Sequence record: PZ049694.1
Length of the DNA: 64,000 nucleotides
Direction: 5' to 3' (one strand)
Source: a phage
Part shown: positions 1 to 64,000 of the stretch, in pieces
How positions within the stretch are numbered: position 1 is the stretch's first letter
How the letters are laid out: each line of letters opens with the position of its first letter
Program-made: the position numbers and the translations under genes
Notes under the pieces: model-generated
Seen by the model: only the letters and a program-made list of their open reading frames with translations
What the model was told of the DNA's origin: nothing
Databases searched by the model: none

Positions 1-28
1 AAAAAAAAAAGGAATCCCGAAGGATTCC
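1..28 (-). terminator. rho-independent terminator downstream of soc
   Basis: Hairpin ggaatcc-cgaa-ggattcc (11-28); on the minus-strand RNA this is a UUCG-tetraloop stem followed by U10 (complement of A10 at 1-10). Confidence 0.7.
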
Positions 29-37
29 TTAAATTAT

Positions 38-274
38 TTAACCACTTACTGGTGTAGGGGTAAACATTGCTGCGTTCTTAGTTTTCCAAGTTGCTGCATC
101 AGAAACGACATCAGAATAAGCTGCCTTTTCTGATGGAAAGATTTGGTAATGAGAATCTGCAATCCGATGTTCGTTTGAATAAATCTCAAACGGTACAGAA
201 ACTTCCATACCTTTAACTTCTTTGCCTTCACCTGCAGGATGCGTAAAGGTTTTGATATTAACGTAACCACCCAT
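38..274 (-). CDS. soc: small outer capsid protein Soc
   Basis: 78 aa; GYVNIKTF and HYQIFPSEKAAYS motifs as remembered for T4 Soc; AAGGAG SD; late promoter upstream, terminator downstream. Confidence 0.8.
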   Translation of the reverse strand: MGGYVNIKTFTHPAGEGKEVKGMEVSVPFEIYSNEHRIADSHYQIFPSEKAAYSDVVSDAATWKTKNAAMFTPTPVSG

Positions 275-305
275 AATTAACTCCTTTGTTGTTTAATTAC
301 AGGTG

Positions 306-313
306 TATTTATA
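306..313 (-). promoter_or_regulatory. T4-type late promoter (TATAAATA on minus strand)
   Basis: Plus strand reads tatttata, about 30 nt upstream of the soc start codon. Confidence 0.6.
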
Positions 314-319
314 ACTTAA

Positions 320-841
320 TCAGTAACCATTATCCTGGCGTTCAAAGTTGTGTTGGTTTTTCAAGTAGTAAAGTTTAAAGATTTCTTCAGCAGAAAGACC
401 CAGACCTTGGAACATGTTCAGAACGAAGTGCAGAATATCAATCATCTCAAATTTAATTTCAAGCTGGTCTTCAGGAGACAGTTCATCGATACGACGATTA
501 CGATATTCAGCATGTTGTGCTTTCCACGGCTTCCATACACTGCTGGCGGCTTTTTCACCATTGCTCATACCACCAAGTGAAGTCAGCAGTTCACGGAATT
601 CATCATCAATATAATCTTTCTGATTACGCAGCCAATCAACAACGTCGCCTGCAGTGGCCAATTCATCAGGATGTTTGTTATGTTCAGGCTTGTCATTTGC
701 CAAACGAACCTGTAAAGATTTCTGCATATCAAGCATTACCTGAAGTGGGTCTTTATCTTCGTGAATCAGAGCATTAAAATAAGCTTCTTCTGCTTTATCA
801 ACACCAGAAATAAGTTGTGAACATTCGTTAAAGTGTGCCAT
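320..841 (-). CDS. 56: dCTP pyrophosphatase gp56 (MazG-like)
   Basis: ExxE (EFRE) and ExxD (EMID) MazG-type motifs; N-terminus MAHFNEC as remembered for T4 gp56; start moved to internal ATG at 841 (track start 856). Confidence 0.75.
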   Translation of the reverse strand: MAHFNECSQLISGVDKAEEAYFNALIHEDKDPLQVMLDMQKSLQVRLANDKPEHNKHPDELATAGDVVDWLRNQKDYIDDEFRELLTSLGGMSNGEKAASSVWKPWKAQHAEYRNRRIDELSPEDQLEIKFEMIDILHFVLNMFQGLGLSAEEIFKLYYLKNQHNFERQDNGY

Positions 842-929
842 TATTTTTCCTTTCAATTCAGTATAAGAGAGTTAATTCTAACATTAATTTTATAAAGCGT
901 AATAAATAATAGGTAACTAAGGAGATATT

Positions 930-1127
930 ATGTTTAAACTTCCATCGTTAATCAATGCTATTAAAGGCAATAAAAAGAAAACTGCTATCGCCGCAATAGT
1001 TGTAGGTGGCATTATTTCATGGAACTTCGGTATCGCACCATTATTAGTTGCTAATGGTATTATAGTTCCTTCTGTTCCATTGGATACTGTAGTCGATTTG
1101 GCCTTTGCTATTATAGGGCTTGTTTAA
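930..1127 (+). CDS. small hydrophobic protein (65 aa), opposite strand to neighbours
   Basis: Strong SD AAGGAG 5 nt before ATG; two hydrophobic segments (AIAAIVVGGIISW, VVDLAFAIIGLV); ends convergent with the primase gene. Confidence 0.45.
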   Translation: MFKLPSLINAIKGNKKKTAIAAIVVGGIISWNFGIAPLLVANGIIVPSVPLDTVVDLAFAIIGLV

Positions 1128-2146
1128 ATCTTCGAATAATGAGATAATCTCATTTTAGCATGCAACCCACTTGAAATATTCTGTTTCATGTATTCTAAAA
1201 TTTCTTGTGGTGTTGCATTTTCTTTCATTACCATATCATTCACGTCCTTTGATCTCCATGGAGCTCGGTCCCAGAACATGACACGTTCGCCTGCATCAAC
1301 TAATCGCTTCATGCGAGCTATAGTGTCTTTGTGTCGCGGTTCATTATCCATTACCCATACCCGACGTTCTTTAAATGGTACCACATCTAAATCTATTGAG
1401 CCGCCTGTAATAGCGATTGCATTGGGTATGAATAAACTATCAATAGGGCCTTCCATTACCCAGACGTCTCCTTCCTTAACACGTTCAACACCGTAAATTT
1501 TTGTTGCAGACTCAAACGCTTTAATAGTGATATATTTCTGAGGAGCATCTTTACGAAGTGCACGTCCTTGGAATGACTCGGCCTTCCCGTCTTTATTAAA
1601 AATAGGAATCACTAAACGTGGTTCGGGAATCTCTTTCTTATACGTACCAGGTTGAATCTTGTTGACCAATTTAGGCCATTCTAATGTGAACCATAATCTG
1701 TTCCACGATTCTTTAGGAATACACCGAGACTTAACATATTTCACAATAGGATGCTCTTCGGGCAGCTTGTCCAGACGAGAACAAGACGGCAAAGAATTTA
1801 TAGTCTTTTTCTCCGGTTCCGGTTTATGTTCAGGAACCTTTTCAATCTTTGGTTCCATTCTAGCTTTTTCTTTACGAACTTCCATTAGATATTCGCGATA
1901 AAGCTCTTCATCATACTCTTTTAAGTATCCGGAAATTGTATTGTGGTATTGGCAATTATAACAATGTACATTACCAGGAGTACCGCCATAATACCATCCG
2001 CGAGCTTTCATTGCATCTGTCTGGGAGTCGCCACAAACTGGACATCGAAATGTTAATTTAAATGTGCTTGAATTATTGATTTGTCTAAAACGAGGTAGGT
2101 GAGAAAACGCGCGATAAGCAAATTCATTATCTATCCATTCAGCCAT
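1124..2146 (-). CDS. 61: DNA primase gp61
   Basis: 340 aa; N-terminal zinc ribbon CPVCGDS...CYNC; position between 56 and 41. Confidence 0.9.
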   Translation of the reverse strand: MAEWIDNEFAYRAFSHLPRFRQINNSSTFKLTFRCPVCGDSQTDAMKARGWYYGGTPGNVHCYNCQYHNTISGYLKEYDEELYREYLMEVRKEKARMEPKIEKVPEHKPEPEKKTINSLPSCSRLDKLPEEHPIVKYVKSRCIPKESWNRLWFTLEWPKLVNKIQPGTYKKEIPEPRLVIPIFNKDGKAESFQGRALRKDAPQKYITIKAFESATKIYGVERVKEGDVWVMEGPIDSLFIPNAIAITGGSIDLDVVPFKERRVWVMDNEPRHKDTIARMKRLVDAGERVMFWDRAPWRSKDVNDMVMKENATPQEILEYMKQNISSGLHAKMRLSHYSKI

Positions 2147-2185
2147 AGTATTCTCCAGAGGCCTTAAATTAATAAGGCCATCTTA

Positions 2186-2680
2186 TCACAACTTATTAAT
2201 ATTTACTTTAATTCGCTTTCTTTTCTTGGAAGGAATTTGTTCTGGACCTTTATTTACTACTGCACCTGTAGTTGTTCCTGATGCAATAGCTTGAGGGCTG
2301 CCACCTGAATCACCAGCAACCATATCCTCAAATAAAGGGAGTTCTTTAAATATTTCTTTCTGCTGTTCTTCCGTAATGTTATAGCGTGAAGCTACAGCAC
2401 TCCAGGCAGACATCATTGAGGCCATTCCATTAAGACCTGGAACAGTGCTCATCATTCGCTTCATTGAACGAACTGAAGCATGAAAAGGTGTATAAGCCGC
2501 TTTCTCTTCAGGAGTGGAAGGACGTTTAAGAACACTTCCACGTTCATCGATGATTTTGGCTTCGTATGCTTTCCATTCGGTAAAAGGTTTTTGCATTAGT
2601 CGAATAAACTTATATGCGTAAACAGAATCTATTGCAGTGTTAATAATACCCATAGGTACCTCCTGAGTATATTTAATCAA
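2186..2680 (-). CDS. hypothetical protein (164 aa)
   Basis: Minus-strand ORF in the 61-to-sp interval, tightly packed with neighbours. Confidence 0.5.
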   Translation of the reverse strand: MIKYTQEVPMGIINTAIDSVYAYKFIRLMQKPFTEWKAYEAKIIDERGSVLKRPSTPEEKAAYTPFHASVRSMKRMMSTVPGLNGMASMMSAWSAVASRYNITEEQQKEIFKELPLFEDMVAGDSGGSPQAIASGTTTGAVVNKGPEQIPSKKRKRIKVNINKL

Positions 2681-2870
2681 TTACAAAGATTGCTTTGTCA
2701 CCATTTATATCTGTGACTTCATATGTAGTGCCTTCATACTGTGGAATATTCCAAATTACACCGTCATTAGCTTTTACGCTAATATGGCATTGGTGTTTTG
2801 AAATAACTTCATAATCTTCAAAACTTGTAAAAACACTAATTTTAGAACCAGTGCAAATTGCAGTAGTCAT
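2673..2870 (-). CDS. hypothetical protein (65 aa)
   Basis: Minus-strand ORF, 8-nt overlap with downstream gene. Confidence 0.4.
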   Translation of the reverse strand: MTTAICTGSKISVFTSFEDYEVISKHQCHISVKANDGVIWNIPQYEGTTYEVTDINGDKAIFVID

Positions 2871-2871
2871 T

Positions 2872-3531
2872 TTAACCTCGATTCATAAATGCATTAAATA
2901 TTTGGTCATCGACAGAAATTTCTAATTCGACTTCAATTGCTTCAGCCTTTTCTTCGGGTGGTAATTCGTATCCACACACTACAATTTTTTCATCGATATC
3001 AAAATATACAGAAGCAATATGATTAATGTTATTTTCAGTTAAGTCTAAATCAACATCAACATCTTTTTGACCTACACTTAGAGGATAACTAATACGGGTT
3101 ATTTTATTATCTTTAACAAAGAGTCCACCAACATACTCTGTACTACGTTTGAAGTTTACACGTTTCCGAATTGAAAGATATGATACATCTTTACCGTGAG
3201 CTCGGCTCATAGGACATAATGAATAGCTAGAATAGGAGATGTCAAATCCTACACCTTCAATATGAACCAACGCGTCATGATTAAACCAATTATAATCATA
3301 TGCCAAATCCATTATATTGTAATATGTGAAAGGCACAGGATTAACATCATATGTTGTACCTTTAAAATCTGCCCAGGCAACGATTTCGTTATCTTTAACA
3401 ATTACAAAAATTACACCAATATGATATCCGTTATTATTTTCATTCGGCGTTATATTATAACATTGCGCATTAGGAAATTTACCATATTTAAATGGCGCAT
3501 TTTTGTGCATGTAATAAATCATGTTATTCAC
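2872..3531 (-). CDS. hypothetical protein (219 aa)
   Basis: Minus-strand ORF between primase and spackle. Confidence 0.55.
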   Translation of the reverse strand: MNNMIYYMHKNAPFKYGKFPNAQCYNITPNENNNGYHIGVIFVIVKDNEIVAWADFKGTTYDVNPVPFTYYNIMDLAYDYNWFNHDALVHIEGVGFDISYSSYSLCPMSRAHGKDVSYLSIRKRVNFKRSTEYVGGLFVKDNKITRISYPLSVGQKDVDVDLDLTENNINHIASVYFDIDEKIVVCGYELPPEEKAEAIEVELEISVDDQIFNAFMNRG

Positions 3532-3817
3532 CTGTGATTTCGGTTACGATATCTTTGTTATCGAAATTAGGGTCACAATACAAAACATAGTTGTACTGCA
3601 TGATACCGCCAGACTTAAGTTGTTCAACAACTTTATTAACCATATTAGGACGGTCTCGTTTAGTGATGTTCATGATATCAGAGAAGATTTGTTGTTCAAC
3701 ATCTTCTTGATTTGCAGTCATTGACCACTCACAGAGGTCTTTATCATAACCTGCCGTAACTGGAGCCGGTGCACATGATACTGCAAGTAAGATTGCTGCC
3801 AATGATAACTTTTTCAT
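3524..3817 (-). CDS. sp: Spackle periplasmic superinfection-exclusion protein
   Basis: 97 aa; signal peptide; AGYDKDLCEWSMTA and LKSGGIMQYNYVLYCD as remembered for T4 Sp. Confidence 0.75.
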   Translation of the reverse strand: MKKLSLAAILLAVSCAPAPVTAGYDKDLCEWSMTANQEDVEQQIFSDIMNITKRDRPNMVNKVVEQLKSGGIMQYNYVLYCDPNFDNKDIVTEITGE

Positions 3818-3846
3818 TTTAACTCCTTAGTTGATTTGATAGGACT

Positions 3847-3875
3847 ACTATACTATAGTCCATCTATAATGTAAA
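3847..3875 (-). promoter_or_regulatory. early-type sigma70 promoter cassette
   Basis: Minus strand: -35 TTTACA, 17-bp spacer, -10 TATAGT; inverted repeat aggacta...tagtcc spans the -10; upstream of sp. Confidence 0.5.
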
Positions 3876-3880
3876 CAAGT

Positions 3881-4129
3881 TTATTCTTTTTCGCGAATAA
3901 TAATTACTTGTTGAGGCTGTAGAGCAGATTTCTTTTCGGCAACGATAGACCAAATTAAAGTTCCAATCCAACCAACCATCGTCCAGTTAAAGAGTAAAGA
4001 TACGAAGAAGATTGCTGTTGTGCTTTTTGTGCCACGAATAAGTGCGATTACCCAAGGCAACATGTAAATGATGATTGAACCAATACCTGCGATTAAAACT
4101 GCTACTGAACTAGCTACGAATAATTCCAT
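3881..4129 (-). CDS. small membrane protein (82 aa, two hydrophobic helices)
   Basis: Hydrophobic segments VAVLIAGIGSIIIYMLPWVIALI and IFFVSLLFNWTMVGWIGTLIWSIV. Confidence 0.55.
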   Translation of the reverse strand: MELFVASSVAVLIAGIGSIIIYMLPWVIALIRGTKSTTAIFFVSLLFNWTMVGWIGTLIWSIVAEKKSALQPQQVIIIREKE

Positions 4130-4190
4130 GTTAATTTCCTCTTGATTTGTTATGTTTATAGTATCTTGGTTTAACTTTAGTGTAAACCAA

Positions 4191-4559
4191 TTAATTAAAT
4201 TTGTTTAAACGTTCAATACACTGGATGTAGTTATTCGCGATTTGTTTCTGGGTAGGCTCTTTACCAGTTGTTTCAACATAGCGAATGAATGCGATTTCAG
4301 TAGCCTGTAAGCAATGTTCTTTAACGCGCTGTTCTTTTGACATAGCTACAGTATCAGAATCACGATAACGTTGAGCATGAGCATCAGCTTGAATCATTCG
4401 ATTACCTACAGTAACCGGGTCTTCCACTTCAACTTTAGGTTGTTCATACTGTTTAACATTCGGATTGTAAATCAGTTGGCCGACGTTATTAGGAATAAAG
4501 CCATGGGCACCACATCCTGTTAATCCAAATACCATTGCTAAAGCGATTAATTTTTTCAT
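4191..4559 (-). CDS. putative lipoprotein (122 aa)
   Basis: Signal peptide with lipobox LTGC. Confidence 0.6.
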   Translation of the reverse strand: MKKLIALAMVFGLTGCGAHGFIPNNVGQLIYNPNVKQYEQPKVEVEDPVTVGNRMIQADAHAQRYRDSDTVAMSKEQRVKEHCLQATEIAFIRYVETTGKEPTQKQIANNYIQCIERLNKFN

Positions 4560-4587
4560 TTCAATTTCCTCTATAGTTGATAGAAAG

Positions 4588-4616
4588 ATAGTAACACAGT
4601 ATGCGATGCTTGTAAA
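4588..4616 (-). promoter_or_regulatory. early-type sigma70 promoter cassette
   Basis: Minus strand -35 TTTACA, 17-bp spacer, -10 TACTAT; upstream of the lipoprotein gene. Confidence 0.5.
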
Positions 4617-4619
4617 CAG

Positions 4620-4745
4620 CTATTTTAAACTTTTGCGAAATTTGCGTTTTTCTTGACGAATCTGTCGTTTAGTCGGACGTACAGCAAATTTAACGAAGTC
4701 CACTTTGCCGTGTGGAAACTTTTCAGATGCTTCACGGTCCATCAT
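4620..4745 (-). CDS. small basic protein (41 aa) with RPTKRQ motif
   Basis: ATG-ATG start; C-terminal VRPTKRQIRQEKRKFRKSLK; paralog of the small ORFs at 32635-32814 and 33239-33436; below the track's 60-aa cutoff. Confidence 0.3.
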   Translation of the reverse strand: MMDREASEKFPHGKVDFVKFAVRPTKRQIRQEKRKFRKSLK

Positions 4746-4832
4746 TAGTTCCATCCTTCCAGAATAAGAGCTTTCCATTGTGTAGTTGATGCAAATTCGT
4801 ATGTTGATGGTTTAAACACAGTTGAATACATA

Positions 4833-5024
4833 TTATCCTCTGAAATCAGCTTCAAAAACTTTCTCGTCATTAACAAATGCTTTAACTAATGCGTTGTTCA
4901 CTTCAGCAAGTTGTACCGTAACCCACTCGATTTCTTCACGGTCACCTGATAACATGATATCTTTAGTGAACATCTCACCACTTTTAAACCAACCAATAAA
5001 AGTAACTTTAGTTAATTTGCTCAT
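4833..5024 (-). CDS. hypothetical protein (63 aa)
   Basis: Start taken at internal ATG that forms an ATGA overlap with the upstream gene stop. Confidence 0.4.
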   Translation of the reverse strand: MSKLTKVTFIGWFKSGEMFTKDIMLSGDREEIEWVTVQLAEVNNALVKAFVNDEKVFEADFRG

Positions 5025-5338
5025 ATTTCCTCGCAAAATGCCCATTCAGCGTGATAAACTGTAGCACCTTTAGTATTATTCATTTGAACTACGTCTACCG
5101 GAGAAATTACTCGATAGAGACGTGGTTCACCTCCATAAGAGCGTGCTGCTCGTCCTGCATAAATCTTTGCTAAACCGATATCTTCAGTAAAGAATACACG
5201 ATCCAAGTTTTTCTTACGTCCGATTTCAGACAGAACTCCTGTTTCCTCAGGAGGACAAAGCATGTTTTCGATGTTAGCTGAACTGCTTGAACCGTGATAA
5301 AAAATCTTAAATTCTGCTTTACAATCGATGGTTTTCAT
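5021..5338 (-). CDS. hypothetical protein (105 aa)
   Basis: Minus-strand ORF with promoter cassette upstream. Confidence 0.5.
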   Translation of the reverse strand: MKTIDCKAEFKIFYHGSSSSANIENMLCPPEETGVLSEIGRKKNLDRVFFTEDIGLAKIYAGRAARSYGGEPRLYRVISPVDVVQMNNTKGATVYHAEWAFCEEI

Positions 5339-5364
5339 TTTGTTCTCCAGTAGTTGATAGGTCT

Positions 5365-5393
5365 ATAATAACACAACTACTGGAGAAGTAAAC
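5365..5393 (-). promoter_or_regulatory. early-type sigma70 promoter cassette
   Basis: Minus strand -35 GTTTAC, about 17-bp spacer, -10 TATTAT; inverted repeat ggtctat...atagacc-like. Confidence 0.45.
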
Positions 5394-5768
5394 TTAAAAA
5401 CGTAATTTAGATATATCTGCGTTGATTTCGTTTTGGTTTGCGTCGTATGCAATTAAACGAACCGCTTTAGATGGGTCATTCAATGCATAGAAATGATGGA
5501 ACATTGCTCGAACGATATCACCATTTACGAGTTCTACCTGGATAGGAGAACCTTTTTCGAGTTGGAAATGTTCATAAGCTTTGATGGTTCGTAGATAATC
5601 AAGTTTTTGATTTCCAGCTCCAACTATTTGTACGATACGTTTGCCTGTGTTTTCCATACGAGATACAATAGTTTTAGGAGCAAGAATAACGTAGGTTGCC
5701 AGCGGAGAAACTACTTCAACAGTTGTGTTTTCGGTGATTGCAGTAAAAATTGCTTGAGACATATTCAT
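5394..5768 (-). CDS. hypothetical protein (124 aa)
   Basis: Minus-strand ORF immediately downstream of gene 41. Confidence 0.5.
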   Translation of the reverse strand: MNMSQAIFTAITENTTVEVVSPLATYVILAPKTIVSRMENTGKRIVQIVGAGNQKLDYLRTIKAYEHFQLEKGSPIQVELVNGDIVRAMFHHFYALNDPSKAVRLIAYDANQNEINADISKLRF

Positions 5769-5797
5769 AATGTTTTCCTCTTGGTTGGTGTAAGTTC

Positions 5798-5826
5798 ATC
5801 ATATCATGCCTAGAGGAAGATGTAAA
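5798..5826 (-). promoter_or_regulatory. early-type sigma70 promoter
   Basis: Minus strand -35 TTTACA, 17-bp spacer, -10 TATGAT. Confidence 0.45.
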
Positions 5827-5834
5827 CCCCGAAA

Positions 5835-5855
5835 GGAGACCGAAGTCTCCTTTTT
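5835..5855. other. stem-loop between gene 41 and downstream gene
   Basis: ggagac-cgaa-gtctcc (UUCG tetraloop on minus RNA); the T5 run is on the plus side. Confidence 0.4.
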
Positions 5856-5856
5856 A

Positions 5857-7299
5857 TTAAAATTTTAACTCATTGGCTAAGCTATCTAGGTCAGCCCGTG
5901 TTGTTTTGGCTTTACCTACGCGTTCCGTACGATTCACCTCTGCCTGACGCATCTGAGCACCTGCGTTTTCATTTACCGTGTTAGGTGTGTTCATTCCTTC
6001 TTGCTCAATCTCAATCCATTTCTGGTTGCCTTTACGTACACCCATTAGGAATTTATTCCATTTATTCTTATCACCATATCGTGATTTGATTTGTTTGATA
6101 AGTTGTTGTTCAGCTTGTGCAAGTTCTTCGGTTTCAATTACAGCCAACATGAAATCTGCCGTTGCCGGTAAACCTGCTGATTCTGCAATATCGCTCATGT
6201 TCATATCCGAAGCATCCCATGCTGCACGTCCTACTTGAGCTGCAGTCCATAGAACTGTTTCAGATTCTACTGCTAATGCACGAAGTTCTTCTGCGATAGC
6301 TTTAACTAATGTGTAGCTATTTTCAGTATAAACTCTGATACGACAAGACCCACAAATACCTAAGTAATCAACCATGATTACGGATGGCACAAAGTTCTTC
6401 TTAAGTTTTAACTCATTAAGCAATGCACGGAATGTATTAGCATTAGCTCCACCAGTAGGATACTGTTTAACTACTAAACGTCCTAATGTGGATTTTGAAC
6501 GCCATTTTTCCATCTTGGCTTTATATTCAGCATAAGATACGTTGCCATCATCGATATCATCGAGCGATACGTCAAGCATGTTTGCATCTATACGCTTAGC
6601 ACAAACTTCTTCAGCCATTTCCATGGAAATATAAAGAACATTATGACCTGTTTGAAGATAATCTGCAGCAAGTGAACAAAGGCCTAAAGATTTACCAACG
6701 TTAACACCGGCCATTAAAACATTCAGTGTACCGGTTTCAGCACCACCTTTAGTGATTTTATTCAAAATGTTTAATTTGAACGGGACCTTACGTGCTTTGT
6801 TCAGATAAGAAAGCCAGCGTGCTTCGTAGTCTTCCATCCAGTCATGTCCAACATAACTATCAAACGAAATTGAAAGTGCTTGACGCATAATATCAGGAAT
6901 AGCTCCTACGTCAGGCATTTTCTTGTTACGTTGTTCTGGAGGTAATTCAGCATTAGACTGAATCTCAATGATTTTGGATGTAGCATTATACATCGCTTTT
7001 TGCTGGACATATTTCTCAGTTTCTTTAACCAACCATTCATGGTCTTCAGGAGTATCAGCCAATTTTTCAATTAGGTCTGAAGTTCCTTTATATTCGGCTT
7101 CAGTTAAAGAACTGTTATCTAAAGCCACCTTTAATGCATTGATAGATGGCATTGCATTATATTCGTTAACGTGGCTCTTTATAATTTTAAAGACGTTTTT
7201 TGCCGGTCCACGCTCAAAATACTCAGAATCCATATAAGGCCAGACCTTAGAAAAATAAGCCTGGTCATATACGAGATGAGACAAAATAATTTCTACCAC
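5857..7299 (-). CDS. 41: replicative DNA helicase gp41 (DnaB-like)
   Basis: 480 aa; Walker A GVNVGKS; extensive match to remembered T4 gp41; GTG start. Confidence 0.9.
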   Translation of the reverse strand: MVEIILSHLVYDQAYFSKVWPYMDSEYFERGPAKNVFKIIKSHVNEYNAMPSINALKVALDNSSLTEAEYKGTSDLIEKLADTPEDHEWLVKETEKYVQQKAMYNATSKIIEIQSNAELPPEQRNKKMPDVGAIPDIMRQALSISFDSYVGHDWMEDYEARWLSYLNKARKVPFKLNILNKITKGGAETGTLNVLMAGVNVGKSLGLCSLAADYLQTGHNVLYISMEMAEEVCAKRIDANMLDVSLDDIDDGNVSYAEYKAKMEKWRSKSTLGRLVVKQYPTGGANANTFRALLNELKLKKNFVPSVIMVDYLGICGSCRIRVYTENSYTLVKAIAEELRALAVESETVLWTAAQVGRAAWDASDMNMSDIAESAGLPATADFMLAVIETEELAQAEQQLIKQIKSRYGDKNKWNKFLMGVRKGNQKWIEIEQEGMNTPNTVNENAGAQMRQAEVNRTERVGKAKTTRADLDSLANELKF

Positions 7300-7308
7300 G
7301 ATAACTCC

Positions 7309-7650
7309 TTAAAAGAATTTAAATTTTTTCTTGGTCCTTTCATTAAAAGCTTGTTGTACTTGCATTGTAACACATTTTTCAACATGCGGTGCAAGTTCTG
7401 CTTTTCTGTCCTGGTCAAGAACTGCAAAGTCCATTACGATTTTACCATCAACCCAGTCTAGTTTTGTAATATAGACTATATGATGAGAACCATCTTCAAG
7501 TGTAATCAGAATCTCTTGAATGACATTTTCCATTGCTGAACGGATAATTTTAAGAGATTCATTAAACACTCGTTCTTTGCGAATGTCTTCCCCTTCCGAA
7601 GAAGGGGATTCATCAACGATTTCTAGATTTAAATCATCGAGATTATTCAT
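7309..7650 (-). CDS. hypothetical protein at the position of T4 gene 40
   Basis: 113 aa after moving start to internal ATG clear of uvsX; assignment by synteny only. Confidence 0.4.
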   Translation of the reverse strand: MNNLDDLNLEIVDESPSSEGEDIRKERVFNESLKIIRSAMENVIQEILITLEDGSHHIVYITKLDWVDGKIVMDFAVLDQDRKAELAPHVEKCVTMQVQQAFNERTKKKFKFF

Positions 7651-8815
7651 CGAAATCTTCCATTTCGTCAAGGTCGTTTTCTATATCTGCTGCAGACGGA
7701 GCATCAGAAGTTTTAACCGGAACTTTAGTTGTTGCTTTGCAATTAATAAGGTCGTTAACAGCATCATCAACTTCTTTAATAGAAGAGATAGCACCTAGTT
7801 TATATTTAGTTTCAATTGCATCTCGGAAAGGTTTGTGTTTAAACAACGGTCCCCAGAATTCTACACAATCAGTAGCTTTAGCACGCCATGATTTTTCTTC
7901 ACGAATCATTTCACCTGTTTCTTCGTCAAGGAATTCTCGAGCATACCAACCAGCTTTAGGCTTAACCACAAAACCGATTTCAGTTGCCATTTCTAACAAG
8001 CCACTGAATGGGTCGATACCACCATCGAAATTAACCGTGATTGGGAAAGTAGATTTCTCTTTAACTGTACGAGATTTTTCTGCTTTCAACGTGAAGTCAT
8101 AACCGGTCAATTCTGTACCTTCTTTAACCTGACGTTTAGAGATAAAGAATACAGTGTTAGCAGAGTAAAGAATACCTGTACCACCACCCATAATCTCTTT
8201 AGGATACAATCCGCCAATTTCCATTGCTGTATGGTTAATTGCAACACACGGAATATCTTTAATAGTCAGATACGGTGTCACAATACGGAAAAGAGATTTA
8301 AGTGCCTTAGCACGAGACATATCACCTACGACTTTCTCGTTCAATGCATCTTCGGTTTCTTTCTTAGATGCAGTATTACCGATTGAATCGATAAAGATAA
8401 TAACTTTATCACCGCGTTCAATAGCGTCAAGCTGATTAGTCATATCAACTTTAAGTTGTTCGACAGATTGAATCGGAGTATGAACTACACGGTCTAAATC
8501 AACACCCATTGAACGAAAATAAGATTCTGAAGCACCAAATTCTGAATCATAGAACAAACAAATTGCATCTTTATATTTCTTCATATATGCTGCAACCATG
8601 GTCAGCCCAAACAACGTTTTAAAGTGTTTAGAAGGAGCAGCAAAAATAGTTAAGCCTGATTGCAACCCGGCATTCAGTGCACCACCTAATGCAATATTCA
8701 ACATCGGAATACGAGTAGGGACTTCATCACGATTATTAAACAGCTTAGACTTAGTCAAGTCTGCAGTCATTTTAGAAGTAGAAGCTTTAATCAGACGAGA
8801 TTTTAAATCAGACAT
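7643..8815 (-). CDS. uvsX: RecA-like recombinase UvsX
   Basis: 390 aa; N-terminus MSDLKSRLIKASTS and core motifs as remembered for T4 UvsX. Confidence 0.9.
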   Translation of the reverse strand: MSDLKSRLIKASTSKMTADLTKSKLFNNRDEVPTRIPMLNIALGGALNAGLQSGLTIFAAPSKHFKTLFGLTMVAAYMKKYKDAICLFYDSEFGASESYFRSMGVDLDRVVHTPIQSVEQLKVDMTNQLDAIERGDKVIIFIDSIGNTASKKETEDALNEKVVGDMSRAKALKSLFRIVTPYLTIKDIPCVAINHTAMEIGGLYPKEIMGGGTGILYSANTVFFISKRQVKEGTELTGYDFTLKAEKSRTVKEKSTFPITVNFDGGIDPFSGLLEMATEIGFVVKPKAGWYAREFLDEETGEMIREEKSWRAKATDCVEFWGPLFKHKPFRDAIETKYKLGAISSIKEVDDAVNDLINCKATTKVPVKTSDAPSAADIENDLDEMEDFDE

Positions 8816-8914
8816 TGTATTTTTCCATAGGCATCATTATATTTTACTCATGTTTAAAAGATAAGACGATTATATACTAAGGGTTATACAGCATTTAAAA
8901 CTTTAAACAGGCTC

Positions 8915-9463
8915 TTAACGAGCCCATTTGATAATTTCTGTAATCAAATAATTACGTTCGCTTGCATTAAATCCTATAACTTTGTTAGCACCGTCATGAT
9001 TAAGTAATTGATACGTTTGGATTTTGTTATGAATTGCAAACTCTTCAAAATATGAAATGACTGTATTAAAACCGAACGAAGACAAAGTAATAAGGTCGTC
9101 TTCAAAACTTTCAGTCATTTCGTTACGTGTTAAAATAATTGTGAACACATCATGGTTTTGGCAAAGACGAACATAATCCTGTTCATAAACGTCAAGAACC
9201 GAGTCCGCATCTTGTCGAATACGTCCATAAACCCAGTTACTAATATATCCACGGTCTAACAGATAAATCTTAGTAGGGTCTAAATAATTCAACATCGTTT
9301 CGAAACAGCCAACTTCATTTCGAGACTTAACATCGAAACGTCCATCAACTGTTCGTTTAGGGAAATCAATCTTTACATATCTTTCACTAATTTCCATTAT
9401 GTCATTAATGAAAGTTGTTTTACCAGCATTATCCGGGCCATCTACTAAAATAATTTTAGCCAT
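8915..9463 (-). CDS. P-loop kinase, thymidylate/dNMP-kinase-like
   Basis: 182 aa; Walker A GPDNAGKTT; LLDRGYISNWVYG resembles the TMP-kinase DRx..S..Y motif. Confidence 0.55.
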   Translation of the reverse strand: MAKIILVDGPDNAGKTTFINDIMEISERYVKIDFPKRTVDGRFDVKSRNEVGCFETMLNYLDPTKIYLLDRGYISNWVYGRIRQDADSVLDVYEQDYVRLCQNHDVFTIILTRNEMTESFEDDLITLSSFGFNTVISYFEEFAIHNKIQTYQLLNHDGANKVIGFNASERNYLITEIIKWAR

Positions 9464-9464
9464 T

Positions 9465-10364
9465 TTATTCCTCGATTACGACATCTTCATATTTAGGTAT
9501 ATTATACGGTGAAGAAATTAAAGCATTAAAGTAGATGAACTCACCAAGACCTGGATGGAATACTTCTTCAGGATTTTCGAAATATTGAATCTTCGGTCTT
9601 CCTTTAAGAATTTGATAGTACTCAGTTTTAGTTGGTTTAAAAATTCGAATCAGTGCTTCTTCAGGATACTTATTTCTGTCGAAGCTATTATTTGGATCGG
9701 TTATATAAAGCGGTTGACCTAATTGAATTGCGCATTCAACCACTTGTTCAAAACGATAACACGGGTCACTAATTCGAAATGGATGAAAAATACCATCTAG
9801 ATGAATAGGGGCCAAATCACCTACAAGACGCTGCATGATGGAAGGACGTATAACTTTCTGCGTTACGATAATCTTATTACCATCTGCACCAGCGTTAACC
9901 AGCACTTCCTTTTGACGTTTATTCAACACAGTAGTTTGAAGTGAACGATTAACCGACAACATATCGGTTTTTAAGAATTCGTCAATATAAAAACGTGGTT
10001 TATTAGGGTCTGCAGTGATATTGAAATTGAATTCCACATCAAAAGCGCCGTCATATCCAGTGATATCTGTGATTAGAAAATCACAATCATAATAAGCAAT
10101 TAATGAATCAACCACAAATTCATTTTCAGACCAGAAATATTTACGAGTGTTATACGCGTTATCTTTATACCATAATGGAACAAACTTAAATTCTGGGAAA
10201 AGACGTTCACATTCTTTAATATCAGATGCATTACGTGGATATGTAATCACATCACCCGGATTAGCACGGTGCAAATGAAGTTGGAAGTTGCCATCCTTAA
10301 GGATAGCATACTGTCCAGTTTCATAAGACCGCATACTCAAGATAGGTACGCGGAAAATAGCCAT
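9465..10364 (-). CDS. hypothetical protein (299 aa), candidate sugar transferase
   Basis: Occupies the slot where T4 has beta-gt; no recognisable motif; start overlaps the 42-like stop (TAATG). Confidence 0.5.
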   Translation of the reverse strand: MAIFRVPILSMRSYETGQYAILKDGNFQLHLHRANPGDVITYPRNASDIKECERLFPEFKFVPLWYKDNAYNTRKYFWSENEFVVDSLIAYYDCDFLITDITGYDGAFDVEFNFNITADPNKPRFYIDEFLKTDMLSVNRSLQTTVLNKRQKEVLVNAGADGNKIIVTQKVIRPSIMQRLVGDLAPIHLDGIFHPFRISDPCYRFEQVVECAIQLGQPLYITDPNNSFDRNKYPEEALIRIFKPTKTEYYQILKGRPKIQYFENPEEVFHPGLGEFIYFNALISSPYNIPKYEDVVIEE

Positions 10365-11080
10365 TAGTCAAGGAATCCTTTAACATAATCAAAATCACGT
10401 TCAAACACATGGGCACTTACCATGGTATGAGTATAATCACCAACTTCTACACCACATTCGTTAGCGATATAATGAAGTAATTTTCCTTGGAGATAAAAAT
10501 CTAACTGCATAACAACAGCACAGTTCTGAGAACGCATATGGCAGTGGGTATAAAGCTTACCATCACGAATATAATAAGTCACTGAGTCAGTACATGGATA
10601 TTCAAGCGTTTCGTCCGAATCAAGCAAAGCCTGATCTGAACTTTCAAGAATTTGAAACACAACTCTTCGTGAATTAGGTTTCTCTTTAAGTTCTTTTAGA
10701 AGAGCTGGTAATTGGGCCGCAATGCGAGGACCATAGAAAGTGTTGAAGTTCGCCGGCAAAACATCTGATTTTGGTTTAGAAATAAATTTAGCGACATTAG
10801 GATATGCCTTAAACGCTTCTTCTGCGTTGGTACCACCAGAAATCATAAACTTCCAGAAGTCTTCGGCATATTCATAAGAGATGCGGTTAATACGTGGGTC
10901 AGTCATTTTGAATGATGACGGAGTGTCAACAACTACTGTCATAGACCCAATTTCATTACAACGTCCAATACGAGAATCAGTTACGAATTCCGGGTTTTCT
11001 AAAATTTCACGATTGACTGCTTTAAATGCGGTTTGAAAATCTGCGGCTTTGATATATTTCATTGTGTTATGTTTTCCCAT
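10364..11080 (-). CDS. 42: dCMP hydroxymethylase-like enzyme (thymidylate synthase family)
   Basis: 238 aa; TS-family active-site region EYPCTDSVTYYIRDGKLYTHCHMRSQN; divergent from remembered T4 gp42. Confidence 0.7.
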   Translation of the reverse strand: MGKHNTMKYIKAADFQTAFKAVNREILENPEFVTDSRIGRCNEIGSMTVVVDTPSSFKMTDPRINRISYEYAEDFWKFMISGGTNAEEAFKAYPNVAKFISKPKSDVLPANFNTFYGPRIAAQLPALLKELKEKPNSRRVVFQILESSDQALLDSDETLEYPCTDSVTYYIRDGKLYTHCHMRSQNCAVVMQLDFYLQGKLLHYIANECGVEVGDYTHTMVSAHVFERDFDYVKGFLD

Positions 11081-11359
11081 GTTTACCTCAATACAATTTA
11101 TTATATACTCAATTCGTAAAGCTTATTTGAATTTCTTGACAATGTTGATATAACGTAAAGCTTCAGCATCGATACTTCCAAGAACACTATGAAGAAATGC
11201 ATCAGCGTAGTATTCCAATTGAACAGGTTTCTTTAATCACTTTAGCCGCTTTAGTTTCAAACAGGCCCATCAGGGCCTTTTTAAGAATTTGTTCATTAGT
11301 GTTCAGTTTCATAGTCAAAATCTCTTCATTAAGTTGGTGGTTAAAAGTTTTTCTAGAAA

Positions 11360-12520
11360 TCATTCCGGGTACCTCAAAGCGTCATCAGAGTTAGTTATAT
11401 CAATAATAGATATAGAGTTTTCTGCTAACCCGTTTTTAGATAATTGACGTTTATAATATCTTTCACAATATGTACACGTCGTCCCGCAGATTTCATTAGC
11501 ACAATCGAAATCTGGATGTCTGAACCACCTTTTTTCTAAAAAGCCATCTAACAAAGAGGTTTCAATATTTACTGTATGTGAAAACTCTGTCTCATTTTCA
11601 AGAGTGAAAATGGTCTCTAAAGGCTTCCACAGTTCTAACAAATTACCTTCAAACTTTTCAGAAGCGTATGCTTCAAGAACTTTCAAAATGTAGTCTGTGC
11701 TACCTGTACGTCCTGAAACTTTGAATTGAGTGATACCAATATCATTATAAAGTTTCAAATCTTGAGGACGAACAAAACGAGTTCTCAACCAGTTAAATGG
11801 ATCTGTATCACGAGCTTTAATACAATGTTGCATTGGATATCCATTTAAAGATTTGGCATCATCTACTGTAACATCGGTGCTATGGAAAATATAGCAAGAG
11901 TCACGATAACTACAATGTGTTGTATACCCTTTACCAGCATTAGAACAGAACTCATTTACAAGAACTTCAAATATTATATTGTTCTTATTACAAAACTCTG
12001 CTGCACGCTTCAGGAAAGAAACTGAACGGTTTTTATGAATTCCGCAGCAGACCTTTTTGATATTATATTGGTCATGCAAGTATTTGATTTGAGTTACAGC
12101 ATCGACATGTAGAATTGTTGAAACTTCAATCTCAATGTCTTTATTGACTTCACGAACAATTTCCATAACAACAGGGTTAGCGATAGTAATACGCCATACG
12201 CCTATTGACCAAAGATACTGAACATAATCCTGAATAGCTTTCTTCTTCCACTCAACTAGTTCTCTTTTTGAACCAGGATTTATCGTGTTGAGTGTATAGT
12301 TAAAGCAAATACCTAATTCGTTACAACGTTTAACGTAATCTTCTAACATCTTTTTGTCAACGTCAGGAAGCCTAAAATCAGGTCTGGCTGCTACAAAAGC
12401 CATTTCTCTTGTAGAGCCGTATACTTCATTTATCAAGCTATTAGGATAAGTTTTATTGAGCTCTACGATTTTATCAAGAAGAGCTAAATCAAAATTCGTT
12501 CCGATTTTAAAAGTATTCAT
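11360..12520 (-). CDS. Cys-rich enzyme of unknown function (386 aa)
   Basis: 13 or more Cys; C-terminal CANEICGTTCTYCERYY contains a C-x3-C-x2-C pattern; possible Fe-S or metal site. Confidence 0.5.
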   Translation of the reverse strand: MNTFKIGTNFDLALLDKIVELNKTYPNSLINEVYGSTREMAFVAARPDFRLPDVDKKMLEDYVKRCNELGICFNYTLNTINPGSKRELVEWKKKAIQDYVQYLWSIGVWRITIANPVVMEIVREVNKDIEIEVSTILHVDAVTQIKYLHDQYNIKKVCCGIHKNRSVSFLKRAAEFCNKNNIIFEVLVNEFCSNAGKGYTTHCSYRDSCYIFHSTDVTVDDAKSLNGYPMQHCIKARDTDPFNWLRTRFVRPQDLKLYNDIGITQFKVSGRTGSTDYILKVLEAYASEKFEGNLLELWKPLETIFTLENETEFSHTVNIETSLLDGFLEKRWFRHPDFDCANEICGTTCTYCERYYKRQLSKNGLAENSISIIDITNSDDALRYPE

Positions 12521-12577
12521 TTTTTTACATCTCGCGTTAATTGATGCGATGGTTTTTTGCAGGTCTTACTTAAATTA

Positions 12578-12979
12578 TTATAGATTCGGTTTATATGATT
12601 TAAATGTTTCGAATTCGCCTTTATTCATAAGAGCTTTGAATTCGTCAGGACGCATAGCTTTGTCGTCGATAATCCAATCATATACTGGTTTATGTGTTAG
12701 CAAATTATGGTACTTCAAGCCAATGTTTGCCAAGTTCTGAATCAGACTTGGGAGAATGTCAATTGCTATACGACCAGGACCTACTGACTTCATACCGCGA
12801 GCAGTGTAAAGCGTTATTGTATGCCCTGCATCATACAGGGCATTAATGGCAGACACCATTTCGACGTCTGGTTTGAAGTTCACGTAATCACGATTGTTAT
12901 TCCACTCTGTTATACAATCATCGACATCAAAACAAAGATTAAGCATGTTTTCTACACGGTGCATTAGATTCGTTCCCAT
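12578..12979 (-). CDS. HAD-superfamily phosphatase (small, 133 aa)
   Basis: Motif I FDVDDCIT (DxDxT); overlaps the upstream gene by 16 nt. Confidence 0.65.
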   Translation of the reverse strand: MGTNLMHRVENMLNLCFDVDDCITEWNNNRDYVNFKPDVEMVSAINALYDAGHTITLYTARGMKSVGPGRIAIDILPSLIQNLANIGLKYHNLLTHKPVYDWIIDDKAMRPDEFKALMNKGEFETFKSYKPNL

Positions 12980-14649
12980 TGATGAGTGATATCGCCACCG
13001 ATTGGACGATAAGAAACACCAGTTTCTTTATCAGTTAGTACCCATTTACCAGGATTTTTTGTAATCAGAGTAGCCGTTACAGGTTCTGCTACGTCATAAC
13101 TAATAGAGCCGTCTTGAAGTACACGGCCCATGTTACGTAATTGTTTAGTCAGAAGTTCCATACCTTTATAATATGCGGCTACCGCTTTAAGTGGATTATT
13201 CTTGAAATAACCACCTAATGCAATCCAGATAATTGCAACTGCCAAATGATGATACTCGTTAAACGAACTCATCTTTCCATATTTGTAAACTAATGGATTG
13301 ATGTTAATAGTCACATTACAAGTTGTTTCATCAATAGTAAACTGTCCCCAGGTCGGATTAGCGTTGAATTCATCATACCCTGAAACAGCATAAAGCACTT
13401 TAGCTTCGTCATACAATTTTGGTCCGTAAATCTTGGTTTCGCCAAAATATCCACGAGGGTCGATAAACTTGACTTCGCCATTATCAGTAATCATAGTATT
13501 ACTGAAGTTCGGGTCACCATGAATAACAGAGTACTGTCCCTGAGAACGGTTATGATAACGAATAAGGTGTTCTAAAGCTTGTTTCAGCATTGGCTTCAGA
13601 CGCCCAATCTTAGTGTAGTTCACATGTGTGATTTTACCAAATGAATCAATCAATGGTTGAATACTTTCACAACGATCAATAACTTTCGTATAGAACTCTT
13701 TAGTGAAATCACGACGAACAGTTTCAGGACTTACAAAATAAGTGTCTGTGCTGAATTTCAGTGCATCTAAAATTGCATCAACAATTTGTGGACGAGCAAG
13801 ACTTGATTTGGATTTAATATATTCAAATGCCGGCTTACCTTTAATGCGTTCCATTTCAAAGTTATTTTCATTAACAGAAACTAACTGAGGAACTGAATCT
13901 GATTTCACTTTAAGATACCATGAAATCTCATCTTTCTGAAGAGCTCGACCCTGTTCGGTTAATGCGAATTTAGTTACAGTTTCTTCACCGATTTCAACTG
14001 CATTAAAACTACGATTAAGTTCACGAACTTCATGAGCTTTTTCAAGTTTAGGCATATCACCTAAATCAATTAGATTCATAAGCTCTGATTTATTGAATGC
14101 ACCGCTGTAAAGGAATTCTACGAAATCACGTCCTTTGCAGTATTCATGAATTTCCTCATCAGTAGAACCCATATAGAATTCCCAGTCTTTGAACTGATAA
14201 ATTCCTACAACATTACCACCTGTTGAACCTACGTTAGTGATATTTTCACCGTCGAAATTATATCGACATTCGTCGCCCTTAACATAGATTGCGTTAACAT
14301 TCCAAGACCATGAACCAAAATCGGGAATAATATCACACCAGTTAACAATTACATTATGGCCGTTTAAATCTTTGTGTAATTTAGCAAGAGCATAAGCAGA
14401 ACCATACGCTTCATCAACTGTACGAATAGTCACATTGAACCCTTCTTGCTCACAATAAGCTCGAACAGTTTCAGCAAATTTTGAATGAACTACTACAATA
14501 ATTTCGTCTGCGCCAAGGTCAGAATAAATTGTATACAAATTGCTCAGAATAGTGTCTTGTTTATAGTTAACAAGCACCTTAGGAATATGATGCGTTATTG
14601 GATACAAACGAGTTGCCAGTCCAGCACCAAGAATAACAGCTTTTTTCAT
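12964..14649 (-). CDS. bifunctional sugar-1-phosphate nucleotidyltransferase / APH-type kinase
   Basis: N-terminal ILGAGLATRL (GxGxR of NDP-sugar pyrophosphorylases such as LicC, MurU, RmlA); C-terminal VIHGDPNFSN Brenner motif and FIDPRG (APH/choline-kinase fold). Confidence 0.75.
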   Translation of the reverse strand: MKKAVILGAGLATRLYPITHHIPKVLVNYKQDTILSNLYTIYSDLGADEIIVVVHSKFAETVRAYCEQEGFNVTIRTVDEAYGSAYALAKLHKDLNGHNVIVNWCDIIPDFGSWSWNVNAIYVKGDECRYNFDGENITNVGSTGGNVVGIYQFKDWEFYMGSTDEEIHEYCKGRDFVEFLYSGAFNKSELMNLIDLGDMPKLEKAHEVRELNRSFNAVEIGEETVTKFALTEQGRALQKDEISWYLKVKSDSVPQLVSVNENNFEMERIKGKPAFEYIKSKSSLARPQIVDAILDALKFSTDTYFVSPETVRRDFTKEFYTKVIDRCESIQPLIDSFGKITHVNYTKIGRLKPMLKQALEHLIRYHNRSQGQYSVIHGDPNFSNTMITDNGEVKFIDPRGYFGETKIYGPKLYDEAKVLYAVSGYDEFNANPTWGQFTIDETTCNVTININPLVYKYGKMSSFNEYHHLAVAIIWIALGGYFKNNPLKAVAAYYKGMELLTKQLRNMGRVLQDGSISYDVAEPVTATLITKNPGKWVLTDKETGVSYRPIGGDITHQWERI

Positions 14650-14690
14650 GTTGTGGTCCTCATTGGTAAGTAGGAGTATTGTACACTATT

Positions 14691-14834
14691 CTAGTTAAAG
14701 CATTCATACTTTGCTTGTAGTCCAATCATAATCCATCCAATTACAAGTGTCGGAATCATTACTGGAGCCGTTAAGCTCCAGTAGATAGTCATGACAAGCA
14801 TCAATAGTAAAAGTCCTATTGTTATTGCTTTCAT
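14691..14834 (-). CDS. small hydrophobic protein (47 aa)
   Basis: MKAITIGLLLLMLVMTIYWSLTAPVMIPTLVIGWIMIGLQAKYECFN; ATG overlaps the SIS gene stop (ATGA); below track cutoff. Confidence 0.35.
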   Translation of the reverse strand: MKAITIGLLLLMLVMTIYWSLTAPVMIPTLVIGWIMIGLQAKYECFN

Positions 14835-15466
14835 TGTTCGCCTCGTAACATGGCACCTAGTGCACCGCCAGGGTGGAACTTAAGGAAGTCATTAGAGGTA
14901 AATCCACGTTCAGACGAAAGGTTGATAGCAAACGTATCGATAAGCGCTAACAACAATGTAGTGGACATGGTCGGAGCCAGAGAATTCTCATCGACCTCTA
15001 CCGCGATGCCTGTACAGAAAGAGTAATCAAAAAGGGCTTCATTTTCTTGTGGAATGTCTGGGTTACAATGCAACAGAATTTGTTTGACGTTCGGACGAAT
15101 CATTTTAAGATGCTTAGCCACGCCTATCATTTCTTCAGTTTTACCAGAACGACTAATATGAATCAACACATCATTAGGCGCAATGAATCCTGCATCACCG
15201 TGAGAATAATGCCCAGTGTTCAAGTACATACTCGGGATACCGAGTGAAGCAAATGTCTCAGAAGCTTTAGTTGCAATATTAGCATTCTTACCAACACCTG
15301 TAATAATTACTCGGCTTTCATAATTACTAAGTCCCGGACGTCGAAGAGTTTCTAGAATAGCATTATAACGAGCAGGGTTTTGACTAATTACTTTGGCCAT
15401 AGCGGCCAAAGAAGAAGCTTGTTTTATGATTGCGTCAATAGCGATAGTAATAGGAGTAGTTTTCAT
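14831..15466 (-). CDS. SIS-domain sugar-phosphate isomerase, arabinose-5-phosphate isomerase-like (no CBS domains)
   Basis: 211 aa; SIS motif ITGVGKNANIA; C-terminal FLKFHPGGALG matches the KdsD/GutQ/KpsF signature. Confidence 0.7.
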   Translation of the reverse strand: MKTTPITIAIDAIIKQASSLAAMAKVISQNPARYNAILETLRRPGLSNYESRVIITGVGKNANIATKASETFASLGIPSMYLNTGHYSHGDAGFIAPNDVLIHISRSGKTEEMIGVAKHLKMIRPNVKQILLHCNPDIPQENEALFDYSFCTGIAVEVDENSLAPTMSTTLLLALIDTFAINLSSERGFTSNDFLKFHPGGALGAMLRGEQ

Positions 15467-15506
15467 ATTTCTCTCATTTAATTAGTTTACCGTCCATGTC
15501 ATTATA

Positions 15507-18218
15507 TCAAAAATCGAACATATCGAATAGAGATGCTTTCTTCTCGTAATCGAGTTTCGCTGCTGATGTGAATCCTTCAAGTGGTTTAATAAATGTCTTC
15601 TCAAGGAGAACAGTGTAGTCCATCCAATGAAGTACGTCGTCTTTAATTAAATCTGTGATTTCAGTACCAGAAGGCCATGCGATACATTTATCACCGAATG
15701 GGTTTCCTTCACGTAAAGGCAGAACATATACTTTTTCACCTTCTACAACTTGCGGCGCATCGATATTACCTTTGATAGCACGGTTATACGTCAGAATTCC
15801 ACGAATATGGAACGGGCATTTGGGACCAGGGAATCCACCTACATCATATTTAGCAATGTTATTCGCAGAAGATACCGACGCGATGCTAATATAATTCAAT
15901 TGACGGAATTCTTTTTCAAACTCTTTAAAATATTCTTGTAATGATTCTTCACCTTCTTGAAGCATACGACGAATACATTCTTTAAGAGCTTTCTGTACTG
16001 CTTTAGGAGTCGAAGATTTCTGCGTTTCAAGACCCATGATTTTAAGCTTAGGTTCAGCGTATCTGGTTCCTTCCATATCCCACACGTTTAATGCATAACG
16101 TTTCTTACCAGTCCAGAATCCACCAATACCTTTAGAACCGAGCGGAGGACCAGCGATAGCTTCTCGGTCCATGAACATTAAGTGTTGTTTATTGTTCATG
16201 TATTCACACATTTCACGGAAACCTCTATCAATAGCTGGTTCCATACGTTCACGAGCGAACTTATCTAAGAAGTCTACCCAATGGTTGGTATCACGGAATT
16301 TAGATTCACCAACCTTATCGATAATTTTATCAGCAGATACGTAAATAGAGTCTGTATCACCATAAAGAACGAAAGCTTCACCTTCTGTACCACAAACTTC
16401 GTTCAGATATTCATTAACTTTACGTTCAATCCACTGTAAAGCCATTTGCCCGAATGTTGTGATTGCAGTAGCATTACGCAAATCATAATAACGAAACCAA
16501 ACGTTGCCAAGTGCACCATAAAGTGAGTTGATAAGCAATTTACGGTTAATTTGGGCAGTCATACCTGCAACTTCAGTACGTTGAGCTCTAAACAACATTT
16601 CATTAAGAGATTTAGCAGACAACTTTTTAATCTTTTCTTTAATCTCATCGCTGAAGTCGAAACGATAATCAACATCTAATGGTTCGTCAACAGAAAGATT
16701 AGGATTATGCAATGCCTCTTTAATTATTTCGCCATTACGTTGAGCCGCAAGCATATAACCTTTATGTTCTTTACGTTGATTAAAGACTTTAGTGATTTCA
16801 GTTGGAACAACACCATCACGGTCTTTATAATACATCATGCCGTTAGGAGAACAACTGTACACATCAGAAGGACGTTCAGCGATTGCGTTAATATAATCAT
16901 GCAATGGAGCTACTTTAAACGTTCCTGCTATTGTTTCTGGGCTAATATTCACTTGGCGAATAATACTTGGATACAGAGATGTAAGGTCGAAACTCATTAC
17001 ATATTTGTATCGATTTGGAATAGGTTCCTTAACAAAAGCGCCAGGATAAGGTTGAACCGGGTGAGAACGACCTTGTGGAATCACCTTGTTCTGCTCTTTA
17101 AGGCTATTAAAAATAATAGCATCCCATGTTTTAATTGGGCTAAACACAGATTGAATCTGTATCTTAGCATAATAACCCATGTCCAAACTCAAGTTGATGA
17201 ACTGACGCTTAGCATCAATTTGCAATACACGATACACGTCGATAATGTTATAAGAAATATATCGTTGGTGATTGCTTTCACGAAGCTTAGAAATAGGGCC
17301 GTCATATTTCAGTTTACCAACGTTCAATTCAAATTCTGAAATGTAATCCAGAGAATATGATGGTTGGTTAGTAAAAGAGAATTTTTTGTAAAGGTCAATG
17401 TAATCAAGAACAGAGATACCGAACAATGTAATGATTTCACGAGAACCATACATGTTTTCGATAACTTTAACACGAGTTTTACGATGTGGTGATAAACGTT
17501 TCGCAGTAGATTCGCCAAAAATATTCTTGATTCGGTTATACACATATGGAATATCAAATGACTCAACGTTCCATCCAGTCAAAATGACAGGAGTTTTCTG
17601 TTGCCAGAAGTTGAGATATTCCATCAACAATTCTTTTTCGTTATCGAACGGCATATAAATGATTTTATCGATAATTTCGGATGGAACTTCATCACCACCT
17701 TGTTCTTGAAGCTTAGCCGCAATTTCGATAGACCATTCTTCTACATTACCATATGGAGAATTCAATAGATCAAATACGTAGAACCTGTCGTCAATTGAGT
17801 CATAATGGGTGATAGCATCAATTGGATGTTTTGCTTGTGACGGCTCAGGGAACCCGTCAGGAGATGTTACTTCGATGTCGAAGTTAGCCACACGAATTTT
17901 TGTATGGTCGTATTTGATTTCATAGTTATAAGTGTCAGACAAATACGCCAATTTGAAATCGTCCATGCCAAGTGCTTCAAGTCCGATATCTTCCATGCGT
18001 TTAATCCATTGGGAGGCATCACGCATATTAGCGAACAACTTACGAGTACACGGCTTACCGTAGATATCGAAATATTTCGTAGCCTGACTTTCTGGACAAT
18101 GAGCAAACAGTGATGGTTTATATTCTACTTCACGAGTACGTTCACGGCCATTAGAATCGATGTAACGTTCAAAAATTGAATCACCAATCTGTTCAACCGT
18201 TAAGTAAAATTCTTTCAT
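15507..18218 (-). CDS. 43: DNA polymerase gp43 (family B)
   Basis: 903 aa; exo motif FDIE; polymerase motif LYGDTDS; N-terminus as remembered for T4 gp43. Confidence 0.95.
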   Translation of the reverse strand: MKEFYLTVEQIGDSIFERYIDSNGRERTREVEYKPSLFAHCPESQATKYFDIYGKPCTRKLFANMRDASQWIKRMEDIGLEALGMDDFKLAYLSDTYNYEIKYDHTKIRVANFDIEVTSPDGFPEPSQAKHPIDAITHYDSIDDRFYVFDLLNSPYGNVEEWSIEIAAKLQEQGGDEVPSEIIDKIIYMPFDNEKELLMEYLNFWQQKTPVILTGWNVESFDIPYVYNRIKNIFGESTAKRLSPHRKTRVKVIENMYGSREIITLFGISVLDYIDLYKKFSFTNQPSYSLDYISEFELNVGKLKYDGPISKLRESNHQRYISYNIIDVYRVLQIDAKRQFINLSLDMGYYAKIQIQSVFSPIKTWDAIIFNSLKEQNKVIPQGRSHPVQPYPGAFVKEPIPNRYKYVMSFDLTSLYPSIIRQVNISPETIAGTFKVAPLHDYINAIAERPSDVYSCSPNGMMYYKDRDGVVPTEITKVFNQRKEHKGYMLAAQRNGEIIKEALHNPNLSVDEPLDVDYRFDFSDEIKEKIKKLSAKSLNEMLFRAQRTEVAGMTAQINRKLLINSLYGALGNVWFRYYDLRNATAITTFGQMALQWIERKVNEYLNEVCGTEGEAFVLYGDTDSIYVSADKIIDKVGESKFRDTNHWVDFLDKFARERMEPAIDRGFREMCEYMNNKQHLMFMDREAIAGPPLGSKGIGGFWTGKKRYALNVWDMEGTRYAEPKLKIMGLETQKSSTPKAVQKALKECIRRMLQEGEESLQEYFKEFEKEFRQLNYISIASVSSANNIAKYDVGGFPGPKCPFHIRGILTYNRAIKGNIDAPQVVEGEKVYVLPLREGNPFGDKCIAWPSGTEITDLIKDDVLHWMDYTVLLEKTFIKPLEGFTSAAKLDYEKKASLFDMFDF

Positions 18219-18276
18219 TTAATTTCCTTTAGACGAGTTATTGTCTTTTGTTTGTTGATGAACTTATTATACTCCA

Positions 18277-18296
18277 AATGGGACCGAAGTCCCATT
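18277..18296 (-). other. UUCG-tetraloop hairpin in the regA-43 intergenic region
   Basis: aatgggac-cgaa-gtcccatt; no adjacent U-run; about 60 nt upstream of the gene 43 start. Confidence 0.4.
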
Positions 18297-18299
18297 GCT

Positions 18300-18668
18300 T
18301 TAATTACCAATTGTATATTTTGCTTTCAAAGTCCAGTCATCTTTCTGTTTAAAAGAGATAACACGGAAGTTATTAGTCAGGCCAAACAGATCTTCACGAG
18401 CAGAGTCTTCAATAACAATCAATCCCCAGTCTTCAAGCAACTGGGCAATCGAATCACGTCGCTGATAGTCTTCACCATCAATATCAACCTGACGTCCGTC
18501 CATACGCAACATTTCTTTAAAGTGGACGATATAGTACTTACCTTGCTTTTGGAGGATATGACAAGACTGGTAAAGGACTTTATCCTTGTTATTAGCGATG
18601 CCCATACGGGTCAAAGTCTCTTTGACTTTTAGAAAATCTTCAGGGTTCTTCAATTTAATTTCAATCAT
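18300..18668 (-). CDS. regA: translational repressor RegA
   Basis: MIEIKLKNPEDFLKVKETLTRMGIANNKDKVLYQSCHILQK is near-identical to remembered T4 RegA; start moved to internal ATG. Confidence 0.9.
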   Translation of the reverse strand: MIEIKLKNPEDFLKVKETLTRMGIANNKDKVLYQSCHILQKQGKYYIVHFKEMLRMDGRQVDIDGEDYQRRDSIAQLLEDWGLIVIEDSAREDLFGLTNNFRVISFKQKDDWTLKAKYTIGN

Positions 18669-18670
18669 TT

Positions 18671-19234
18671 TTACCATTCCAATGCTAATTTTTTAAATTG
18701 TTTTTGTTCTTTCACATTTTTTGTAACTTCTTTGAGAAACTCATCAGTGACCATGGCCTTCAGTTCTTTAAGGACTATTGGCAACTTGTTATTTTTTTCA
18801 AGGAGCCGCTTATACTCAGTAGCATCATTCATGTTGATTGTGTAATGTTTCATCAACAGTTTGATAACTAGTAACTCTGAAGTGTCTTCGACTAGTTTAG
18901 CCCATTTAGAGAATCGACGACCACGCGGAATTGCCGCCATCATATAGTTGAAGTGCGCTTCATCACTTAATTCAGAACCGACTAAGTTCATCATGTAAAC
19001 AGCTGGCATACATTCTGGGAACTGGGATAATGAGTTCTCAACCATAAATTTTGAGTAGTCGACCTGAGCAATTGACATAGATTTCTTTTCATTAATAGCA
19101 TTAATGATTTTAAAGAATTCATTCTCAGGTTTTTCTTTAAACATATCAGCACATTTTTGAATCGCATCAGCGTCATTAGACTTCCATGCAATTTGGTGCT
19201 CGTTAAGCTGGACGTCATCATCGAATAAGTTCAT
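18671..19234 (-). CDS. 62: clamp-loader subunit gp62
   Basis: 187 aa; matches remembered T4 gp62 ([25 protein letters not shown]). Confidence 0.85.
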
Positions 19235-19235
19235 A

Positions 19236-20198
19236 TTATTTCCAAGTCAGTTCACAAGTCAATTGAAGAAGCATATACATAACATGTAATTCAATATTAC
19301 TTGCTAATCCATGAAACTTATTGTTTTCGCCTGCAATTTCATAAAGCGAAATAATACTTTTACCAGGTGCAACTTGGTCATAACATTCTGAAACTAATTT
19401 ATCGATGAACCATGAATAATCTGCGGCATATTTTGGAGCTAATGCACGAAGCTGTTTGATATCTTTGTTTTTCATTGCTTCGATAACATCAGAGACTGTG
19501 CCACGGTCATTAGTTACGATAGACAGAATACCTGCATCAAGAACACCTTTAGACGAGTACTGGTCTAATTGACCAATTGTACGACGAAAGTCCGGGAAGT
19601 TCTTTTTAACCAGAGCTGCAACAACTTTCATATCAGCGATTTCGATATTTTCGTTCTTACAGATTTCAACCATACGATGAATCATTTTCTTCATCATCGA
19701 GATTTTATCTTCTTCGGTTGGACGTCCGAATTCGATAACTCGACAACGACTACGTAATGGTTCAATAATTCCATCGATGTTGTTAGCAGTAATAATAATA
19801 GAACAGTTACTAGAGAATTCTTCCATGAATGTACGAAGGTGCCGTTGTGATTCAGCAAGGCCACTACGGTCAAATTCATCAATAACAATAACTTTAGGCT
19901 TGCCTTCCATTGAGACCGAACGAGCGAATGCAGTTAACGGACCACGCACAAAATCAATCTTACAATCAGAACCGTTGACGAACATCATTTCGGCATTGAT
20001 ATCATTACATAATGCTTTTGCTACGGTTGTTTTACCTGTACCAGGAGATGGAGAGTGCAAAATAATATGAGGAAGTTTTCCTTTAGATACTAAAGACTTG
20101 AATGTTTCATGGTCATACGCAGGCAGAATACATTCGTCAATGGAAGAAGGACGATATTTCTGTTCTAGAATGTGTTCTTTGGAATTGATAGTAATCAT
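19236..20198 (-). CDS. 44: clamp-loader ATPase gp44
   Basis: 320 aa; Walker [11 protein letters not shown]; Walker B VIVIDEFD. Confidence 0.9.
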
Positions 20199-20273
20199 GT
20201 AATTTTCCTCATTATCATTAAACTGGAGGATTTCTCCTCCATAATAGTACTACATTAAACGTAAAGCTTTGAC

Positions 20274-20960
20274 TTAGAAGTCGTGAGTAGAATCGGCTTC
20301 CATCGCAATAACATAACTTACTTGAGAGCTTTCAAACTTAGCTGCAACTTTATCACCAGCTCCCCACAACATTACTTTATAGTTACCTGGCTGGATTTTC
20401 ATATTAGCCATATTGATTACGAAGTTAAAATTGTTAGAACCATCATAATCGGTAAGAGTCAAAGAATACTTAGGACGAGTTAGTCCAGAATCTTCAACTT
20501 TATTGTAACCATTGATAACAATTTTACCATCTTTATTTGTAATAGCAATTGTATCAATCTGGAGACCACGTGAAACTCGAAGCAATTGTTGAAGGTCTTC
20601 AGCTTTAATTTCAGTAATCACAGAAGCCACTGGGAATTGAATTGGCTTATTAGGAAAAACAATGGTGCTCTTGTCAGCGGCAGGCCAATAAACTGTGGAA
20701 CGTGTATCTGCAATTTTAATATTGCCATCGGTGTGCATTGAAATTTCAGCATCATCAGACACTAGACTCAAAATGCTTAAGAAGCTATTCAAATCATAAA
20801 GTGCTACGTCAAAATCAATTTCATCAGAGATATTTGCTTCCGCATAAGTGGTGCCATTAACTGCACGAGTCATAATAAATTTACCTTGACTCAGCAGAAT
20901 GCCGGAGTTAATAGAGGCAAAGTTTTTCAGAATAGCGATAGTATCTTTAGACAGTTTCAT
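20274..20960 (-). CDS. 45: sliding clamp gp45
   Basis: MKLSKDTIAILKNFASINSGI as remembered for T4 gp45; start moved to internal ATG (track start 20975). Confidence 0.9.
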   Translation of the reverse strand: MKLSKDTIAILKNFASINSGILLSQGKFIMTRAVNGTTYAEANISDEIDFDVALYDLNSFLSILSLVSDDAEISMHTDGNIKIADTRSTVYWPAADKSTIVFPNKPIQFPVASVITEIKAEDLQQLLRVSRGLQIDTIAITNKDGKIVINGYNKVEDSGLTRPKYSLTLTDYDGSNNFNFVINMANMKIQPGNYKVMLWGAGDKVAAKFESSQVSYVIAMEADSTHDF

Positions 20961-21002
20961 TTTATTTCCTTTCAAGACAATTCAAAGTTTATAACAAATT
21001 TA

Positions 21003-21419
21003 TTATGCAGCAACCATCTGCTTTTTAATAGCTTCAGGCAGTGATTCAATATATTCTGGAATTTTAGAAGCAACAATTTCGCCAGCGGCAATTAGTTGTT
21101 CGTCAGCATCAACACAGTAGAAATCTTCCAGACGCTCAGAACCGTCTTTATCAAGAACGATTTTTCCGCCAGCTTCAATAGAATCTTTATAGTGCTTACG
21201 CATCAGATGAATCCACATATCAGATACATCGTTATCAATAAAACCATAAATCATAAAACGAGTTTCTTGTGGAAGAGATTGAAGCTTTTTAGCACTTGCG
21301 TCATCACAATGCAGGACCCATGCTTTACGAACACGATTATGGTTATGTGGGTTAGCGTCAGTACGGATAGAAGTAACTTTCAGATCAGCAGCAGTGAAAC
21401 CTTTAGCAGTAGTAAACAT
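21003..21419 (-). CDS. rpbA: RNA polymerase-binding protein RpbA (by position)
   Basis: 138 aa between 45 and 46, as in T4; sequence not independently recognised. Confidence 0.45.
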   Translation of the reverse strand: MFTTAKGFTAADLKVTSIRTDANPHNHNRVRKAWVLHCDDASAKKLQSLPQETRFMIYGFIDNDVSDMWIHLMRKHYKDSIEAGGKIVLDKDGSERLEDFYCVDADEQLIAAGEIVASKIPEYIESLPEAIKKQMVAA

Positions 21420-21431
21420 ATTATTTCTCTC

Positions 21432-21632
21432 TTATTCGTAGAAGTCGGTAACTGTCCATGCGGAATTGCGATTAGACATTATTTTATTATACTCATCTTT
21501 AAAAGCAGATTTGAGCATTTGTTCAGTAACAATATGTTCTTCACCTGAAAACGTATTGGTCAAAACATATTTTTTAATTTCAGGGACAACGAGAAGATGT
21601 TGTCCGGTTGAATACTCCATGTTGTTCTCCAT
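21432..21632 (-). CDS. hypothetical protein (66 aa)
   Basis: Minus-strand ORF between rpbA and 46. Confidence 0.45.
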   Translation of the reverse strand: MENNMEYSTGQHLLVVPEIKKYVLTNTFSGEEHIVTEQMLKSAFKDEYNKIMSNRNSAWTVTDFYE

Positions 21633-21674
21633 TTAATTTGATGTGGTCATTATAACCACATCGTGTTAAAGCGT

Positions 21675-23363
21675 TTATGAAACAGTCATTACCGTAAATC
21701 GTCCAACTTTGCTCATCTGAAGATGTTGTCCATAACGTTGAGGGTCATGGTCTCGATGAGAGATAATGAACACATTAGTATTTTGTAAACTTCCAAGAAT
21801 GGTATCTATAGCCTTAACAGCCTCAGAATCGACAGCACCATCAAAAACCTCATCAAGAATCAGAGTGTTGATTTTAACACCAGAGACCTTTTCAGCAATA
21901 TCTCGCCATGTAAACAACAATGCGATATCGATACGTGCCTTTTCACCTTGACTAAATGAAGCATAACTAAAATCTTCACGACCACGTGATTTTATAGATT
22001 CATTGAATTCTTCGTCAATAGAAAACACGTAATCAGCTTCCATGATTTTAAGATAATGGTTAATCTGCTTATTGAACAAAGGCACGTATTTTTTAATGAT
22101 AGCACCTTTAATACCAGAATCTTTTAACATATCTGTGATAATACCACGATGGTATTTTTCAAGAACGATATCAGATTTTGTTTTAATGATTTTATCAAGT
22201 TCTTTTTGAAGCAAAGCTATCTCATCGGCATGGTCGATAAATTCCGCCGAGGCTTGTTCTATTGCAGCTTTAACTTTCTTAGCTTTATCAATAGTGGCAA
22301 TCATTGCTTGTTTCTTGGTACGAATATCAGATGCAAGGTCCTGTTTAGTCTTAACATTAGCTCTATATTCGTCCACTAGGACACTCAGATTATCTCTGTG
22401 ACATGTAAGTTGCTCGAATGAGTGATTACATTCATGAAGCTTATCGGTAATCTTAGAGACAATAGGATCACCCTGGTGCAACTGTGATGCACAAGTAGGA
22501 CATGTACCGCCGTCATGATACATCTTAATAACTTTGTTATATGAGTCAATTTTAGATTTAATCAAGAATGCTTCTTGTCCTATCTTGTTAAATGCCTCAG
22601 TAGGGTCTTCATCAAGAACGATATTAAGTAGTCGCTCATTAGCTTCTTCAATTTCTGCTTTTAATGAACGAGCTTCTTTGGCTAGGTCGTCATACATATT
22701 CTGTAGACGCGCTACATTATCACCAGATAATTTCTTTTGACGTTCGATATTCTCGTTATAAATCTTAATTTGTTGGATAACACCATCTTTCTTGGCATCG
22801 AGAACTTGTCCCTGGGAATTAAGTTCTCGAACTTGAGACTTATTGATTTTATCCATTTCAGCGAGTGTTCCAACTTCTAATAAGTCTTCAACAAGCTTTC
22901 TGCGAGCAGGGGTGCTAAGAGCCATGAAAGGGGTATACCCTGCCGTCCCAAGCACAACGATTTGTTTAAAAGACGCGTATGACATTCCGATGCTACGTTC
23001 AAATTCTTCTTGGAAGTCACGACTGCTGGCAGATTCATCAAGACGAACACCGTCAACGGAGATTTCGAAAATATTAGGCTTTTGGCCACGTTTAATGAAG
23101 TATTTTTTACCATCAAATTCCATCCAAAGCTCAACTAAGAGCTCTTTCTTGTTCGTGCTATTAATGATTTGTCCTTTCTTAACATCACGAAATGGTTTAC
23201 CGAAAAGTCCGAAAGTAATGGCTTCTAACATCGTAGATTTACCACCGCCGTTTTTACCAGTGATTAATGTCTTTTGGACTTTATCTAATTGGATGTCAAT
23301 AGGATTCCCACCTACCGACATGATGTTTTGATAACGAACACGATTTAATTTAAATGATTTCAT
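21675..23363 (-). CDS. 46: recombination endonuclease subunit gp46 (SbcC/Rad50-like)
   Basis: 562 aa; Walker A GKNGGGKST; central coiled coil; C-terminal ABC signature region. Confidence 0.9.
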   Translation of the reverse strand: MKSFKLNRVRYQNIMSVGGNPIDIQLDKVQKTLITGKNGGGKSTMLEAITFGLFGKPFRDVKKGQIINSTNKKELLVELWMEFDGKKYFIKRGQKPNIFEISVDGVRLDESASSRDFQEEFERSIGMSYASFKQIVVLGTAGYTPFMALSTPARRKLVEDLLEVGTLAEMDKINKSQVRELNSQGQVLDAKKDGVIQQIKIYNENIERQKKLSGDNVARLQNMYDDLAKEARSLKAEIEEANERLLNIVLDEDPTEAFNKIGQEAFLIKSKIDSYNKVIKMYHDGGTCPTCASQLHQGDPIVSKITDKLHECNHSFEQLTCHRDNLSVLVDEYRANVKTKQDLASDIRTKKQAMIATIDKAKKVKAAIEQASAEFIDHADEIALLQKELDKIIKTKSDIVLEKYHRGIITDMLKDSGIKGAIIKKYVPLFNKQINHYLKIMEADYVFSIDEEFNESIKSRGREDFSYASFSQGEKARIDIALLFTWRDIAEKVSGVKINTLILDEVFDGAVDSEAVKAIDTILGSLQNTNVFIISHRDHDPQRYGQHLQMSKVGRFTVMTVS

Positions 23364-23614
23364 ATGTATTCTCTTCGAATGAAGTCCTCTACATATTTTA
23401 ACATGTCATCTCTATCAGCAAAATATTCATCTAGTTCTGCATATATAACAACACCTGGTGCGTACTCACAGGTAACATACATTGTTCCAAAGAAACGAGG
23501 AGTTGATTCCTCGTAATTCTCGGTCCATTCAACGATACCAATATAACCGTCACCAATACTAAATTCATGACGATGGATTTCATAATCAGTCTTCGTCATT
23601 ATACGCGTCCTCAA
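23360..23614 (-). CDS. hypothetical protein (84 aa)
   Basis: Translationally coupled ORF between 47 and 46. Confidence 0.5.
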   Translation of the reverse strand: MRTRIMTKTDYEIHRHEFSIGDGYIGIVEWTENYEESTPRFFGTMYVTCEYAPGVVIYAELDEYFADRDDMLKYVEDFIRREYI

Positions 23615-23843
23615 TACACGCTTCAGCCATTTTAAGAATAGAGCCAGGAGTATCGTTGTCCATTATATTAAAGCTAAATTCAATAGCCCAGTCTGTGCAG
23701 ACATGAACTGCTTTAACTTCATTGCCTTCAACGCGTAATGGCTCAATCCAATACTTGATAGTGTTCTCGAATCCATCATCATCTTTAACGTCCATTTCAA
23801 CTTCAAGCCTGAGTCCGGCATTGTTAAATTCATCTAAAGTCAT
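23586..23843 (-). CDS. hypothetical protein (85 aa)
   Basis: Translationally coupled ORF between 47 and 46. Confidence 0.5.
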   Translation of the reverse strand: MTLDEFNNAGLRLEVEMDVKDDDGFENTIKYWIEPLRVEGNEVKAVHVCTDWAIEFSFNIMDNDTPGSILKMAEACIEDAYNDED

Positions 23844-24859
23844 TGTGTTGCCTCAATATAAAGTTCGTTGGAATATTTGACCAGCGCTTCTCTGTCTTCG
23901 TCTGAGATATCTGGAATCGCGTCAATATATTCTTTAATGATATCTTGAAGTGATTTAATCTCGATTTCCTGGTCGTCATCAGATTCAACACTGTTATCAA
24001 CTTTAGAAACCATACGAAGAGAGTGAACTACTTTTTCAAGTTCAGATTCAAACTTAGTCAACTCTGAATCAATTTCTGATACTATAACACGTACGGCTAG
24101 ATTAGTATAATCAGAATAATTGATTTTGCCTTTAAACGGATAAGTGATTCGTCGATGCCATGTTGTTTCATTAGGAATAAATTCCATACGTTCAACATCA
24201 GTGTCAAATACCCAGAATCCGCGCGGGTCGTTTTCATCACCTGCAGTAAGGGTCCATGGTGTCCCAATATATTTAACGTTAGCAGCTTCAGAGATTGTGT
24301 GGAAGTGGCCGGACCAGACTTGTTTATAGGTCTTTAAGAAATCAGGTTCAAGCCCATGAGACTTCATTCCTTTATAGAAATAAAAGCCGTTCAGTTCCCA
24401 GTGACCAACACAATACGCGGCAGAAGAAGTTTTGATGTGCTCTAAGATTTCACCTGTATTTTCTTCACACATCCATGGAACGATATCAATCAGACATCCG
24501 TCAAAATCTACAGTAGTTGGATGCTCGTAAATAGTAAAGTTTTCAAATTGAGTTAACAATTCAGAAACAGTGTTAGGTGTTATTGTATTCTTGAACGCCA
24601 TGTCATGGTTTCCTATCGTGACATGAACGTGAATGCCTGCTTTAGAAATCATATCAACGATTTCACGATTGAATTCCATTGTACGATGTGTTATTGCTTT
24701 ACGGACGTCAAACCAATCACCGTACTGAATCCAAGTTTTAATCCCGTGTTTCTTAGAGTATTCAATTGCTTGACGAATACCATCACGTTGAATATCTTGA
24801 ACCCATGGGTCGTCTTGTTTGACTCCGATATGGAAGTCGCCTAAGTGCAAAATTTTCAT
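23840..24859 (-). CDS. 47: recombination endonuclease subunit gp47 (Mre11/SbcD-like)
   Basis: 339 aa; calcineurin-like phosphoesterase motifs LHLGDFH, GNHD, GHWE. Confidence 0.9.
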   Translation of the reverse strand: MKILHLGDFHIGVKQDDPWVQDIQRDGIRQAIEYSKKHGIKTWIQYGDWFDVRKAITHRTMEFNREIVDMISKAGIHVHVTIGNHDMAFKNTITPNTVSELLTQFENFTIYEHPTTVDFDGCLIDIVPWMCEENTGEILEHIKTSSAAYCVGHWELNGFYFYKGMKSHGLEPDFLKTYKQVWSGHFHTISEAANVKYIGTPWTLTAGDENDPRGFWVFDTDVERMEFIPNETTWHRRITYPFKGKINYSDYTNLAVRVIVSEIDSELTKFESELEKVVHSLRMVSKVDNSVESDDDQEIEIKSLQDIIKEYIDAIPDISDEDREALVKYSNELYIEATQ

Positions 24860-24903
24860 ATTATTTCCTCATTAGTTAATTCATTCTATCATCCGTTTAT
24901 AAA

Positions 24904-24931
24904 GCAAAAAAAGGAACTCCGAAGAGTTCCT
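24904..24931 (-). terminator. rho-independent terminator
   Basis: ggaactc-cgaa-gagttcc hairpin (UUCG loop on minus RNA) followed on the minus strand by U7. Confidence 0.65.
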
Positions 24932-25103
24932 ATCCACATAGTACACCGTACAGAGGCTCATTTGAACTTTTAAATCGAATGGGCTTGTATGTAATAGTTC
25001 CTTCGGCTTTAGCTTTATCATAAGACTCTTTAAAACGTCTCATTCTTTCTGCTTTGCCTTTACGGATTTTATCGAAATTTTCAGAGGTCAGGTCGTTCGT
25101 CAT
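24930..25103 (-). CDS. small hypothetical protein (57 aa)
   Basis: ORF MTNDLTSENFDKIRKGKAERMRRFKESYDKAKAEG... with GAGGTG SD; stop abuts the terminator; below track cutoff. Confidence 0.35.
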   Translation of the reverse strand: MTNDLTSENFDKIRKGKAERMRRFKESYDKAKAEGTITYKPIRFKSSNEPLYGVLCG

Positions 25104-25142
25104 GCATAATCACCTCTCAGAAAATACCTAAATCGATTTCTC

Positions 25143-25364
25143 TCATCGTTTCCACCATTTCTTAACTTGAAATGAATCAACCCACACGAGTTGTTTTGGG
25201 TCGGCCTTTACAATAGGCGGACAAATTTCTGTAATAGAACCGTCGTGATATTCCTTTTCAGAAATTTTAACACAAAGAGGACCTCCCAATTTAAGGGTGA
25301 ACCCTGCGTTCAGCTTCAGACGTTTAAACTTTGTTTGAACTAGCGCCATTAATGATGTCCTCAA
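25143..25364 (-). CDS. hypothetical protein (73 aa)
   Basis: Minus-strand ORF; start may be internal. Confidence 0.4.
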   Translation of the reverse strand: MRTSLMALVQTKFKRLKLNAGFTLKLGGPLCVKISEKEYHDGSITEICPPIVKADPKQLVWVDSFQVKKWWKR

Positions 25365-25647
25365 TAGCCTGACGAGTAGTAACCCACTGGATTTTAATTA
25401 ACTTGTCATTATATGGTTGTCGTAGAATATCCCGAGATTTCTTAATAGCATATTCGTAAGCTTCGAAGTTGTTTTGAATTGCTGCTTCTTGAGCGTGAGC
25501 ATAAAGACGGTTTAGTTCAAAACGATTCTTTTTAAGAATCTTTTCGGATTTTTTACGTGCTTCAGCTTCATTTTTCTTTTGGATTTCTTGTAGCATTTTA
25601 GCTACTGCATCTTCTGCTTCTTTATTTTCAATAATCTCGGTAGTCAT
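25324..25647 (-). CDS. hypothetical protein (107 aa), coiled-coil rich
   Basis: Minus-strand ORF in the 47-to-55 interval where T4 carries alpha-gt. Confidence 0.5.
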   Translation of the reverse strand: MTTEIIENKEAEDAVAKMLQEIQKKNEAEARKKSEKILKKNRFELNRLYAHAQEAAIQNNFEAYEYAIKKSRDILRQPYNDKLIKIQWVTTRQAIEDIINGASSNKV

Positions 25648-25648
25648 A

Positions 25649-25864
25649 TTATCTCATTAAATTAAAATAAAAACGTCCATCCTCTTCAATACAGAACTCA
25701 TACTCAACCGGAGTCCCATTTATCGAAAATGACACGTCATGTGGGTTCAAAGGGTCGATGTCAAAATTAATTTTAAATTCACGACCCAACAGTTTTACCA
25801 AATAAGGGATTGCTTCGTCAAAAGGTTCTTCTAAGTAGTTAGAGATGTCAATTGTCATCCTCAT
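25649..25864 (-). CDS. hypothetical protein (about 71 aa)
   Basis: Track ORF 25649-25942 trimmed to an internal ATG clear of gene 55. Confidence 0.4.
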
Positions 25865-26405
25865 ATAAAAAATCCAAACTAGGCGAATCGCTAACAACTT
25901 CCTTCTTTTCAGCCCCAGGAGCTTTATAAGCGGATTCTTCATAATGCGTCATTTTATCGTAGATGTCTTGAATAAACGTTTCATCTACCAACGCTACCAT
26001 ATCATCGTCATGACTGTCGTAGACATTATGAACGAAGTAACTATATTTCTTTGCAACTTCCTTACGTTCTTTTTTGATACGTTGGACAAAAGCATTAAAA
26101 CAAGCTCGAGTTATGTATGCATGTGGGTTATTGTACTTAGTTTCGTCGAAATTATGAAGTCCCTTAATAGAGGCTTCAATCCCATCTGCAATCATCTCCT
26201 GCTTCCAAGACTGGGTATATCCTGAAAAGTTGAAACGTTTGGACAGGCCTTCGGCGATAAGCATAATTGCTAAACCGATGGTATCATTCTGACGAATAAT
26301 TTTGTTTGGGTCTTTATTATTTAAGAGCTCCTTTTTCCACTCGATTATAGCGGCGAGAAGCTCTTTATTATTCACATAGTTATTTTTAGGTTTTTGTCCA
26401 GTCAT
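25848..26405 (-). CDS. 55: late-transcription sigma factor gp55
   Basis: 185 aa; [49 protein letters not shown] near-identical to remembered T4 gp55. Confidence 0.92.
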
Positions 26406-26477
26406 AAGTACCTCTTAGCTCAATTCATAGGTCTATTATATCATAATATTTGGAGACCTATCTTAAAGCACGAGATA

Positions 26478-26747
26478 CTATCGGAGCAAACAATAAGCCT
26501 GAAACACTTTTTCCATTAAACGTTTGAACTCATGGATATCGATATAAAGCTCAGTAAGACCGGCATTATAAAGAAAATCTAAAAAGTTCTCATGAGTTTC
26601 GTTATAGTCGCCTTCGTTTAATTGAGATACATGAGTTTCCCAAAAACCAACACCTTTAACGAATGGAAAATACGTGACTTTCATGTATTCGTCAACATAA
26701 AATTCGCCCAGCTTTTCTTCAGTTATACTGATTCGAGTTAATTTCAT
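26478..26747 (-). CDS. hypothetical protein (89 aa)
   Basis: Minus-strand ORF, translationally coupled chain. Confidence 0.5.
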   Translation of the reverse strand: MKLTRISITEEKLGEFYVDEYMKVTYFPFVKGVGFWETHVSQLNEGDYNETHENFLDFLYNAGLTELYIDIHEFKRLMEKVFQAYCLLR

Positions 26748-26971
26748 TCTAGTTCCTTTGCTGCTTCAAGAGCATCATCCAACGAATCAAATTGGTCAAC
26801 GAAATCGATATTCAACGCATCGTCAGCCGTAGCATATAGCCACCATTGTTTGAATTCATATTCTAGGATAAATCCAAGCCCTTCAATCTGAGAAAGACCT
26901 AGGCTATTTGTACCAACTTCGTAACCAGCTAGACGCAGGTCATTAATCAAAGATTCTGTTAATACGCTCAT
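26744..26971 (-). CDS. hypothetical protein (75 aa)
   Basis: Minus-strand ORF, 4-nt overlap with neighbour. Confidence 0.5.
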   Translation of the reverse strand: MSVLTESLINDLRLAGYEVGTNSLGLSQIEGLGFILEYEFKQWWLYATADDALNIDFVDQFDSLDDALEAAKELE

Positions 26972-27300
26972 TTTACCGCCTTAACAATTTTCAGGTCAAC
27001 GAATTTTTTCTTACGTTGATTTTTCATACGACGGATAGTCTTTTCAGAGATTTCATGTTTCTGATAAGCTTTAGATTCAACACCAAATGCAGCAACGTCA
27101 AATTCAGAAAGAATATATTGTACTAGAATTTCACGAATAGAATTACGTCCAATTTTCTGGTCGTGTTTTTGCATGATTTCATAAAGACGGAATTCCCACG
27201 CGTCAAGGACTTGAGGAGTAACAATATTGCCGGATTCCAGAAGAGCAACAACTTTATCGAAAGCGAAAGAATTAACTACGTTTTTGATTTTAGTAGACAT
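26968..27300 (-). CDS. hypothetical protein (110 aa)
   Basis: Track start 27369 lies inside the promoter cassette; internal ATG at 27300 has SD GAGGAAA. Confidence 0.5.
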   Translation of the reverse strand: MSTKIKNVVNSFAFDKVVALLESGNIVTPQVLDAWEFRLYEIMQKHDQKIGRNSIREILVQYILSEFDVAAFGVESKAYQKHEISEKTIRRMKNQRKKKFVDLKIVKAVK

Positions 27301-27319
27301 ATTATTTTCCTCGGTTATT

Positions 27320-27368
27320 TTATTATCCAATGAGAGAGCATTATACTCTGCTCTCAAGAGTTTGTGCA
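27320..27368 (-). repeat. 47-bp promoter/stem-loop cassette, copy 1
   Basis: ttattatccaatgagagagcattatactctgctctcaagagtttgt; near-identical to 57498-57543; -10 TATAAT on minus strand inside inverted repeat gagagca...tgctctc. Confidence 0.65.
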
Positions 27369-27608
27369 TTATTCCGTGATAAGATAATGTAAATAGTTTG
27401 CTTGACGAACACTGATATCAACACCCATATCAAAGATACCTTTATAGAACGGGTATTTGTTTTCAGTAGAATCTAGACTAAAAGCCTTTCCACCACAACT
27501 AACGGTAATAGCATCAGTTAAAGTGTCATATACAAACTTAATAGTTGAGCCATTCACTACGACTTCAAGACGTTTTTTCGATGTAATAATGTCTAATTCT
27601 TGTTCCAT
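27369..27608 (-). CDS. hypothetical protein (79 aa)
   Basis: Minus-strand ORF. Confidence 0.5.
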   Translation of the reverse strand: MEQELDIITSKKRLEVVVNGSTIKFVYDTLTDAITVSCGGKAFSLDSTENKYPFYKGIFDMGVDISVRQANYLHYLITE

Positions 27609-27671
27609 GATATTTTCCTCATTTTAAGACGATAGGAAGATAATAACATGTCTTCCTATCGTTGTATATTA

Positions 27672-27884
27672 TTAACCGAACTTTTTAGCGCCTTTCCAGC
27701 CTTCGTACATAGTTGCGCAAGTCAATAGCACAGCATGTTGACATTCTTTGTATTTGTAAATCCAGAACCAACGTAAAAAGTCTTCATCCTCAACACCGTT
27801 GAGTTTCATATTGGCAAAGAATTCGGCACGTTCTTCACGAAGTTGCCATGACACAATATTTTCAGGATTCATTTTGTGTTCCAC
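27672..27884 (-). CDS. hypothetical protein (70 aa)
   Basis: Minus-strand ORF. Confidence 0.45.
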   Translation of the reverse strand: MEHKMNPENIVSWQLREERAEFFANMKLNGVEDEDFLRWFWIYKYKECQHAVLLTCATMYEGWKGAKKFG

Positions 27885-28096
27885 GCCCCATTTTCATCGA
27901 TGAACTTAATCCAGTCATTTACAGACCATTTAGTTGTATCACCCTTTGGATTAGCATTTAAAGTATATAATCCCTGCTTAAAAAGCATTCGTTTGATGTT
28001 CATAATTTCCTCAACTGTAACGATAACATTCGTTAGCTTTACGTTTGGCTTCAGTATGAGAAGTATTATAATCATAATCTTCTTTACTGTAAACAT
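27869..28096 (-). CDS. hypothetical protein (75 aa), hydrophobic N-terminus
   Basis: Overlaps the 28011-28331 ORF; true start uncertain. Confidence 0.4.
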   Translation of the reverse strand: MFTVKKIMIIILLILKPNVKLTNVIVTVEEIMNIKRMLFKQGLYTLNANPKGDTTKWSVNDWIKFIDENGAWNTK

Positions 28097-28331
28097 CTTT
28101 TTTCAACTTACGAACTTCTTTGCGGAGTTGTCGATTCATTTCGTTCTTGACTTCGGAATCAACGCCTTTCATACGTTTCCATTTATCTGAGCGGAAAATG
28201 TTTTCAACCATGTCTTTGTGGCTAACACCGTCAGGAGCTTTACGTTTACCAAAATAGTCATAATCACGAACTTTCAAATCTTTACGACGATACGTTTTAC
28301 CCATAAGTACCTCAGAGGTTGATTGATACAA
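28011..28331 (-). CDS. hypothetical basic protein (106 aa)
   Basis: Lys/Arg-rich minus-strand ORF. Confidence 0.45.
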   Translation of the reverse strand: MYQSTSEVLMGKTYRRKDLKVRDYDYFGKRKAPDGVSHKDMVENIFRSDKWKRMKGVDSEVKNEMNRQLRKEVRKLKKDVYSKEDYDYNTSHTEAKRKANECYRYS

Positions 28332-28560
28332 TACGTTTGATAAAATTCACTTCACTTACTGAAAGGTCTTTAAGACCGATTGATTCTAAACGCTGAGTAA
28401 GAGTCAACATTGGGATATAGTCCCATTGTGTTTTAGACGTTTGATAAGTACGGACGCCATTAGCAATTTCAACATGCAAATCTGAAATGGTAACGAATAC
28501 TAGACGCTCATCATTAACTTTAAGGGTTAGAACAACTTTCTTTGAATCTAAACTAATCAT
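28312..28560 (-). CDS. hypothetical protein (82 aa)
   Basis: Minus-strand ORF. Confidence 0.45.
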   Translation of the reverse strand: MISLDSKKVVLTLKVNDERLVFVTISDLHVEIANGVRTYQTSKTQWDYIPMLTLTQRLESIGLKDLSVSEVNFIKRIVSINL

Positions 28561-28901
28561 GGCTTAATTTCCTTAGCAATTGAACAGAAGATACCACGGT
28601 CACAAAGCATTTCACCAATTTCTGGATATTTGATTGAACGGTACCAAACATCCAGGCTTGAAACTCTGGTTATCTGTACTGCATTACCGTTGACAGAATA
28701 GTACTGGTCGACCTTAATTTCTTTATCTTCAATTGTCATTTTATTTTCCTCTATAGTAGATGGTTTAATCTTAACACATCTATTGAGGATGTAAACTGTT
28801 TTATGAAAATATTTTTTGATTTGAGAGTGGCACAAGGAGATAGTGAAGTGAAGATTCCAATGGATTATATTAGAAATGAGATAAAGAAGACCAGGCGGCA
28901 C
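28557..28901 (-). CDS. hypothetical protein (114 aa)
   Basis: Minus-strand ORF. Confidence 0.45.
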   Translation of the reverse strand: MPPGLLYLISNIIHWNLHFTISLCHSQIKKYFHKTVYILNRCVKIKPSTIEENKMTIEDKEIKVDQYYSVNGNAVQITRVSSLDVWYRSIKYPEIGEMLCDRGIFCSIAKEIKP

Positions 28902-28905
28902 CTGG

Positions 28906-29229
28906 TCAATCTTCTATGATATCGGAGTCATATCCTAATGAAATCAAGGACTTTTTAAACTCTGCAATATTCTTTTGTTTCTTATCATTTAAAAATATGA
29001 CAGGATAACGAATATTAAGTGAAGTGAATCCTGCACGTTTAGCAAGAGATACGATTAAAGGACGGTCATATTCAATCTTACCATTATTAGTGAGGACTTT
29101 ATAAAATGTATAAGGAGCATTGAGCTCCTTTAAAAGTTTTGTAACAGTATAACATCCCGGACAACGTCCTACTTCTTCAGGGATGCCATAAATTTCAATC
29201 TTGTTCTTTAAGTTCGAGTTTTGTTCCAC
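28906..29229 (-). CDS. thioredoxin-fold redoxin (NrdH/glutaredoxin-like)
   Basis: IEIYGIPEEVGRCPGCYTV with CxxC active site; track ORF trimmed to a candidate GTG start with AAGGA SD; start uncertain. Confidence 0.5.
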   Translation of the reverse strand: MEQNSNLKNKIEIYGIPEEVGRCPGCYTVTKLLKELNAPYTFYKVLTNNGKIEYDRPLIVSLAKRAGFTSLNIRYPVIFLNDKKQKNIAEFKKSLISLGYDSDIIED

Positions 29230-29512
29230 GAGAAATAATTCCTTGGTAAGCCCAATAAGGAGGATTAACAGAATCCTCGCCAGAGTTTTCTTCAGGAAAA
29301 TAAACCTGGATAACAAATCCAGATTCATCAAAGGTAAAATAAACTGTAGGCAGTTCACCTAACAATTCGGCACGAGCATTAATTTCTTCGAGATCTCGTT
29401 CACGTCCAGCCCAAAAACTAGGATTTAGATTACATTCGTAAAAATAATAGTCATTACCGAACATATCAAAACCTTTCCAACTCTCTACCACATACCGCTC
29501 AAAACTAATCAT
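29195..29512 (-). CDS. hypothetical protein (105 aa)
   Basis: Minus-strand ORF. Confidence 0.45.
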   Translation of the reverse strand: MISFERYVVESWKGFDMFGNDYYFYECNLNPSFWAGRERDLEEINARAELLGELPTVYFTFDESGFVIQVYFPEENSGEDSVNPPYWAYQGIISRGTKLELKEQD

Positions 29513-29514
29513 AA

Positions 29515-29730
29515 TTAAGCCTTTTTATCAAGAACAGAATTCAGTTTATTAGTAATTTTGTCCAAACGTTCATTGAATTCGCTGGAGGATAAACCCTTTT
29601 CCGGAGAAATTAAACTAATCAAGAAAAATACAACAGTAAAAGGAATAAGAAAAATAGCTCCAACTGCCATAAACAAAAAGAACGTTACAGTTGTAAGAAA
29701 ATCAGCTAAACCTTTACGAAATTTATACAT
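29515..29730 (-). CDS. small membrane protein (71 aa)
   Basis: Hydrophobic core FLTTVTFFLFMAVGAIFLIPFTVVFFLISLI. Confidence 0.45.
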   Translation of the reverse strand: MYKFRKGLADFLTTVTFFLFMAVGAIFLIPFTVVFFLISLISPEKGLSSSEFNERLDKITNKLNSVLDKKA

Positions 29731-29840
29731 ATTTACCCTTAATTAACTAAGCATTGATAAACACCAAACTATACTGCGAATAAAATTCTGGACCAAAACG
29801 AAAAATCATATCATTTATAGTATCCATAATGTAATTCAAT

Positions 29841-30311
29841 TTAATCATGTTTCCACACCCCATCGGTATTTGACCAAAGTCGCTGATTATCTGATCCTCG
29901 CCACAGTTTTTTGGTCGGAAGATTTTTCTCATACTTCCCATCAATAATAACATCAACATATTTAAGCATTTCTAGTTGTTTAATATCTTCAAACTTATAT
30001 CCTGTCCACAACCAAATGCTTTTATTGGGATAAAGATTTTTTACTGTTTGAGCAATGCAATGAACAACATCTCTGTTATCGGGATAGAGAGGGTCTCCTC
30101 CAGTTATAGTTAATCCTTCTATATAATCATTATTCAAACATTCAATTAATTGCTCTAGTGTTTCACCCGTGAATGGAATACCATTTCTAGCGTTCCATGT
30201 TGATTTATTATAACACCCTTCGCATTTATGCAAACAACCTGTAACGAAAAGAACGACCCTGCAACCAGGGCCATTCACAAAATCGCAAGGATAAAATCTA
30301 TCATAATTCAT
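29841..30311 (-). CDS. nrdG: anaerobic ribonucleotide reductase activating protein NrdG (radical SAM)
   Basis: 156 aa; CLHKCEGC radical-SAM cysteine triad; ATGA overlap with nrdD. Confidence 0.9.
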   Translation of the reverse strand: MNYDRFYPCDFVNGPGCRVVLFVTGCLHKCEGCYNKSTWNARNGIPFTGETLEQLIECLNNDYIEGLTITGGDPLYPDNRDVVHCIAQTVKNLYPNKSIWLWTGYKFEDIKQLEMLKYVDVIIDGKYEKNLPTKKLWRGSDNQRLWSNTDGVWKHD

Positions 30312-32125
30312 TGGTGTTTAACCCTATGCATGATTTCTTTATTTTTGCCGAGATTAAATCCACGTTCATTCGGATTTCCAAGATAACCGCATGTTCTTCT
30401 TATTGTGTTCATCTTTTTAGGATCAGTTTCTCCACAAATAGAACAAACAAATCCGTTTTCGGTAGGAGTCATTTCATGGGTACTTCCACACGTAAAACAT
30501 TTATCTACTGGCATATTAACACCAAAATAATCTAAATGTTGCGCAGCATAATCCCAGACGGCCTCAAGACCTTTTAAGTTATTTTTCATATCAGGAAGTT
30601 CAACATAAGAAATGTGTCCACCGGTCGCAATGAAATGATATGGGGCTTCGCGAGAAATCTTTTCAAACGGAGTAATATTTTCTTCTACTGAAACGTGGAA
30701 ACTATTAGTGTACCAGCCTTTATCAGTAACATCTTTTACACTTCCATATTTTTCGGTATCAAGTTTACAGAAGCGATAGCACAGGTTTTCAGCAGGTGTA
30801 GAATACAAACTAAAAGCAAAACCGGTTCTTTCAGTCCACTGCTTAAGACGAGCATTCATTTTAGTTAAAATTTCCTGTCCAATATCACGTCCGACAAGAA
30901 TATTCAATTCGTGAATACCAATGTATCCTAAAGACACTGAACTTCTACCGTTTTTAAATAACTCAATTATATCATCATCAGGTTTAAGACGAACCCCGAA
31001 TGCACCTTCTTGGTAAAGAATAGGAGCAACAGTAGCTTTAACTCCTTTTAAGGAACTAATTCTACACATCAAAGCTTCAAAACACAGATCCATTCGTTCA
31101 TTAAATAGCTCAACAAATTTCTGTTCATTGAATTGTGTTCCAATATAAGAATCTAACGCAATACGAGGAAGATTCAGTGTTACAACACCGAGATTATTAC
31201 GTCCATCAAGAATTTCATTACCGGTCGAATCTTTCCATACGCTCAAGAAACTACGGCAACCCATTGGAGAAACAGGAATAGATGAACCAGTGATAGCTTT
31301 ATTATTCTTAACTGAAATAATATCAGGATACATTCTTTTGCTTGCACATTCTAATGCAAGTTGTTTAATATCATAGTTCGGGTCGTCTTTATAAAGATTG
31401 ACACCCTCTTCAACGAACATAACAAGTTTAGGGAAAATAGGAGTTATCCCATCGCGACCAAGACCTTTAATGCGGTTTTTAAGAATTGCCTTCTGAATAA
31501 TTCGTTCAGTCCAGTCAGTTCCAGTACCAAATGTAATTGTTACAAAAGGCGTTTGTCCGTTTGAACTAAAGAGAGTATTTACTTCGTATTCATACGCTTG
31601 GAATGCATCGTATACGTCTTTTTCTGTTTTAGATTGGGCATAATTCAACGCATCAGCGATTTGCCATTTTTCTGCATCCTCAATATGTTTTGCATAGGTG
31701 CGTTTAACATAAGGAGAAAGTACTTTATCTACATTAGCAAAAGTCGTTCCGCCGTACTGATGTGAAGCAACTTGTGCGGTAATTTGTGCCATAATTGCAG
31801 TAGCAACGCCAATCGATTTAGGCGTTTCAATTTGAGCATTACCTAGCTTAAATCCGTTTTCAAGCATTCCTTTTAAATCTACTAAACAACAATTAGTAAA
31901 TGGAAGAGCAGGGGAATAATCAATATCATGGAAATGGATAATTCCGCTTTCATGTGCTTTCATAATAAAAGACGGGACCATATTTTTGGCAATGTGCTTA
32001 GACACAATACCAGCCATAAGGTCCCGTTGAGTTGGAAAAACACGAGAATCTTTATTAGCATTCTCGTTTAAAAGGTCTTTATTAGTTTTATGAATCAATC
32101 CTTCAATTTCTTTTTCAATTGTCAT
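30308..32125 (-). CDS. nrdD: anaerobic ribonucleoside-triphosphate reductase NrdD
   Basis: 605 aa, continuous (no intron); C-terminal glycyl-radical region RRTCGYLG and Zn-ribbon cysteines. Confidence 0.95.
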   Translation of the reverse strand: MTIEKEIEGLIHKTNKDLLNENANKDSRVFPTQRDLMAGIVSKHIAKNMVPSFIMKAHESGIIHFHDIDYSPALPFTNCCLVDLKGMLENGFKLGNAQIETPKSIGVATAIMAQITAQVASHQYGGTTFANVDKVLSPYVKRTYAKHIEDAEKWQIADALNYAQSKTEKDVYDAFQAYEYEVNTLFSSNGQTPFVTITFGTGTDWTERIIQKAILKNRIKGLGRDGITPIFPKLVMFVEEGVNLYKDDPNYDIKQLALECASKRMYPDIISVKNNKAITGSSIPVSPMGCRSFLSVWKDSTGNEILDGRNNLGVVTLNLPRIALDSYIGTQFNEQKFVELFNERMDLCFEALMCRISSLKGVKATVAPILYQEGAFGVRLKPDDDIIELFKNGRSSVSLGYIGIHELNILVGRDIGQEILTKMNARLKQWTERTGFAFSLYSTPAENLCYRFCKLDTEKYGSVKDVTDKGWYTNSFHVSVEENITPFEKISREAPYHFIATGGHISYVELPDMKNNLKGLEAVWDYAAQHLDYFGVNMPVDKCFTCGSTHEMTPTENGFVCSICGETDPKKMNTIRRTCGYLGNPNERGFNLGKNKEIMHRVKHQ

Positions 32126-32595
32126 TTTAAACTCTTTCTAAGCTGCTTTTTGAATGAAGCTATTAATTGTGTTTTAGTATCAGATTCATTATATTCAAAT
32201 CCTCTTTGAAGCATCTCAGCCATCATTTCCTCTTTACCTAGTCTTGAGAACTCTTTAGTTTTGTCTGGAACAAAATTAGGATGGATATTATTATCAGAAT
32301 AATCTTGTTTCAAATAAGCAAGAAGAGCTTCAAGCCATTCGAGGTAGTCGACATCACGTCCTTTAAGACCGGAACGGTTGAACTTATGCTTCATTTGACC
32401 TTCTGCTGCGTTGCACAGATTACAGAGTAATCCACGAACTCTACCGGCTTTTGGCCCGTTTAATTCATGGTCGTGGTCAAGATGGTTACCTTGAACATCA
32501 GGGTCTAATTCACGGTGGCAAATAGGACACTTACCATTCTGTGCATCATAAAATTTTTGTTTTTCTTCTTTATATTTTGCGCCTGATAATAACAT
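32122..32595 (-). CDS. 49: Holliday-junction resolvase Endonuclease VII (gp49)
   Basis: 157 aa; near-identical to remembered T4 Endo VII (GNHLDHDHELNGPKAGRVRGLLCNLCNAAEGQ). Confidence 0.92.
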   Translation of the reverse strand: MLLSGAKYKEEKQKFYDAQNGKCPICHRELDPDVQGNHLDHDHELNGPKAGRVRGLLCNLCNAAEGQMKHKFNRSGLKGRDVDYLEWLEALLAYLKQDYSDNNIHPNFVPDKTKEFSRLGKEEMMAEMLQRGFEYNESDTKTQLIASFKKQLRKSLK

Positions 32596-32624
32596 GATAA
32601 ACCCTTACCTTAAATAGATAAGGG

Positions 32625-32632
32625 TATTTATA
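32625..32632 (-). promoter_or_regulatory. T4-type late promoter (TATAAATA)
   Basis: Plus strand tatttata 30 nt upstream of the gene 49 start. Confidence 0.55.
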
Positions 32633-32634
32633 AT

Positions 32635-32814
32635 TTAATAAATGTTATAAAAGTCACGATGGAAACGTTTGTATTGGCGAATCATTCTTTTAGTAGGACG
32701 TGTTACCGAAATGATTGAAGTCCTCATGTTCGGATTGTTTGGAGCACCAATTATAACAAATTTCCAAGATTTTTGACCGTTTGTTCTTTCGCCAAAAAAT
32801 AATGCAGTTTTCAT
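32635..32814 (-). CDS. small basic protein (59 aa), RPTKR family
   Basis: C-terminus ISVTRPTKRMIRQYKRFHRDFYNIY; paralog of 33239-33436; below track cutoff. Confidence 0.35.
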   Translation of the reverse strand: MKTALFFGERTNGQKSWKFVIIGAPNNPNMRTSIISVTRPTKRMIRQYKRFHRDFYNIY

Positions 32815-32823
32815 AATAGGCCC

Positions 32824-33237
32824 TTAACTTAAACGTCTTTCTAAATATTCAATGTATTCCGCTGCGGCTTGCATCAGATTACCTTCATAACCGTCATTAT
32901 TTTCTTGGGCGGCTAATTTAGCTAAAGCATAAGAAATACGTTCACCTTCGAATTCGCCAAGTCCACCATCACAAACTACTTGGTCAATTTCTTCGAGTTC
33001 ATCTATTGAATGGGATTCCCAGAAGCACCAAAGAGAAGTATCACGGTCATAGATGCAAAGTTTCTCACCTGTGTTCAACATCACTTCGATAATGCCATGG
33101 TCGCCATAACCATCTTCGGTAGTAGTACCAATTACCTTGATGATCGTATCTTTCTTTAATTCAGGAAACTTATCTTGGAGTTCTTCGTCTTCTTTAACAA
33201 TCTTGAACCATTTACCGCGAGTTTCAGAAATATTCAT
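32824..33237 (-). CDS. hypothetical protein (137 aa)
   Basis: Minus-strand ORF flanked by the two RPTKR-family ORFs. Confidence 0.5.
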   Translation of the reverse strand: MNISETRGKWFKIVKEDEELQDKFPELKKDTIIKVIGTTTEDGYGDHGIIEVMLNTGEKLCIYDRDTSLWCFWESHSIDELEEIDQVVCDGGLGEFEGERISYALAKLAAQENNDGYEGNLMQAAAEYIEYLERRLS

Positions 33238-33238
33238 A

Positions 33239-33436
33239 TCAATATTCTCTATAAAAGTTACGATGAGAACGTTTAGCTTTGCGAAGCTGACGTTTAGTAG
33301 GACGAACTGTAAATGGTTGTCCAGAGAAAAAATTTGGTTCAGTTTTAATCAACACATACCAATCGTGTTCGCCGCTTTTTAATAAACGATATAACAATTT
33401 AACTTGCATAATAATCTCTTCCCATTTCCATATCAA
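33239..33436 (-). CDS. small basic protein (65 aa), RPTKR family
   Basis: C-terminus FTVRPTKRQLRKAKRSHRNFYREY; DNA about 70 percent identical to the 32635-32814 copy with mainly third-position differences. Confidence 0.4.
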   Translation of the reverse strand: MIWKWEEIIMQVKLLYRLLKSGEHDWYVLIKTEPNFFSGQPFTVRPTKRQLRKAKRSHRNFYREY

Positions 33437-33537
33437 TTAATTCATTTATTGAAGGTTCATCATAACACGTTTCTTCGTCATTGTAAACTGTTTCGACGTC
33501 TGGCTCGACTGTCTCCCATCGAGCCGAATACCACGGT

Positions 33538-33846
33538 TTAACGGTCATACCAATAACTACTTACTTCAAAATCGGGTTCGCCATCTTCCCAGAACCATGG
33601 GCCAACCGGATGCCAATCGCCATGCTTATCTTCTTCATATTCTATAGATTCAAGCCCAACGTATTGCCATTGGACTTCATAAGCAGTGCCGCCGATTACA
33701 ACAGTGTTCTCACCATATGGGTTAGCCACGGCAAAGTCAATACCTTCTTCCTTTGCCAGGGCAACCATGTATTCGTATAGTTTATATTCCAGGTCATCTT
33801 TGTTGCCATCGCCTAGATAAATTGTTTGTCCGTCTAATTCACTCAT
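33538..33846 (-). CDS. hypothetical acidic protein (102 aa)
   Basis: Minus-strand ORF. Confidence 0.5.
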   Translation of the reverse strand: MSELDGQTIYLGDGNKDDLEYKLYEYMVALAKEEGIDFAVANPYGENTVVIGGTAYEVQWQYVGLESIEYEEDKHGDWHPVGPWFWEDGEPDFEVSSYWYDR

Positions 33847-34031
33847 AATTCCACCATAAATTCAAATAGCTGGTCACGTACACAAGTATCAGTCCAACCC
33901 CATTCATTGGCTTCTTCTTTTAACCAATCCGGGAGATTTACCAATACGGTTTCTTTACTAGGCGCAGGAGTATAAAACTCACTTGCAAACTCTCTTGCGC
34001 ATGTTTCATAAGCTTTATCAAATTCGGTCAT
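33843..34031 (-). CDS. hypothetical protein (62 aa)
   Basis: Minus-strand ORF, 4-nt overlap. Confidence 0.45.
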   Translation of the reverse strand: MTEFDKAYETCAREFASEFYTPAPSKETVLVNLPDWLKEEANEWGWTDTCVRDQLFEFMVEL

Positions 34032-34185
34032 TTAAAGTTCCAGAATGAAGCACCAACCAGAAATAAAGGCCAACAAATCATAGACGTCAACCACCAACAA
34101 AAGTCACCTGAATCATCTAATTTAGCTAGGGTCTTAGCATAACCAATACCTATGATAAGATACAAAACAACCAACATTAATTCAA

Positions 34186-34449
34186 TCATTTGAAATACGC
34201 TCGCAGTTGGTCAAATCCACCAATATGACTTCCGTCAGGAGCAAACACTTGAGGCATAGTCAATCCGATTTGTGATTCACGTCCAAGCTTAACCAGAAGC
34301 TCAGCAATTTTCTCATCATCAAAAACACCTTTTTCCGGCATAACATTAATGAATTCGAATGGCTGTTTCTTAACGGTCAGCAATCGTTTCGCATTATCGC
34401 AATAAATGCATTTATGAATAGTAGAGTCATAACCATACACTTTAAACAT
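34186..34449 (-). CDS. nrdC: thioredoxin NrdC
   Basis: MFKVYGYDSTIHKCIYCDNAKRLLTVKKQPFEFINVMPEKGVFDDEKIAELL near-identical to remembered T4 NrdC; start moved to internal ATG. Confidence 0.9.
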   Translation of the reverse strand: MFKVYGYDSTIHKCIYCDNAKRLLTVKKQPFEFINVMPEKGVFDDEKIAELLVKLGRESQIGLTMPQVFAPDGSHIGGFDQLRAYFK

Positions 34450-34855
34450 TATTTTTCCTTTCATCGATTAAATATGCAATGCCAAATACAATACATGTAA
34501 TAAAACCTGTGATACAGATAGAAACCAACAACACTGTACCAAAGAACCAAATCAAGTTATCTTTAGTAGTTTGTTTGATATCCATCTCACGAATTTCTAT
34601 AGCTATCGTATCACCTTTATTCAGAAGCGTATAAAACGACGGTGATACATGCCTGTCAAAAACACGGCCTTGTTCATCTTTATAAACTGCAATAAATTCC
34701 AATTTAGAATATTTTCCTGTAGATTGGCCTGAGATTAATTCCACTACCTCCACAGGAATTACTTTAGTTTCCATGTAAGTATTCTGGCTGTTCCAAATGA
34801 ATGGAATGATGGCAAAAACTAAAGCTGCAATAAAGCAACGAAGGCTATATCTCAT
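34442..34855 (-). CDS. membrane protein (137 aa)
   Basis: N-terminal and C-terminal hydrophobic helices. Confidence 0.5.
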   Translation of the reverse strand: MRYSLRCFIAALVFAIIPFIWNSQNTYMETKVIPVEVVELISGQSTGKYSKLEFIAVYKDEQGRVFDRHVSPSFYTLLNKGDTIAIEIREMDIKQTTKDNLIWFFGTVLLVSICITGFITCIVFGIAYLIDERKNNV

Positions 34856-35160
34856 TATAATGTTCTCTCAAATTTGTGGAAGCATTTACGGCATTTCAAT
34901 TTCAAGTTATCAGTGGTCCAGTTAACCAGTTGGACTTGGATAGTTCCACATTCCGGACATGGATGTTTTGCTGCCGATTTGGCAGCATTTTCACGTCGTT
35001 CAACCATTTTCATTATTTCGTTCCATGCCGGAGGAACGAACTCTTCTTCACCGTGGATTTTATCTCGCTGAACAAATTCAATCTTTGAACTATCGTCAAT
35101 AAACTTAACCAAGCCATGATTAGTGCTCATATCAATATCCTCTAAAAGACGTAGTTTCAT
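34855..35160 (-). CDS. zinc-ribbon protein (101 aa)
   Basis: CPECG...CRKC four-cysteine ribbon at the C-terminus. Confidence 0.5.
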   Translation of the reverse strand: MKLRLLEDIDMSTNHGLVKFIDDSSKIEFVQRDKIHGEEEFVPPAWNEIMKMVERRENAAKSAAKHPCPECGTIQVQLVNWTTDNLKLKCRKCFHKFERTL

Positions 35161-36110
35161 TATAACACCTCAATGGCATTTCGTAAGCCATCCGCTTTCG
35201 CATTCAGAGCTTTTAACGATTTAGTTTGTTCTGCAATCTGGGCTTCGACTTCTTTCAGACGAGATTTGAGATATTCGCGTTCTTCTCTTAAGTTATCAAC
35301 TTTTTCTGCTTTAGGCTCTTTAATAGGCTTAGGCTTATACTCATTAGGGTTCTTCAACTTAATTTGAATGCGAGAACTGTATAACATTGAACCGTTATCT
35401 TCGGTTTCGCTGAACATTTCAACAACATCCATAGTCTGTAATATCATACGAAGTTTATAAGACAGCGAACTAACGGTTTTGTTGCGCTTATTAATTTCTT
35501 CGGCTTTCATGGTACCGAGATTACGTGAGTAGTAATAAGGAACCTGGATATCAATTGACAATGATGCGTTACCATTACCAGTTGGTTTGAATACTGCAGT
35601 AACCCAATCTTTAACATGAACTTTATTTGTACGACCGTCGCCGCCTGTGAATAATTTACGTGAATGTTTAAAAAGCATATTCACTTGGTTATTGAATTCA
35701 CAAGCAAATTTATCAGCAAATTTAGTTTCAGGAATGGTAGATAACCAATCAGCCAAATGAGTCTTTTTAACATCGTTAATAATAGTAAATTCAACTAAAT
35801 CAGTTTTAGATGTCACAGATTTAATAAAGCTCGGCTTCATAAAGTTTTTAATGTTATCGCGAGCTACAGTAGAAGATAATAAACGAGAACGTTTGAACCA
35901 TTGAAGCAGTGTCCCTAATGAATGAGAATACGCATTCTGAGTATCTTTACAGATATGATTTTCTTGGCCTGTGTATGTACCAAAATCGCGAAGAATACCA
36001 CTTACTACAACTCGGTGTGGAACATCAAATCCTAATGAACCAGAAGCACGTTGGGCATGAACGTTAGCGATAAGACCTGCAAAATAATCAACATAATGTG
36101 AACGTGTCAT
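35160..36110 (-). CDS. hypothetical protein (316 aa) with C-terminal coiled coil
   Basis: C-terminal heptad-rich segment REEREYLKSRLKEVEAQIAEQTKSLKALNAKADGLRNAIEVL. Confidence 0.55.
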   Translation of the reverse strand: MTRSHYVDYFAGLIANVHAQRASGSLGFDVPHRVVVSGILRDFGTYTGQENHICKDTQNAYSHSLGTLLQWFKRSRLLSSTVARDNIKNFMKPSFIKSVTSKTDLVEFTIINDVKKTHLADWLSTIPETKFADKFACEFNNQVNMLFKHSRKLFTGGDGRTNKVHVKDWVTAVFKPTGNGNASLSIDIQVPYYYSRNLGTMKAEEINKRNKTVSSLSYKLRMILQTMDVVEMFSETEDNGSMLYSSRIQIKLKNPNEYKPKPIKEPKAEKVDNLREEREYLKSRLKEVEAQIAEQTKSLKALNAKADGLRNAIEVL

Positions 36111-36138
36111 AATATTTTCCTCTCGTTAAGATAGAAAG

Positions 36139-36167
36139 ATTATACTCCAACCATCCTTGGTTGTAAA
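36139..36167 (-). promoter_or_regulatory. early-type sigma70 promoter cassette
   Basis: Minus strand -35 TTTACA, 17-bp spacer, -10 TATAAT; block ttatactccaaccatccttggttgta repeated at 37132. Confidence 0.55.
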
Positions 36168-36172
36168 CTGAT

Positions 36173-37105
36173 TTATGATTTTAATGCATTCATTGCGTTA
36201 AAAAGTTTAGAGTACTGCAACTGGAGCTTGGTAACTACTTGTTGAGCATCACGAAGCTTAGCTTGTGCTTTGTCAAGTTCAACAGACAGTTGGTCCACAG
36301 TGCCTTTGATTTGATTATAATAGTAATCTTCGGCAGGAAGAAGACCGTTAGAGATTTCCAGTTTAGTCGACGGTGTGCCGTTAAACATAACAGGTTGTGC
36401 TGAAGCTGCATTAATCTTACCGATAGTTGGGGCGACAATAATTGACGCTTCGAACGTTGCATTTTCCTTTTTAAGATTTTGATAGTATTCAGAGTCTTTG
36501 TGCCACCATGGCGCAGGAACCTTTTTACCAATAGATACACGAGCCTGGATAGCGATATGGCCCTTATTCTTGATAGGGTTGATAATATTAAGCTCACGAG
36601 AATAAATTGCTTTAATCTGGTGAATATTATCACCTAGCACTTCCAACGCTTGGTGGAATACACGAGCAACGTTATCATTCTTAGGTTTATACGTAAGAGT
36701 GAACTCGTTCTCACTGATAACCATGATTTCCAACTTATCGTAAGTATATTTCAAATGTTTCATGTTAATTGCTTGAGGACGAATACGAGAAGCAATGGCC
36801 ATCAGATTGTTAAGGTTATTCCGGAACTGCTTAGCGAAATATTGTCCTTCACCGCCAATACAAAAATTACGAAGTTTCTGTTTGGCTAATAAACGGCTGA
36901 ACTCACCATTTTTAATGAACTCTTTAACGGGTGTGTTAGTAACGCATTCAAATTGAGTAAACTTACGAGAATTAATCCCATAATACGAACAGATTTCCTC
37001 AATCTCTTCAGGAGTCTTTACAGGCATACGGATAGGATTAGGTCCTGGGGTATATGCGTTCGAGGTAAATTCTTTGATAAGTTCTCTACGTGTAATAGAA
37101 GCCAT
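36173..37105 (-). CDS. hypothetical protein (310 aa) with C-terminal coiled coil
   Basis: C-terminal coiled-coil segment LSVELDKAQAKLRDAQQVVTKLQLQYSKLFNAMNALKS. Confidence 0.55.
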   Translation of the reverse strand: MASITRRELIKEFTSNAYTPGPNPIRMPVKTPEEIEEICSYYGINSRKFTQFECVTNTPVKEFIKNGEFSRLLAKQKLRNFCIGGEGQYFAKQFRNNLNNLMAIASRIRPQAINMKHLKYTYDKLEIMVISENEFTLTYKPKNDNVARVFHQALEVLGDNIHQIKAIYSRELNIINPIKNKGHIAIQARVSIGKKVPAPWWHKDSEYYQNLKKENATFEASIIVAPTIGKINAASAQPVMFNGTPSTKLEISNGLLPAEDYYYNQIKGTVDQLSVELDKAQAKLRDAQQVVTKLQLQYSKLFNAMNALKS

Positions 37106-37131
37106 TTTATATTCCTCATGTTGAAAAATTT

Positions 37132-37160
37132 ATTATACTCCAACCATCCTTGGTTGTACA
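37132..37160 (-). promoter_or_regulatory. early-type sigma70 promoter cassette (repeat of 36139-36167)
   Basis: Identical block tattatactccaaccatccttggttgta; -10 TATAAT, -35 TGTACA. Confidence 0.5.
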
Positions 37161-38156
37161 TCATTCCTTAAGAAGTTTTACTACTTGAATAAGATTAGCT
37201 CGTTCTGTTTTATTTTTACCGTTTAAGCCTGCTAATCGTGAGATTTCATCATCAGTCTGTTGAATAGTTACATTAAGTTCGTTAATCAAAGCTTCAAAGT
37301 ATTTGATTTGCTCAGCATGTTTTGATTCAAATTTTTGAACCGGAATAACGTCTTGGTTTAGTTCATCAATAAGGTCTTTAAGAGCATCTTCTTGGTTGAT
37401 ATCATATTCAACTTCTTTTATTTCTTCAACGAGCTCGTCTTTATATCTAACGTCTTTTAGTCCTGGTGCTGGTCCTGAAATCTCTTCTTTAAGAGTACAA
37501 ACATATCCAATACGGTATCCAATACCGTCTCGCTTGATAACAACTTCGTCAATAAATCCACAATGTTTAAGACCGGAGCCGATTAGGTCAAAATATCCTT
37601 GACGTCGTCCTTCAAACGTTACACGAACTACTAAGACAGTTTTACCTGCAACCTTTTGAAGCTCACATTTATAAAAGTCTGTTGAACCTGAATAACGTGG
37701 ATGAGTTTTAAAGTTCATCTGACGATCTAGACCCATTTGTAAGCGTGCTGATACGGCCATAAAACGTGTTTGGTTCTCGTTAAGATGAGCAACAATCCAT
37801 TTCAAAGGCATTTTACACTGTTCACGACCGAACAAATCAGTACGTCCTAGATTACGCAGGATGTTGTTAGAGTTAATCATCGACAGAACGTTAAGTTTAT
37901 TCAGCGCGCTGAAGATTCCATCGGCCATTGATTTTCCGTAACCTTTACACGCTTTAATAAGCGCTCGCGGTAGATTAGTATAGATTTCAGACGGCATATG
38001 AAAATCAAATTTACTAGTCAGTAATTGATGAACTTGGATAGCAATTTGCTCATAATTAAGTGCTCTGCGATCATTATGGTCTTTAAACCACACTTTAATC
38101 TGTGAAGCACATAAACCGTTAATTTCATGTTTTACCGCATCAGATGTAATGCTCAT
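37161..38156 (-). CDS. hypothetical protein (331 aa) with C-terminal coiled coil
   Basis: C-terminal coiled coil; third member of a tandem set of similarly sized genes. Confidence 0.55.
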   Translation of the reverse strand: MSITSDAVKHEINGLCASQIKVWFKDHNDRRALNYEQIAIQVHQLLTSKFDFHMPSEIYTNLPRALIKACKGYGKSMADGIFSALNKLNVLSMINSNNILRNLGRTDLFGREQCKMPLKWIVAHLNENQTRFMAVSARLQMGLDRQMNFKTHPRYSGSTDFYKCELQKVAGKTVLVVRVTFEGRRQGYFDLIGSGLKHCGFIDEVVIKRDGIGYRIGYVCTLKEEISGPAPGLKDVRYKDELVEEIKEVEYDINQEDALKDLIDELNQDVIPVQKFESKHAEQIKYFEALINELNVTIQQTDDEISRLAGLNGKNKTERANLIQVVKLLKE

Positions 38157-38218
38157 AACTATTTCCTCAGATTGAATTGGAACTCAAAACCATTATAACC
38201 CGTCCTTGGGTAAAGCGT

Positions 38219-38746
38219 TTATGCGTGAACCGTCTTTAAACGTTCTTCAAATTTCCGAAGAGTACTAATACGTTCTGCTTTCTGTTTTGTATAGTTTGCA
38301 ATACGTTCTGAAGTGAGAGCGTATCGTTCGTTTACTGTTTCTTTCATGAAGTCAGGGATTTCACGAGAAGCTTTAATTTCATCAAACTTATCGAGTACTG
38401 CCTGGTCTTCAGCGATTAAATTTTCGTACATCTCGATATCTTTCTTGATAAACTCGATATCTTCCTGGGTTACTTTGGATAAACGAGATGCTTTATCCTT
38501 TTTGTACTGCTCGTTAGTTTCACGAGACCAGAATAATGTACGTTTTTTGTTAGTGTTTTTGTAGACTTCCACAATTCCAACTGAATCGATGATAGCAATC
38601 CAATTCCAGCGAGATTTGAAAATCTGACCTCCGTCCACGGTAATCTCGTTACCATAAGCAACGTCATTAAAGAACTTGCTTTGTGCTTCAGATTTAAATT
38701 TACCGTCGTTATAATTTACCAGGTTGAAAATATCTTTAGCGTTCAT
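38219..38746 (-). CDS. hypothetical protein (175 aa)
   Basis: Minus-strand ORF. Confidence 0.5.
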   Translation of the reverse strand: MNAKDIFNLVNYNDGKFKSEAQSKFFNDVAYGNEITVDGGQIFKSRWNWIAIIDSVGIVEVYKNTNKKRTLFWSRETNEQYKKDKASRLSKVTQEDIEFIKKDIEMYENLIAEDQAVLDKFDEIKASREIPDFMKETVNERYALTSERIANYTKQKAERISTLRKFEERLKTVHA

Positions 38747-38773
38747 GTTTTACCTCCAGTAGTTGATAGGTCT

Positions 38774-38802
38774 ATAATAACATAACCATAGACCTTGTAA
38801 AC
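38774..38802 (-). promoter_or_regulatory. early-type sigma70 promoter cassette
   Basis: Minus strand -35 GTTTAC, -10 TATTAT; inverted repeat ggtctat...atagacc. Confidence 0.45.
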
Positions 38803-38804
38803 AA

Positions 38805-39092
38805 CTAAAAGAAACTTTTTTCGGTATTTTTTCCACTGAACCAAACCGATTTCGGAATTTTCTGTAATTTTTCAGATTTAAGTTTCTCTTCCTGTTCTTT
38901 CTTATATGCATCCTTGTCGTACTGGAACAACTCTAAGGCATTCTTTTGTAGACGGTCTAAGGTAATTAAGGCTTTAGTTTTTCCTTTCAAGGAAGAGTCC
39001 TGGCGAACCTCCTCGCTATATTGCATCGTAGAACTAACCATACGATGTGCATAGAGTTCGACTGCGGCTTTAATTTTTTGCATAAAATCCAT
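38805..39092 (-). CDS. hypothetical protein (95 aa)
   Basis: Minus-strand ORF. Confidence 0.45.
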   Translation of the reverse strand: MDFMQKIKAAVELYAHRMVSSTMQYSEEVRQDSSLKGKTKALITLDRLQKNALELFQYDKDAYKKEQEEKLKSEKLQKIPKSVWFSGKNTEKSFF

Positions 39093-39230
39093 AACATATC
39101 CTCTTTGATTTGTACATCATTATTTTTAAATATTTCTATGCCCTCAGTAGGTTCCTGGTGTCCTTCTTTGAGGTAAGCCATATGATTATTCATCTTTATG
39201 GCTTTTGTTACCTCAGAACTTCCTATAAGC

Positions 39231-40232
39231 TTATTTCAGTAAAGTTACTTCAGAGATTTCCTCCCAACCATCTTTATCAGTTGAAATAAAATCTGCTACG
39301 TAAAGAGCCGTACGTAATGATACATTGCGAAGACGAGATACGTTAGCCTTCATCCAGGACAATGCTTTATACGTTTCTGCATCCGTCAGACCACGTTTCT
39401 GCATCATGTCAGTAGATAATATTACATCTTCAACTCGAACCATAATCTCTTCATTAGAGTGTACTCCAAGGTCGAGATACACTGAACGAGATACTAAAGC
39501 TTGAAGGTGTGGGGCAAGTTTCGAACCGCGTTCTAACTCTTTATCGATATCAACGTTTGTAATGAAAACGATAGTACCTTCAAACTCAAATTCTTTATCA
39601 ATACCCTTATCATCGAGATAAGATGACGCAGTGCTCCAACAAACTTTGCGTTTATCTCCAGTATCTAATGCTGCTTTAAGAAGGTTCAAGATGTCCATAT
39701 CTGAGAATACGTCAACGTCGTCGATTAAGAGAACGCTGTCTGCATCACGGTTGAGCCAAAGTTGTTCGTAAAGGCCGATACCAGAGATTTTACCATTAAT
39801 GCTTTTGTATTTGATGAAACCATTATCATTAGCGTTATTAAGTGCTTTATCCAGAGAATACGTCTTACCAATACCAGCTGCACCTGAAATAATGAGTGAA
39901 CGAATTTTACCATCGATAATGCCATTCGTCATCATGTTCATTACTTTAAAGCGTTTGTTGATACGAGTTTTCATATCTTCAGTGCTTTCAACGACTGCAA
40001 CTGGTGATGTCTCAACTCCTTCCATTACGATGTCTGATTTGAAGACCCATACTCCACGTTCAGAACCGTCAATCATAACGAAGATTTTACCATCACCTAA
40101 GTGGGAACATTCAGGATTAAGCTTTGCCGGGAACCAGGTCTTTGTGGCAACATAAGAACCAGAGATTTCGTTATTACGATAGATACCTTTTTTGATTTGA
40201 ACGTTGAACATTTTATTCTCCAATTTACTCAT
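39231..40232 (-). CDS. P-loop NTPase (AAA-like ATPase) of unknown function
   Basis: 333 aa; Walker A GAAGIGKTY; Walker B VLLIDDVD. Confidence 0.6.
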   Translation of the reverse strand: MSKLENKMFNVQIKKGIYRNNEISGSYVATKTWFPAKLNPECSHLGDGKIFVMIDGSERGVWVFKSDIVMEGVETSPVAVVESTEDMKTRINKRFKVMNMMTNGIIDGKIRSLIISGAAGIGKTYSLDKALNNANDNGFIKYKSINGKISGIGLYEQLWLNRDADSVLLIDDVDVFSDMDILNLLKAALDTGDKRKVCWSTASSYLDDKGIDKEFEFEGTIVFITNVDIDKELERGSKLAPHLQALVSRSVYLDLGVHSNEEIMVRVEDVILSTDMMQKRGLTDAETYKALSWMKANVSRLRNVSLRTALYVADFISTDKDGWEEISEVTLLK

Positions 40233-40309
40233 TTCGTTTCGATAGGTCTATAGTATCATATCCTAAAAGCATGTACACTACTTTTTTAAAAATATTTTAA
40301 CCCCCTAAA

Positions 40310-40325
40310 GGGACCCGAAGGTCCC
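40310..40325 (-). terminator. UUCG-tetraloop hairpin, terminator-like
   Basis: gggacc-cgaa-ggtccc immediately downstream of the 40331-40612 gene; weak U-run. Confidence 0.45.
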
Positions 40326-40330
40326 CACAT

Positions 40331-40612
40331 TTACTTATCGCACTTAGCAACATAATTAGGCATATCACAGAATACGGAGCGAGTAACTACTCGGCCCTTT
40401 GACCATGCTTCAGTTGCTTGTCCGGCTGTGCTATTAATATAGCTTGATCTAATGTTCTCAATACCCTGAGAATGTGAGGCATTTACCGAACCATTAGAAG
40501 ACCCAGAAGACTGGTTACCGCCAGCTCCTGCACTACCGCTGGCTGCACCCGTGGTAGCACCAACAGAGAATGCCATCATTACTGCGAATAAACCAATTAC
40601 TAATTTTTTCAT
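40331..40612 (-). CDS. secreted Gly/Ser-rich protein (93 aa)
   Basis: Signal peptide MKKLVIGLFAVMMAFSVGA; Gly/Ser-rich middle; two C-terminal Cys; late promoter upstream. Confidence 0.55.
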   Translation of the reverse strand: MKKLVIGLFAVMMAFSVGATTGAASGSAGAGGNQSSGSSNGSVNASHSQGIENIRSSYINSTAGQATEAWSKGRVVTRSVFCDMPNYVAKCDK

Positions 40613-40643
40613 ATTTACCTCAAGTTAATGGTTATTTATCTAC

Positions 40644-41657
40644 TTATTTATAGTAAGAATTATGATTTTCGAGATAGACTTGTTCAAGGAAGTCATCCCA
40701 GAAACTCATATCTACTTTTTGTTGCATACCGTTCTTGGCCGCTTGTTCTGACGCATGTTCAACTTGGTCAACGATATCTTCTAGGAATTCTTGTACAGTT
40801 TTAAACGTATGTTTACCAAGCTTAACATCGAGAATAAATGGAGCATCCTGAAGTGGGTAAACCAAGTCACCAGTTTTGTAAATTTCCAATAGTTGGAGTC
40901 CACCACGACAAGCATGACTTAGAGCTTTCCAGTCAATGCCCTCATTCGCTTCAGCCTTACGAGCACGTTCGCCATATTCAGCATCAAGTTTATTCAAAGA
41001 CTGCTTAAGCTCAATAAGAGAAAGTGTTGTCTGATATTTACGACCCAACACGGTATAGAACGTTTGCGGGCCTGTTTTCTCGTGGTTATGGAATACCCAT
41101 TCACAGAACTCGTTTTCAGGGAGTCTGTGTTTGATATCTTCTACCTTAGTACGACGAAGTCTATCAGGGATTCCTTCTTGATAGTCGACCCACTGGTCAG
41201 GGATTTGATTAACTACTTTCAATACATCACGTAATGCGGCCAAACGAGAACCCTTGACACCGTATTTAGAAGCTTGCTTGCGGACATATCCTAAATAGGA
41301 TTTCATGTTAGTTGTATAAAACCGTGAACGATTGTCTTGGATAAATTTCCATACATCAGGCAAATCAGATTTAACCACTAGTTCAGGCGGAGTGTGAAGC
41401 ATATCCAATGCTACAGTTTCACCATCTGCTGCTAATTTAAAGAAATACTTAAGACTGTACAGTTCATGGTCAATATCATCTTTGGTGTTTTTAGATGATG
41501 TGTTGTTAGTGTTTTTACTCATATGCTCTTTAACATTTCCGATAAGAATATCGCGAGCAGGAGGAACAAAGATTTCTTTAAAATCGACGTCAGATTCAGG
41601 AGTAGACGTTCCATAAAGGTGGCTACCAAAGTAGCCTTTCATAATTGTTTTCATCAT
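40644..41657 (-). CDS. Pol-beta-superfamily nucleotidyltransferase-domain protein (337 aa)
   Basis: N-terminal GSHLYGTSTPESDVDF fits the hG[GS]x9-13DhD nucleotidyltransferase signature. Confidence 0.55.
   Translation of the reverse strand: MMKTIMKGYFGSHLYGTSTPESDVDFKEIFVPPARDILIGNVKEHMSKNTNNTSSKNTKDDIDHELYSLKYFFKLAADGETVALDMLHTPPELVVKSDLPDVWKFIQDNRSRFYTTNMKSYLGYVRKQASKYGVKGSRLAALRDVLKVVNQIPDQWVDYQEGIPDRLRRTKVEDIKHRLPENEFCEWVFHNHEKTGPQTFYTVLGRKYQTTLSLIELKQSLNKLDAEYGERARKAEANEGIDWKALSHACRGGLQLLEIYKTGDLVYPLQDAPFILDVKLGKHTFKTVQEFLEDIVDQVEHASEQAAKNGMQQKVDMSFWDDFLEQVYLENHNSYYK
40645..40652 (-). promoter_or_regulatory. T4-type late promoter (TATAAATA)
   Basis: Plus strand tatttata 33 nt upstream of the secreted-protein gene; overlaps the stop of the upstream gene. 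Confidence 0.5.
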
Positions 41658-42127
41658 TTAGCCTTATATTCAAGAGTAGGACAGACTTTTTCTTTACGAG
41701 CTTTAAGGTATTCACCTATTAATGATTTCTTACGTTCAATAGGTCCAAGTCCATTTTTAATTCGTTCTTGGTTTTGTGCAATGAACTCAATTTCTTTATA
41801 ATATTTTCTGTCGTTATATTTGTCTAACAACCAAGACGGACCAATTACCAACCCGGCAGAAATAAAAGCCATGACTGCTACCATTAAAATGCCTACGCCA
41901 ATTGAGGCTGGAACTAATGTCCATAGACTGCTAAAAACAAAGAATCTAGTTAAAATTTCCTGGCCAATGATTGTTACTGCTGCTAAAATCGCAAATCCGA
42001 TAATTGAAACAGACAATACTGGGATTAACGTTTTCCAAAAATAAGCACACAACGTTTTAGGGCGATTCCATGTACTATTGAACGCGGCATAAATTTTAAA
42101 GTGCCAAGAGTTTTCATTGATAATCAT
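41654..42127 (-). CDS. membrane protein (157 aa)
   Basis: Three or more hydrophobic helices; stop overlaps the nucleotidyltransferase start. Confidence 0.5.
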   Translation of the reverse strand: MIINENSWHFKIYAAFNSTWNRPKTLCAYFWKTLIPVLSVSIIGFAILAAVTIIGQEILTRFFVFSSLWTLVPASIGVGILMVAVMAFISAGLVIGPSWLLDKYNDRKYYKEIEFIAQNQERIKNGLGPIERKKSLIGEYLKARKEKVCPTLEYKAK

Positions 42128-42136
42128 AATAATTCC

Positions 42137-42679
42137 TTATTTCAAAGTCGGGATAATAGAATCAAGATAAGCTTTAAGAGCTACAGCTTCGTCTTTGGTA
42201 AATGTAGTAACATGTGAACGTAAATCATCATTTTGGCGAATAGTTACGACATCACCATCTTCATAAGAATTCATGACTGCCAAAGTCGTGGTATAGTTTG
42301 GAGCTATTGGATTAATAATGTAAGCACCACGACTGATACCCCATTTAAGTTTAGCCTTTTCAGGTGGTTCGGATTCCAAGAATTCTTTCACCTTAGCAAC
42401 GAATGTTTTCCAGTTATCGATAGAAAGGCATTTGTCTTCAGTTTCGATATTAGCACCGTTATAAAGCCCATGATAAAAACGAGCCTGAAGGTCTCCACCA
42501 ATATTAATTGCCGATGCATGACCAGGCGGATTGAGTTTCAAAATCTCGTCTAGTTCCATAGGACAAATAGTAATACCATCATCTTCCTGAGTCAGAACGT
42601 ATACATTACCACGTTTTTCGATAGTCAAATCACCGAACAGTTCGGTTGTTTCAATTACAGTTTTCATATTATTCACCAA
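42137..42679 (-). CDS. hypothetical protein (180 aa)
   Basis: Minus-strand ORF. Confidence 0.5.
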   Translation of the reverse strand: MVNNMKTVIETTELFGDLTIEKRGNVYVLTQEDDGITICPMELDEILKLNPPGHASAINIGGDLQARFYHGLYNGANIETEDKCLSIDNWKTFVAKVKEFLESEPPEKAKLKWGISRGAYIINPIAPNYTTTLAVMNSYEDGDVVTIRQNDDLRSHVTTFTKDEAVALKAYLDSIIPTLK

Positions 42680-42983
42680 TTAAAGTTTCAACAAAATTCA
42701 CCAAATCATTCTGACGAGAATCAACTTGTTTTTCATAAAAGTCTCCACAGTCATTTACTGCATGATAAGCTACATCATTTAAATCTGAATCAGCTTCACG
42801 TAAGTCATGGATAAGGTCCATCAATTTATTAGCTTGTTCACGGGTCATTTTACCATACTCGTTTCAATAAGATTCACTATGCCGTTTACCATGTTATAAG
42901 TAAACATCGGATAATTGTATTGTACTACAACATAAGCGATAAGCAAAAGTTTCATTTTGTTCTCCGTTTGTTTTGATAGGACT

Positions 42984-43012
42984 ACTATAACATAGTCCTA
43001 CCAAGATGTAAA
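42984..43012 (-). promoter_or_regulatory. early-type sigma70 promoter cassette
   Basis: Minus strand -35 TTTACA, 17-bp spacer, -10 TATAGT; inverted repeat aggacta...tagtcct. Confidence 0.5.
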
Positions 43013-43249
43013 CTACCGATTGTGTTTTAAATGTTGATAAAGTTCTTCAACTTGTTTAGGGTCCAAAACAATTAGGTCATTTTCTTGGCGAAGATAAATC
43101 CATCCCTTATCCCCAGGACCATTTTTACAAAACATCACCGTCGTCATATCGTCATCTTCAGCGCTTTCAGGTAAAAGTTCAAGTACACCGTCTTCAGATT
43201 TTCCAGTATAATCGTAAAGCATAATATCCTCACATAATCTCGTTAACAT
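43013..43249 (-). CDS. hypothetical protein (78 aa)
   Basis: Minus-strand ORF. Confidence 0.45.
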   Translation of the reverse strand: MLTRLCEDIMLYDYTGKSEDGVLELLPESAEDDDMTTVMFCKNGPGDKGWIYLRQENDLIVLDPKQVEELYQHLKHNR

Positions 43250-43409
43250 ACATTTGCAATTCGGAGTGGGCTTCGGCCATCTTTTTCATAGCTCTGTTAA
43301 TGTCGATGTCTCCATCTTCGCAACCATGAGCATTTTCCCAATCAGATACCGCATTAGCGTACTCTTCAATCAAAAACATTAACTTAGAAATTTTTTCTTT
43401 ACGTGACAT
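43230..43409 (-). CDS. hypothetical protein (59 aa)
   Basis: Track ORF has a TTG start inside the promoter; trimmed to internal ATG with GAGGAG SD. Confidence 0.4.
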   Translation of the reverse strand: MSRKEKISKLMFLIEEYANAVSDWENAHGCEDGDIDINRAMKKMAEAHSELQMYVNEIM

Positions 43410-43436
43410 AACGTTCTCCTCTAGTAAGTAAGGACT

Positions 43437-43465
43437 ACTATAACACAACCTGAGGAGAAGTAAAC
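43437..43465 (-). promoter_or_regulatory. early-type sigma70 promoter cassette
   Basis: Minus strand -35 GTTTAC, 17-bp spacer, -10 TATAGT. Confidence 0.45.
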
Positions 43466-43476
43466 TGATAGATGCC

Positions 43477-43504
43477 AAAAAGCCCCAACCATAAGGAAGG
43501 GGCT
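43477..43504 (-). terminator. rho-independent terminator downstream of rI
   Basis: agcccc...ggggct hairpin followed on the minus strand by a U-run; same architecture as 59326-59354. Confidence 0.6.
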
Positions 43505-43510
43505 AGTAAA

Positions 43511-43813
43511 TTAGATAGATGTAGGCTCTAATTTTATTTTCATGAACTCGGCAAATTGTCTGGCAGTTTTTATGCCTTGTTCATGACATTCAAATGCATC
43601 ATCACAGGGGCTATTTTTGTAATGCTTTACCATATACTTATAGAATTTTTCAGAATTCTCGACATTTTGAATTTCAAACAAAGTATATACGTTTTTAATC
43701 CCTGATTCCATAAAGTTGTCAAAATATGGGTCGGTGTACGCAGTACCAACGATAGGAGTTGTTGCTGCAAAAAACCCCAGCATCGCCATGACAGCTATCG
43801 CTCTTAAGGCCAT
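43511..43813 (-). CDS. rI: lysis-inhibition antiholin RI
   Basis: 100 aa; signal/SAR N-terminus; DPYFDNFMESGIKNVYTLFE and KNSPCDDAFEC as remembered for T4 RI. Confidence 0.75.
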   Translation of the reverse strand: MALRAIAVMAMLGFFAATTPIVGTAYTDPYFDNFMESGIKNVYTLFEIQNVENSEKFYKYMVKHYKNSPCDDAFECHEQGIKTARQFAEFMKIKLEPTSI

Positions 43814-43825
43814 ATAGGCCTCCTG

Positions 43826-44038
43826 TTAATTTTGGCCAGTATTTATTTTTCGCCTTTGGACGGCCTTAACATCTGTGAGGTATTTTTCCAGCTTGCGCTT
43901 GCGTGTATAATCAGCTTTAGAACCAGTTTGACGGATATCCTCGTTTAAATGAGAAATAGAATGTCCTAATTCTCTTCGGATTTCATCCAGTTGGGTTACA
44001 GTAAGATTACGAAGTTGTCTTTCGTTTAATTGCTGCAT
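43826..44038 (-). CDS. hypothetical protein (70 aa)
   Basis: Minus-strand ORF with candidate late promoter upstream. Confidence 0.45.
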
Positions 44039-44062
44039 ATATACCTCTTGGTTAGATATTAG

Positions 44063-44070
44063 TATTTATA
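44063..44070 (-). promoter_or_regulatory. candidate late promoter (TATAAATA)
   Basis: Plus strand tatttata overlapping the tk stop, 25 nt upstream of the 43826-44038 start. Confidence 0.4.
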
Positions 44071-44647
44071 ACAACCCTGTCAAATCATTCCAATGCTTCC
44101 GGCATAATGACACATATCTATCAGTATCACCAATTTCAATTTGACTGCCATCTGTAATTGGAAGTCCGTCTTCCGTGACTCTAGCTACCATTGTGGCCTT
44201 TTTACCGCAATGACAGACACCTTTAAGTTCAACAAGCTTATCGGCAATAGCCATTAATGCTTGAGAACCTTCAAATAGATTACCTTTAAAATCTGTTCGT
44301 AGTCCATATGCCATTACCGGCACATTGTATACGTCAACAATACGACTAAGTTGATACACCTTTTCAGTAGTTAAGAATTGAGCTTCGTCAACAAATACAC
44401 AATGAATATCCTTTTGTGCTGCAGCCCATTTATAGAATTCAAAGATATCCATGTCTTTTGTAATTATATTGGCGTCCTGACGAATACCAATACGAGAGAC
44501 TATTTCACCTTTTGAATCGCGAGTATCAATAGCCGGTTTAAGAACTAATACACCCATGCCACGTTCTTTATAGTTATGTGCGGCTGTAAGTAATGAAGCA
44601 GACTTACCAGCGTTCATAGCGGCATATGTAAAAATTAAACTAGCCAT
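44066..44647 (-). CDS. tk: thymidine kinase
   Basis: 193 aa; P-loop MNAGKSASLL; C-terminal zinc cysteines CHCGKKA...CRKH. Confidence 0.9.
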   Translation of the reverse strand: MASLIFTYAAMNAGKSASLLTAAHNYKERGMGVLVLKPAIDTRDSKGEIVSRIGIRQDANIITKDMDIFEFYKWAAAQKDIHCVFVDEAQFLTTEKVYQLSRIVDVYNVPVMAYGLRTDFKGNLFEGSQALMAIADKLVELKGVCHCGKKATMVARVTEDGLPITDGSQIEIGDTDRYVSLCRKHWNDLTGLL

Positions 44648-44837
44648 AAGAGTCCTTAGTTAAATTTTCTAAATATGTTTCTAAATCATTTTCGGCTTTA
44701 TCGATAGATTTTACTAATTCGTAGTATGTTTCAGCATCTCCATAATCCGAAGCCAATTCAAAAGATAAATCTCGTTCTAAACTAATAATTTCGCTGATTA
44801 AAAATCGTATTTCATTCTTTTGTTCGCGAGTAATCAT
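44640..44837 (-). CDS. hypothetical protein (65 aa)
   Basis: Minus-strand ORF. Confidence 0.45.
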   Translation of the reverse strand: MITREQKNEIRFLISEIISLERDLSFELASDYGDAETYYELVKSIDKAENDLETYLENLTKDSYG

Positions 44838-45040
44838 AAGGAATTTATATAATCAATAAGTTCTTGTTCTTTATCGTCGAAATCTTTACACAGTTCTTCG
44901 TATTCGTCGGTATTAAAAGGACCGCATTCATCGCAAACTTTTTCCAATTCACTATTTTTATCCATAACTTCGTGAATAAGAGAAAACAGTCTGTCTTTTT
45001 GTTCTTTACTTAAACTCATAACCATGTCACCTTTAAGCAA
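44834..45040 (-). CDS. hypothetical protein (68 aa)
   Basis: Minus-strand ORF. Confidence 0.45.
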   Translation of the reverse strand: MLKGDMVMSLSKEQKDRLFSLIHEVMDKNSELEKVCDECGPFNTDEYEELCKDFDDKEQELIDYINSL

Positions 45041-45243
45041 TATTCTTCTACATGTTGTTTACGGCCTTTCTTATCGATAAAAGTATATTCAACGAATGTT
45101 CCGATGTAGTCTTTATCTACATCATGTGGACTATTAATTGGACATTTGGTACGACAAATGCGTTCCCATTGACGAATAATTACTGCCTTATTCTTTGGGT
45201 CATATGGATGTGGATAATGTATATTCATAATAATGGTTCCCAA
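45016..45243 (-). CDS. hypothetical protein (75 aa)
   Basis: Minus-strand ORF. Confidence 0.45.
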   Translation of the reverse strand: MGTIIMNIHYPHPYDPKNKAVIIRQWERICRTKCPINSPHDVDKDYIGTFVEYTFIDKKGRKQHVEEYCLKVTWL

Positions 45244-45722
45244 TCAACAATCACAATTTCTAGTTTAGTGGAATACGTATCTAAAATCTCTTCGATGACA
45301 TCCCAGTTTCCACCACCAATACCTGCACCAATTCTTGGCATATAAATTACAGGCTTTGTTATCTTATTCTTTCCGAATTCATTTAATTCTATTATACAAT
45401 TCATTAAAGCATAGTACTCAAAATTAGGTCCCGGCTCAAACTGTGTATAAAGATTAAAGCAATAAGCTTTATGGGTCTTAAAATATTTTTCATAAACCGA
45501 ATAAGTCCCGAGTTTAGACTTGTCTCCGAATTCGGTTTGAAGTTTATCGGCTTCTAAAATTTTTGGATAAGCCTTTGCTAATTGTCCTGCCACACCAGCG
45601 CCCATTGTATGAAAACAATTACACCCATGAGCAATATTATTACCTTTAGAAAACAGGGCGACAATATCGCCCTTGATATAGTTTTTAATCACTTGCTGCA
45701 AGTCCTCTAGTATAAGAGTCAA
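45225..45722 (-). CDS. macro-domain protein (ADP-ribose binding/processing fold)
   Basis: NIAHGCNCFHTMGAGVAGQLAKA and PRIGAGIGGGNWD resemble macro-domain motifs; TTG start in track. Confidence 0.55.
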   Translation of the reverse strand: MTLILEDLQQVIKNYIKGDIVALFSKGNNIAHGCNCFHTMGAGVAGQLAKAYPKILEADKLQTEFGDKSKLGTYSVYEKYFKTHKAYCFNLYTQFEPGPNFEYYALMNCIIELNEFGKNKITKPVIYMPRIGAGIGGGNWDVIEEILDTYSTKLEIVIVDWEPLL

Positions 45723-46032
45723 CTAGACGGTCCACCATAGAATTGCATGCTGCCTTATCTTTAGGTTCCGCCACCGAGCATTCTAATATTTGCCATTTTT
45801 TATAGTATCTTTTAATTAAGGTAGACGCCTTGAACCTACTAGACGCCCCATCTTTTTCTCCGTCTTTATACGCATATAACAATTTTTGTGAAAAATCTAC
45901 TTTACACTCTTGACTTTGACCACAATAATCAGATGCCGTTCTGTTTGTATACTCCGTTACATCAGTATATGTAGTATTAGCAAGAGCGTTAAATGAAACC
46001 AAGCCAACTATTAAAGCCAACATTTTGGTCAT
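45685..46032 (-). CDS. secreted protein (115 aa, four Cys)
   Basis: Signal peptide MTKMLALIVGLVSFNALA. Confidence 0.5.
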   Translation of the reverse strand: MTKMLALIVGLVSFNALANTTYTDVTEYTNRTASDYCGQSQECKVDFSQKLLYAYKDGEKDGASSRFKASTLIKRYYKKWQILECSVAEPKDKAACNSMVDRLVDSYTRGLAASD

Positions 46033-46571
46033 TCTTTTATTTCCAGTAGTTTGTTTGATTTAAGGTAATTAGCCTTTTCTAGGACTTCAGAAGCATATTT
46101 ACTTCCAGCACTCGTCTTCCATCCCGCATTATATGAGGATATAGCTTTTCTTATATCCCCGTTATGTATATTTAACCAATAAGAAAATTCGATATAAGCC
46201 CATCTGGCTGAATTAGACCGCTTAGATAGCATTTTCTTAATTTGGGCATCAGACATATTATAACCAAGCCGGTTAATTCTTGCCCTCATTGTTGGTAGAT
46301 AATTTTGGAACATTCCATACGCATGGTGACCTTTCTTATCTTTAAGATTAATACCGGCAGATGATTCCTGCCATAGTATTGCGGCCATTATGTATCCAAG
46401 TCCTTTCTTATGCATATTTTCATGCGTTTTAAATTTTCCATCCTTAGAAAACTGTTCCCCAAACTGATAAGCATAATTCAAGTTATCGAGTTGGACATTA
46501 CTAAAAGTATGCTCGGAGCTATGTGCTGATAACGAAAGAGCAAATAGACCAGCGAGTAGTGCTTTTCTCAT
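46029..46571 (-). CDS. periplasmic lytic transglycosylase-like protein (SLT domain)
   Basis: Signal peptide; LWQESS, GMFQ and YNAG motifs of family-1 lytic transglycosylases. Confidence 0.6.
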   Translation of the reverse strand: MRKALLAGLFALSLSAHSSEHTFSNVQLDNLNYAYQFGEQFSKDGKFKTHENMHKKGLGYIMAAILWQESSAGINLKDKKGHHAYGMFQNYLPTMRARINRLGYNMSDAQIKKMLSKRSNSARWAYIEFSYWLNIHNGDIRKAISSYNAGWKTSAGSKYASEVLEKANYLKSNKLLEIKE

Positions 46572-46579
46572 GTTTACCT

Positions 46580-47038
46580 CTAGATTTTAATCACTGCTTT
46601 AGAAGCTTTTCCTGGTAGTCGTTTACTGTTAATAATAGCCATTCTGCATTGAAGAGTCTTCATTTTGAATGCTGGATTTTCGCGACAAACTGTAAGTCCT
46701 AGCCAAAGATTTCCATCAGTTATTTCTAAACGGCCTGGACGATATTCGACACCTTCGACAAAATCTTCATCAACATCTGGACGTGCCGGCATTGATAAAA
46801 ATTCTGCAACTTCTTTAACATGATTTTTTACTTTACGAAATAATTCAAAAACGTAGTTCTCATCTATTTCTCTCTGGATAGCACGATCTAAGAGATGTTG
46901 AGAATACTTGATATGAAAGCCTGGTAGTCCAAGAGACTTTGCAGCATCTTTTATACCGGCATTTATTTTGCGGAACTCCGTTTCAAAGATTCGACGGAGT
47001 TTATTACGGCGGATAAAAACGTCAGAATTGATAGTCAT
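46580..47038 (-). CDS. regB: endoribonuclease RegB
   Basis: 152 aa; YSQHLLDRAIQREIDE and GVEYRPGRLEITDGNLWLG as remembered for T4 RegB. Confidence 0.88.
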   Translation of the reverse strand: MTINSDVFIRRNKLRRIFETEFRKINAGIKDAAKSLGLPGFHIKYSQHLLDRAIQREIDENYVFELFRKVKNHVKEVAEFLSMPARPDVDEDFVEGVEYRPGRLEITDGNLWLGLTVCRENPAFKMKTLQCRMAIINSKRLPGKASKAVIKI

Positions 47039-47067
47039 TTTTGATTTCTCCTCTAGTTGACAGGTCT

Positions 47068-47096
47068 ATAGTAACACAACTAGAGGAGAAGTAAAC
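47068..47096 (-). promoter_or_regulatory. early-type sigma70 promoter cassette upstream of regB
   Basis: Minus strand -35 GTTTAC, 17-bp spacer, -10 TACTAT; inverted repeat aggtcta...tagagg. Confidence 0.5.
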
Positions 47097-47395
47097 TACT
47101 CTTTGAAAGGAATTAACTTTTTAACTGCTTTAGATACTTCGTCACGAACCTGGTGGAAGTTCTTGAGCTGTTCAAGGCGTTGTTCGTAATACGCAATCTC
47201 ATCTTCTTCAAGACAATCGTCAGCGTCTTCTTTCAGATATGCCTTGTACTCATTAAAGAGGGCCCATAGGCGATTCTCAAAGTCATCAAGGCTTTGAATT
47301 TTCTTGTGCTTCGGAACAAGGCCAAAAGGATTGCTTTCAGTTATGCGTCGAGATGCTTCATAATGAGTTCCAAAGCCTGATAGGATTTGAGCCAT
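47096..47395 (-). CDS. hypothetical protein (about 99 aa)
   Basis: Track ORF trimmed to internal ATG. Confidence 0.45.
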
Positions 47396-47661
47396 TAGTA
47401 TTTTTCCTCTGGTCGAAATACCGCACGGCATGCCCACATGCTGGCTTCTTTTAGATGTTGCTTAGCATACTTAAGAGCCTGCACTGCATCCATATCTTCT
47501 TTGGTTTGTTGCTCTGATTCATTTTCTTTCAAGATATATGCTTCTTCAATCAGAGCATCAAACATCAATCCAAGACGGACTTCTGCGTCTTTAATAGCGT
47601 TCACTTTACTGATTTTATCATCGGTATGTGGCTTGTAGCCTTTGATGTCTTCAATCGACAT
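47395..47661 (-). CDS. hypothetical protein (about 88 aa)
   Basis: Track ORF 47395-47829 trimmed to internal ATG with GAGGAAA SD. Confidence 0.4.
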
Positions 47662-47875
47662 AAGGAATTTCCTCATCGGTGGCAAGGTCATATTCAACCA
47701 ATTGGATAGGCTCATTAATACCATATCCGCGTACAGTGATATCAGTTGTCGGATATTTTCCAGTAATATCACCCGTTCTAAATGCTTCAATGAATGATTG
47801 CTCGCCTGAGCAACTAAACCAGGCGGCAAAACATTTTAAAACATCTTCGGACCCTTCTATAATCAATTTAGCCAT
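47651..47875 (-). CDS. hypothetical protein (74 aa)
   Basis: Start overlaps the GrcA-like stop. Confidence 0.45.
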   Translation of the reverse strand: MAKLIIEGSEDVLKCFAAWFSCSGEQSFIEAFRTGDITGKYPTTDITVRGYGINEPIQLVEYDLATDEEIPYVD

Positions 47876-48237
47876 TATAGACTCTCAGTAAAGGTGCGAG
47901 CGATAACGTCGCGCTGCTGTTCCGGAGTCAGAGAGTTAAAGCGAACTGCATAACCAGATACACGGATGGTCAGCTGCGGATATTTTTCAGGATGCTTAAC
48001 TGCATCTTCCAGAGTTTCACGACGCAGAACGTTAACGTTCAGGTGTTGACCACCTTCAATTTTAACTTTAGGTTGTTGTTCAATTTCAATTTCACGAGCA
48101 TTCAAACCGTAGAAAATTTCCGGGTCTACAATATCGTCTTCTTTAAAAGTCTTAGAGACAATAATCCGGGCTTGAATACCGTCTTCAAAATAAATAGTGC
48201 CTTTATGTGCACCTTCAAGAATTTGATATGCTTTCAT
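47875..48237 (-). CDS. autonomous glycyl-radical cofactor (GrcA/YfiD-like)
   Basis: C-terminus [31 protein letters not shown] carries the RVSGY glycyl-radical motif, close to E. coli YfiD. Confidence 0.8.
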
Positions 48238-48243
48238 ATAACC

Positions 48244-48552
48244 TCAATTAGAAAATAAATTTATCCAAGATTTTTCTTTAATCAAAAATGGGTCGGAATT
48301 AAACGCCATTAAACTTTGAGTAATTAATCCCTTAAATGGTCCATCAATAAATTCCATTTTGAAATGCGGAATACTAGTCATCAACCGTGCATTAGGAGCA
48401 GTACAAAGAACCTGCTGACCTGCGAATGGACCTTTAGTCAAACGATATCGTTTAGGTTTAAAATGGTAAATCTCGTAATTTTCTACAAGAGCCCTTTTAT
48501 TGCATACTGGACTGTTATAACAATACTCAAAAACTTCAATAGTGGTCATCAT
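48244..48552 (-). CDS. hypothetical protein (about 102 aa)
   Basis: Trimmed to ATG forming ATGA overlap with upstream stop. Confidence 0.45.
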   Translation of the reverse strand: MMTTIEVFEYCYNSPVCNKRALVENYEIYHFKPKRYRLTKGPFAGQQVLCTAPNARLMTSIPHFKMEFIDGPFKGLITQSLMAFNSDPFLIKEKSWINLFSN

Positions 48553-49088
48553 TGCATTCCAATCACAAAAAATTGAGGACGAGCAGTACCGCCTATGCAA
48601 TATTTGCTTTTGCAGCAGTGCTGTACTGATTTAATATGGACATTGTAAATCTTATCCATATCAGGAGCTTTAATAGGCTCGTCAATTATGTATAGAATAC
48701 GAGAAAGCGTTAATCCACGGAATTTAGAACCTTCATTGCCAATAAAACTACGGACAGAATCAGTAAATAAACGGAATCGAATATCATCGCTAGAATAACG
48801 AGAAAATTCTTTTTTAATATTGCCAACAGAAATTTTAGCATAAGCTGAAGTATTAGAAAGAACAATAACTGTTCCACCGTCGTACAGCCAATTAACAGCA
48901 AAATTAGTTACTGCAGTCGATTTACCTGATTGTCTGCCGCCGTCTAAACGAAGTGTACAGTACTGCTTGAGTACGTCTTCAAATGGCGGGATATAACCAT
49001 TCTTACAAATTTCTTCTACTCTAGCATCAGAATGGTGTGTAAAAGCATTCATCAGGGATAGATAAGGCCCAGTTAAAAATGTTCTCAT
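48549..49088 (-). CDS. P-loop NTPase (about 179 aa)
   Basis: Walker A GGRQSGKST; start placed at MRTFLTG, excluding the GC-rich leader. Confidence 0.5.
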   Translation of the reverse strand: MRTFLTGPYLSLMNAFTHHSDARVEEICKNGYIPPFEDVLKQYCTLRLDGGRQSGKSTAVTNFAVNWLYDGGTVIVLSNTSAYAKISVGNIKKEFSRYSSDDIRFRLFTDSVRSFIGNEGSKFRGLTLSRILYIIDEPIKAPDMDKIYNVHIKSVQHCCKSKYCIGGTARPQFFVIGMQ

Positions 49089-49260
49089 TTTATTCTCTCT
49101 AGGTTGGGGCCATTCCGTGGCACATGTTAGGTCCTTCGACTCGCTATGTAAACCCATTACCGCACTTGGGCTCGACCTTATTACAGGTTGGAAAAGGTAC
49201 ATCACTCAGAGGACTCGACGTTCATAAGGAGAGGTTGCGTTTCCCTTTATTAGGCAAGAA

Positions 49261-49590
49261 TTATACTCTAGGCTTTTGAGCTTGTTTGGTATTGGATTCC
49301 CATGCGGCTTTGGTAATTTTGTTAGCGGCATAACCAAAGGCACTAGATAGAACACCTTTAGAGTTGAATACATCCAATCCAATAAGTACACTTGCTGTGT
49401 TAAATTTAGGAGCAAAGTACGCATTAGTTTTAGAAAGAGCTTTTTTCAATTCAGGGTCTTGAACCAAGCCATCAAAAACGCCTTTACCATTTACTTTATA
49501 TGTTACTTTGGGATTTTTAGCTTCTTCGATAGCAGCTTTCTGTTCCGCAGATAATGTAACTTCAGTAATAAATTCTTGATATGTTTTCAT
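49261..49590 (-). CDS. internal head protein (IPII-like)
   Basis: N-terminal capsid-targeting sequence MKTYQEFITE typical of T4 internal proteins; early promoter upstream. Confidence 0.65.
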   Translation of the reverse strand: MKTYQEFITEVTLSAEQKAAIEEAKNPKVTYKVNGKGVFDGLVQDPELKKALSKTNAYFAPKFNTASVLIGLDVFNSKGVLSSAFGYAANKITKAAWESNTKQAQKPRV

Positions 49591-49620
49591 TTTTGTTTCC
49601 TTGTTTGTTTTGATAGAGTA

Positions 49621-49649
49621 ATTATACCATATTAATACTTAAGCGTAAA
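49621..49649 (-). promoter_or_regulatory. early-type sigma70 promoter
   Basis: Minus strand -35 TTTACG, 17-bp spacer, -10 TATAAT. Confidence 0.5.
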
Positions 49650-49681
49650 CTGTTTAAGCTTTACCATCGCAACCTTTTTCC

Positions 49682-50095
49682 TTAGTAAATTGATTTACCA
49701 TAGTATTTGTACCAAGTAGGACGTTGAGCAATTTTTTCATCTAAACGAGCTTGACTTATCGCAATGGACGCTTCGGTCGGGACATAATTATTACGAAATT
49801 CGGCAGGGATGTCGGAAATATCTTGGACAGTCGTGTCCTTGATTTTGAAACCACGTTTCAAGCATTCAGCGATTAGCTCGATTTGACGTAAACGTAAAAA
49901 TTCGAGTTTGTCGTAAAAGAATGTTACGTGACCTGTGCCTAAGATAAATGCTGGAGAGATTTTAAAATCCTTTACACGTTTACCGTTTTGAACATGTTTA
50001 CGGACTGCACCAAATACGCGTGGTAATTCACGATACTCAGCCATAAGATGTTGGTCGGTCAGTTCAGAAACAAGTGTTAAATTGATACGAGTCAT
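49682..50095 (-). CDS. denV: Endonuclease V (pyrimidine-dimer DNA glycosylase, DenV)
   Basis: [35 protein letters not shown] near-identical to remembered T4 DenV; start moved to internal ATG. Confidence 0.9.
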
Positions 50096-50122
50096 AATTT
50101 CCTCCAAGTAGTTGATGAATGT

Positions 50123-50152
50123 ATAGTATCAAAGTCCTTGGAGGAAGTAAAC
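50123..50152 (-). promoter_or_regulatory. early-type sigma70 promoter cassette upstream of denV
   Basis: Minus strand -35 GTTTAC, 18-bp spacer, -10 TACTAT. Confidence 0.45.
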
Positions 50153-50153
50153 A

Positions 50154-50354
50154 CTATTTTTCTGAAGCGCCTGAAATATATTTTTCAAGACGTTGTTTCA
50201 TCAGCGAACCGTTCTTGGCGATTTCTTCCGGTTTATCGCACATACGCAACAAGGCTTCAAGCTTAACGATATCACTGGTGCGTTCAAATTTGCGAGTATC
50301 TATCTTACTAGCAAGTTCAGAAATACGTGCTAATAGACTTTCGGCTTCAACCAA
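50154..50354 (-). CDS. hypothetical protein (66 aa)
   Basis: Minus-strand ORF; antisense plus-strand ORF also present. Confidence 0.4.
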   Translation of the reverse strand: MVEAESLLARISELASKIDTRKFERTSDIVKLEALLRMCDKPEEIAKNGSLMKQRLEKYISGASEK

Positions 50355-50431
50355 AGCTGCACCTAGCTTAGTTGCAAATGTGTCAGTAGCTTAGTTAAGA
50401 ATAGATTCTGATAAAAATTCACTATATGTTT

Positions 50432-50920
50432 TCATATATACGCTTTCCAAGTTCCTGTTTTAAATGTTGAGATTACGCGTTTAGCGCGATTAGGTGTCTG
50501 ACGATACCATTTAGATTGAGCTAGATTTACTGCCGCTTCATCCCAACGTTTCTGTTGAAGCATACGAAGAGAATTAGTAAAACCAGCGACGCCTGCTACG
50601 CCCATTTGGAAGACCATATTGACCAATGCACATCTACGAACCGCATCTAAAGAATCATATACCGGTTTAAGTTTAGCATTACCCAAGATTCCGCGAACGG
50701 CTTTATCAACGTCTTCATTAAATAGCTTTTCAGCCTCATCAAGGGTAATTGTACCGTTGCATTTACGTCCGATCATTCTGTCAAGTTCAGCTTTAGCTAC
50801 GGCTAAAGACGGGTTCTTTGTTACTAAATGACCTATGCCAATCGTCCAAAAGCCTTCAGTGTCTTTGTATAAAGTCAGTCTAAGACCTTCGTCATTACGA
50901 AGCATTTCAAATATATTCAT
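50432..50920 (-). CDS. e: lysozyme (endolysin, gene e)
   Basis: [32 protein letters not shown] with catalytic E11/D20/T26 context as in T4 lysozyme; start moved to internal ATG. Confidence 0.92.
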
Positions 50921-50954
50921 AATACCTCCCACGTTTATAGGAGGTATTTATTAC

Positions 50955-51413
50955 TTATAGGAGGGTAGTGAGCACCTTATATAATGATTTGCCCATTACA
51001 TATTCCCATTGAGAAGGTTTAATTAAAGCGAATGCATCAAATTCAGGAATCTGACGTCCGTCTGGGAATGTATGATAGGAATTACAAACACTGTTTCTGA
51101 ATTGCTCGTGCTCTACAGGGATGGTATATAGGAACAGATGAATATTCTTATTGTCTGAGTAATGATGTTCACCTAGGTCTTTCAGGAAGGCAGGGTCATA
51201 TTGTGTAAACCCAGTTTCTTCTTCGCATTCACGAATAGCGGCTTCAATAGGAGATTCGCCAGGCTCGACACGTCCTTTAGGAATATCCCACCGATGAGCT
51301 AAAGAACCTTTAGGACGAGAACCAGTTACACGCCCCATGAATAATTCTTTATCTTCGGTAAGGAAAATAATACCGGCTGATAGTTCTTTCACTTTATTTT
51401 TCTTACTCATCAT
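50955..51413 (-). CDS. nudE: Nudix hydrolase (NudE-like)
   Basis: Nudix box GRVEPGESPIEAAIRECEEETGF. Confidence 0.7.
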   Translation of the reverse strand: MMSKKNKVKELSAGIIFLTEDKELFMGRVTGSRPKGSLAHRWDIPKGRVEPGESPIEAAIRECEEETGFTQYDPAFLKDLGEHHYSDNKNIHLFLYTIPVEHEQFRNSVCNSYHTFPDGRQIPEFDAFALIKPSQWEYVMGKSLYKVLTTLL

Positions 51414-51654
51414 CTCGGTCCCATGATTTGACCATTAATTCGGACATAAATTCTTCAATGCGCGTTTCTTTAGATGGACTTTCACTATTAGAGACCGCAA
51501 GTTTGTAATCTGCAATAGGACAGAACATATCAAGGTCCATATTAAGGTCGTCTTTGATTTTTTCTTCTGACACATCTTTATCGTATGTATACAGATAACT
51601 ATCACACGATTCTGATTTAATGTAAATTGCTATACTCATCTCAAATTCCTGCAT
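51403..51654 (-). CDS. hypothetical acidic protein (83 aa)
   Basis: Minus-strand ORF. Confidence 0.45.
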   Translation of the reverse strand: MQEFEMSIAIYIKSESCDSYLYTYDKDVSEEKIKDDLNMDLDMFCPIADYKLAVSNSESPSKETRIEEFMSELMVKSWDRDDE

Positions 51655-52127
51655 TCGGTAATAAAACGTTCAACTTCATTATTCTTGGCTTTTATCTTGT
51701 CTTTATGTTCTTGTAAACTACTTTTAATAAGATTAATAATGATGCCTACAGTACCTCCACCAATTATACCGCCAATTATACTTACGATAGTAGATGCTAA
51801 TAAGATAGCGATAATATCTAGTACAGCAAAGGCACTTACTTTAGTACTAAAAAACCATACCGACGGTACAAATATAATCCATCCTGTTATCCATTGGCAC
51901 TTATTGAAAAACTTTTCAAGCTCAGCTTGAGTTGTTCGTATTACTTCATCGATAGGTTGATATCCATTAATGTATCTATTCACGATAATACCTGCTGGCT
52001 GGTCGATTTTAAATTCTTGGCAAATACGTTTCACTAAGTAGGATGGACATCCTGTCCAATCTACTGAATAGTATGAAATACCTTCGTTGCCATCGTCTAT
52101 ATTAGACCAATATGTTTTGTTAATCAT
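51636..52127 (-). CDS. membrane-anchored protein (163 aa)
   Basis: C-terminal hydrophobic helices. Confidence 0.5.
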   Translation of the reverse strand: MINKTYWSNIDDGNEGISYYSVDWTGCPSYLVKRICQEFKIDQPAGIIVNRYINGYQPIDEVIRTTQAELEKFFNKCQWITGWIIFVPSVWFFSTKVSAFAVLDIIAILLASTIVSIIGGIIGGGTVGIIINLIKSSLQEHKDKIKAKNNEVERFITECRNLR

Positions 52128-52813
52128 TACCAGCCTTCCATAGGGAATTCCAGATAAACTTGAGCGTTGACACGAATTTCATTGGTAATCTTTTTAACTC
52201 GGTCTGTATTACGAGATACACGTCCGAACCAACGCCATCCATTACTAATTGCACGAGAACCAGTGTGCCATGTTTGCCAATCAAACTGAAGAAGAGTACG
52301 GTCCGGAGCTTCCCATTTCTCTAGTTCGCCTTTTTCGATTTTTTCGAGGACTTCTTTGTGCCACTGGCGATAGATAAGTTCGCCATCAGGAATCTGACTG
52401 AACTCCGCAGTTCCTGTTGCAAAATGAGTAGGACACACATCAGCATTAACAAGACCAAGAATATGTTCAGAATGGTAACGAGGGTTGTCATAATCAGGTT
52501 GTCCTGCAGTAATAAAATGTTGTCCTGTTGGAATATCTGGGCGTGGTACGTCATCATGGTGATATCCAGGAATAGCAGGATACCAACCAGGCATCAGCAT
52601 GTGGACTCGTGAATCAAATACTACATCCGAGACTTTCCAATCATCAGGAAGATTTTGGATAAAGCTACGAGTAATCGGGCCGCCATTATCAAAAGCAAAA
52701 TTCAAATCGCAGTTAAAGAACATAGGCTCGTTTTTAATCTGGTCGTTTTTAATCGCATGAGCAAAACCACCTACTGCACGAGCTTGACTATTAAACACTT
52801 TAGAACTATTCAT
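52127..52813 (-). CDS. hypothetical protein (228 aa)
   Basis: His/Asp-rich segment YHHDDVPRPD; possible metal-dependent enzyme, unassigned. Confidence 0.5.
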   Translation of the reverse strand: MNSSKVFNSQARAVGGFAHAIKNDQIKNEPMFFNCDLNFAFDNGGPITRSFIQNLPDDWKVSDVVFDSRVHMLMPGWYPAIPGYHHDDVPRPDIPTGQHFITAGQPDYDNPRYHSEHILGLVNADVCPTHFATGTAEFSQIPDGELIYRQWHKEVLEKIEKGELEKWEAPDRTLLQFDWQTWHTGSRAISNGWRWFGRVSRNTDRVKKITNEIRVNAQVYLEFPMEGW

Positions 52814-52814
52814 A

Positions 52815-53120
52815 TTATTTTCCTCGACATTCTTTAATGAAATTTTCTAGATTGGTAGATTCAATAGCTTTTTTACGAGCTTCTGCGTGTTCTTCTTCGG
52901 ACAATTTACGTTTATAATTGACCCAGACATTATGGTCGAAACCAGTCGTGGCATATAATAACAATGCTCCAACGAATAGCAAAAACGGCGATAAGAATAC
53001 AAAACCAGGAACACCATCCATATCGTAAGCCTTTTGTAATACTGCAACAGAAAGAGCTACGTAAAAAGGTGATGCAAGTATTGTTAAAAGACCAATTCGG
53101 TTGGTTTCTGTTAATTTCAT
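52815..53120 (-). CDS. membrane protein (101 aa)
   Basis: Two hydrophobic helices. Confidence 0.5.
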   Translation of the reverse strand: MKLTETNRIGLLTILASPFYVALSVAVLQKAYDMDGVPGFVFLSPFLLFVGALLLYATTGFDHNVWVNYKRKLSEEEHAEARKKAIESTNLENFIKECRGK

Positions 53121-53146
53121 AATATTCTCCTCAAGTTGATAGGACT

Positions 53147-53175
53147 ACTATAACATAGCCCTATCAGTTTGTACA
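53147..53175 (-). promoter_or_regulatory. early-type sigma70 promoter cassette
   Basis: Minus strand -35 TGTACA, 17-bp spacer, -10 TATAGT; inverted repeat aggacta...tagccct. Confidence 0.45.
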
Positions 53176-53176
53176 C

Positions 53177-53377
53177 TTATTTTGACATTTCTTCGATGTC
53201 ACGACGATACCCATCACGAACTTCACGAAGAGCTTCAAGGCCACACATAGGCTCGATACCAGTAATGTGAACTTGATTAATCTGATACTCTACATCTTCT
53301 AACTGAGCGAAAACATAACGACGTTCTGCTGCACAACCAGGTTTAGCTTTACCGAAACGTTTATTCAAAGTAGTCAT
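53177..53377 (-). CDS. hypothetical protein (about 66 aa)
   Basis: Track GTG start trimmed to internal ATG. Confidence 0.4.
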   Translation of the reverse strand: MTTLNKRFGKAKPGCAAERRYVFAQLEDVEYQINQVHITGIEPMCGLEALREVRDGYRRDIEEMSK

Positions 53378-53415
53378 TTTTATATCTCCATTCACTCATT
53401 TGTTTTGATAGGTCT

Positions 53416-53444
53416 ATAGTATCAACAACTACAGACCTTGTAAA
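53416..53444 (-). promoter_or_regulatory. early-type sigma70 promoter cassette
   Basis: Minus strand -35 TTTACA, 17-bp spacer, -10 TACTAT. Confidence 0.5.
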
Positions 53445-53457
53445 CTGTTTTGTGAAA

Positions 53458-54414
53458 TTATTTGAAAGGTTTTACCATATGGAAATTTTGTTTGAAACGT
53501 TTTACGTAATCGTCGTGTCCTAAGCTTTGGTACATACTTACTACTTTGCTATAATTTTCCCAAGCGAACTCACGGAACCATCCTGATGTGATTGATGTAC
53601 AGACCTTTTCCAATGCCATCATGAAACTGGCTTCAGGGTTAATTTTAAAGTCATTAGGAATCTGAGAACGTTCTAACGCTAGTACACATGATTCTTCATA
53701 TACACCGGCCAATTTGACAATTTCTGGTAACGATTCGAACTTCTCGCGTGAGGTCATGACTTCAGAACCGTCTTTCATATAAAATGTATAAGCCGGACGG
53801 TCTGTTAGTGCAATGGCTTCATGAATAGTATCATGGTCATACGTATAGATGTCATCTTTAAAGAACGCACTTTTAGAAGTGTCAAGAACTGGGTGAGCAT
53901 AGTTCAAGGTTTCTTTCTGGCGTTTCAGCATAATTTCAGTAAGTTCATCGTTCAGTGTAACACCTTTACCACGAAGATACTGAATATGGTTCATAGTCTT
54001 TAAAAAGAATGGATTATTTTTCTTGAAACGATGAGACATCTTAATTGCAAGACATATCTCAGGAGTTGCCCAGTAAAACCCGTTCAAACGGTCTTTAGTC
54101 AAATTTTTCTTGGCGTATTTTAAAAGGTCATAAGAAGACGTGAAATCTTCAGGAGTGAGTTCACCTACTAATTCACGGACATTAGTGATTGCCGGAACAA
54201 TATATGCTTCAAAATGAGTTTCGCGTCCATTATGGAAGCATTTGAAAACTTGGACATCAGGGTTATCTTGGTGAACATATACACCCATCATTTGATTTTT
54301 GAATGCGTTCCAAGAACCTTGGTCCGCAATAAAGTCCCAATCGCTATTTTTGATAGCGCTAGAATCAATAAGACCGTGATAGTGAAGTGCACGAGAACCA
54401 ATAACTAACATCAT
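53458..54414 (-). CDS. hypothetical protein (318 aa), possibly nucleotidyltransferase-like
   Basis: N-terminal GSRAL...DWDF loosely fits the G[GS]...DxD pattern. Confidence 0.45.
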   Translation of the reverse strand: MMLVIGSRALHYHGLIDSSAIKNSDWDFIADQGSWNAFKNQMMGVYVHQDNPDVQVFKCFHNGRETHFEAYIVPAITNVRELVGELTPEDFTSSYDLLKYAKKNLTKDRLNGFYWATPEICLAIKMSHRFKKNNPFFLKTMNHIQYLRGKGVTLNDELTEIMLKRQKETLNYAHPVLDTSKSAFFKDDIYTYDHDTIHEAIALTDRPAYTFYMKDGSEVMTSREKFESLPEIVKLAGVYEESCVLALERSQIPNDFKINPEASFMMALEKVCTSITSGWFREFAWENYSKVVSMYQSLGHDDYVKRFKQNFHMVKPFK

Positions 54415-54438
54415 AATATTTTCCTCGGATTAATTAAC

Positions 54439-54690
54439 TTAAATTTCACGACATGCGATATTATATTCATCCCAGAGGTCATCGTGTGAAGCCTCTACCA
54501 ATGGAACGATTGTACCATTTATGTCTTCATTATAAGGGCAAATTGTACAGTGCGCATCTTCGAATCGGATACCTTTGTGTTCAGATTTTTTATAACGCAT
54601 ATCGAATATCTTTGCAAATTTTTCACGAGTAATGGTTTTACCAACCACTTTGGTTCCGATACTTTCGTAATAAATCATTGTGGACTCCAT
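54439..54690 (-). CDS. hypothetical protein (83 aa)
   Basis: Minus-strand ORF. Confidence 0.45.
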   Translation of the reverse strand: MESTMIYYESIGTKVVGKTITREKFAKIFDMRYKKSEHKGIRFEDAHCTICPYNEDINGTIVPLVEASHDDLWDEYNIACREI

Positions 54691-54706
54691 TTAATTTGAT
54701 AGGACT

Positions 54707-54735
54707 ACTATAACATAGCCCTATCTTGTTGTAAA
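54707..54735 (-). promoter_or_regulatory. early-type sigma70 promoter cassette
   Basis: Minus strand -35 TTTACA, 17-bp spacer, -10 TATAGT. Confidence 0.5.
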
Positions 54736-54740
54736 CTGTT

Positions 54741-54938
54741 TTAGCAAGAATAACTAGACGATACCCAGCCTTGAACAGTGATACTATTGTGGGATAATGA
54801 GATCGCGTCCTGGAGATTCAGACCTGCGTTATCTTCAATCCATAACGTAACTTCTTCGCGTTCTTCTGTTGCAATTTGGAACAGGTTTTCCAGAGCAGCT
54901 ACTGCCGTACGTACAGCACAATCTAATTCACGAGACAT
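54741..54938 (-). CDS. small protein (65 aa), GWxSSSxxC family
   Basis: C-terminus QGWVSSSYSC. Confidence 0.45.
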   Translation of the reverse strand: MSRELDCAVRTAVAALENLFQIATEEREEVTLWIEDNAGLNLQDAISLSHNSITVQGWVSSSYSC

Positions 54939-54947
54939 ATGGTTTCC

Positions 54948-55220
54948 TTAGCAAGTGTGAGAAGATGCGATCCAACCACCAGTTTCGAGGCTTAGGTTGT
55001 AGTCGTATTGGTAAACGTCGGCCCATTCAGCATAGCCGTTTTTTGTACAACGTTCAAGGTCGGCTTTAAGCTGTCCGGGTGAATGATATGTTCCACCCAT
55101 ACCATAAGCTGGATACAAGTCGAATGTTGTGTTTTGTTTATCAGCAATTTCTTTGGCAGCCTCAATAGCTGCATAGATTTTTGCTACAGCTTCGGCCAGT
55201 TCGGTTTGTTCTTTAGACAT
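54948..55220 (-). CDS. small protein (90 aa), GWxSSSxxC family
   Basis: C-terminus GGWIASSHTC. Confidence 0.45.
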   Translation of the reverse strand: MSKEQTELAEAVAKIYAAIEAAKEIADKQNTTFDLYPAYGMGGTYHSPGQLKADLERCTKNGYAEWADVYQYDYNLSLETGGWIASSHTC

Positions 55221-55229
55221 AATGATTCC

Positions 55230-55535
55230 TTAGCACATCGCAGAAGACGAAACCCAAGCACCTTCAGTAATAACGTAACCATTACCTTCACGCTTAACAT
55301 CGCCACCATTATTTTCAATTTCATCTTTCATCCACTGGGATACGATTTCACCCTTAGGATAATAAGTACGACCGCTACCATAATCACCTACAGAAAATGA
55401 TACGGCATATTGGTCCGCGATCTTTGTTGCTTCTTCTTCGATACGTTCAGCTTGATTCAGAAGTTTATAAATTGCATCTGAAGCGGATTTGGCATCATTA
55501 AACTCTGGTACTTTAATTTCAATAATCTTACTCAT
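55230..55535 (-). CDS. small protein (101 aa), GWxSSSxxC family
   Basis: C-terminus GAWVSSSAMC; N-terminus MSK... similar to the 54948 copy. Confidence 0.45.
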   Translation of the reverse strand: MSKIIEIKVPEFNDAKSASDAIYKLLNQAERIEEEATKIADQYAVSFSVGDYGSGRTYYPKGEIVSQWMKDEIENNGGDVKREGNGYVITEGAWVSSSAMC

Positions 55536-55891
55536 TTTCTACATTCCTTAATAAAGTTTTCGATTGTTTCATTTTCACGTCTAGCTAGGAGTTCATTATA
55601 ACTAATCATTTGAGAAGCGTAAACCTTTTTATTTTTCTTGTTATGGTTTATAAAATCGTAGTAAAAATAGACTACAGTACAAAATGATGCGATGGATGCA
55701 AAGGCTTGGGTATACCGTAAGTCCCGCCATTGGTCTATGAATCCGCCAGTGTTACCTATAAATCCTAATACAACTCCGTCAATAAGAAATCCAACTAATC
55801 CAAAGGCAAATCCCATGCCAATACTCATAATAAAAATTAGAATGTTCTCACCAAGAGAAGGCCATACGGTTAAGAGTTGAGGCTTTTGCAT
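55532..55891 (-). CDS. membrane protein (119 aa)
   Basis: Multiple hydrophobic helices. Confidence 0.5.
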   Translation of the reverse strand: MQKPQLLTVWPSLGENILIFIMSIGMGFAFGLVGFLIDGVVLGFIGNTGGFIDQWRDLRYTQAFASIASFCTVVYFYYDFINHNKKNKKVYASQMISYNELLARRENETIENFIKECRK

Positions 55892-56295
55892 CTTATTTCC
55901 TTAACGAATTCCATAGCTTCTTCATATTCATACTTTTTAACAGCTTCATCATACTGAGCTTGGGCTTTTGCGCACTGAACTTTCCACTCACGAACTCGGG
56001 CTCTGTGATGACGGCCTTGGTACCAATATCCCACCCAGTTAATAGGCATTAATAAAAATGGTACAATAAACGACCCGGCTATAATAAGTAAAAACACTGC
56101 ATCAGACGATATAACTTTATTGGAATCTAAAATAGCTCCTATAATCATAAAGATTAAAAATGCTAAAGCTAAAATAGGACCAAACAACACTTCATTAGGA
56201 ATTAATTTACGTTTGTATTCGTATGCCCAGGGCTTAATTGGCATGTACAGGGTTGGCTTTGACATATTCTCTACATTCCATAATAAATTGCTCAA
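55870..56295 (-). CDS. membrane protein (141 aa)
   Basis: Hydrophobic helices; start may be internal. Confidence 0.45.
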   Translation of the reverse strand: MSNLLWNVENMSKPTLYMPIKPWAYEYKRKLIPNEVLFGPILALAFLIFMIIGAILDSNKVISSDAVFLLIIAGSFIVPFLLMPINWVGYWYQGRHHRARVREWKVQCAKAQAQYDEAVKKYEYEEAMEFVKEIRCKSLNS

Positions 56296-56830
56296 GGATT
56301 AAATTGTTAGTGAAATTAGGACTAACAACCATGGTTTCATAAAGCGCATCAATAGCACTTAAAGCATCAACTCTCTTAAGCAAAGGCTTGCCTTCATACA
56401 TAGTTTCAGAATCGACGATTAAAGTGAAGTAGTATTTTTTATTATTGACCAGAACTTCTGTATCAATATAAAACATGTTAGACCTTAAAAGCTTGTCTCT
56501 AAAGCCTACGTAATCATCTGAACGTTCACTGATATATTCCCATTCAGTGTTTAAACAACAAACAGACCACGTAGGAGCAACGAAATCAGTGAATCTAATA
56601 TCATGATCTGCAACTAATTTAGCAATAGCTCCGATATCATGAATCATAATACCTGGGGCTAATAAAGATTTTCGGCGATTTGCATATTCAGTTGTCTCAT
56701 AAGAAGCTGACCAGTACCATTTACGTCCAGTTGCAACATATCGTAATGAATCAACTAAAGACGTAGGTGGATTTACCTTATTTCGGAACTCTTCGAACAT
56801 TGAGTCAATATCATTATTTTGGTTTCGCAT
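56234..56830 (-). CDS. hypothetical protein (about 198 aa)
   Basis: Track TTG start trimmed to ATG with AAGGAG SD. Confidence 0.5.
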   Translation of the reverse strand: MRNQNNDIDSMFEEFRNKVNPPTSLVDSLRYVATGRKWYWSASYETTEYANRRKSLLAPGIMIHDIGAIAKLVADHDIRFTDFVAPTWSVCCLNTEWEYISERSDDYVGFRDKLLRSNMFYIDTEVLVNNKKYYFTLIVDSETMYEGKPLLKRVDALSAIDALYETMVVSPNFTNNLILEQFIMECREYVKANPVHAN

Positions 56831-56853
56831 GTTAACTCCTTTATTATCCAAAA

Positions 56854-56871
56854 GGAGGACCGGAGTCCTCC
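56854..56871. other. intergenic stem-loop
   Basis: ggaggac-cgga-gtcctcc with U-rich flanks on both strands. Confidence 0.4.
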
Positions 56872-56879
56872 GTATTATT

Positions 56880-57473
56880 TTATTTCAAAGAGTTAATATA
56901 TTCTTGTACATCGGCAGAAGTGGTTTCGACACCGGTTGGAGTGCCATTGAACGTTTCAACACGAGTCAGAGTGTCTTCGATATCAACCTTAGTCAGTGCA
57001 GCGATTTCAATTACATCATCAGCCGTAGAGATACCAAGGGCATTAGCTGCTCGAGTTTCACGAATGTATTCGAGTTTGATTGCCAGGTTCTGACGAGCAT
57101 CGTCAAGTTCAACCACCTTACGAGCAATTTCAATTCGCATAGCGGCATACCCGTCAGCTTTTGTATTAAGTTGTTCGGCAGTTCGACGATACAGAAGACC
57201 AAGCTTGGCATGCATGGTAACATCTTGTCCTTCAGCCAGGAGCTTACGAATTTCACGTTCCTTAGAAGCGGCTTGCTTATTCTTTTCAATAACAAGTTCG
57301 CGAATACGTTTTTCTTCATTAATAGATTTAACAGAAGCCGTTTTTAGTTCTTTGATTTGGGTAATCAACTTATCTGCAGCTGCGTTATACTGTTCTTCGA
57401 CAGTCAGATTTTTAGCCATAGCAGTACCCAGTTTAGTGCGGATGAATTCAACAAGTTTCTTCAGTGTGTTCAT
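56880..57473 (-). CDS. coiled-coil protein (about 197 aa)
   Basis: Track TTG start trimmed to internal ATG; heptad-rich throughout. Confidence 0.5.
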
Positions 57474-57497
57474 ATTATTACCTTTCAATTGGTGGTT

Positions 57498-57543
57498 TAT
57501 TATCCAATGAGAGCATTATACTCTGCTCTCAAGAGTTTGTAAA
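57498..57543 (-). repeat. promoter/stem-loop cassette, copy 2
   Basis: ttattatccaatgagagcattatactctgctctcaagagtttgt; minus strand -35 TTTACA, 17 bp, -10 TATAAT; near-identical to 27320-27368. Confidence 0.65.
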
Positions 57544-57771
57544 TTATTTTTTAATCAAATTAACATAAAACTTGGCGTCTTCGGGGTGCATGCCTTCGCA
57601 GTATTCTTCAACCATGAACTTCTTAACAGCTTCATAAGGACCACTCAGATTAAGCTCGGTTGTCCAGAACTTGGAATCTTGGACTGAATCGATACGAACT
57701 TCAGGGTGACGGTTGCGAATAACTTCTTCGGTGTATTCATAATCAACGACATCAATACTAACTGTAGCCAT
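57544..57771 (-). CDS. hypothetical protein (75 aa)
   Basis: Minus-strand ORF. Confidence 0.45.
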   Translation of the reverse strand: MATVSIDVVDYEYTEEVIRNRHPEVRIDSVQDSKFWTTELNLSGPYEAVKKFMVEEYCEGMHPEDAKFYVNLIKK

Positions 57772-57799
57772 TTTGTTTTCCTCTTGATTTGATAGGACT

Positions 57800-57828
57800 A
57801 CTATAACATAAACTTACTTAGATGTAAA
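57800..57828 (-). promoter_or_regulatory. early-type sigma70 promoter cassette
   Basis: Minus strand -35 TTTACA, 17-bp spacer, -10 TATAGT. Confidence 0.5.
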
Positions 57829-57982
57829 TTATTTCAACGTCACCTTTAGCTGCTTTATAACCTTCAGCCCAAGATACAACAGAGTTTTTATCTGAGGATT
57901 CAAATTCAGGCATTGGGCTTTCGCCAATGTTCACACAGTATGTTTCTTCATTTTCGTCAAACCAAATAATTAAAGTAGTCAT
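57818..57982 (-). CDS. hypothetical protein (about 54 aa)
   Basis: Track ORF trimmed to internal ATG with AGGAG SD. Confidence 0.4.
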   Translation of the reverse strand: MTTLIIWFDENEETYCVNIGESPMPEFESSDKNSVVSWAEGYKAAKGDVEIIYI

Positions 57983-58012
57983 TTTGTTTACTCCTCTGTA
58001 GTTGATAAGTCT

Positions 58013-58042
58013 ATAGTAACACCGTCCTTGGCGTTTGTACAT
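58013..58042 (-). promoter_or_regulatory. early-type sigma70 promoter cassette
   Basis: Minus strand -35 TGTACA, about 17-bp spacer, -10 TACTAT. Confidence 0.45.
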
Positions 58043-58545
58043 CATTTATTTTTAATTTTGCAAATTTTTTCTGCTTCAGCAATTGCAGCGTCAATGATGC
58101 TTTGTGCAATTTTATTACTAGTTGACCTGGCAATCACACTAAGAACAATTTCTTTTTCTTCACCACCCCAACCCCAAGTCCTTTGTTCGTGGGTACCTTT
58201 AACTACAGCTGAAACTTCAACAGAACGTCCACCATCAGAAGTTTTAACATCTACAACCCAATCACCATCTTTCTCTTCTACCCTTGATTTATCCCAAGAA
58301 ATACTAATATATGATTCGCTGTCAATAGAAGTCGCCGGGTTTTTCTCTACCGTAAGACCTTCACTTTCCAGCCATTCAATAGTATTTGCGCATAAATCAG
58401 AAGAACACCTCATCGGAAACCGGCAAGATTTTTCACCTTTAGATGCTGCATCGTACATCTTTTCCAAAATACGCTTTTGCACGTTTTTAAAAATAGTTTC
58501 AGCGGATTCTTCAGATTTTTTATTCAGTTCAGTGTAAAGACTCAT
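58042..58545 (-). CDS. hypothetical protein (167 aa)
   Basis: Minus-strand ORF. Confidence 0.5.
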   Translation of the reverse strand: MSLYTELNKKSEESAETIFKNVQKRILEKMYDAASKGEKSCRFPMRCSSDLCANTIEWLESEGLTVEKNPATSIDSESYISISWDKSRVEEKDGDWVVDVKTSDGGRSVEVSAVVKGTHEQRTWGWGGEEKEIVLSVIARSTSNKIAQSIIDAAIAEAEKICKIKNK

Positions 58546-58573
58546 AATATTCTCCTCATGTTTTAATAGGACT

Positions 58574-58602
58574 ATAGTAACACATCTAGGGAAGAAGTAA
58601 AC
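58574..58602 (-). promoter_or_regulatory. early-type sigma70 promoter cassette
   Basis: Minus strand -35 GTTTAC, 17-bp spacer, -10 TACTAT. Confidence 0.5.
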
Positions 58603-58633
58603 AACTTTTTCAGTAAGTTATAGACCCCCTAAT

Positions 58634-58649
58634 GGGGACCGAAGTCCCC
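58634..58649 (-). other. UUCG-tetraloop hairpin downstream of the IPIII-like gene
   Basis: ggggac-cgaa-gtcccc; lacks a clear U-run on the minus strand. Confidence 0.4.
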
Positions 58650-58654
58650 ATTCT

Positions 58655-59281
58655 TTACTTACGAGTTTTTGCATACTGAGCAGCGTCAGCAGCCAAACGA
58701 CCTGCCTGACGAAGTTTTTCTTTAATCGCATCGTGAAGTGGTTGAGTATACTTCAAACCTTCGATAGTCAAATAAAGACGATAAAGGTCTGGGGTATCAA
58801 GGTTGTTGATATGTTGGCCATTACGAAGACTGTTGAATTCACGAACGAGTGAAGATGTATCGGATTCAATATCACGAACAAGCGAAGATAGTTGTTTATA
58901 TTTTTTTTCCAGGCTAGAAGTATCAAACTTAAGAGCAGGAGCTTTAGGAGTTGCTTTTACTTCCGGCTTAGGCTCAGGTTTTGCTATTGCTTTAGGGGTC
59001 GCAGGTTTAGGAACGGTAGGAGCAGGTTTTACTTTAGGCGAACCCGATTTAGCAGAAACACCGCCACTAACAATATCTTTGAATGCTTTAGAAGCTCTGT
59101 AATATTCTTTTTGGCTGGAAGTGTCGATACCATACATGGCTTGAACGTTTTTGAAAAACTCTGTACTAGTTTTTGTACCAGAAATAGCATCGTAAGCAGC
59201 TTGCCATTTCTCTTTTGTCATACGTACACCGGCTTCGGTGATTACTTCCGTTTCGGCTAAAAATTCATTAAAAGTATACAT
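58655..59281 (-). CDS. internal head protein (IPIII-like)
   Basis: 208 aa; N-terminal MYTFNEFLAE capsid-targeting-type leader; Lys/Pro/Ala-rich middle; late promoter upstream. Confidence 0.6.
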   Translation of the reverse strand: MYTFNEFLAETEVITEAGVRMTKEKWQAAYDAISGTKTSTEFFKNVQAMYGIDTSSQKEYYRASKAFKDIVSGGVSAKSGSPKVKPAPTVPKPATPKAIAKPEPKPEVKATPKAPALKFDTSSLEKKYKQLSSLVRDIESDTSSLVREFNSLRNGQHINNLDTPDLYRLYLTIEGLKYTQPLHDAIKEKLRQAGRLAADAAQYAKTRK

Positions 59282-59316
59282 TGATGGTCCTTAGAAAGTA
59301 GGTTTATTGTTTACTA

Positions 59317-59324
59317 TATTTATA
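59317..59324 (-). promoter_or_regulatory. T4-type late promoter (TATAAATA)
   Basis: Plus strand tatttata about 36 nt upstream of the IPIII-like start. Confidence 0.55.
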
Positions 59325-59325
59325 C

Positions 59326-59354
59326 AAAAAAGCCCCAACCTTTCGGAAGGGGCT
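59326..59354 (-). terminator. rho-independent terminator
   Basis: agcccc...ggggct hairpin followed on the minus strand by U5-6; closes the tRNA-region transcript. Confidence 0.6.
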
Positions 59355-59397
59355 ATATACCTTGTCGGGGTTTCCACCTACTAAGGCAAGTGTTTGT

Positions 59398-59489
59398 ACG
59401 AAACGCCGGGATTCGAACCCGGTTATTAAGCAGTTGACGCTACTCAATATTTTTAAAAGGCCATATCTCGACCATATCCGAACGTTCCG
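59398..59489 (-). ncRNA. tRNA-like element (T-arm plus acceptor-like pairing), non-canonical
   Basis: Perfect T-arm CCGGG-TTCGAAT-CCCGG on the minus strand with flanking CGGAACG/CGTTTCG pairing; D and anticodon arms do not fold canonically. Confidence 0.25.
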
Positions 59490-59657
59490 TCAAAAACGCT
59501 ACTCGGCTTACGGCAAAGATATTTCCTCGAATCGGTAATTCTTTGCGCCGTTTCTGCTGTGATGTAAGGGGATATTAACAAATCATAAAGATTTATTAAG
59601 ACAAGTCCTTACTCAGGGAACATCAGTCCGACGACTTGCCGGTAGCGACCCGGCTTC

Positions 59658-60002
59658 TTATTTTGACATATCATCAATTTGTTCTCTACGTCTACGCCAT
59701 AGATTAATTACTTCATCAACACATTCAGCATTTGGTATATGACGACAATAGTATAGTGATTCGCGTTTCTGGAACCGATGTTGTAATGGAATTTCGTTTA
59801 AAAGGTCTTTACGGTCAAAGTATTCAAAACTAGTTAACCCGGAACGGTTTTTAAGAAACTTCCAATGTCCGAATTCATTTTGAAAATAGACATAATCAGC
59901 ATGCTGATACAGCGAATTAATTAACCTATCGGAAATAACTGTTTCACGTTCGTTAAAATAAAACGTTAAGTCATGAACTACCAGATAAATATTGCCTTTC
60001 AT
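59658..60002 (-). CDS. hypothetical protein (about 114 aa) within the tRNA region
   Basis: Track TTG start overlaps tRNA-Arg; trimmed to internal ATG with GAGGAAA SD. Confidence 0.4.
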   Translation of the reverse strand: MKGNIYLVVHDLTFYFNERETVISDRLINSLYQHADYVYFQNEFGHWKFLKNRSGLTSFEYFDRKDLLNEIPLQHRFQKRESLYYCRHIPNAECVDEVINLWRRRREQIDDMSK

Positions 60003-60020
60003 ATTTTCCTCACTTAAAGT

Positions 60021-60097
<77 letters not shown>

Positions 60098-60100
60098 GAT

Positions 60101-60175
60101 TGGTGACCCTGGCTGGTTTCGATCCAGCTACCTATCAGTTATGAGCTGACAGCTCTCCCATTGAGCTACAGGGCC
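60101..60175 (-). tRNA. tRNA with CAU anticodon (Ile-lysidine type or Met)
   Basis: 75 nt cloverleaf: acceptor GGCCCTG/CAGGGTC, D-arm GCTC...GAGC, anticodon loop CTCATAA, T-arm GCTGG...CCAGC, encoded CCA. Confidence 0.8.
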
Positions 60176-60254
60176 TAAATAACTTTCTATTATGAAAGGC
60201 ACTTTAGAGCACCTTTGGTAATAGAGGGTATGAATTAATAATAACACATAATTC

Positions 60255-60770
60255 TTAAAGCAAATCAATCATTTTAACAGTCGGCAAAACAATTTCTTCT
60301 TCAATATAAGCGAATTCAACACGTTCAACTACACGCAAGAAATCATAGTCGTAGTATTCAGAAGCATAGCCAAGAATATCAATAAGGCCTTGGGATATCT
60401 CATCGCCTTTCACAAAGAACAGGTCGAATACACGCGATTCGTCTTCTTCAGATTTATTACCAAGGTCGACTTCAATATCAAAGACCTTTTTAATGAATTC
60501 TGGATAAAGCTGGTCTGAGAACAGTCCTTCAACCAAGTATTCATAGATTAAAAGCGAGCAATCACTGAATGGTGTATTACCACAGTAACGTTCAGCTTTA
60601 GTGCTAGAATGACGACTCTTAAATTTCTTCAAGAGATATTTAAACTGTTGGAGCTCATGCTCTTCTACACCAAATAATGTTTTGGTTTTATAGTTGTCGC
60701 CGTCATTTTCCCAAGTAGTGACATCAATTACGTAACCTTTAGGAATTGTACTGCCTAAACAAATATTCAT
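60255..60770 (-). CDS. hypothetical protein (171 aa)
   Basis: Minus-strand ORF. Confidence 0.5.
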   Translation of the reverse strand: MNICLGSTIPKGYVIDVTTWENDGDNYKTKTLFGVEEHELQQFKYLLKKFKSRHSSTKAERYCGNTPFSDCSLLIYEYLVEGLFSDQLYPEFIKKVFDIEVDLGNKSEEDESRVFDLFFVKGDEISQGLIDILGYASEYYDYDFLRVVERVEFAYIEEEIVLPTVKMIDLL

Positions 60771-60774
60771 TTAC

Positions 60775-61065
60775 TCACCGTACCATATTAATGTAATTAT
60801 ATTCAATGCAACATAATTTCAAAGGATTCTTGAAAATATCATATTCAAGAGGACCTTTTTCTGTTTCAATAAAGAAATCAAAGTTCACACTATTAAATTT
60901 GCGGTCTTCCCAAAGTAATTTAACCTGTGAAGATGAACGGTCGACGTAAACCTTTTCAACTTCAAAGTGGGTCAAAATACCATAGTAATCGACTAGTGCT
61001 TTAGCTGCAGCTCGGTCGCTTTCATATCCATTCTCAACGGATTTTACCTTAGCATAAAGAATCAT
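60775..61065 (-). CDS. hypothetical protein (96 aa)
   Basis: Minus-strand ORF. Confidence 0.45.
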   Translation of the reverse strand: MILYAKVKSVENGYESDRAAAKALVDYYGILTHFEVEKVYVDRSSSQVKLLWEDRKFNSVNFDFFIETEKGPLEYDIFKNPLKLCCIEYNYINMVR

Positions 61066-61442
61066 GAATGTTCCACCATTTCAAAGGTATGAGCATCAAC
61101 AATATGATACCAGTCAAAATTTTCTTCTGCGTTTTTACAAATTTCGCGAAGAGCCTCAACAGTTTTTCCTGTAGCAACAAGGTCGTCAATACCGCCAAGA
61201 GGATAACAGTCGTAACCGGCAAACAGAAGGAAATTAATAGTTTCTGTAGGGGCCGGATGCAGTGTACCATTGTCATCGACTACTTCAAAGAACATATAAC
61301 CAGGCGATTTAGATTTAATCCAAGCCCATGCTTGAGCTGCTGAATCAAATGGTCTGCGTATCAAACGACAATCAGGGTCTTTAGAAGGATTTGCTTCAAA
61401 ATCCGCATATACGTGATATTTCATTTTACTCACCTTTTGCAA
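61062..61442 (-). CDS. hypothetical protein (126 aa)
   Basis: Minus-strand ORF, 4-nt overlap. Confidence 0.5.
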   Translation of the reverse strand: MQKVSKMKYHVYADFEANPSKDPDCRLIRRPFDSAAQAWAWIKSKSPGYMFFEVVDDNGTLHPAPTETINFLLFAGYDCYPLGGIDDLVATGKTVEALREICKNAEENFDWYHIVDAHTFEMVEHS

Positions 61443-61632
61443 TTTTATCCATAACGATAGCGATTAAGCCGATTAGAAATGCTACTACCAATGAGATAGA
61501 ATTTTCTGTTGTTGTCAGTAGTCCACAAATGAATCCTACAAACATCGAAAAACTAAAAGCCATTGAAGCAATTACTACAGCAACATTACGAATCAGTTCA
61601 GCGCGTTTCATTTTATTTCTCCATTTACTCAT
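61426..61632 (-). CDS. small membrane protein (68 aa)
   Basis: Two hydrophobic helices. Confidence 0.45.
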   Translation of the reverse strand: MSKWRNKMKRAELIRNVAVVIASMAFSFSMFVGFICGLLTTTENSISLVVAFLIGLIAIVMDKIAKGE

Positions 61633-61649
61633 TTTGTTTTGATAGGACT

Positions 61650-61678
61650 ACTATAACATAGTCCTATCAGCGTGTAAA
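61650..61678 (-). promoter_or_regulatory. early-type sigma70 promoter cassette
   Basis: Minus strand -35 TTTACA, 17-bp spacer, -10 TATAGT; inverted repeat ataggact...agtcctat. Confidence 0.5.
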
Positions 61679-61682
61679 CTAC

Positions 61683-61970
61683 TTACAGAAGAGTTTTTGC
61701 AATAATTTTAAGCTGAGCTACAGAAATGTGCTTAGCTTTAAACAGTGCAGTCTCTTCAGCCGGAGAGATAACAATAGTAGCGCCATCTTTCTTAGCGGAC
61801 CACCCGTCTCCTAAGTAAACAGTACCTTTTACTTCTTCGCCGTCAGCTAGACTAATCATTGGTTTACCCTCACGGCCTTTGTTTGCTTTAATAACTTCGG
61901 AAGTAAGGGTTGCTTCAGTCAGAGTAGAAACGTTAGCAACAGGTGATATAAATTCTTTATAGGTTTTCAT
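61683..61970 (-). CDS. internal head protein (IPI-like)
   Basis: 95 aa; N-terminal MKTYKEFISP capsid-targeting-type leader. Confidence 0.6.
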   Translation of the reverse strand: MKTYKEFISPVANVSTLTEATLTSEVIKANKGREGKPMISLADGEEVKGTVYLGDGWSAKKDGATIVISPAEETALFKAKHISVAQLKIIAKTLL

Positions 61971-62004
61971 TTTATTTCCTTGAGGTTGTTTATTTGATAG
62001 GATG

Positions 62005-62033
62005 ATAGTAACACACCATCATCCTTATGTAAA
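62005..62033 (-). promoter_or_regulatory. early-type sigma70 promoter cassette
   Basis: Minus strand -35 TTTACA, 17-bp spacer, -10 TACTAT; inverted repeat aggatgat...atcatcct. Confidence 0.5.
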
Positions 62034-62047
62034 CTGTTTTGTGAAAA

Positions 62048-62733
<686 letters not shown>

Positions 62734-62737
62734 TTTA

Positions 62738-63472
62738 TTACCTTAAGATTGTTTCAATTTTAGAATAAAGCTCTTCTAAAGAGCCGTCGTTTGTAATAAC
62801 TAAATCGCCTTCTTCAATAGGCAACCCAGCTTCTGTAATATGTTTATCGGTGGATTCCGTACCAGAGCGAACCACATGAATAACTGTAGCACCCATCGCT
62901 CTAGCGGTTTCCATTTCATGGACTTGACGTGTATCGGTTACGACATAGTAATCGAAATCACTTCCAATATAATCCATATAGTTTAATGCAAAAAGTTTAA
63001 CCCAATACATACGGTCAAATAAATTAACGACAACATCCGTACCGAGGGCTTGCATAAGACGGCGGATTGACCATGTGTCGTTGATATTATTTATAGCTTC
63101 ACGCAGGGCTTCATATGGTTTAATATCTAGATACGAATATCCACCTTCTAACGATGATAATACTTTAACATTATTAATTGGTAAATATTGACTTTGCAAA
63201 TAAATTAGCGCTTCTTCCAATAATTCAATAACATCCAACTTATTGAGATTTAATGGTGTTTCACGGTCGTATCCAATGCCTTCAAAGTATTCGTATTTCA
63301 ACTCTGTGAATACATCAGGGTTTTCAGCATGCCTACGTCCCCAGGCTATTGCTAGAGCGTCTTTAATCGGATATGCCAATTGGTATTTTACGGATTTAAA
63401 GTTTGAATTGATGTAATCGGCAGTGGTGTCTTTACCACTACGTTTGATGCCGCTTAAAAAGATTAGCTCCAT
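62738..63472 (-). CDS. 1: deoxynucleoside monophosphate kinase gp1
   Basis: 244 aa; P-loop LSGIKRSGKDTTAD; RRLMQALGTDVVVN and MYWVKLFAL as remembered for T4 gp1. Confidence 0.9.
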   Translation of the reverse strand: MELIFLSGIKRSGKDTTADYINSNFKSVKYQLAYPIKDALAIAWGRRHAENPDVFTELKYEYFEGIGYDRETPLNLNKLDVIELLEEALIYLQSQYLPINNVKVLSSLEGGYSYLDIKPYEALREAINNINDTWSIRRLMQALGTDVVVNLFDRMYWVKLFALNYMDYIGSDFDYYVVTDTRQVHEMETARAMGATVIHVVRSGTESTDKHITEAGLPIEEGDLVITNDGSLEELYSKIETILR

Positions 63473-63525
63473 AGGTTTTCCTCATATAATTTATGAGTGA
63501 TTATAACATACGGAGCTAGAAGCGA

Positions 63526-63987
63526 TTAACGCAAGGAAGGGTGTCTAGAAATGGATTTAGATTCGACTGCTTGACGTGGTTGTTGAGATACAATGACTTC
63601 GCCATCCTTTTCTATCGTCATATATGCGTAGTGAATAGTTGCTACGCACGTAACAGCAGGGTCAGAGTCTTCAGTGTAACTAAATTCAATTTCACTCAAA
63701 TCAGAAATCCATGGTTTATAGAAATTTGCCGTCAAAACTACTTCGGTCTTATTGTTGTTTAAAATGTGCAAAGTAACAAACTCAGGACCATCAGAGTGGG
63801 CCGTATTATGTCCGGTTATATAGTTATTAGTGCTGAGCATCCATTTATACATGTTCATCCAGGACGTCATGTCTTCATCAACTATAAATCGTACAACAAA
63901 AGGGTCGTATTCAAATGTGGTGCCTGCACGCATCGCACGTCCTAACCCCATTGTGCCTGTCACAGTTTCAACAACAGGAATTCTCAC
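63526..63987 (-). CDS. gene-3-like protein (by position); true N-terminus may lie beyond the window
   Basis: 153-aa ORF upstream of gene 1; start 13 nt from the window edge. Confidence 0.4.
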   Translation of the reverse strand: MRIPVVETVTGTMGLGRAMRAGTTFEYDPFVVRFIVDEDMTSWMNMYKWMLSTNNYITGHNTAHSDGPEFVTLHILNNNKTEVVLTANFYKPWISDLSEIEFSYTEDSDPAVTCVATIHYAYMTIEKDGEVIVSQQPRQAVESKSISRHPSLR

Positions 63988-64000
63988 ACCTGGTAATGGA

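Follow-up and report, generated by a model that had tools for sequence, protein, structure and literature searches.

A conserved plus-strand gene for a predicted single-pass membrane peptide beside the primase gene of an RB69-like phage

The window analyzed here is a 64,000-nucleotide stretch of phage DNA (sequence record PZ049694.1). Its bases 1 to 2400 had 99.2% identity to Escherichia phage S143_2 (Mosigvirus) and 97 to 99% identity to about 150 further Mosigvirus genomes, and on this sequence identity we assign its source to an RB69-like T-even phage (Mosigvirus). The local gene order on the minus strand is imm, sp, 61.2, an unnamed 65-aa open reading frame (ORF), 61.1, 61, 56, and soc. 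On the opposite strand, flanked by genes 61 and 56, lies the ORF that is the subject of this study, present as the preliminary description of this DNA had claimed, with an ATG start and a 65-aa product (Table 1). Its stop codon overlaps that of gene 61 within positions 1124 to 1127. The two genes thus end on each other as described, but the arrangement is convergent and tail-to-tail rather than head-to-head.

Across the whole 64-kb window, 80 of the 82 nonoverlapping ORFs of at least 90 aa lie on the minus strand, in agreement with the earlier statement that nearly all genes are found there. The two exceptions, at 50119 to 50394 and 55083 to 55400, are the only plus-strand ORFs of that length. 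They had no Shine-Dalgarno sequence (SD), no late-promoter core or other promoter, and no PHROG match; we judged them spurious for these reasons, and they are probably not genes. The 64 kb were also screened for ATG-initiated ORFs that reach 50 aa and are preceded, 5 to 12 nt upstream, by a strong SD; the minus strand yielded 42 and the plus strand a single one, the ORF at 930 to 1127.

Table 1. Positions and strands of the ORF, its signals and protein features, its neighbors in the window, and the T4 ortholog
Feature	Position	Strand	Remark
soc	38-274	-	Minus-strand local gene
Gene 56, dCTPase	320-841	-	Neighbor on the promoter side of the ORF
Spacer between gene 56 and the ORF, 88 nt	842-929		Contains the late-promoter-like element
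T4-type late-promoter-like element AATAAATA	901-908	+	10 nt upstream of the SD
Shine-Dalgarno sequence AAGGAG	919-924	+	5 nt before the ATG
CDS, 65-aa membrane micro-protein (RB69ORF029w ortholog, PHROG 2024)	930-1127	+	ATG start
Predicted single transmembrane helix, codons 18-41	981-1052	+	AlphaFold2, hydrophobicity, flank charges
Conserved family core, codons 28-52	1011-1085	+	Alignments, weighted conservation over 118 members
Gene 61, DNA primase	1124-2146	-	Convergent with the ORF at 930-1127
Imm, small hydrophobic membrane protein	3881-4129	-	
T4 ortholog, 66 aa, unannotated	NC_000866 17738-17938 (L004 2939-3139)	+	AAGGAGG and GATAAATA upstream

The ORF has the substitution pattern of a translated sequence. 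By base composition, a succession of 65 sense codons has a chance of ~0.014. Pairwise dN/dS was 0.04 to 0.13 within Mosigvirus and 0.12 to 0.22 within Tequatrovirus, and the Mosigvirus differences fell mostly at third codon positions (for example, 4/0/11 by codon position). Against a 71%-identical metagenomic relative, the differences by codon position were 18/6/33 and dN/dS was about 0.1. Since dN/dS values of 0.04 to 0.2 mark a protein-coding frame, the ORF is, on this comparative evidence, a genuine protein-coding gene under purifying selection. Every intact T4-like lineage examined keeps the frame open, for 57 to 67 codons, apart from a pseudogenized copy in phage UPEC07 (described below), and both the start codon and the SD are kept across lineages whose upstream DNA has diverged past alignment. 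The product matched the PHROG 2024 profile over its full length (E = 1.4e-26; residues 1 to 65 against profile positions 1 to 65). It is equated with RB69ORF029w in the annotation of phage PhAPEC2, is also annotated in S143_2, and is carried by many relatives as an annotated hypothetical protein. The existence of the ORF is therefore not new, since it has been a hypothetical gene since the RB69 genome paper and has an existing PHROG.

Loss of the ORF among relatives had been raised in the preliminary description as an argument against a gene, and we observed the opposite. The ORF is kept across Tevenvirinae, where it adjoins the 3′ end of gene 61 and reads from the other strand; it was found in this position in Mosigvirus, Tequatrovirus, Gaprivervirus, Dhakavirus, Moonvirus, and Marfa-, Slopek-, and Karam-like phages. 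The Tequatrovirus carriers include T4, T2, the RB series, and Yersinia phage fPS-65. The unit abuts gene 61, with stop codons that overlap or lie 9 to 18 nt apart, and the genes on its promoter side vary (56 in the window, dam in T4, and other ORFs elsewhere). The T4 ortholog sits in the 309-bp gap between dam and 61; besides being unannotated in the T4 reference, it is missing from the T4D annotation used in the 2025 HIDEN-SEQ study. Nolan et al. (2006) placed RB69ORF029w among the "novel ORFs" of RB69 that lack a counterpart in T4 (PMC1524935), a status that it acquired because the T4 counterpart is unannotated.

Two paralog types make up the family in T4-like phages. The protein encoded in the window is of type A, which tblastn recovered from 708 phage records; type B, which begins MGTLFYQIWKL and is about 20% identical to type A, was recovered from 134 and also matches PHROG 2024 (E = 2.8e-20). 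Gaprivervirus UPEC01 carries A followed by B in tandem (L006 2501 to 2698 and 2707 to 2907), and a metagenomic T4-like phage carries B followed by A (L017 2805 to 3008 and 3001 to 3198). In UPEC07, the B copy is pseudogenized by an early stop (ATG TGA) and a deletion (L007 about 2700 to 2815). Only A was found in Tequatrovirus and Mosigvirus, and only B in Dhaka-, Marfa-, and Slopek-like phages.

Farther afield, 1.84 billion cluster representatives were searched exhaustively with an HMM, which gave 19 matches of 33 to 70 aa, all of them 45 to 70 aa long except for one 33-aa fragment; scans of IMG/VR returned only 7 loci. A few matches fell outside T4-like phages: distant homologs were placed among tail genes in two siphophage-like contigs (L023 2260 to 4082 and L025 3279 to 5089), and one lay at a prophage end beside host genes. 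These contexts are mixed and point to no single process; the family behaves in them as a portable accessory module. The two siphophage-like contigs share a conserved block, whose order is a lambda-J-like tail tip gene, followed by genes for a 94- to 98-aa transmembrane/coiled-coil protein, an endonuclease VII, and the peptide, and then by a 179-aa "minor tail protein" (phrog_1924) and a 105-aa ORF. On a separate 2.2-kb metagenomic contig (L027), a distant member of 59 aa (129 to 308; E = 1.1e-5) lies 17 nt upstream of a gene with a RelA_SpoT domain (325 to 1383; 352 aa), and this member may be a membrane peptide that pairs with the alarmone-synthetase-like protein.

Expression signals upstream of the ORF are of the kind expected for a late T4 gene. 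The strong AAGGAG SD that had been reported was found 5 nt ahead of the ATG, and AGGAG(G) is common to all T4-like orthologs that open the plus-strand unit. Upstream of it, the element AATAAATA matches 7 of the 8 positions of the T4 late promoter consensus, TATAAATA, which is placed at −13 to −6 and goes with no −35 element. The single deviation, A(−13), is the commonest variant among T4 late promoters (9 of 50 listed sites; PMC2988020), and the −13 position is poorly conserved in RB69 late promoters (PMC1524935). At the same position T4 has G and Gaprivervirus has C, both rarer variants. The predicted transcription start would lie at ~913 to 915 and leave a leader of about 16 nt. Of 10 diverged lineages, 9 have an ATAAATA core (ATTAAATA in Moon) placed 5 to 13 nt ahead of the SD, with the full TATAAATA in the upstream sequence of Marfa; in the remaining lineage (L019), the late-promoter motif was absent upstream. 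No sigma-70-like promoter for the ORF was found upstream on the plus strand, and the HMM scan of RB69 by Nolan et al. lists no late promoter at the ORF (PMC1524935).

The ATAAATA core is scarce in this DNA, with 12 copies in the window against 29.8 ± 5.9 expected; all 100 shuffles contained at least 12. This depletion is consistent with selection against stray late promoters in an early-gene region. Only three copies are on the plus strand, and the two others lie within minus-strand genes with no credible plus-strand ORF downstream. Taken together, these sequence features strongly suggest gp55-dependent late transcription of the ORF, which is the best-supported reading of its expression. No intrinsic terminator was found on either strand between 700 and 4200, so that, with no terminator for at least 3 kb, the plus-strand transcript should extend antisense into gene 61.

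Several minus-strand signals were seen in the same region. One of the minus-strand ATAAATA copies belongs to a perfect TATAAATA at 313 to 306. It precedes the start of soc by 31 nt, as expected for the late promoter of that gene, and agrees with prediction Pl:15279 made for RB69 by Nolan et al. (PMC1524935). A sigma-70-like site, TTGATT-17-CATAAT, at 927 to 955 falls within the first part of the ORF; no other promoter-like match was seen between 700 and 1500, and the site could contribute to gene 56 transcription. In T4, a terminator-like minus-strand hairpin, ATGGCATTAACAAGTGCCAT, followed by TAATTTTTGT (L004 2954 to 2973, T4 about 17753 to 17772), lies inside codons 6 to 12 of the plus-strand ORF. 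Gene 61 transcripts could terminate at this hairpin, which the annotation of Yersinia phage fPS-65 lists as a terminator; the window does not have it.

The product had been described as containing two hydrophobic segments, of which one qualifies as a true transmembrane helix (residues ~18 to 41) and the other does not. AlphaFold2, run on an 18-sequence alignment, gave a mean pLDDT of 82, with helices at residues 3 to 11, 15 to 41, and 51 to 62 and a loop at 42 to 50. The C-terminal helix is amphipathic, spans 12 to 16 residues, and carries two Asp; it is too short and too polar to cross the membrane, which rules out a second membrane-spanning segment. For RB69ORF029w, a single transmembrane segment at 21 to 41 was predicted previously (Nolan et al., PMC1524935 Additional File 2). 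In every subfamily the N-terminal flank has a net charge of +5 and the C-terminal flank has a net charge of −1 to −2, from which the positive-inside rule predicts an N-in/C-out orientation. We therefore predict a single-pass inner-membrane protein with its N terminus inside and its C terminus outside.

Conservation within the family is concentrated in a short core with the pattern W31-N32-x4-P37-x-A39-x3-G43-x2-L46-P47-x-V49-x2-[D/E]52. In our alignments W31, N32, P37, G43, P47, and G63 were invariant; over 118 members, weighted conservation was 89% for W31, 94% for N32, 99% for P37, 95% for G43, and 89% for P47, with further conserved positions at A39, L46, V/I49, D/E52, and K/R17. The core covers the outer-leaflet half of the transmembrane helix and the periplasmic loop, and the variable part, over the same 118 members, is the inner half of the helix. 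General principles of transmembrane helix association underlie what follows. A fixed intramembrane Asn and Pro, together with a G-x3-P turn at the membrane surface, suggest that the core would serve for specific packing and not just as a hydrophobic anchor of the generic kind. In phiX174 E a transmembrane proline is essential, and Asn mediates transmembrane helix association. By analogy with phiX174 E and Asn-zipper peptides, the ORF product has an invariant Pro and an invariant polar Asn in a single transmembrane helix, and its conservation is concentrated in the helix, not in a soluble domain; it differs in showing no homology to these peptides and in that its ortholog is dispensable.

Transposon data are available for a T4 relative, phage Bas37, in which the gene bas37_0144 (91945 to 92145, plus strand) overlaps the primase gene by 4 nt (HIDEN-SEQ, bioRxiv 10.1101/2025.11.20.689424) and is the positional ortholog of the ORF. 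In that study, insertions were recovered at 20 of the 24 TA sites in the gene, which was classed as "Non-essential"; three host comparisons gave log2 fold changes of 0.33, 0.20, and −0.28 (P = 0.46 to 0.66), and it is not among the conditionally essential genes of the main text.

Comparison with known families returned relatives of the peptide and little else. With permissive thresholds, none of 18 members had a significant match in Pfam, NCBIfam, or PADLOC; profile searches of PDB sequences gave no significant match, and Foldseek gave none against PDB. In BFVD, Foldseek recovered nothing significant beyond the family itself, in which one entry bears the automatic name "Holin"; other "Holin" matches had E values of at least 3. 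The Ldr_toxin model matched 1 of the 18 members weakly and not significantly (E = 0.1). Homology to Imm was considered and rejected (hhalign against the Imm of the window, probability 0.4%). Literature searches on RB69ORF029w, on its peptide sequences, and on ribosome profiling of unannotated phage T4 ORFs returned nothing. The closest counterpart is RB69ORF029w/PHROG 2024 itself, which is the same family, at the same position and strand beside gene 61, with a single transmembrane segment.

We regard it as established that the accessory gene at this locus is genuine and conserved and that it encodes a single-pass micro-protein of the inner membrane. As for what that protein does, our favored reading, which we consider probable though well short of certain, is that this accessory T-even gene encodes a late, single-pass N-in/C-out transmembrane peptide that acts by helix-helix association at the periplasmic face. 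RNA polymerase modified by gp55, gp33, and gp45 would transcribe the ORF only late, from AATAAATA at 901 to 908. The 65-aa product would then insert in the inner membrane as an N-in/C-out signal-anchor protein, with a Lys-rich cytoplasmic head, one transmembrane helix, and an acidic periplasmic tail of 24 residues that ends in the amphipathic helix. There it may act through specific helix-helix association, either by self-oligomerization or by binding another inner-membrane protein. The concentration of conservation in the periplasmic loop and in that half of the helix which lies in the outer leaflet, along with the retention of diverged tandem paralogs in some lineages, points to such association, and the core offers suitable features (a mid-membrane Asn beside a Trp, a helix-kinking Pro, and the G-x3-P turn). 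The likely effect would be to modulate what happens at the envelope, for example the timing or inhibition of lysis, or late exclusion. Because nothing terminates the plus-strand transcript, a secondary effect could be antisense RNA that is made late and covers gene 61 in its 3′ part. The mechanistic part of this reading (oligomerization or partner binding, and a role at the envelope) derives entirely from the conservation pattern and the topology. The earlier suggestion of a late-expressed membrane peptide gains indirect support from a late core at the right distance, the lack of a plus-strand sigma-70 promoter, a transmembrane segment with a +5 flank, and purifying selection. The more specific roles proposed with it (holin or antiholin, superinfection-related, or toxin) fared poorly: there was no holin, toxin, or defense match, no similarity to Imm, no lysis cassette, and no phenotype for the Bas37 ortholog in the three host comparisons.

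An unlikely alternative, although the most probable of those weighed, is a holin- or antiholin-type lysis regulator, in which a late inner-membrane oligomer would form or gate lesions or tune the triggering of holin T. Like holins, the product is small, apparently late, and embedded in the membrane by one transmembrane segment; the mid-helix Asn would favor oligomerization, and the diverged tandem paralogs resemble holin/antiholin or two-component holin pairs. The member from phage OE5505 (UniProt A0A482MZV5) is even auto-named "Holin," a label for which we found no experimental basis. None of the 18 members, however, matched a holin model in Pfam or NCBIfam at E ≤ 10. Holins have a hydrophilic, charged C terminus, whereas the last 24 residues of the ORF product are hydrophobic and acidic (net −2) and its charge cluster is N-terminal; holin genes sit in lysis cassettes, whereas this gene lies between those for dCTPase and primase. 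T-even phages, moreover, already encode T, RI, and RIII. Since the Bas37 ortholog is dispensable, the product is not a lysis protein, and a true holin is unlikely. T4 T and RI have an N-terminal membrane segment and a periplasmic C terminus, and RI is nonessential. The ORF product is likewise phage encoded, with an N-terminal membrane segment and a periplasmic C terminus, but its periplasmic part is only 24 residues, in comparison to their folded domains, and its gene lies far from t, rI, and e. Type I toxins (Ldr, Hok, and TisB) are also small and hydrophobic, and their genes are also convergent with and overlap another transcript; the ORF, in contrast, belongs to a lytic phage, follows a putative late promoter, and has no antisense sRNA partner evident in promoter and terminator scans.

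A superinfection-exclusion or envelope-protection factor, which would block some component of the host inner membrane that other phages or colicins exploit, is possible but doubtful. Exclusion genes such as HK97 gp15 or cor typically occupy moron-like positions, and distant members of the family do so too, among tail genes in the two siphophage-like contigs and at the prophage end. A nonessential membrane peptide would also suit this role, and Imm and Sp are, like the ORF product, small nonessential T-even envelope proteins. The timing fits poorly: T4 Imm and Sp are early and encoded on the minus strand, whereas the ORF reads from the plus strand and has no promoter other than the late-type one. 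Imm gave a negative profile comparison, PADLOC models for defense and counter-defense assigned 0 families to the 18 members, and HIDEN-SEQ, a screen that does not measure exclusion, gave no phenotype on the clinical hosts of the three comparisons.

It is also conceivable, at a similarly low probability, that our favored reading extends to a near-universal late membrane regulator of Tevenvirinae, so far unrecognized and missed even in T4, in which the peptide, alone or as an A/B hetero-oligomer, would bind a host or phage inner-membrane protein through the W-N...P...G...P core and so time lysis inhibition or late exclusion, while the unterminated transcript would silence primase by antisense. 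If this were true, one promoter would deliver both a protein effector and an RNA effector.

That RNA is the main function, with the late promoter firing antisense into gene 61 to shut primase down late and the peptide being secondary, is very improbable. Regardless of the genes on its promoter side, the unit is invariably found against the 3′ end of gene 61. [quoted passage not shown] Selection nevertheless acts strongly on the amino acid sequence, the invariant residues persist at about 20 to 30% identity, and homologs occur in phages without an adjacent primase gene. Given this selection on the protein and these homologs, antisense transcription cannot be the main function and could only be an addition; an antisense effect on gene 61 is plausible as a by-product of the architecture. 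Finally, a chance frame over a noncoding 61-56 spacer that holds minus-strand signals (terminators, a gene 56 promoter, or an origin element) might have drawn on the sigma-70-like site at 955 to 927, the T4 terminator-like hairpin in codons 6 to 12, and the missing annotation in T4, but it is excluded on sequence grounds by dN/dS well below 1 with third-position bias, by conservation of frame, SD, and start codon, by protein homology that spans genera with unalignable upstream DNA, and by the lack of the T4 hairpin in the window.

Four findings appear to be unrecorded so far: that T4 has an unannotated ortholog, that the late-promoter core is conserved, that there are two types of paralog, and that the family shares the W-N...P...G...P core. 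T4 is the reference for the whole phage group, yet its curated annotation is without this conserved and selected gene, and its recognition closes a small gap. The locus also illustrates neatly how an apparently late gene can sit in antisense orientation within an early replication block, and its 65 residues make a compact test case for phage micro-proteins in the inner membrane. A phenotype in lysis timing, exclusion, or antisense control of primase, if found, would add a component to a largely catalogued system; without one, the gene would be one more dispensable accessory ORF.

Automatic annotation has misnamed several of these small ORFs. Type B copies of 66 aa are called "DNA packaging ATPase" in UPEC01 (QQG30882.1) and in the Klebsiella phages VAC36 and SAKp28, and in UPEC01 and UPEC07 the small ORF just upstream of gene 61, where 61.1 would be expected, goes by the name "major capsid domain-containing protein."

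Follow-up and report, generated by a model that had tools for sequence, protein, structure and literature searches.

TifA-family genes in an RB69-like phage: a frameshifted tifA and two short paralogs flanking pin

TifA and the anti-TA island of T4-like phages

An "anti-TA island" has been proposed for T4-like phages (PMC9391042). Three of its products, Dmd, AdfA (gp61.2) and TifA, are small proteins made early that each counter a host toxin (PMC9391042); TifA has no sequence relationship to the other two. TifA (ToxN inhibitory factor A), the renamed gp61.4, is a protein that inhibits ToxN, a type III toxin, and dmd is the upstream partner of tifA in the early dmd-tifA operon (PMC9391042). TifA has been described from T4, T2, T6 and RB69 (PMC9391042, PMC10853763). 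It is one of few counter-defence proteins of phages whose mechanism has been worked out, an unusual one in which a toxin RNase is trapped on ribosomal RNA. According to the published work on the RB69 protein, RNA is bound by the basic helix, and ToxN is contacted by the sheet and a variable loop. Free ToxN is thereby held, for the most part on 16S rRNA, within a large ribonucleoprotein, and phage transcripts stay uncut. A P53 T54 K55 R56 R59 motif caps the basic helix of RB69 TifA, RNA is bound with a KD of 0.36-2.3 uM, and the P53A T54A and K55A R56A R59A mutants lose both RNA co-purification and ToxN neutralisation (PMC10853763). In vitro, the affinity of TifA for ssDNA and dsDNA is similar to that for RNA, with no clear sequence preference (PMC10853763). 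The RNA antitoxin of the type III ToxIN system, toxI, occupies the ToxN surface that TifA is predicted to use (PMC10853763); however, toxI is a processed 36-nt RNA repeat, while the TifA-family elements reported here act as proteins.

Three TifA-family loci in the window

The DNA analysed here (the window) is a 64,000-nt stretch of PZ049694.1, which derives from an RB69-like T4-type coliphage (Mosigvirus). A sequence-only reading had singled out three minus-strand ORFs with a common RPTKR motif, and this observation holds: in the six-frame translation of the window the motif occurs exactly three times, always on the minus strand (4665-4679, 32686-32700 and 33290-33304), while the window's own six-frame composition predicts ~0.05 chance occurrences. 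A local family HMM recovers the three ORFs as they stand in the window (E 8e-34, 5e-27 and 5e-18), and among all six-frame ORFs of at least 20 aa it finds no fourth copy, the next match being 38268-38351 (E 0.08), which lacks the PT motif. All three proteins are members of Pfam PF23945 (DUF7279), an entry for a domain of unknown function, with bit scores of 72.1, 53.8 and 52.4 for copies 1, 2 and 3, all over the curated cut-off of 24.5; the score for copy 1 was taken with the intact RB69 sequence. Intact RB69 TifA matches DUF7279 with E 3.5e-20 and PHROG 2375 with E 1.4e-29, and the window's own C-terminal frame of copy 1 still scores E 5e-18 with the local HMM. By contrast, copies 2 and 3, which we refer to as the 087c type and the 089c type after RB69ORF087c and RB69ORF089c, fall into PHROG 3272 (E 1.8e-30 and 7.9e-26, respectively) next to their DUF7279 matches (E 1.8e-14 and 4.9e-14). 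NCBIfam gave no match. The link between DUF7279 and TifA, and the split into a long, dmd-linked and a short, pin-linked subfamily, are made in this analysis.

Compared at the sequence level, copy 1 (4620..4831, minus strand) is tifA. It matches RB69 61.4 with 99% mean column identity, and the stretch differs from 61.4 by a 1-nt gap and a few substitutions and by nothing else. Its ATG at 4831 lies directly downstream of the end at 4833 of dmd (4833..5024, minus strand, open frame to 5045; Pfam Dmd E 5.7e-21 and RB69 annotation), which encodes the antitoxin against RnlA/LsoA. Thus, copy 1 has the post-dmd position of the described tifA orthologs and lies inside the anti-TA island, in the gene order 61.2, sp, imm, imm.1, tifA, dmd, whereas copies 2 and 3 are not adjacent to dmd and flank pin. 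Unlike the described orthologs, copy 1 is frameshifted. One base is lost from a GGG run (GGG in RB69, GG here; 4751..4752, minus strand), and the shifted frame runs into a TAA, which shares two bases with an ATG (TAATG, 4747-4743). The gene is split into an N-terminal piece of 28 aa, from ATG 4831 to TAA 4747-4745, and a C-terminal piece of 41 aa (MMDREAS...RPTKRQIRQEKRKFRKSLK), from ATG 4745 to the stop at 4620-4622. The first ORF of the sequence-only reading (4620-4745) is this C-terminal piece, cut off by the 1-nt deletion, and not a separate gene. The reading frames of copies 2 and 3, the members of the short subfamily, are intact.

Either full-length TifA has been lost in the PZ049694.1 phage or the base call is wrong. 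We give slightly less than an even chance to the view that this short homopolymer was misread or misassembled and that the phage makes full-length TifA. The deletion is absent from 67 of 67 matching phage records, all of which span 77 nt against the 76-nt query, the change is the loss of one base from a run of Gs, and similar homopolymer shifts are found in family members of other deposited sequences. On the other hand, GGG is a short run for a systematic homopolymer error, and the sequence is not error-ridden overall: compared with its nearest relative, phage S143_2, the window has six indels in 25 kb, of which none is in gp43, gp41, gp44/62/45, gp46/47 or uvsX, and tifA is the only named conserved gene affected. 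Moreover, the loss of an accessory counter-defence gene is plausible during propagation on a toxIN-free host. The PZ049694.1 phage may, therefore, be without functional TifA, in which case sensitivity to toxIN is predicted.

Copies 2 and 3 form a separate cluster ~28 kb from the anti-TA island. The 087c type (32635..32814, minus strand; 59 aa, pI 11.4) lies between pin and its downstream neighbour gene 49, which encodes endonuclease VII (32122..32595, minus strand; ORF list, JS09 and RB69 annotation). The 089c type (33239..33409, minus strand; 56 aa, pI 10.5) lies between pin and its upstream neighbour, a 49.1 homolog (33399..33548, minus strand; ORF list, JS09 and mar007P3 annotation). The two copies had been seen to flank a gene of 137 aa beside that for endonuclease VII, as they indeed do, and the enclosed gene is pin (32824..33237, minus strand; Pfam Inhibitor_I24 E 3.4e-47, PHROG 2167 and JS09 annotation), which encodes the host Lon protease inhibitor PinA. 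A start of the third ORF at TTG 33436 had been proposed; the annotation of relatives favours ATG 33409, most likely the true start, which gives the protein of 56 aa. From this ATG, the gene shares 11 nt with the end of 49.1, and its TGA is 1 nt ahead of the pin ATG. To judge from gene order, expression of both copies probably accompanies that of pin and precedes the late phase. Scans for promoters and terminators near the two loci returned counts equal to those for shuffled sequence. The late promoter of gene 49 and a hairpin follow immediately downstream of the 087c type.

Each of the three proteins, if intact, has 56-70 aa, is very basic and is expected to consist of a three-stranded beta-sheet followed by a C-terminal alpha-helix. 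The helix would correspond to (V/T)RPTKR(Q/M)(I/L)R..KR..R, with a Pro-Thr cap and a lining of Lys and Arg. Profile alignment of the short paralogs with the long TifA proteins (hhalign) gives 98% probability and E 1.9e-13 over 48 columns that span strand 2, the loop, strand 3 and the helix. R52, P53, T54, K55, R56, R59, K62, R63 and R66 (RB69 TifA numbering) are identical in all three copies, and copies 2 and 3 retain every residue that has been shown to be required for RNA binding in TifA. AlphaFold2 models have a pLDDT of 87.7 for the 087c type (strands 2-9, 15-22 and 31-36, helix 42-58) and 82.6 for the 089c type (strands 3-9, 15-24 and 27-33, helix 39-55), with the predicted helix beginning right after PT in both. 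The predicted fold of the paralogs matches the published description of TifA, i.e. a three-strand sheet and a PT-capped helix. However, TifA has 70-85 aa, while the paralogs have 56-59 aa and are without ~10 N-terminal residues of TifA and without the T4-type C-terminal extension. Also, at the position at which TifA contacts ToxN, their loop is shorter and unrelated in sequence. We considered that the paralogs might be without the whole "20-aa loop" of TifA, and rejected this because the profile alignment places the differences in a loop ~3 residues shorter and an N-terminal region ~10 residues shorter.

A word-indexed homolog search returned 16 proteins, which also carry DUF7279, and an exhaustive search of 1.8 billion representatives returned 22 clusters at E <=0.001, mostly small (41-161 aa) TifA-like proteins. 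By these searches, the TifA family is small and its homologs give no pointer to function. Foldseek against the PDB gave nothing with E <0.3, hence no solved structural analog that supports a function, and against viral predicted structures it gave weak matches alone, to uncharacterised T4-like phage proteins.

Selection on the paralogs and recombination across their repeat

The earlier suggestion of selection at the protein level is borne out by the DUF7279 membership of all three copies, by the behaviour of mutated and recoded T4 tifA (see below) and, foremost, by the ortholog pN/pS of the pin-flanking copies. The latter is ~0.15 for the 089c type and ~0.15 for the 087c type, within Mosigvirus and within Dhakavirus/Tequatrovirus, with orthologs taken from GenBank phage records (an IMG/VR scan gave 11 loci only) and with the 087c alignment anchored on the motif. 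The argument on which the sequence-only reading had based this suggestion, that the differences between copies fall mostly at third codon positions, fails: in the 16-codon motif region the three pairs differ by 6/4/6, 4/3/8 and 6/4/4 at the first, second and third positions. Of the sequence-only reading, the three motif copies and the flanking of the 137-aa gene stand, while the status of ORF 1, the start of ORF 3 and the third-position claim do not.

In copies 2 and 3, the DNA that encodes the helix also forms a 55-nt direct repeat that brackets pin. Arm 1 (32646..32700) encodes the RPTKR...HR.FY helix of the 087c type and arm 2 (33250..33304) the helix of the 089c type; the arms are 78% identical with a spacing of 604 nt. 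A contiguous 089c::087c junction without pin is present in 28 records (~25 distinct related phages). In this chimera, the crossover is at the end of arm 1, in the common ACTTTTATA, and 814 - 210 nt = 604 nt are lost. As read from these junctions, recombination across the helix-coding repeat has, in many related phages, deleted pin and joined the two paralogs. The 087c type is present in 359 phage records; in each of the three genera inspected it lies where pin meets gene 49, Tequatrovirus PP01 and Dhakavirus JS98 included. The 146 phage records with the 089c type include none that is named as from outside the Escherichia/Shigella Mosigvirus group. T4 has neither type, many Mosigviruses have one paralog alone or a chimera, and frameshifts recur in deposited sequences of the short paralogs, including that of 089c in the RB69 reference sequence. 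Judged by these records, the two paralogs are dispensable in nature.

The repeat raises the question of whether the stretch is conserved as an element of DNA or RNA, with the ORFs incidental, a possibility already named in the sequence-only reading; such an element could be a site for recombination, a regulatory RNA or a decoy of the toxI kind. In line with this, the repeat has demonstrably acted as a crossover site, and copies 2 and 3 differ synonymously in only one of 10 conserved codons. However, copy 1 differs synonymously from copies 2 and 3 in 5 and 6 of 11 conserved codons, respectively, with CGA, AGA and CGT used for the same Arg, the low pN/pS covers the entire paralog ORFs beyond the repeat, and these ORFs yield confident AlphaFold2 folds. 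Rfam has no match in the region, its sole matches across the whole window being two tRNAs at 60024-60175. For T4 TifA, a start-codon deletion is inactive while a recoded gene with 55 of 258 nt changed is active (PMC9391042), which rules out such an element for the founding member of the family. The pN/pS values, the recoded T4 tifA and the Rfam result together speak against an element as the explanation of the conservation, the recombination is best taken for a side effect of the paralogy, and we regard incidental ORFs as highly improbable. By contrast, we consider it very probable that copies 2 and 3 are protein-coding paralogs of the TifA family, that copy 1 is tifA and that the repeat has served as a recombination substrate.

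Possible functions of the short paralogs

The proposal that the basic tail binds nucleic acid gains support from the measured RNA binding of RB69 TifA. From the conservation of the residues involved, we infer that copies 2 and 3 would bind RNA via the basic helix; because TifA also binds ssDNA and dsDNA, RNA is not the sole possible ligand of the paralogs. In the model that we favor, the 087c and 089c types would be small RNA-binding proteins that apply the tethering principle of TifA to some other partner, with a further host RNase toxin or a defence nuclease as the most plausible choice. That this partner is other than ToxN has, in our estimate, an even chance. More tentatively, the short paralogs may be counter-defence proteins with toxin specificities unlike that of TifA, which tether a nuclease to bulk RNA and form, with PinA, a second anti-toxin island; the content of this island (089c, pin and 087c, or a fused 089c::087c) would then be reshuffled by repeat recombination, adapting the phage to the defences of its hosts. 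We put this extended version forward as a possibility with less than an even chance.

Alternatively, copies 2 and 3 could be redundant ToxN inhibitors that provide extra TifA dosage or a back-up. They share the family and an identical RNA-binding helix with TifA, a higher tifA dosage in T4 overcomes plasmid-borne toxIN (PMC9391042), and toxIN restricts RB69, which has the paralogs, less than it does T4 (PMC9391042), from which they are absent. However, plasmid-expressed RB69 TifA by itself already inhibits ToxN more strongly than T4 TifA does (PMC9391042, PMC10853763), and 089c is frameshifted in the RB69 reference. The loop with position 41, which tunes ToxN binding, is among the parts of the paralogs that diverge from TifA. 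Specificity in the family is, moreover, narrow: ten TifA homologs, all of the long type, have been assayed against toxins, and six of these neutralised none of the seven tested (PMC10853763). Family membership does not, therefore, predict anti-ToxN or any anti-toxin function, and redundancy with TifA seems quite unlikely to us. A housekeeping role of copies 2 and 3 as small proteins with general nucleic-acid binding, which would bind mRNA, ribosomes or DNA or exert translational control of their neighbours and have no part in anti-defence, also seems unlikely to us, if somewhat less so. Their pI of 10.5-11.4, the broad nucleic-acid binding of TifA (PMC10853763) and the place of the 087c type just ahead of the late promoter and hairpin at gene 49 would fit such a role. 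But the presence/absence polymorphism of the paralogs in close relatives, their absence from T4 and their recurrent frameshifts form the pattern of accessory, host-dependent genes and not of core functions, and the one family member that has been characterised acts in counter-defence.

The TifA family is known, and copies 2 and 3 are new, uncharacterised members of it. The literature searched holds no mention of RB69ORF087c, RB69ORF089c or DUF7279, and within it none of the TifA papers from 2023 onward mentions paralogs. For annotation, three "hypothetical proteins" become TifA-family proteins. The pin-less allele is a concrete natural case of paralog-mediated remodelling of an accessory cassette in T4-like phages. 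Thus, RB69-like phages carry, beyond TifA, two more conserved family members under purifying selection and, because these keep the RNA-binding helix and change the presumed specificity loop, they represent two candidate inhibitors of other RNA-targeting defences.

TifA-family genes in the window

The window comes from an RB69-group coliphage of the T4 type (Mosigvirus) and is 97-98.5% identical to S143_2, JS09 and RB69 over 25 kb, with an exact match to none of the three. It also contains two adjacent tRNA genes (60024-60175, minus strand; Rfam tRNA, 71 and 59 bits). The sequence-only reading had drawn attention to three ORFs with a common RPTKR motif, an observation that is confirmed and goes well beyond what chance would give. 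In a six-frame translation of the window, RPTKR occurs exactly three times (4665-4679, 32686-32700 and 33290-33304), while ~0.05 occurrences would be predicted from the amino-acid composition of the window itself. An HMM of the family picks out these three ORFs (E 8e-34, 5e-27 and 5e-18) and no further credible match in the window. All three are minus-strand ORFs surrounded by early and middle genes. They belong to a family that is already known, TifA/DUF7279: the three proteins match Pfam DUF7279 (PF23945) with 72, 54 and 52 bits (cut-off, 24.5 bits), while the PHROG families separate copy 1 (2375) from copies 2 and 3 (3272).

Copy 1 is tifA (61.4), which encodes the inhibitor of the type III toxin ToxN and directly follows dmd; the same region holds 61.2/adfA, and Srikant et al. 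named the dmd/tifA/61.2 region the "anti-TA island" (PMC9391042). The ORF at 4620-4745 is present, but it is the C-terminal fragment of this longer gene rather than a separate gene. In RB69 TifA numbering, the motif corresponds to V51 R52 P53 T54 K55 R56 Q57 I58 R59. Thus, the motif picked out from sequence is the functional RNA-binding motif of TifA, in agreement with the nucleic-acid binding that had been proposed. The TifA helix is capped by the conserved Pro-Thr, the KD of RB69 TifA for RNA is 0.36-2.3 µM and, in the presence of TifA, ToxN becomes part of a large ribonucleoprotein in which 16S rRNA is enriched (Guegler et al., PMC10853763).

Two short paralogs flank pin

Copies 2 and 3 indeed flank a 137-aa gene close to the Endo VII gene. 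The enclosed gene is pin, encoding PinA, an inhibitor of the host Lon protease (Pfam Inhibitor_I24, E 3e-47), and gene 49 (Endo VII) lies directly downstream of the pin/paralog block. Copy 2 (32635-32814, RB69ORF087c type, here 087c) has 59 aa and is located between pin and gene 49. Copy 3 (RB69ORF089c type, here 089c) is located between 49.1 and pin; the gene proposed at 33239-33436 exists, but its start is most likely ATG 33409, giving 56 aa as annotated in relatives, and not TTG 33436. The 087c type is present in 359 phage records and at the pin-49 junction in all three genera inspected, and the 089c type in 146 records, none of them named outside the Escherichia/Shigella Mosigvirus group.

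R52, P53, T54, K55, R56, R59, K62, R63 and R66 are invariant across the three copies, and every helix residue mutated in TifA is kept in copies 2 and 3. AlphaFold2 models (pLDDT 87.7 for 087c and 82.6 for 089c) show three strands followed by a helix starting immediately after PT. In a profile-profile comparison, the short subfamily aligns with long TifA over 48 columns covering the second strand, loop, third strand and helix (98% probability, E 1.9e-13). By contrast, the N-terminal region of the paralogs is ~10 residues shorter than in TifA, and their loop, which holds position 41, has an unrelated sequence and is shorter by ~3 residues; in TifA, position 41 tunes ToxN binding (PMC10853763). 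Both paralogs are very basic (pI 11.4 for 087c and 10.5 for 089c).

Differences between copies had been thought to fall mostly at third codon positions. This is not the case, as the 16 motif codons give 6/4/6, 4/3/8 and 6/4/4 by position. Selection on the protein is nevertheless evident among orthologs, with pN/pS of 0.15 for 089c (pooled, eight distinct sequences) and, for 087c, of 0.15 both within Mosigvirus and within Dhakavirus/Tequatrovirus. The genes are packed as in T4, i.e. the 089c ATG overlaps 49.1, a single nt separates the 089c TGA from the pin ATG, and AAGGG stands before the 087c ATG. Moreover, no Rfam family matches the paralog region, and T4 tifA is inactive upon start-codon deletion and active when recoded (PMC9391042). 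Based on these data together with the conservation, we reject a DNA or RNA element as the explanation of the conserved stretch.

Several signals lie nearby. A sigma-70-like site (33459-33487, minus strand; TTTACA, 17 nt, TATGAT, with TG) is inside 49.1, ~50 nt upstream of the 089c ATG; such sites are no more frequent near 089c than in shuffled sequence. Directly after the 087c stop, a T4-type late-promoter-like TATAAATA (32632-32625, minus strand) is followed by a hairpin (32624-32602, minus strand; -12.9 kcal/mol, z -3.0), the 3' arm of which contains the gene 49 Shine-Dalgarno sequence. The element is similar to the regulatory hairpin known from T4 gene 49, and its counterpart in phage G2285 is annotated as a terminator. 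In the Tequatrovirus PP01, a 56-aa ORF between 49.2 and nrdC (locus L004, 429-599), near pin and an 087c-type gene, is annotated as 'antitoxin from a toxin-antitoxin system'.

What might the paralogs do? All ten TifA homologs tried against toxins are long and listed as their own phage's tifA, none being of the 087c or 089c type, and six of the ten were active on none of seven toxins (PMC10853763); specificity within the family is thus narrow. Neither TifA paper (PMC9391042, PMC10853763) mentions paralogs or pin, the literature searched contained no mention of RB69ORF087c, RB69ORF089c or DUF7279, and fold searches with the paralog models returned no informative analog; what copies 2 and 3 do is therefore an inference. 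With the RNA-binding helix retained and the loop diverged, we consider it most likely, at about even odds, that copies 2 and 3 are RNA-binding small proteins whose target would be a host factor distinct from ToxN, neutralised by TifA-like tethering. A general nucleic-acid-binding role, with which the basic character is compatible, is improbable, and redundant inhibition of ToxN, which the shared helix would allow and the altered loop would not favor, slightly more so. The placement around a Lon inhibitor gene is suggestive. Phage proteins that inhibit Lon, T7 Gp4.5 among them, reportedly counteract toxin-antitoxin defence (Sberro et al. 2013), and this parallel may serve as a lead.

Recombination between the paralogs and loss of pin

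A 55-nt direct repeat brackets pin (32646-32700 and 33250-33304; 78% identical, spacing 604 nt), and its arms correspond to the segments of copies 2 and 3 that encode the helix. Related phages have five architectures at 49.1-49: 49.1-089c-pin-087c-49 (type A; this window, RB69, JS09), 49.1-089c-pin-49 (type B; mobillu, mar007P3, LF82-5), 49.1-pin-087c-49 (type C; G2285, ESCO47 and, in Tequatrovirus, PP01), 49.1-089c::087c chimera-49 without pin (type D; ESh27, phiE142) and 49.1-pin-49 (type E; T4, which has neither 087c nor 089c). The type D sequence is 089c-like up to CATCGTAACTTTTATA and thereafter 087c-like through the stop, late promoter and gene 49, with the crossover within the shared ACTTTTATA (loci L018, 1301-1511, and L016, 2501-2710); the loss is exactly 604 nt (814 vs 210). 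A junction-spanning query found the contiguous chimera in 28 records, representing ~25 distinct phages, all related Mosigvirus isolates. Thus, the paralogs are also a substrate for pin deletion, which is either recurrent or widely inherited. Such a deletion is in line with T4, in which tifA is amplified through short-homology recombination (PMC9391042).

A frameshift in tifA

RB69 61.4 has 70 aa. In the window, the GGG run at 4751-4752 is one G short, and the tifA frame from ATG 4831 ends after 28 aa at a TAA overlapping ATG 4745. This 1-nt deletion is present in none of 67 matching phage records. Over 25 kb, just six indels separate the window from the nearest relative, S143_2; of the named conserved genes, they affect tifA alone, and those for replication and recombination are intact. 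The odds that the frameshift is a real loss rather than an isolated base-calling error are roughly even. If it is real, the TAATG overlap could permit re-initiation of a 41-aa fragment with the loop, last strand and helix; because the N-terminal strands are missing, this fragment would probably fail to inhibit ToxN.

Homopolymer shifts also occur in other deposited family members. For instance, the RB69 reference 089c (L023, 48375-48535) carries an additional base in an A-run, its annotated length being only 38 aa; an 087c from IMG/VR (L006, 2480-2520) has T7 in place of T6, and the 087c copy in O157 typing phage 3 (hit H110) aligns in two pieces.

A homolog of 61.2/adfA, a published counter to DarTG, is at ~2872-3522 (minus strand), 1.1 kb downstream of tifA; its position is based on synteny alone (S143_2 and RB69). 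With this homolog, the window contains the whole published island of adfA, dmd and tifA. A 105-aa ORF of the RB69ORF040c type (5021-5338, minus strand) overlaps the dmd start and has no Pfam match; by its position only, it is a candidate for a further counter-defence gene.

The extent of novelty is modest but concrete: two conserved short TifA-family paralogs around pin, their acting as recombination arms, and a tifA gene that is possibly inactivated in this genome.

Follow-up and report, generated by a model that had tools for sequence, protein, structure and literature searches.

At positions 8915–15466 of the analysed phage DNA (record PZ049694.1; the whole stretch of 64,000 nucleotides is called the window below), seven minus-strand ORFs are located between uvsX (7643–8815) and gene 43 (15507–18218), as indicated in a preliminary description made from the sequence. 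The partner genes named there, encoding the dCTPase and the gene 1 dNMP kinase, were also found in the window, as were the anaerobic ribonucleotide reductase genes nrdD/nrdG. Two further small ORFs, one in the slot of RB69 ORF049c and one of 47 aa, were absent from the gene list of that description. Domains were assigned using Pfam profiles at curated cut-offs, other family-profile searches, and PDB sequence matches. The features are as follows:

323–841, minus strand: dCTPase (gene 56), 70.5% identity to the Serratia phage LC53 dCTPase (173 aa, E 7e-82)
8915–9463, minus strand: P-loop, thymidylate-kinase-like nucleotide kinase, 182 aa, 98% identical to RB69 ORF045c
9465–10364, minus strand: predicted GT-B fold glycosyltransferase (RB69 gp46:47), 299 aa, from the predicted structure and Foldseek
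10364–11080, minus strand: thymidylate-synthase-fold (TS-fold) dCMP 5-hydroxylase by homology, 238 aa, 99% identical to RB69 gp48
11123–11363, minus strand: small ORF in the RB69 ORF049c slot, from the RB69 alignment
11360–12520, minus strand: Peptidase_U32-family Cys-rich protein (RB69 ORF050c), 386 aa, PF01136
12578–12979, minus strand: HAD-type sugar phosphatase (AfhF type; RB69 gp51), 133 aa, matching PDB 9iqw
12964–14649, minus strand: bifunctional sugar kinase/sugar-1-phosphate nucleotidyltransferase (AfhE type; RB69 gp52:53), 561 aa, from NTP_transferase and RB69 identity
14691–14834, minus strand: hydrophobic small ORF, 47 aa, between the isomerase and AfhE-type genes, conserved in relatives
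14831–15466, minus strand: SIS-domain-only D-arabinose-5-phosphate isomerase (RB69 gp55), 211 aa, from the KpsF/GutQ and KdsD families and Pfam SIS
62741–63472, minus strand: gene 1 dNMP kinase (RB69 gp159 in Lee et al.), 95.9% identical to RB69 gp1

The nucleotide comparison indicated 98.6% identity of the region to phages phi25-307 and ST0 and 97.9% identity to positions 24047–30598 of RB69 (ORF045c–055c), with protein identities of 98–100%. The genes, their order, and their position between gene 43 and uvsX are all shared with RB69. By sequence, the window belongs to a Mosigvirus (an RB69-type phage). Given these identities and the conserved gene order, the region is very probably the arabinosyl-5-hydroxycytosine (ara-5hoC) DNA hypermodification cluster of an RB69-type phage, and nothing in the window sequence speaks against this assignment. 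This agrees with the RB69-type gene set suspected in the preliminary description. The cluster itself is already known from the literature; as far as the accessible parts of these papers extend, it is treated in Thomas 2018 (PMC6024577), Mahler 2025, He 2026, and Lee 2026 (PMC13326640). One difference from RB69 is that the RB69 GenBank record splits the genes of the glycosyltransferase and the bifunctional enzyme, which is ascribed to sequencing errors, whereas intact ORFs of 299 and 561 aa are present in the window. Re-sequencing by Thomas et al. agrees with one undivided ORF for gp52:53 (PMC6024577).

Another difference concerns the ORF049c slot, where the gene is frameshifted in the window but not in RB69: one extra A is present, and the ORF is split into parts of 53 aa (11202–11363) and 31 aa (11123–11218). 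The 53-aa form is shared with phages phi25-307 and JS09, and the 79-aa form is found in RB69 and NRG-P0074. Other genera have a genuine chorismate mutase in this slot. This function is ruled out for the ORF of the window, which matched neither CM_2 nor the phage chorismate mutase HMM. The 144-nt ORF encoding 47 aa is also annotated in phi25-307, NRG-P0074, and Serratia phage LC53, in the last case as "transmembrane segment(s)".

The modified base was determined in RB69, whose DNA contains mono- and di-arabinosyl-5-hydroxy-dC with ether-linked arabinofuranose, according to MS/MS and NMR (PMC13326640). By analogy with RB69, in which it was demonstrated, the base is very probably 5-hydroxycytosine and not the hydroxymethylcytosine (hmC) named in the preliminary description. 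The virion-DNA chemistry is known from RB69, and the assignment for the window phage is read from its genes.

The enzyme described earlier as a 42-like hydroxymethylase has a Pfam Thymidylat_synt domain (56.9 bits, above the curated cut-off) and is approximately 98% identical to PDB entries 9iqc, 9ir2, and 9iqu (E 8e-161), of which 9iqc is the enzyme of phage HY126. Its residues C163, D194, E160, and N186 correspond to ThyA C146, N177D, L143E, and D169N, respectively, while F75 and A97 stand where ThyA has E58 and W80. T4 gp42, with which the protein shares just 25% identity, retains both of the latter residues. Because of its 98–99% identity to the HY126 and RB69 enzymes, the D169N change, the replacement of ThyA E58 and W80, and the low identity to gp42, the 238-aa protein is identified by homology as a flavin- and O2-dependent dCMP 5-hydroxylase (5hodCMP synthase) and not a hydroxymethylase. 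RB69 gp48 makes 5-hydroxy-dCMP from dCMP, with FMN bound and the oxygen derived from 18O2. Together with the RB69 gene 1 kinase, which is active on 5hodCMP, it gives rise to 5hodC in E. coli DNA. In the window phage, the dCTPase would convert dCTP to dCMP and so remove dCTP, the TS-fold enzyme would hydroxylate dCMP at C5 using O2 and flavin, as shown for its RB69 and HY126 relatives, the gene 1 kinase would convert 5hodCMP to 5hodCDP, as shown for RB69, and 5-hydroxy-dCTP would take the place of dCTP in replication.

The sugar branch agrees in outline with the proposal that the phage makes its own arabinose nucleotide-sugar via an arabinose-5-phosphate isomerase and moves it to a modified cytosine, which matches the RB69-type system. 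The KdsD-type isomerase with "FHPGGALG" at the C-terminus was recovered as described: its profile matches were to the KpsF/GutQ family at E 2e-32 and to KdsD at E 7e-31 (profile positions 47–202 of 328), and it consists of the SIS domain only (Pfam SIS, 41.9 bits, above the cut-off), with no CBS domains in profile searches. The HAD phosphatase was likewise found to match PDB 9iqw (E 7.8e-88) and the capsule-biosynthesis phosphatase family EcbF/BcbF (E 4e-13); comparison with RB69 and 9iqw places the probable start of its gene at Met6 (12964), for a product of 128 aa. As for the fused nucleotidyltransferase/kinase, the first half holds (NTP_transferase, 39.1 bits at residues 3–99, above the cut-off), whereas the C-terminal kinase half gave only weak, sub-threshold kinase-family matches (residues 308–409). 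This protein is 100% identical to RB69 over the part aligned.

The crystallised proteins of the HY126 Afh pathway (9iqc, 9ir2, 9iqu, and 9iqw) are almost identical in sequence to the hydroxylase and the HAD phosphatase of the window, and HY126 AfhE and AfhF, as far as Lee et al. describe them from the work of He et al., are the counterparts of the 561- and 133-aa proteins. In that account, a function of AfhE (sugar kinase/nucleotidyltransferase) is reported, AfhF is an arabinose-1,5-bisphosphate 5-phosphatase, and the route runs from Ara5P through Ara-1,5-bisphosphate and Ara-1-P to UDP-Araf with no free arabinose, contrary to the earlier proposal. By homology, the SIS isomerase would convert ribulose-5-P to arabinose-5-P; following what is reported for HY126 in the same account, the 561-aa enzyme would then add the 1-phosphate with its kinase half, the HAD phosphatase would take off the 5-phosphate, and the nucleotidyltransferase half of the 561-aa protein would form UDP-arabinofuranose.

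The 299-aa protein, left unassigned in the preliminary description, matched no Pfam family and no PDB chain by sequence. Its AlphaFold2 model (pLDDT 95.6) retrieved GT-B enzymes in a Foldseek search, including MshA (3c4q, E 3e-6, query TM 0.61) and the HY126 glycosyltransferase 9ir0. The protein is predicted from this model to be a GT-B transferase, the first (alpha) arabinosyltransferase acting on 5-hydroxycytosine. Lee et al. assign RB69 gp46:47 likewise, and in vitro reconstitution of the first-transferase step failed in their work (PMC13326640). The enzyme would attach the first alpha-arabinose to the 5-hydroxyl, at the nucleotide or DNA level, and a second transferase encoded beyond the window would extend the sugar chain. 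The neighbouring 182-aa protein gave only weak, sub-threshold P-loop/dTMP-kinase matches of its own; family members on other contigs match dTMP kinase (E 3.4e-10) or Pfam Thymidylate_kin, and structural matches of RB69 ORF045c to thymidylate kinases were noted by Lee et al. (PMC13326640). This kinase is linked to the glycosyltransferase in 21 of 29 lineages with a U32 gene and in every TS-type cluster sampled except that of Sphingomonas phage PAU, which has neither gene.

In T4, the same genomic slot reads uvsX–segA–b-gt–42–imm–imm.1–43, in agreement with the beta-gt, 42, and imm content given in the preliminary description. The strategies are alike: dCTP is destroyed, a TS-fold enzyme alters dCMP, gp1 phosphorylates the product, and a sugar is placed on the new hydroxyl. 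However, T4 adds a hydroxymethyl group by folate chemistry, whereas the window enzyme would add a hydroxyl group by flavin/O2 chemistry (D169N; ThyA E58 and W80 replaced); T4 uses host UDP-glucose, while the window phage would make its own arabinofuranose, and the T4 alpha-gt and beta-gt have no homolog here.

Two other readings of the module as a whole can be considered. That a gp42-like hydroxymethylase forms hmC, which is then arabinosylated with a sugar obtained by way of free arabinose, was the interpretation in print from 2018 onwards, and gp42 indeed has the same fold, catalytic Cys, and Asp for dCMP specificity as the TS-fold enzyme; free-arabinose labels persist in Table 1 of Lee et al. 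(PMC13326640). This reading is refuted for RB69 by the base fragment of m/z 128, not 142, and the linkage to C5 via oxygen seen by NMR (PMC13326640), and its hmC assignment was judged erroneous (PMC13390438). Combined with the 5hodC product, the residue changes, and the HY126 bisphosphate route described above, this makes it very improbable here. The resemblance of the enzymes to KdsD/KpsF, capsule-biosynthesis phosphatases, and GlmU-type transferases, with which database annotations agree, would fit LPS or capsule mimicry, a scenario raised in the preliminary description, or remodelling of the host envelope. This is still more improbable, as the genes are located among replication genes beside a base hydroxylase, arabinose sits on the DNA base of RB69, where virion-DNA chemistry excludes such a role, and phage transferases accept UDP-Araf when acting on RB69 DNA in vitro.

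The Cys-rich 386-aa enzyme of the preliminary description, left unassigned there, is a member of the Peptidase_U32 family (PF01136, 42.4 bits, above the Pfam curated cut-off). No PDB chain was matched by sequence; the AlphaFold2 model (pLDDT 92.5) is a TIM-barrel whose top fold match is the U32 structure 5d88. Residues E190, C203, and C209 and seven more Cys are invariant or nearly so; the Glu and the two Cys align with the essential motif residues E162/C170/C177 of TrhP, and a "K-x-x-G-R" motif is present. The Cys spacing is CX5C versus CX6C in characterised relatives, the third and fourth canonical Cys of the family could not be aligned, and phage proteins have an extra invariant C-terminal CX4CX3CX2C. 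Phage U32 proteins form a subfamily of their own that has diverged widely from RlhA, TrhP, and UbiU, as seen in weak HMM scores and in 19 bits with the UbiU model (cut-off 440). The gene is under strong purifying selection (synonymous to non-synonymous differences of 25:1, 21:3, and 18:1), and its product is the best-conserved cluster protein between genera.

Characterised relatives carry out prephenate-dependent hydroxylations: RlhA forms ho5C2501 in 23S rRNA, TrhP forms ho5U34 in tRNA, and UbiU/UbiV act in ubiquinone synthesis. Independence of O2 was shown for TrhP and UbiU/V, and O2-dependent partners exist for the same reactions (TrhO with TrhP; the flavin enzymes UbiI/H/F with UbiU/V). 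In vitro hydroxylation by any U32 protein was not reported in the literature searched. The phage protein shares with these enzymes the U32 domain, the motif residues, the link to prephenate supply, and the pairing with an O2-dependent enzyme; they act on RNA or quinone, whereas its context implies a deoxynucleotide substrate.

The gene neighbourhood was surveyed in 29 U32 lineages, with metagenomic contigs from unidentified hosts viewed within 10 kb on either side. U32 is linked to the glycosyltransferase family, the TMP-kinase-like kinase, dCMP deaminase, dUTPase, NT5C, and deoxynucleoside kinase, and it fills the hydroxylase position of a hydroxylase–glycosyltransferase–kinase triad. Members of these glycosyltransferase and kinase families stand with U32 in 16 lineages in which no gene for a TS-type hydroxylase lies within 10 kb. 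Chorismate mutase, DAHP synthase, or their fusion adjoins U32 in 7 of the 29; a Pfam-verified chorismate mutase, the enzyme that forms prephenate, adjoins it in at least 51 phage genomes, and in Thanatos, the two genes move together. No chorismate mutase was found in the lineage of the window phage. Acinetobacter, Rhizobium, and Sphingomonas phages with the TS-type enzyme have no U32 gene, and neither do the E. coli Dhakaviruses. The absence of U32 in phages of strict aerobes, as a relation to host oxygen use, is confounded by phylogeny.

We suggest, with a probability of roughly 0.6, that the U32 protein is a pyrimidine C5 hydroxylase providing a second, O2-independent and prephenate-dependent route to 5-hydroxy-dCMP; it would make the 5-hydroxyl with prephenate as the oxygen donor. 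This is argued from the family precedent for C5-pyrimidine and quinone hydroxylation alongside O2-dependent enzymes, the invariant E/C/C motif residues, the strong purifying selection, the neighbouring prephenate-supply genes, the 16 lineages without a TS-type gene within 10 kb, and the absence of U32 in the three phage groups named above together with the presence of nrdD/nrdG in the window. The subfamily divergence, the CX5C spacing, the lineage without chorismate mutase, the Dhakaviruses without U32, the phylogenetic confounding, the 10-kb limit of the view of the metagenomic contigs, and the missing in vitro precedent point the other way, as does the label "sugar or heterocycle reductase" given by Lee et al. 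in Table 1 (PMC13326640).

That label would suit an accessory sugar or base enzyme, recycling the cofactor of the TS-fold hydroxylase, for example, or reshaping the pentose. The TIM-barrel is common to many sugar enzymes, U32 always lies inside the modification cluster, and in one lineage (L024) it adjoins an RmlD-like reductase/epimerase. We nevertheless regard this role as unlikely: the Acinetobacter phages DLP3 and Maestro make arabinosylated, even tri-arabinosylated, 5hoC without U32, the 16 lineages have no TS-type hydroxylase within 10 kb for it to help, and the chorismate mutase and DAHP synthase neighbours indicate prephenate, the oxygen donor of the family. To our knowledge, no U32 member acts as a reductase. 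Less likely again is that U32 and chorismate mutase hydroxylate host or phage RNA (tRNA wobble U, 23S rRNA C2501) like RlhA/TrhP and only travel with the DNA-modification genes, even though RNAs are the sole characterised nucleic-acid substrates of U32 proteins and the phage encodes tRNAs according to the RB69 annotation. The tight linkage to DNA glycosyltransferase and deoxynucleotide-enzyme genes across 29 lineages and the position in the triad argue against it, and the phage protein, with 386 aa in all, has no counterpart of the C-terminal extensions of TrhP and RlhA, whose total lengths are 453 and 653 aa.

The proposed hydroxylase role of U32 is new in the literature that could be searched, a scope outside of which the full texts of He 2026 and Mahler 2025 lie. 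If it is true, modification of the phage DNA could continue in hosts without oxygen.

The seven ORFs that the preliminary description had called in the slot between uvsX and gene 43 are all present on the minus strand, with their exact coordinates confirmed, and its account of the T4 slot (beta-gt, 42 and imm) is also correct, the T4 order being uvsX-segA-b-gt-42-imm-imm.1-43. The features of the window referred to in the analysis are the following:

323-841: dCTPase (gene 56)
3884-4129, minus strand: homolog of T4 Imm (64% identity)
7643-8815: uvsX
8915-15466, minus strand: modification cluster encoding a P-loop kinase, a glycosyltransferase (GT, 299 aa), a thymidylate synthase (TS) homolog (238 aa), a Cys-rich Peptidase_U32-family protein (U32, 386 aa), a HAD phosphatase, a bifunctional AfhE-type enzyme (561 aa) and an isomerase (211 aa)
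9465-10364, minus strand: GT gene, one intact ORF
11123-11363, minus strand: small ORF in the slot of RB69 ORF049c, split into 53 aa and 31 aa by a single additional A within a short run of A
11360-12520, minus strand: U32 gene
12964-14649, minus strand: gene of the bifunctional enzyme, one intact ORF
14691-14834, minus strand: strongly hydrophobic 47-aa ORF, with a start that overlaps the stop codon of the isomerase gene
15507-18218: gene 43
29844-32125, minus strand: anaerobic ribonucleotide reductase genes nrdG and nrdD, 98-99% identical to those of RB69
62741-63472: dNMP kinase (gene 1)

Identity of the 6.5-kb cluster is 98.6% with both Shigella phage phi25-307 and Escherichia phage ST0. 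With positions 24047-30598 of RB69 it is 97.9%, and the cluster corresponds gene for gene to RB69 ORF045c-055c; most of it is present in 152 phage records. On the strength of this correspondence and the high identity, the window is assigned to a Mosigvirus. The suspected link to the arabinosylation genes of RB69-type phages is thereby confirmed: with the same genes at this identity, the gene set is one already described, and the system is the known RB69/HY126 arabinosyl-5-hydroxycytosine pathway, not new as a system. Most of the domain labels proposed earlier agree with curated models. Thymidylat_synt, Peptidase_U32 and SIS exceeded the Pfam cut-offs in the 238-, 386- and 211-aa proteins, respectively, as did NTP_transferase at the N-terminus of the 561-aa protein. 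Pfam matches of the kinase half of the latter and of the P-loop protein were weak, and the 299-aa and 133-aa (HAD) proteins had none. Base composition over the cluster is unremarkable, and a promoter and terminator scan gave 22 promoter-like sites vs 26.7 expected, which is no excess over chance.

Several differences in annotation between relatives can be noted. The RB69 GenBank record (AY303349.1, contig L002 of our comparison set) splits both the GT and the bifunctional enzyme into two ORFs; publications ascribe these splits to sequencing errors, and the intact ORFs of the window agree with this. The 47-aa ORF is also annotated in phi25-307, NRG-P0074 and Serratia phage LC53 (in the last as a transmembrane segment), and the RB69 record has a different ORF of 111 nt at this site. 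Genes of the homing endonuclease type lie within the modification cluster of some relatives, for instance NRG-P0074 (L021, 4203-4964) and LC53 (L011, 7078-7716), at the AfhE/HAD or HAD/U32 junction; the window has none.

The base made by this pathway is different from the one first assumed. Arabinose was found on RB69 DNA and termed arabinosyl-hmC (Thomas et al. 2018, PMC6024577), and the preliminary description likewise took hydroxymethylcytosine as the base and a 42-like hydroxymethylase as its source. In RB69 virion DNA, MS/MS and NMR identified arabinosyl-5-hydroxy-dC, that is, 5-hydroxycytosine with C5 ether-linked arabinofuranose in mono- and di-arabinosyl forms (Lee et al. 2026, PMC13326640), and a second paper expressly calls the hmC assignment erroneous (PMC13390438). 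The TS homolog RB69 gp48 produces 5-hydroxy-dCMP in vivo with oxygen derived from 18O2 and has FMN bound, and the RB69 gene 1 kinase phosphorylates 5-hydroxy-dCMP (PMC13326640). The TS homolog of the window is 99% identical to gp48 and differs from PDB entries 9iqc/9ir2/9iqu by a handful of substitutions (E 8e-161). In an alignment with ThyA of E. coli and gp42 of T4, it has the catalytic C163, D194 at ThyA N177, E160 at L143 and N186 at D169, while F75 and A97 replace ThyA E58 and W80, both of which T4 gp42 retains; the corresponding gp42 residues are D171, E60 and W82. With these replacements and only 25% identity to gp42, the sequence by itself argues against a hydroxymethylase. Both partner enzymes named earlier, the dCTPase and the dNMP kinase, are encoded in the window. 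In distant phages, a Flavodoxin_2 gene of the FMN-reductase type lies directly upstream of or near the triad of TS-fold hydroxylase, GT and kinase (L027 2605-3123, L028 8739-9293, L029 8715-9275); a role as flavin-reducing partner of the flavin-dependent hydroxylase is plausible. The cluster of RB69-type phages contains no such gene.

As for the sugar, the earlier mechanism was partly right and is partly superseded: arabinose made by the phage from arabinose-5-phosphate stands, and the hydroxymethyl acceptor does not. ORF055c and ORF053_052c of RB69 were proposed for UDP-arabinose synthesis (Thomas et al. 2018, PMC6024577). In the HY126 route, as given by Lee et al. citing He et al. 2026, arabinose-5-phosphate (Ara5P) is converted to Ara-1,5-bisphosphate by the AfhE kinase, to Ara-1-P by the HAD phosphatase AfhF, and to UDP-Araf by the AfhE nucleotidyltransferase. 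The 211-aa protein, with NCBIfam matches to the KpsF/GutQ family (E 2e-32) and KdsD (E 7e-31) and an SIS domain only (41.9 bits), is a probable KdsD-type arabinose-5-phosphate isomerase, as the preliminary description had it. Across the aligned part, the product of the single 561-aa ORF shows 100% identity to RB69; its NTP_transferase match covers residues 3-99, and its C-terminal half gave sub-threshold APH/fructosamine-kinase matches. The HAD protein matches PDB 9iqw (E 7.8e-88) and TIGR01689, a capsule-biosynthesis HAD phosphatase family of NCBIfam (E 4e-13). Its longest ORF (133 aa) shares 16 nt (12964-12979) with the gene upstream; the RB69 annotation (128 aa) and the alignment of 9iqw from residue 5 suggest that the true start is Met6 at 12964, with an ATGA stop/start overlap. 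Clusters of Thanatos-1 (L012), Dhakaviruses (L014/L015) and a Marfavirus (L016) have AfhE- and HAD-type genes and no arabinose-5-phosphate isomerase match; presumably these phages rely on host KdsD/GutQ or make another pentose.

The gene adjoining the hydroxylase gene encodes the 299-aa glycosyltransferase, corresponding to RB69 gp46:47, the predicted first arabinosyltransferase (Lee et al. 2026, PMC13326640). Its AF2 model (pLDDT 95.6) has a GT-B fold; the top glycosyltransferase match in Foldseek is MshA (3c4q), and the list includes 9ir0, "phage HY126 glycosyltransferase with UDP". A tblastn search with the GTs of Acinetobacter phage Maestro for a second (beta) arabinosyltransferase of the RB69 ORF003c type gave no match in the window; in RB69 this gene sits outside the stretch that matches the window. 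The T4 glucosyl-hmC system occupies the same genomic slot and works similarly; however, its chemistry differs for the base as well as for the sugar. No T4 beta-gt homolog was found by tblastn in the 64-kb window, and in the alpha-gt region of RB69 only the small ORFs a-gt.2 to a-gt.5 are annotated. The Imm homolog lies several kb off, across uvsX from gene 43; therefore, imm was displaced from the 42-43 slot and not lost.

The cluster also contains the U32 gene, for which we propose a function. Its RB69 counterpart, RB69p050 (ORF050c), appears in Lee et al. in a table only, as "sugar or heterocycle reductase"; the text mentions RNA pyrimidine-hydroxylation pathways with no tie to this protein, and chorismate and prephenate are absent from it (PMC13326640). 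The characterised members of the family are RlhA (ho5C2501 of 23S rRNA), TrhP (ho5U34 of tRNA) and UbiU/UbiV (ubiquinone). All of them need prephenate, which is the proven oxygen donor for UbiU/V; the reaction proceeds without O2 in the case of TrhP and UbiU/V, and both have O2-dependent parallel enzymes (TrhO for TrhP, the flavin enzymes UbiI/H/F for UbiU/V). In vitro hydroxylation has so far been shown for no U32 protein (PMC10990095).

The phage protein matches PF01136 with 42.4 bits (cut-off 22.4). The best PDB match of its AF2 model (pLDDT 92.5) in Foldseek is 5d88, the sole U32-family crystal structure in the list (E 7.5e-7, target TM 0.69); sequence search of the PDB gave no match for this protein or for the 299-aa GT. 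In 69 homologs of the phage protein, E190, C203 and C209 are invariant. They correspond to the essential residues E162, C170 and C177 of TrhP and E161, C169 and C176 of RlhA, C203/C209 aligning with C169/C176, although the spacing is E-x12-C-x5-C in the phage protein vs E-x7-C-x6-C in RlhA/TrhP. The K-x-x-G-R motif is retained. Ten Cys are conserved in the subfamily, nine of them invariantly and one at 97%; among these are C233 and those of a C-terminal CX4CX3CX2C motif. The third and fourth Cys of the canonical [4Fe-4S] set could not be aligned to the subfamily; global MAFFT alignment with the E. coli enzymes is unreliable past the first two Cys, and profile HMMs give short local matches only. 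The sole NCBIfam match is UbiU, at 19.4 bits vs a cut-off of 440, and the phage subfamily HMM scores at most 15 bits against the E. coli enzymes. Judged by these scores, the phage U32 is a distinct subfamily, very distant from the E. coli enzymes and not orthologous to a characterised subfamily. Across genera it is the best conserved protein of the cluster (79-87%; kinase 38-72%, AfhE 43-72%), and synonymous to non-synonymous codon differences of 25:1, 21:3 and 18:1 indicate strong purifying selection within Mosigviruses.

With nrdD and nrdG, the phage is equipped for O2-free synthesis of deoxynucleotides, and it becomes all the more pressing to ask how a base hydroxylase that depends on O2 can suffice. 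The TS-fold hydroxylase needs O2, the phage destroys dCTP, and gut hosts often grow anoxically; without oxygen, therefore, no cytosine nucleotide would be available for DNA unless a second route existed. We propose, with a probability of roughly 60%, that U32 provides this route as an O2-independent back-up hydroxylase acting at pyrimidine C5 of dCMP, which would make it the first prephenate-dependent hydroxylase known from a virus and the first family member with a DNA precursor as its substrate. Action on the mononucleotide is inferred because unmodified C should not enter DNA. In the lineage of the window, prephenate would be supplied by host PheA and TyrA. The name "peptidase U32" invites a protease reading, for which no support was found and against which the gene neighbourhood argues.

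Shikimate-pathway enzymes are unusual cargo for viruses. The presence of chorismate mutase (CM) or DAHP synthase beside U32 was used as a genomic proxy for a prephenate requirement. A type II CM (CM_2, 40.9 bits, cut-off 27) is encoded by the 79-aa gene that separates U32 from the TS homolog in Enterobacter phage Entb_45, and CM_2 was also found in Serratia phage LC53, Klebsiella phage PhiKpNIH-6, Proteus phage Pm5461 and Shewanella phage Thanatos (34.7-46.8 bits). By tblastn, the phage CM gene is present in at least 51 of 50,697 phage records and, among the matches listed, always lies beside the TS homolog or U32; in Thanatos, the U32-CM pair has been relocated as a unit elsewhere in the cluster. 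CM, DAHP synthase or a fused DAHPS-CM, all above Pfam thresholds, directly adjoins U32 in 7 of 29 U32 lineages. The fused form, with both Pfam domains above threshold, is found next to U32 in the phage-like contigs L058 (8399-9430), L059 (3-968), L061 (7290-8354), L062 (8323-9384) and L072 (11076-12194); DAHP synthase alone occurs near U32 in L047 and L024.

No CM was found anywhere in the window, and its own lineage is without one. The slot that holds CM in most other genera is occupied here by the split small ORF, and in Klebsiella phage Biddle_MM4 by a hairpin only. The short form is shared with phi25-307 and JS09, and RB69 and NRG-P0074 have a 79-aa form. A degenerate CM was considered and rejected, as neither the ORFs of the window nor RB69 ORF049c match CM_2, and an HMM of phage CMs gives E 0.08-0.19. 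The small ORF is frameshift-polymorphic among close relatives and unrelated to CM.

A scan of viral contigs with metagenome look-ups yielded 53 loci with U32, which form 29 lineages on clustering at ≥80% U32 identity, the metagenomic genes being viewed with 10 kb on each side. Within 10 kb of U32, the P-loop kinase family of the window is present in 21 of the 29 lineages and its GT family in 18, often in the order kinase-GT-U32. Any TS-family match near U32 was limited to three lineages: the T4-like phages, one ordinary ThyA and one weak match at a contig edge. The ThyA, in L049, was rejected as a hydroxylase, being an ordinary thymidylate synthase with the RSGD motif (Pfam 243 bits). Sixteen lineages combine U32 with the GT family of the window and have no TS-type hydroxylase within 10 kb. 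The reverse arrangement, in which U32 is lacking and Flavodoxin_2, TS homolog, GT and kinase are present, occurs in other contigs with distant members of the GT family. Therefore, the hydroxylase-GT-kinase triad is built with a TS-type hydroxylase, with a putative U32-type hydroxylase, or with both, as in the window. Further neighbours of U32 are dCMP deaminase, dUTPase, UDG, NT5C, deoxynucleoside kinase, nucleoside deoxyribosyltransferase and a TAGT-type (Tet-associated) DNA glycosyltransferase.

Two contigs show other surroundings of the gene. In L025 (7777-12000 and 15073-16179), the genes flanking U32 encode a Gly_transf_sug glycosyltransferase, a member of the GT family of the window and a protein with a weak TAGT match, and UDP-galactopyranose mutase is encoded nearby; this arrangement suggests a different sugar on the putative U32-made hydroxyl. 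The 86-kb contig L004 (5135-15428) has a deoxynucleoside-centred cluster, in which U32 is accompanied by a further paralog of its own family, very divergent (subfamily HMM E 3e-35), and by genes for deoxynucleoside kinase, NT5C, a nucleoside 2-deoxyribosyltransferase, a PnuC-like transporter and a radical SAM/SPASM protein.

The phage records in which U32 was found number 222, and all are of phages of Enterobacterales or Shewanella. The TS homolog is distributed more widely, being present also in 57 records of Acinetobacter phages, 22 of Rhizobium phages, Sphingomonas phage PAU and Tenacibaculum phage PTm5, all without U32. The oxygen lifestyle of the host holds only in part as a predictor of U32: E. 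coli Dhakaviruses lack the gene altogether, and the pattern tracks phylogeny.

The full-text literature that could be searched (He et al. 2026 and Mahler et al. 2025 lie outside this scope) held nothing relevant to a role of U32, prephenate or CM in phage hydroxycytosine. The new element, found in no searchable paper, is thus the functional reading of U32 together with its CM and DAHP synthase companions. Sugar-coated cytosines decide which of the restriction, CRISPR and type IV defence systems are escaped by a therapeutic phage, and this has already been published. An O2-independent route would resolve the conflict between the O2 demand of the published hydroxylase and anoxic growth of the host. 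If the proposal is true, it predicts which phage genera are able or unable to replicate anaerobically, which bears on the choice of gut-targeted phages, and the soluble mononucleotide substrate would make the hydroxylation chemistry of U32 directly testable. In hosts without oxygen, gut phages could then maintain the hypermodification of their DNA and still replicate after the loss of dCTP. Many uncultured phages would have U32 as their sole hydroxylase upstream of the same DNA glycosyltransferase family, some of them with a CM or DAHP synthase of their own for the oxygen donor.
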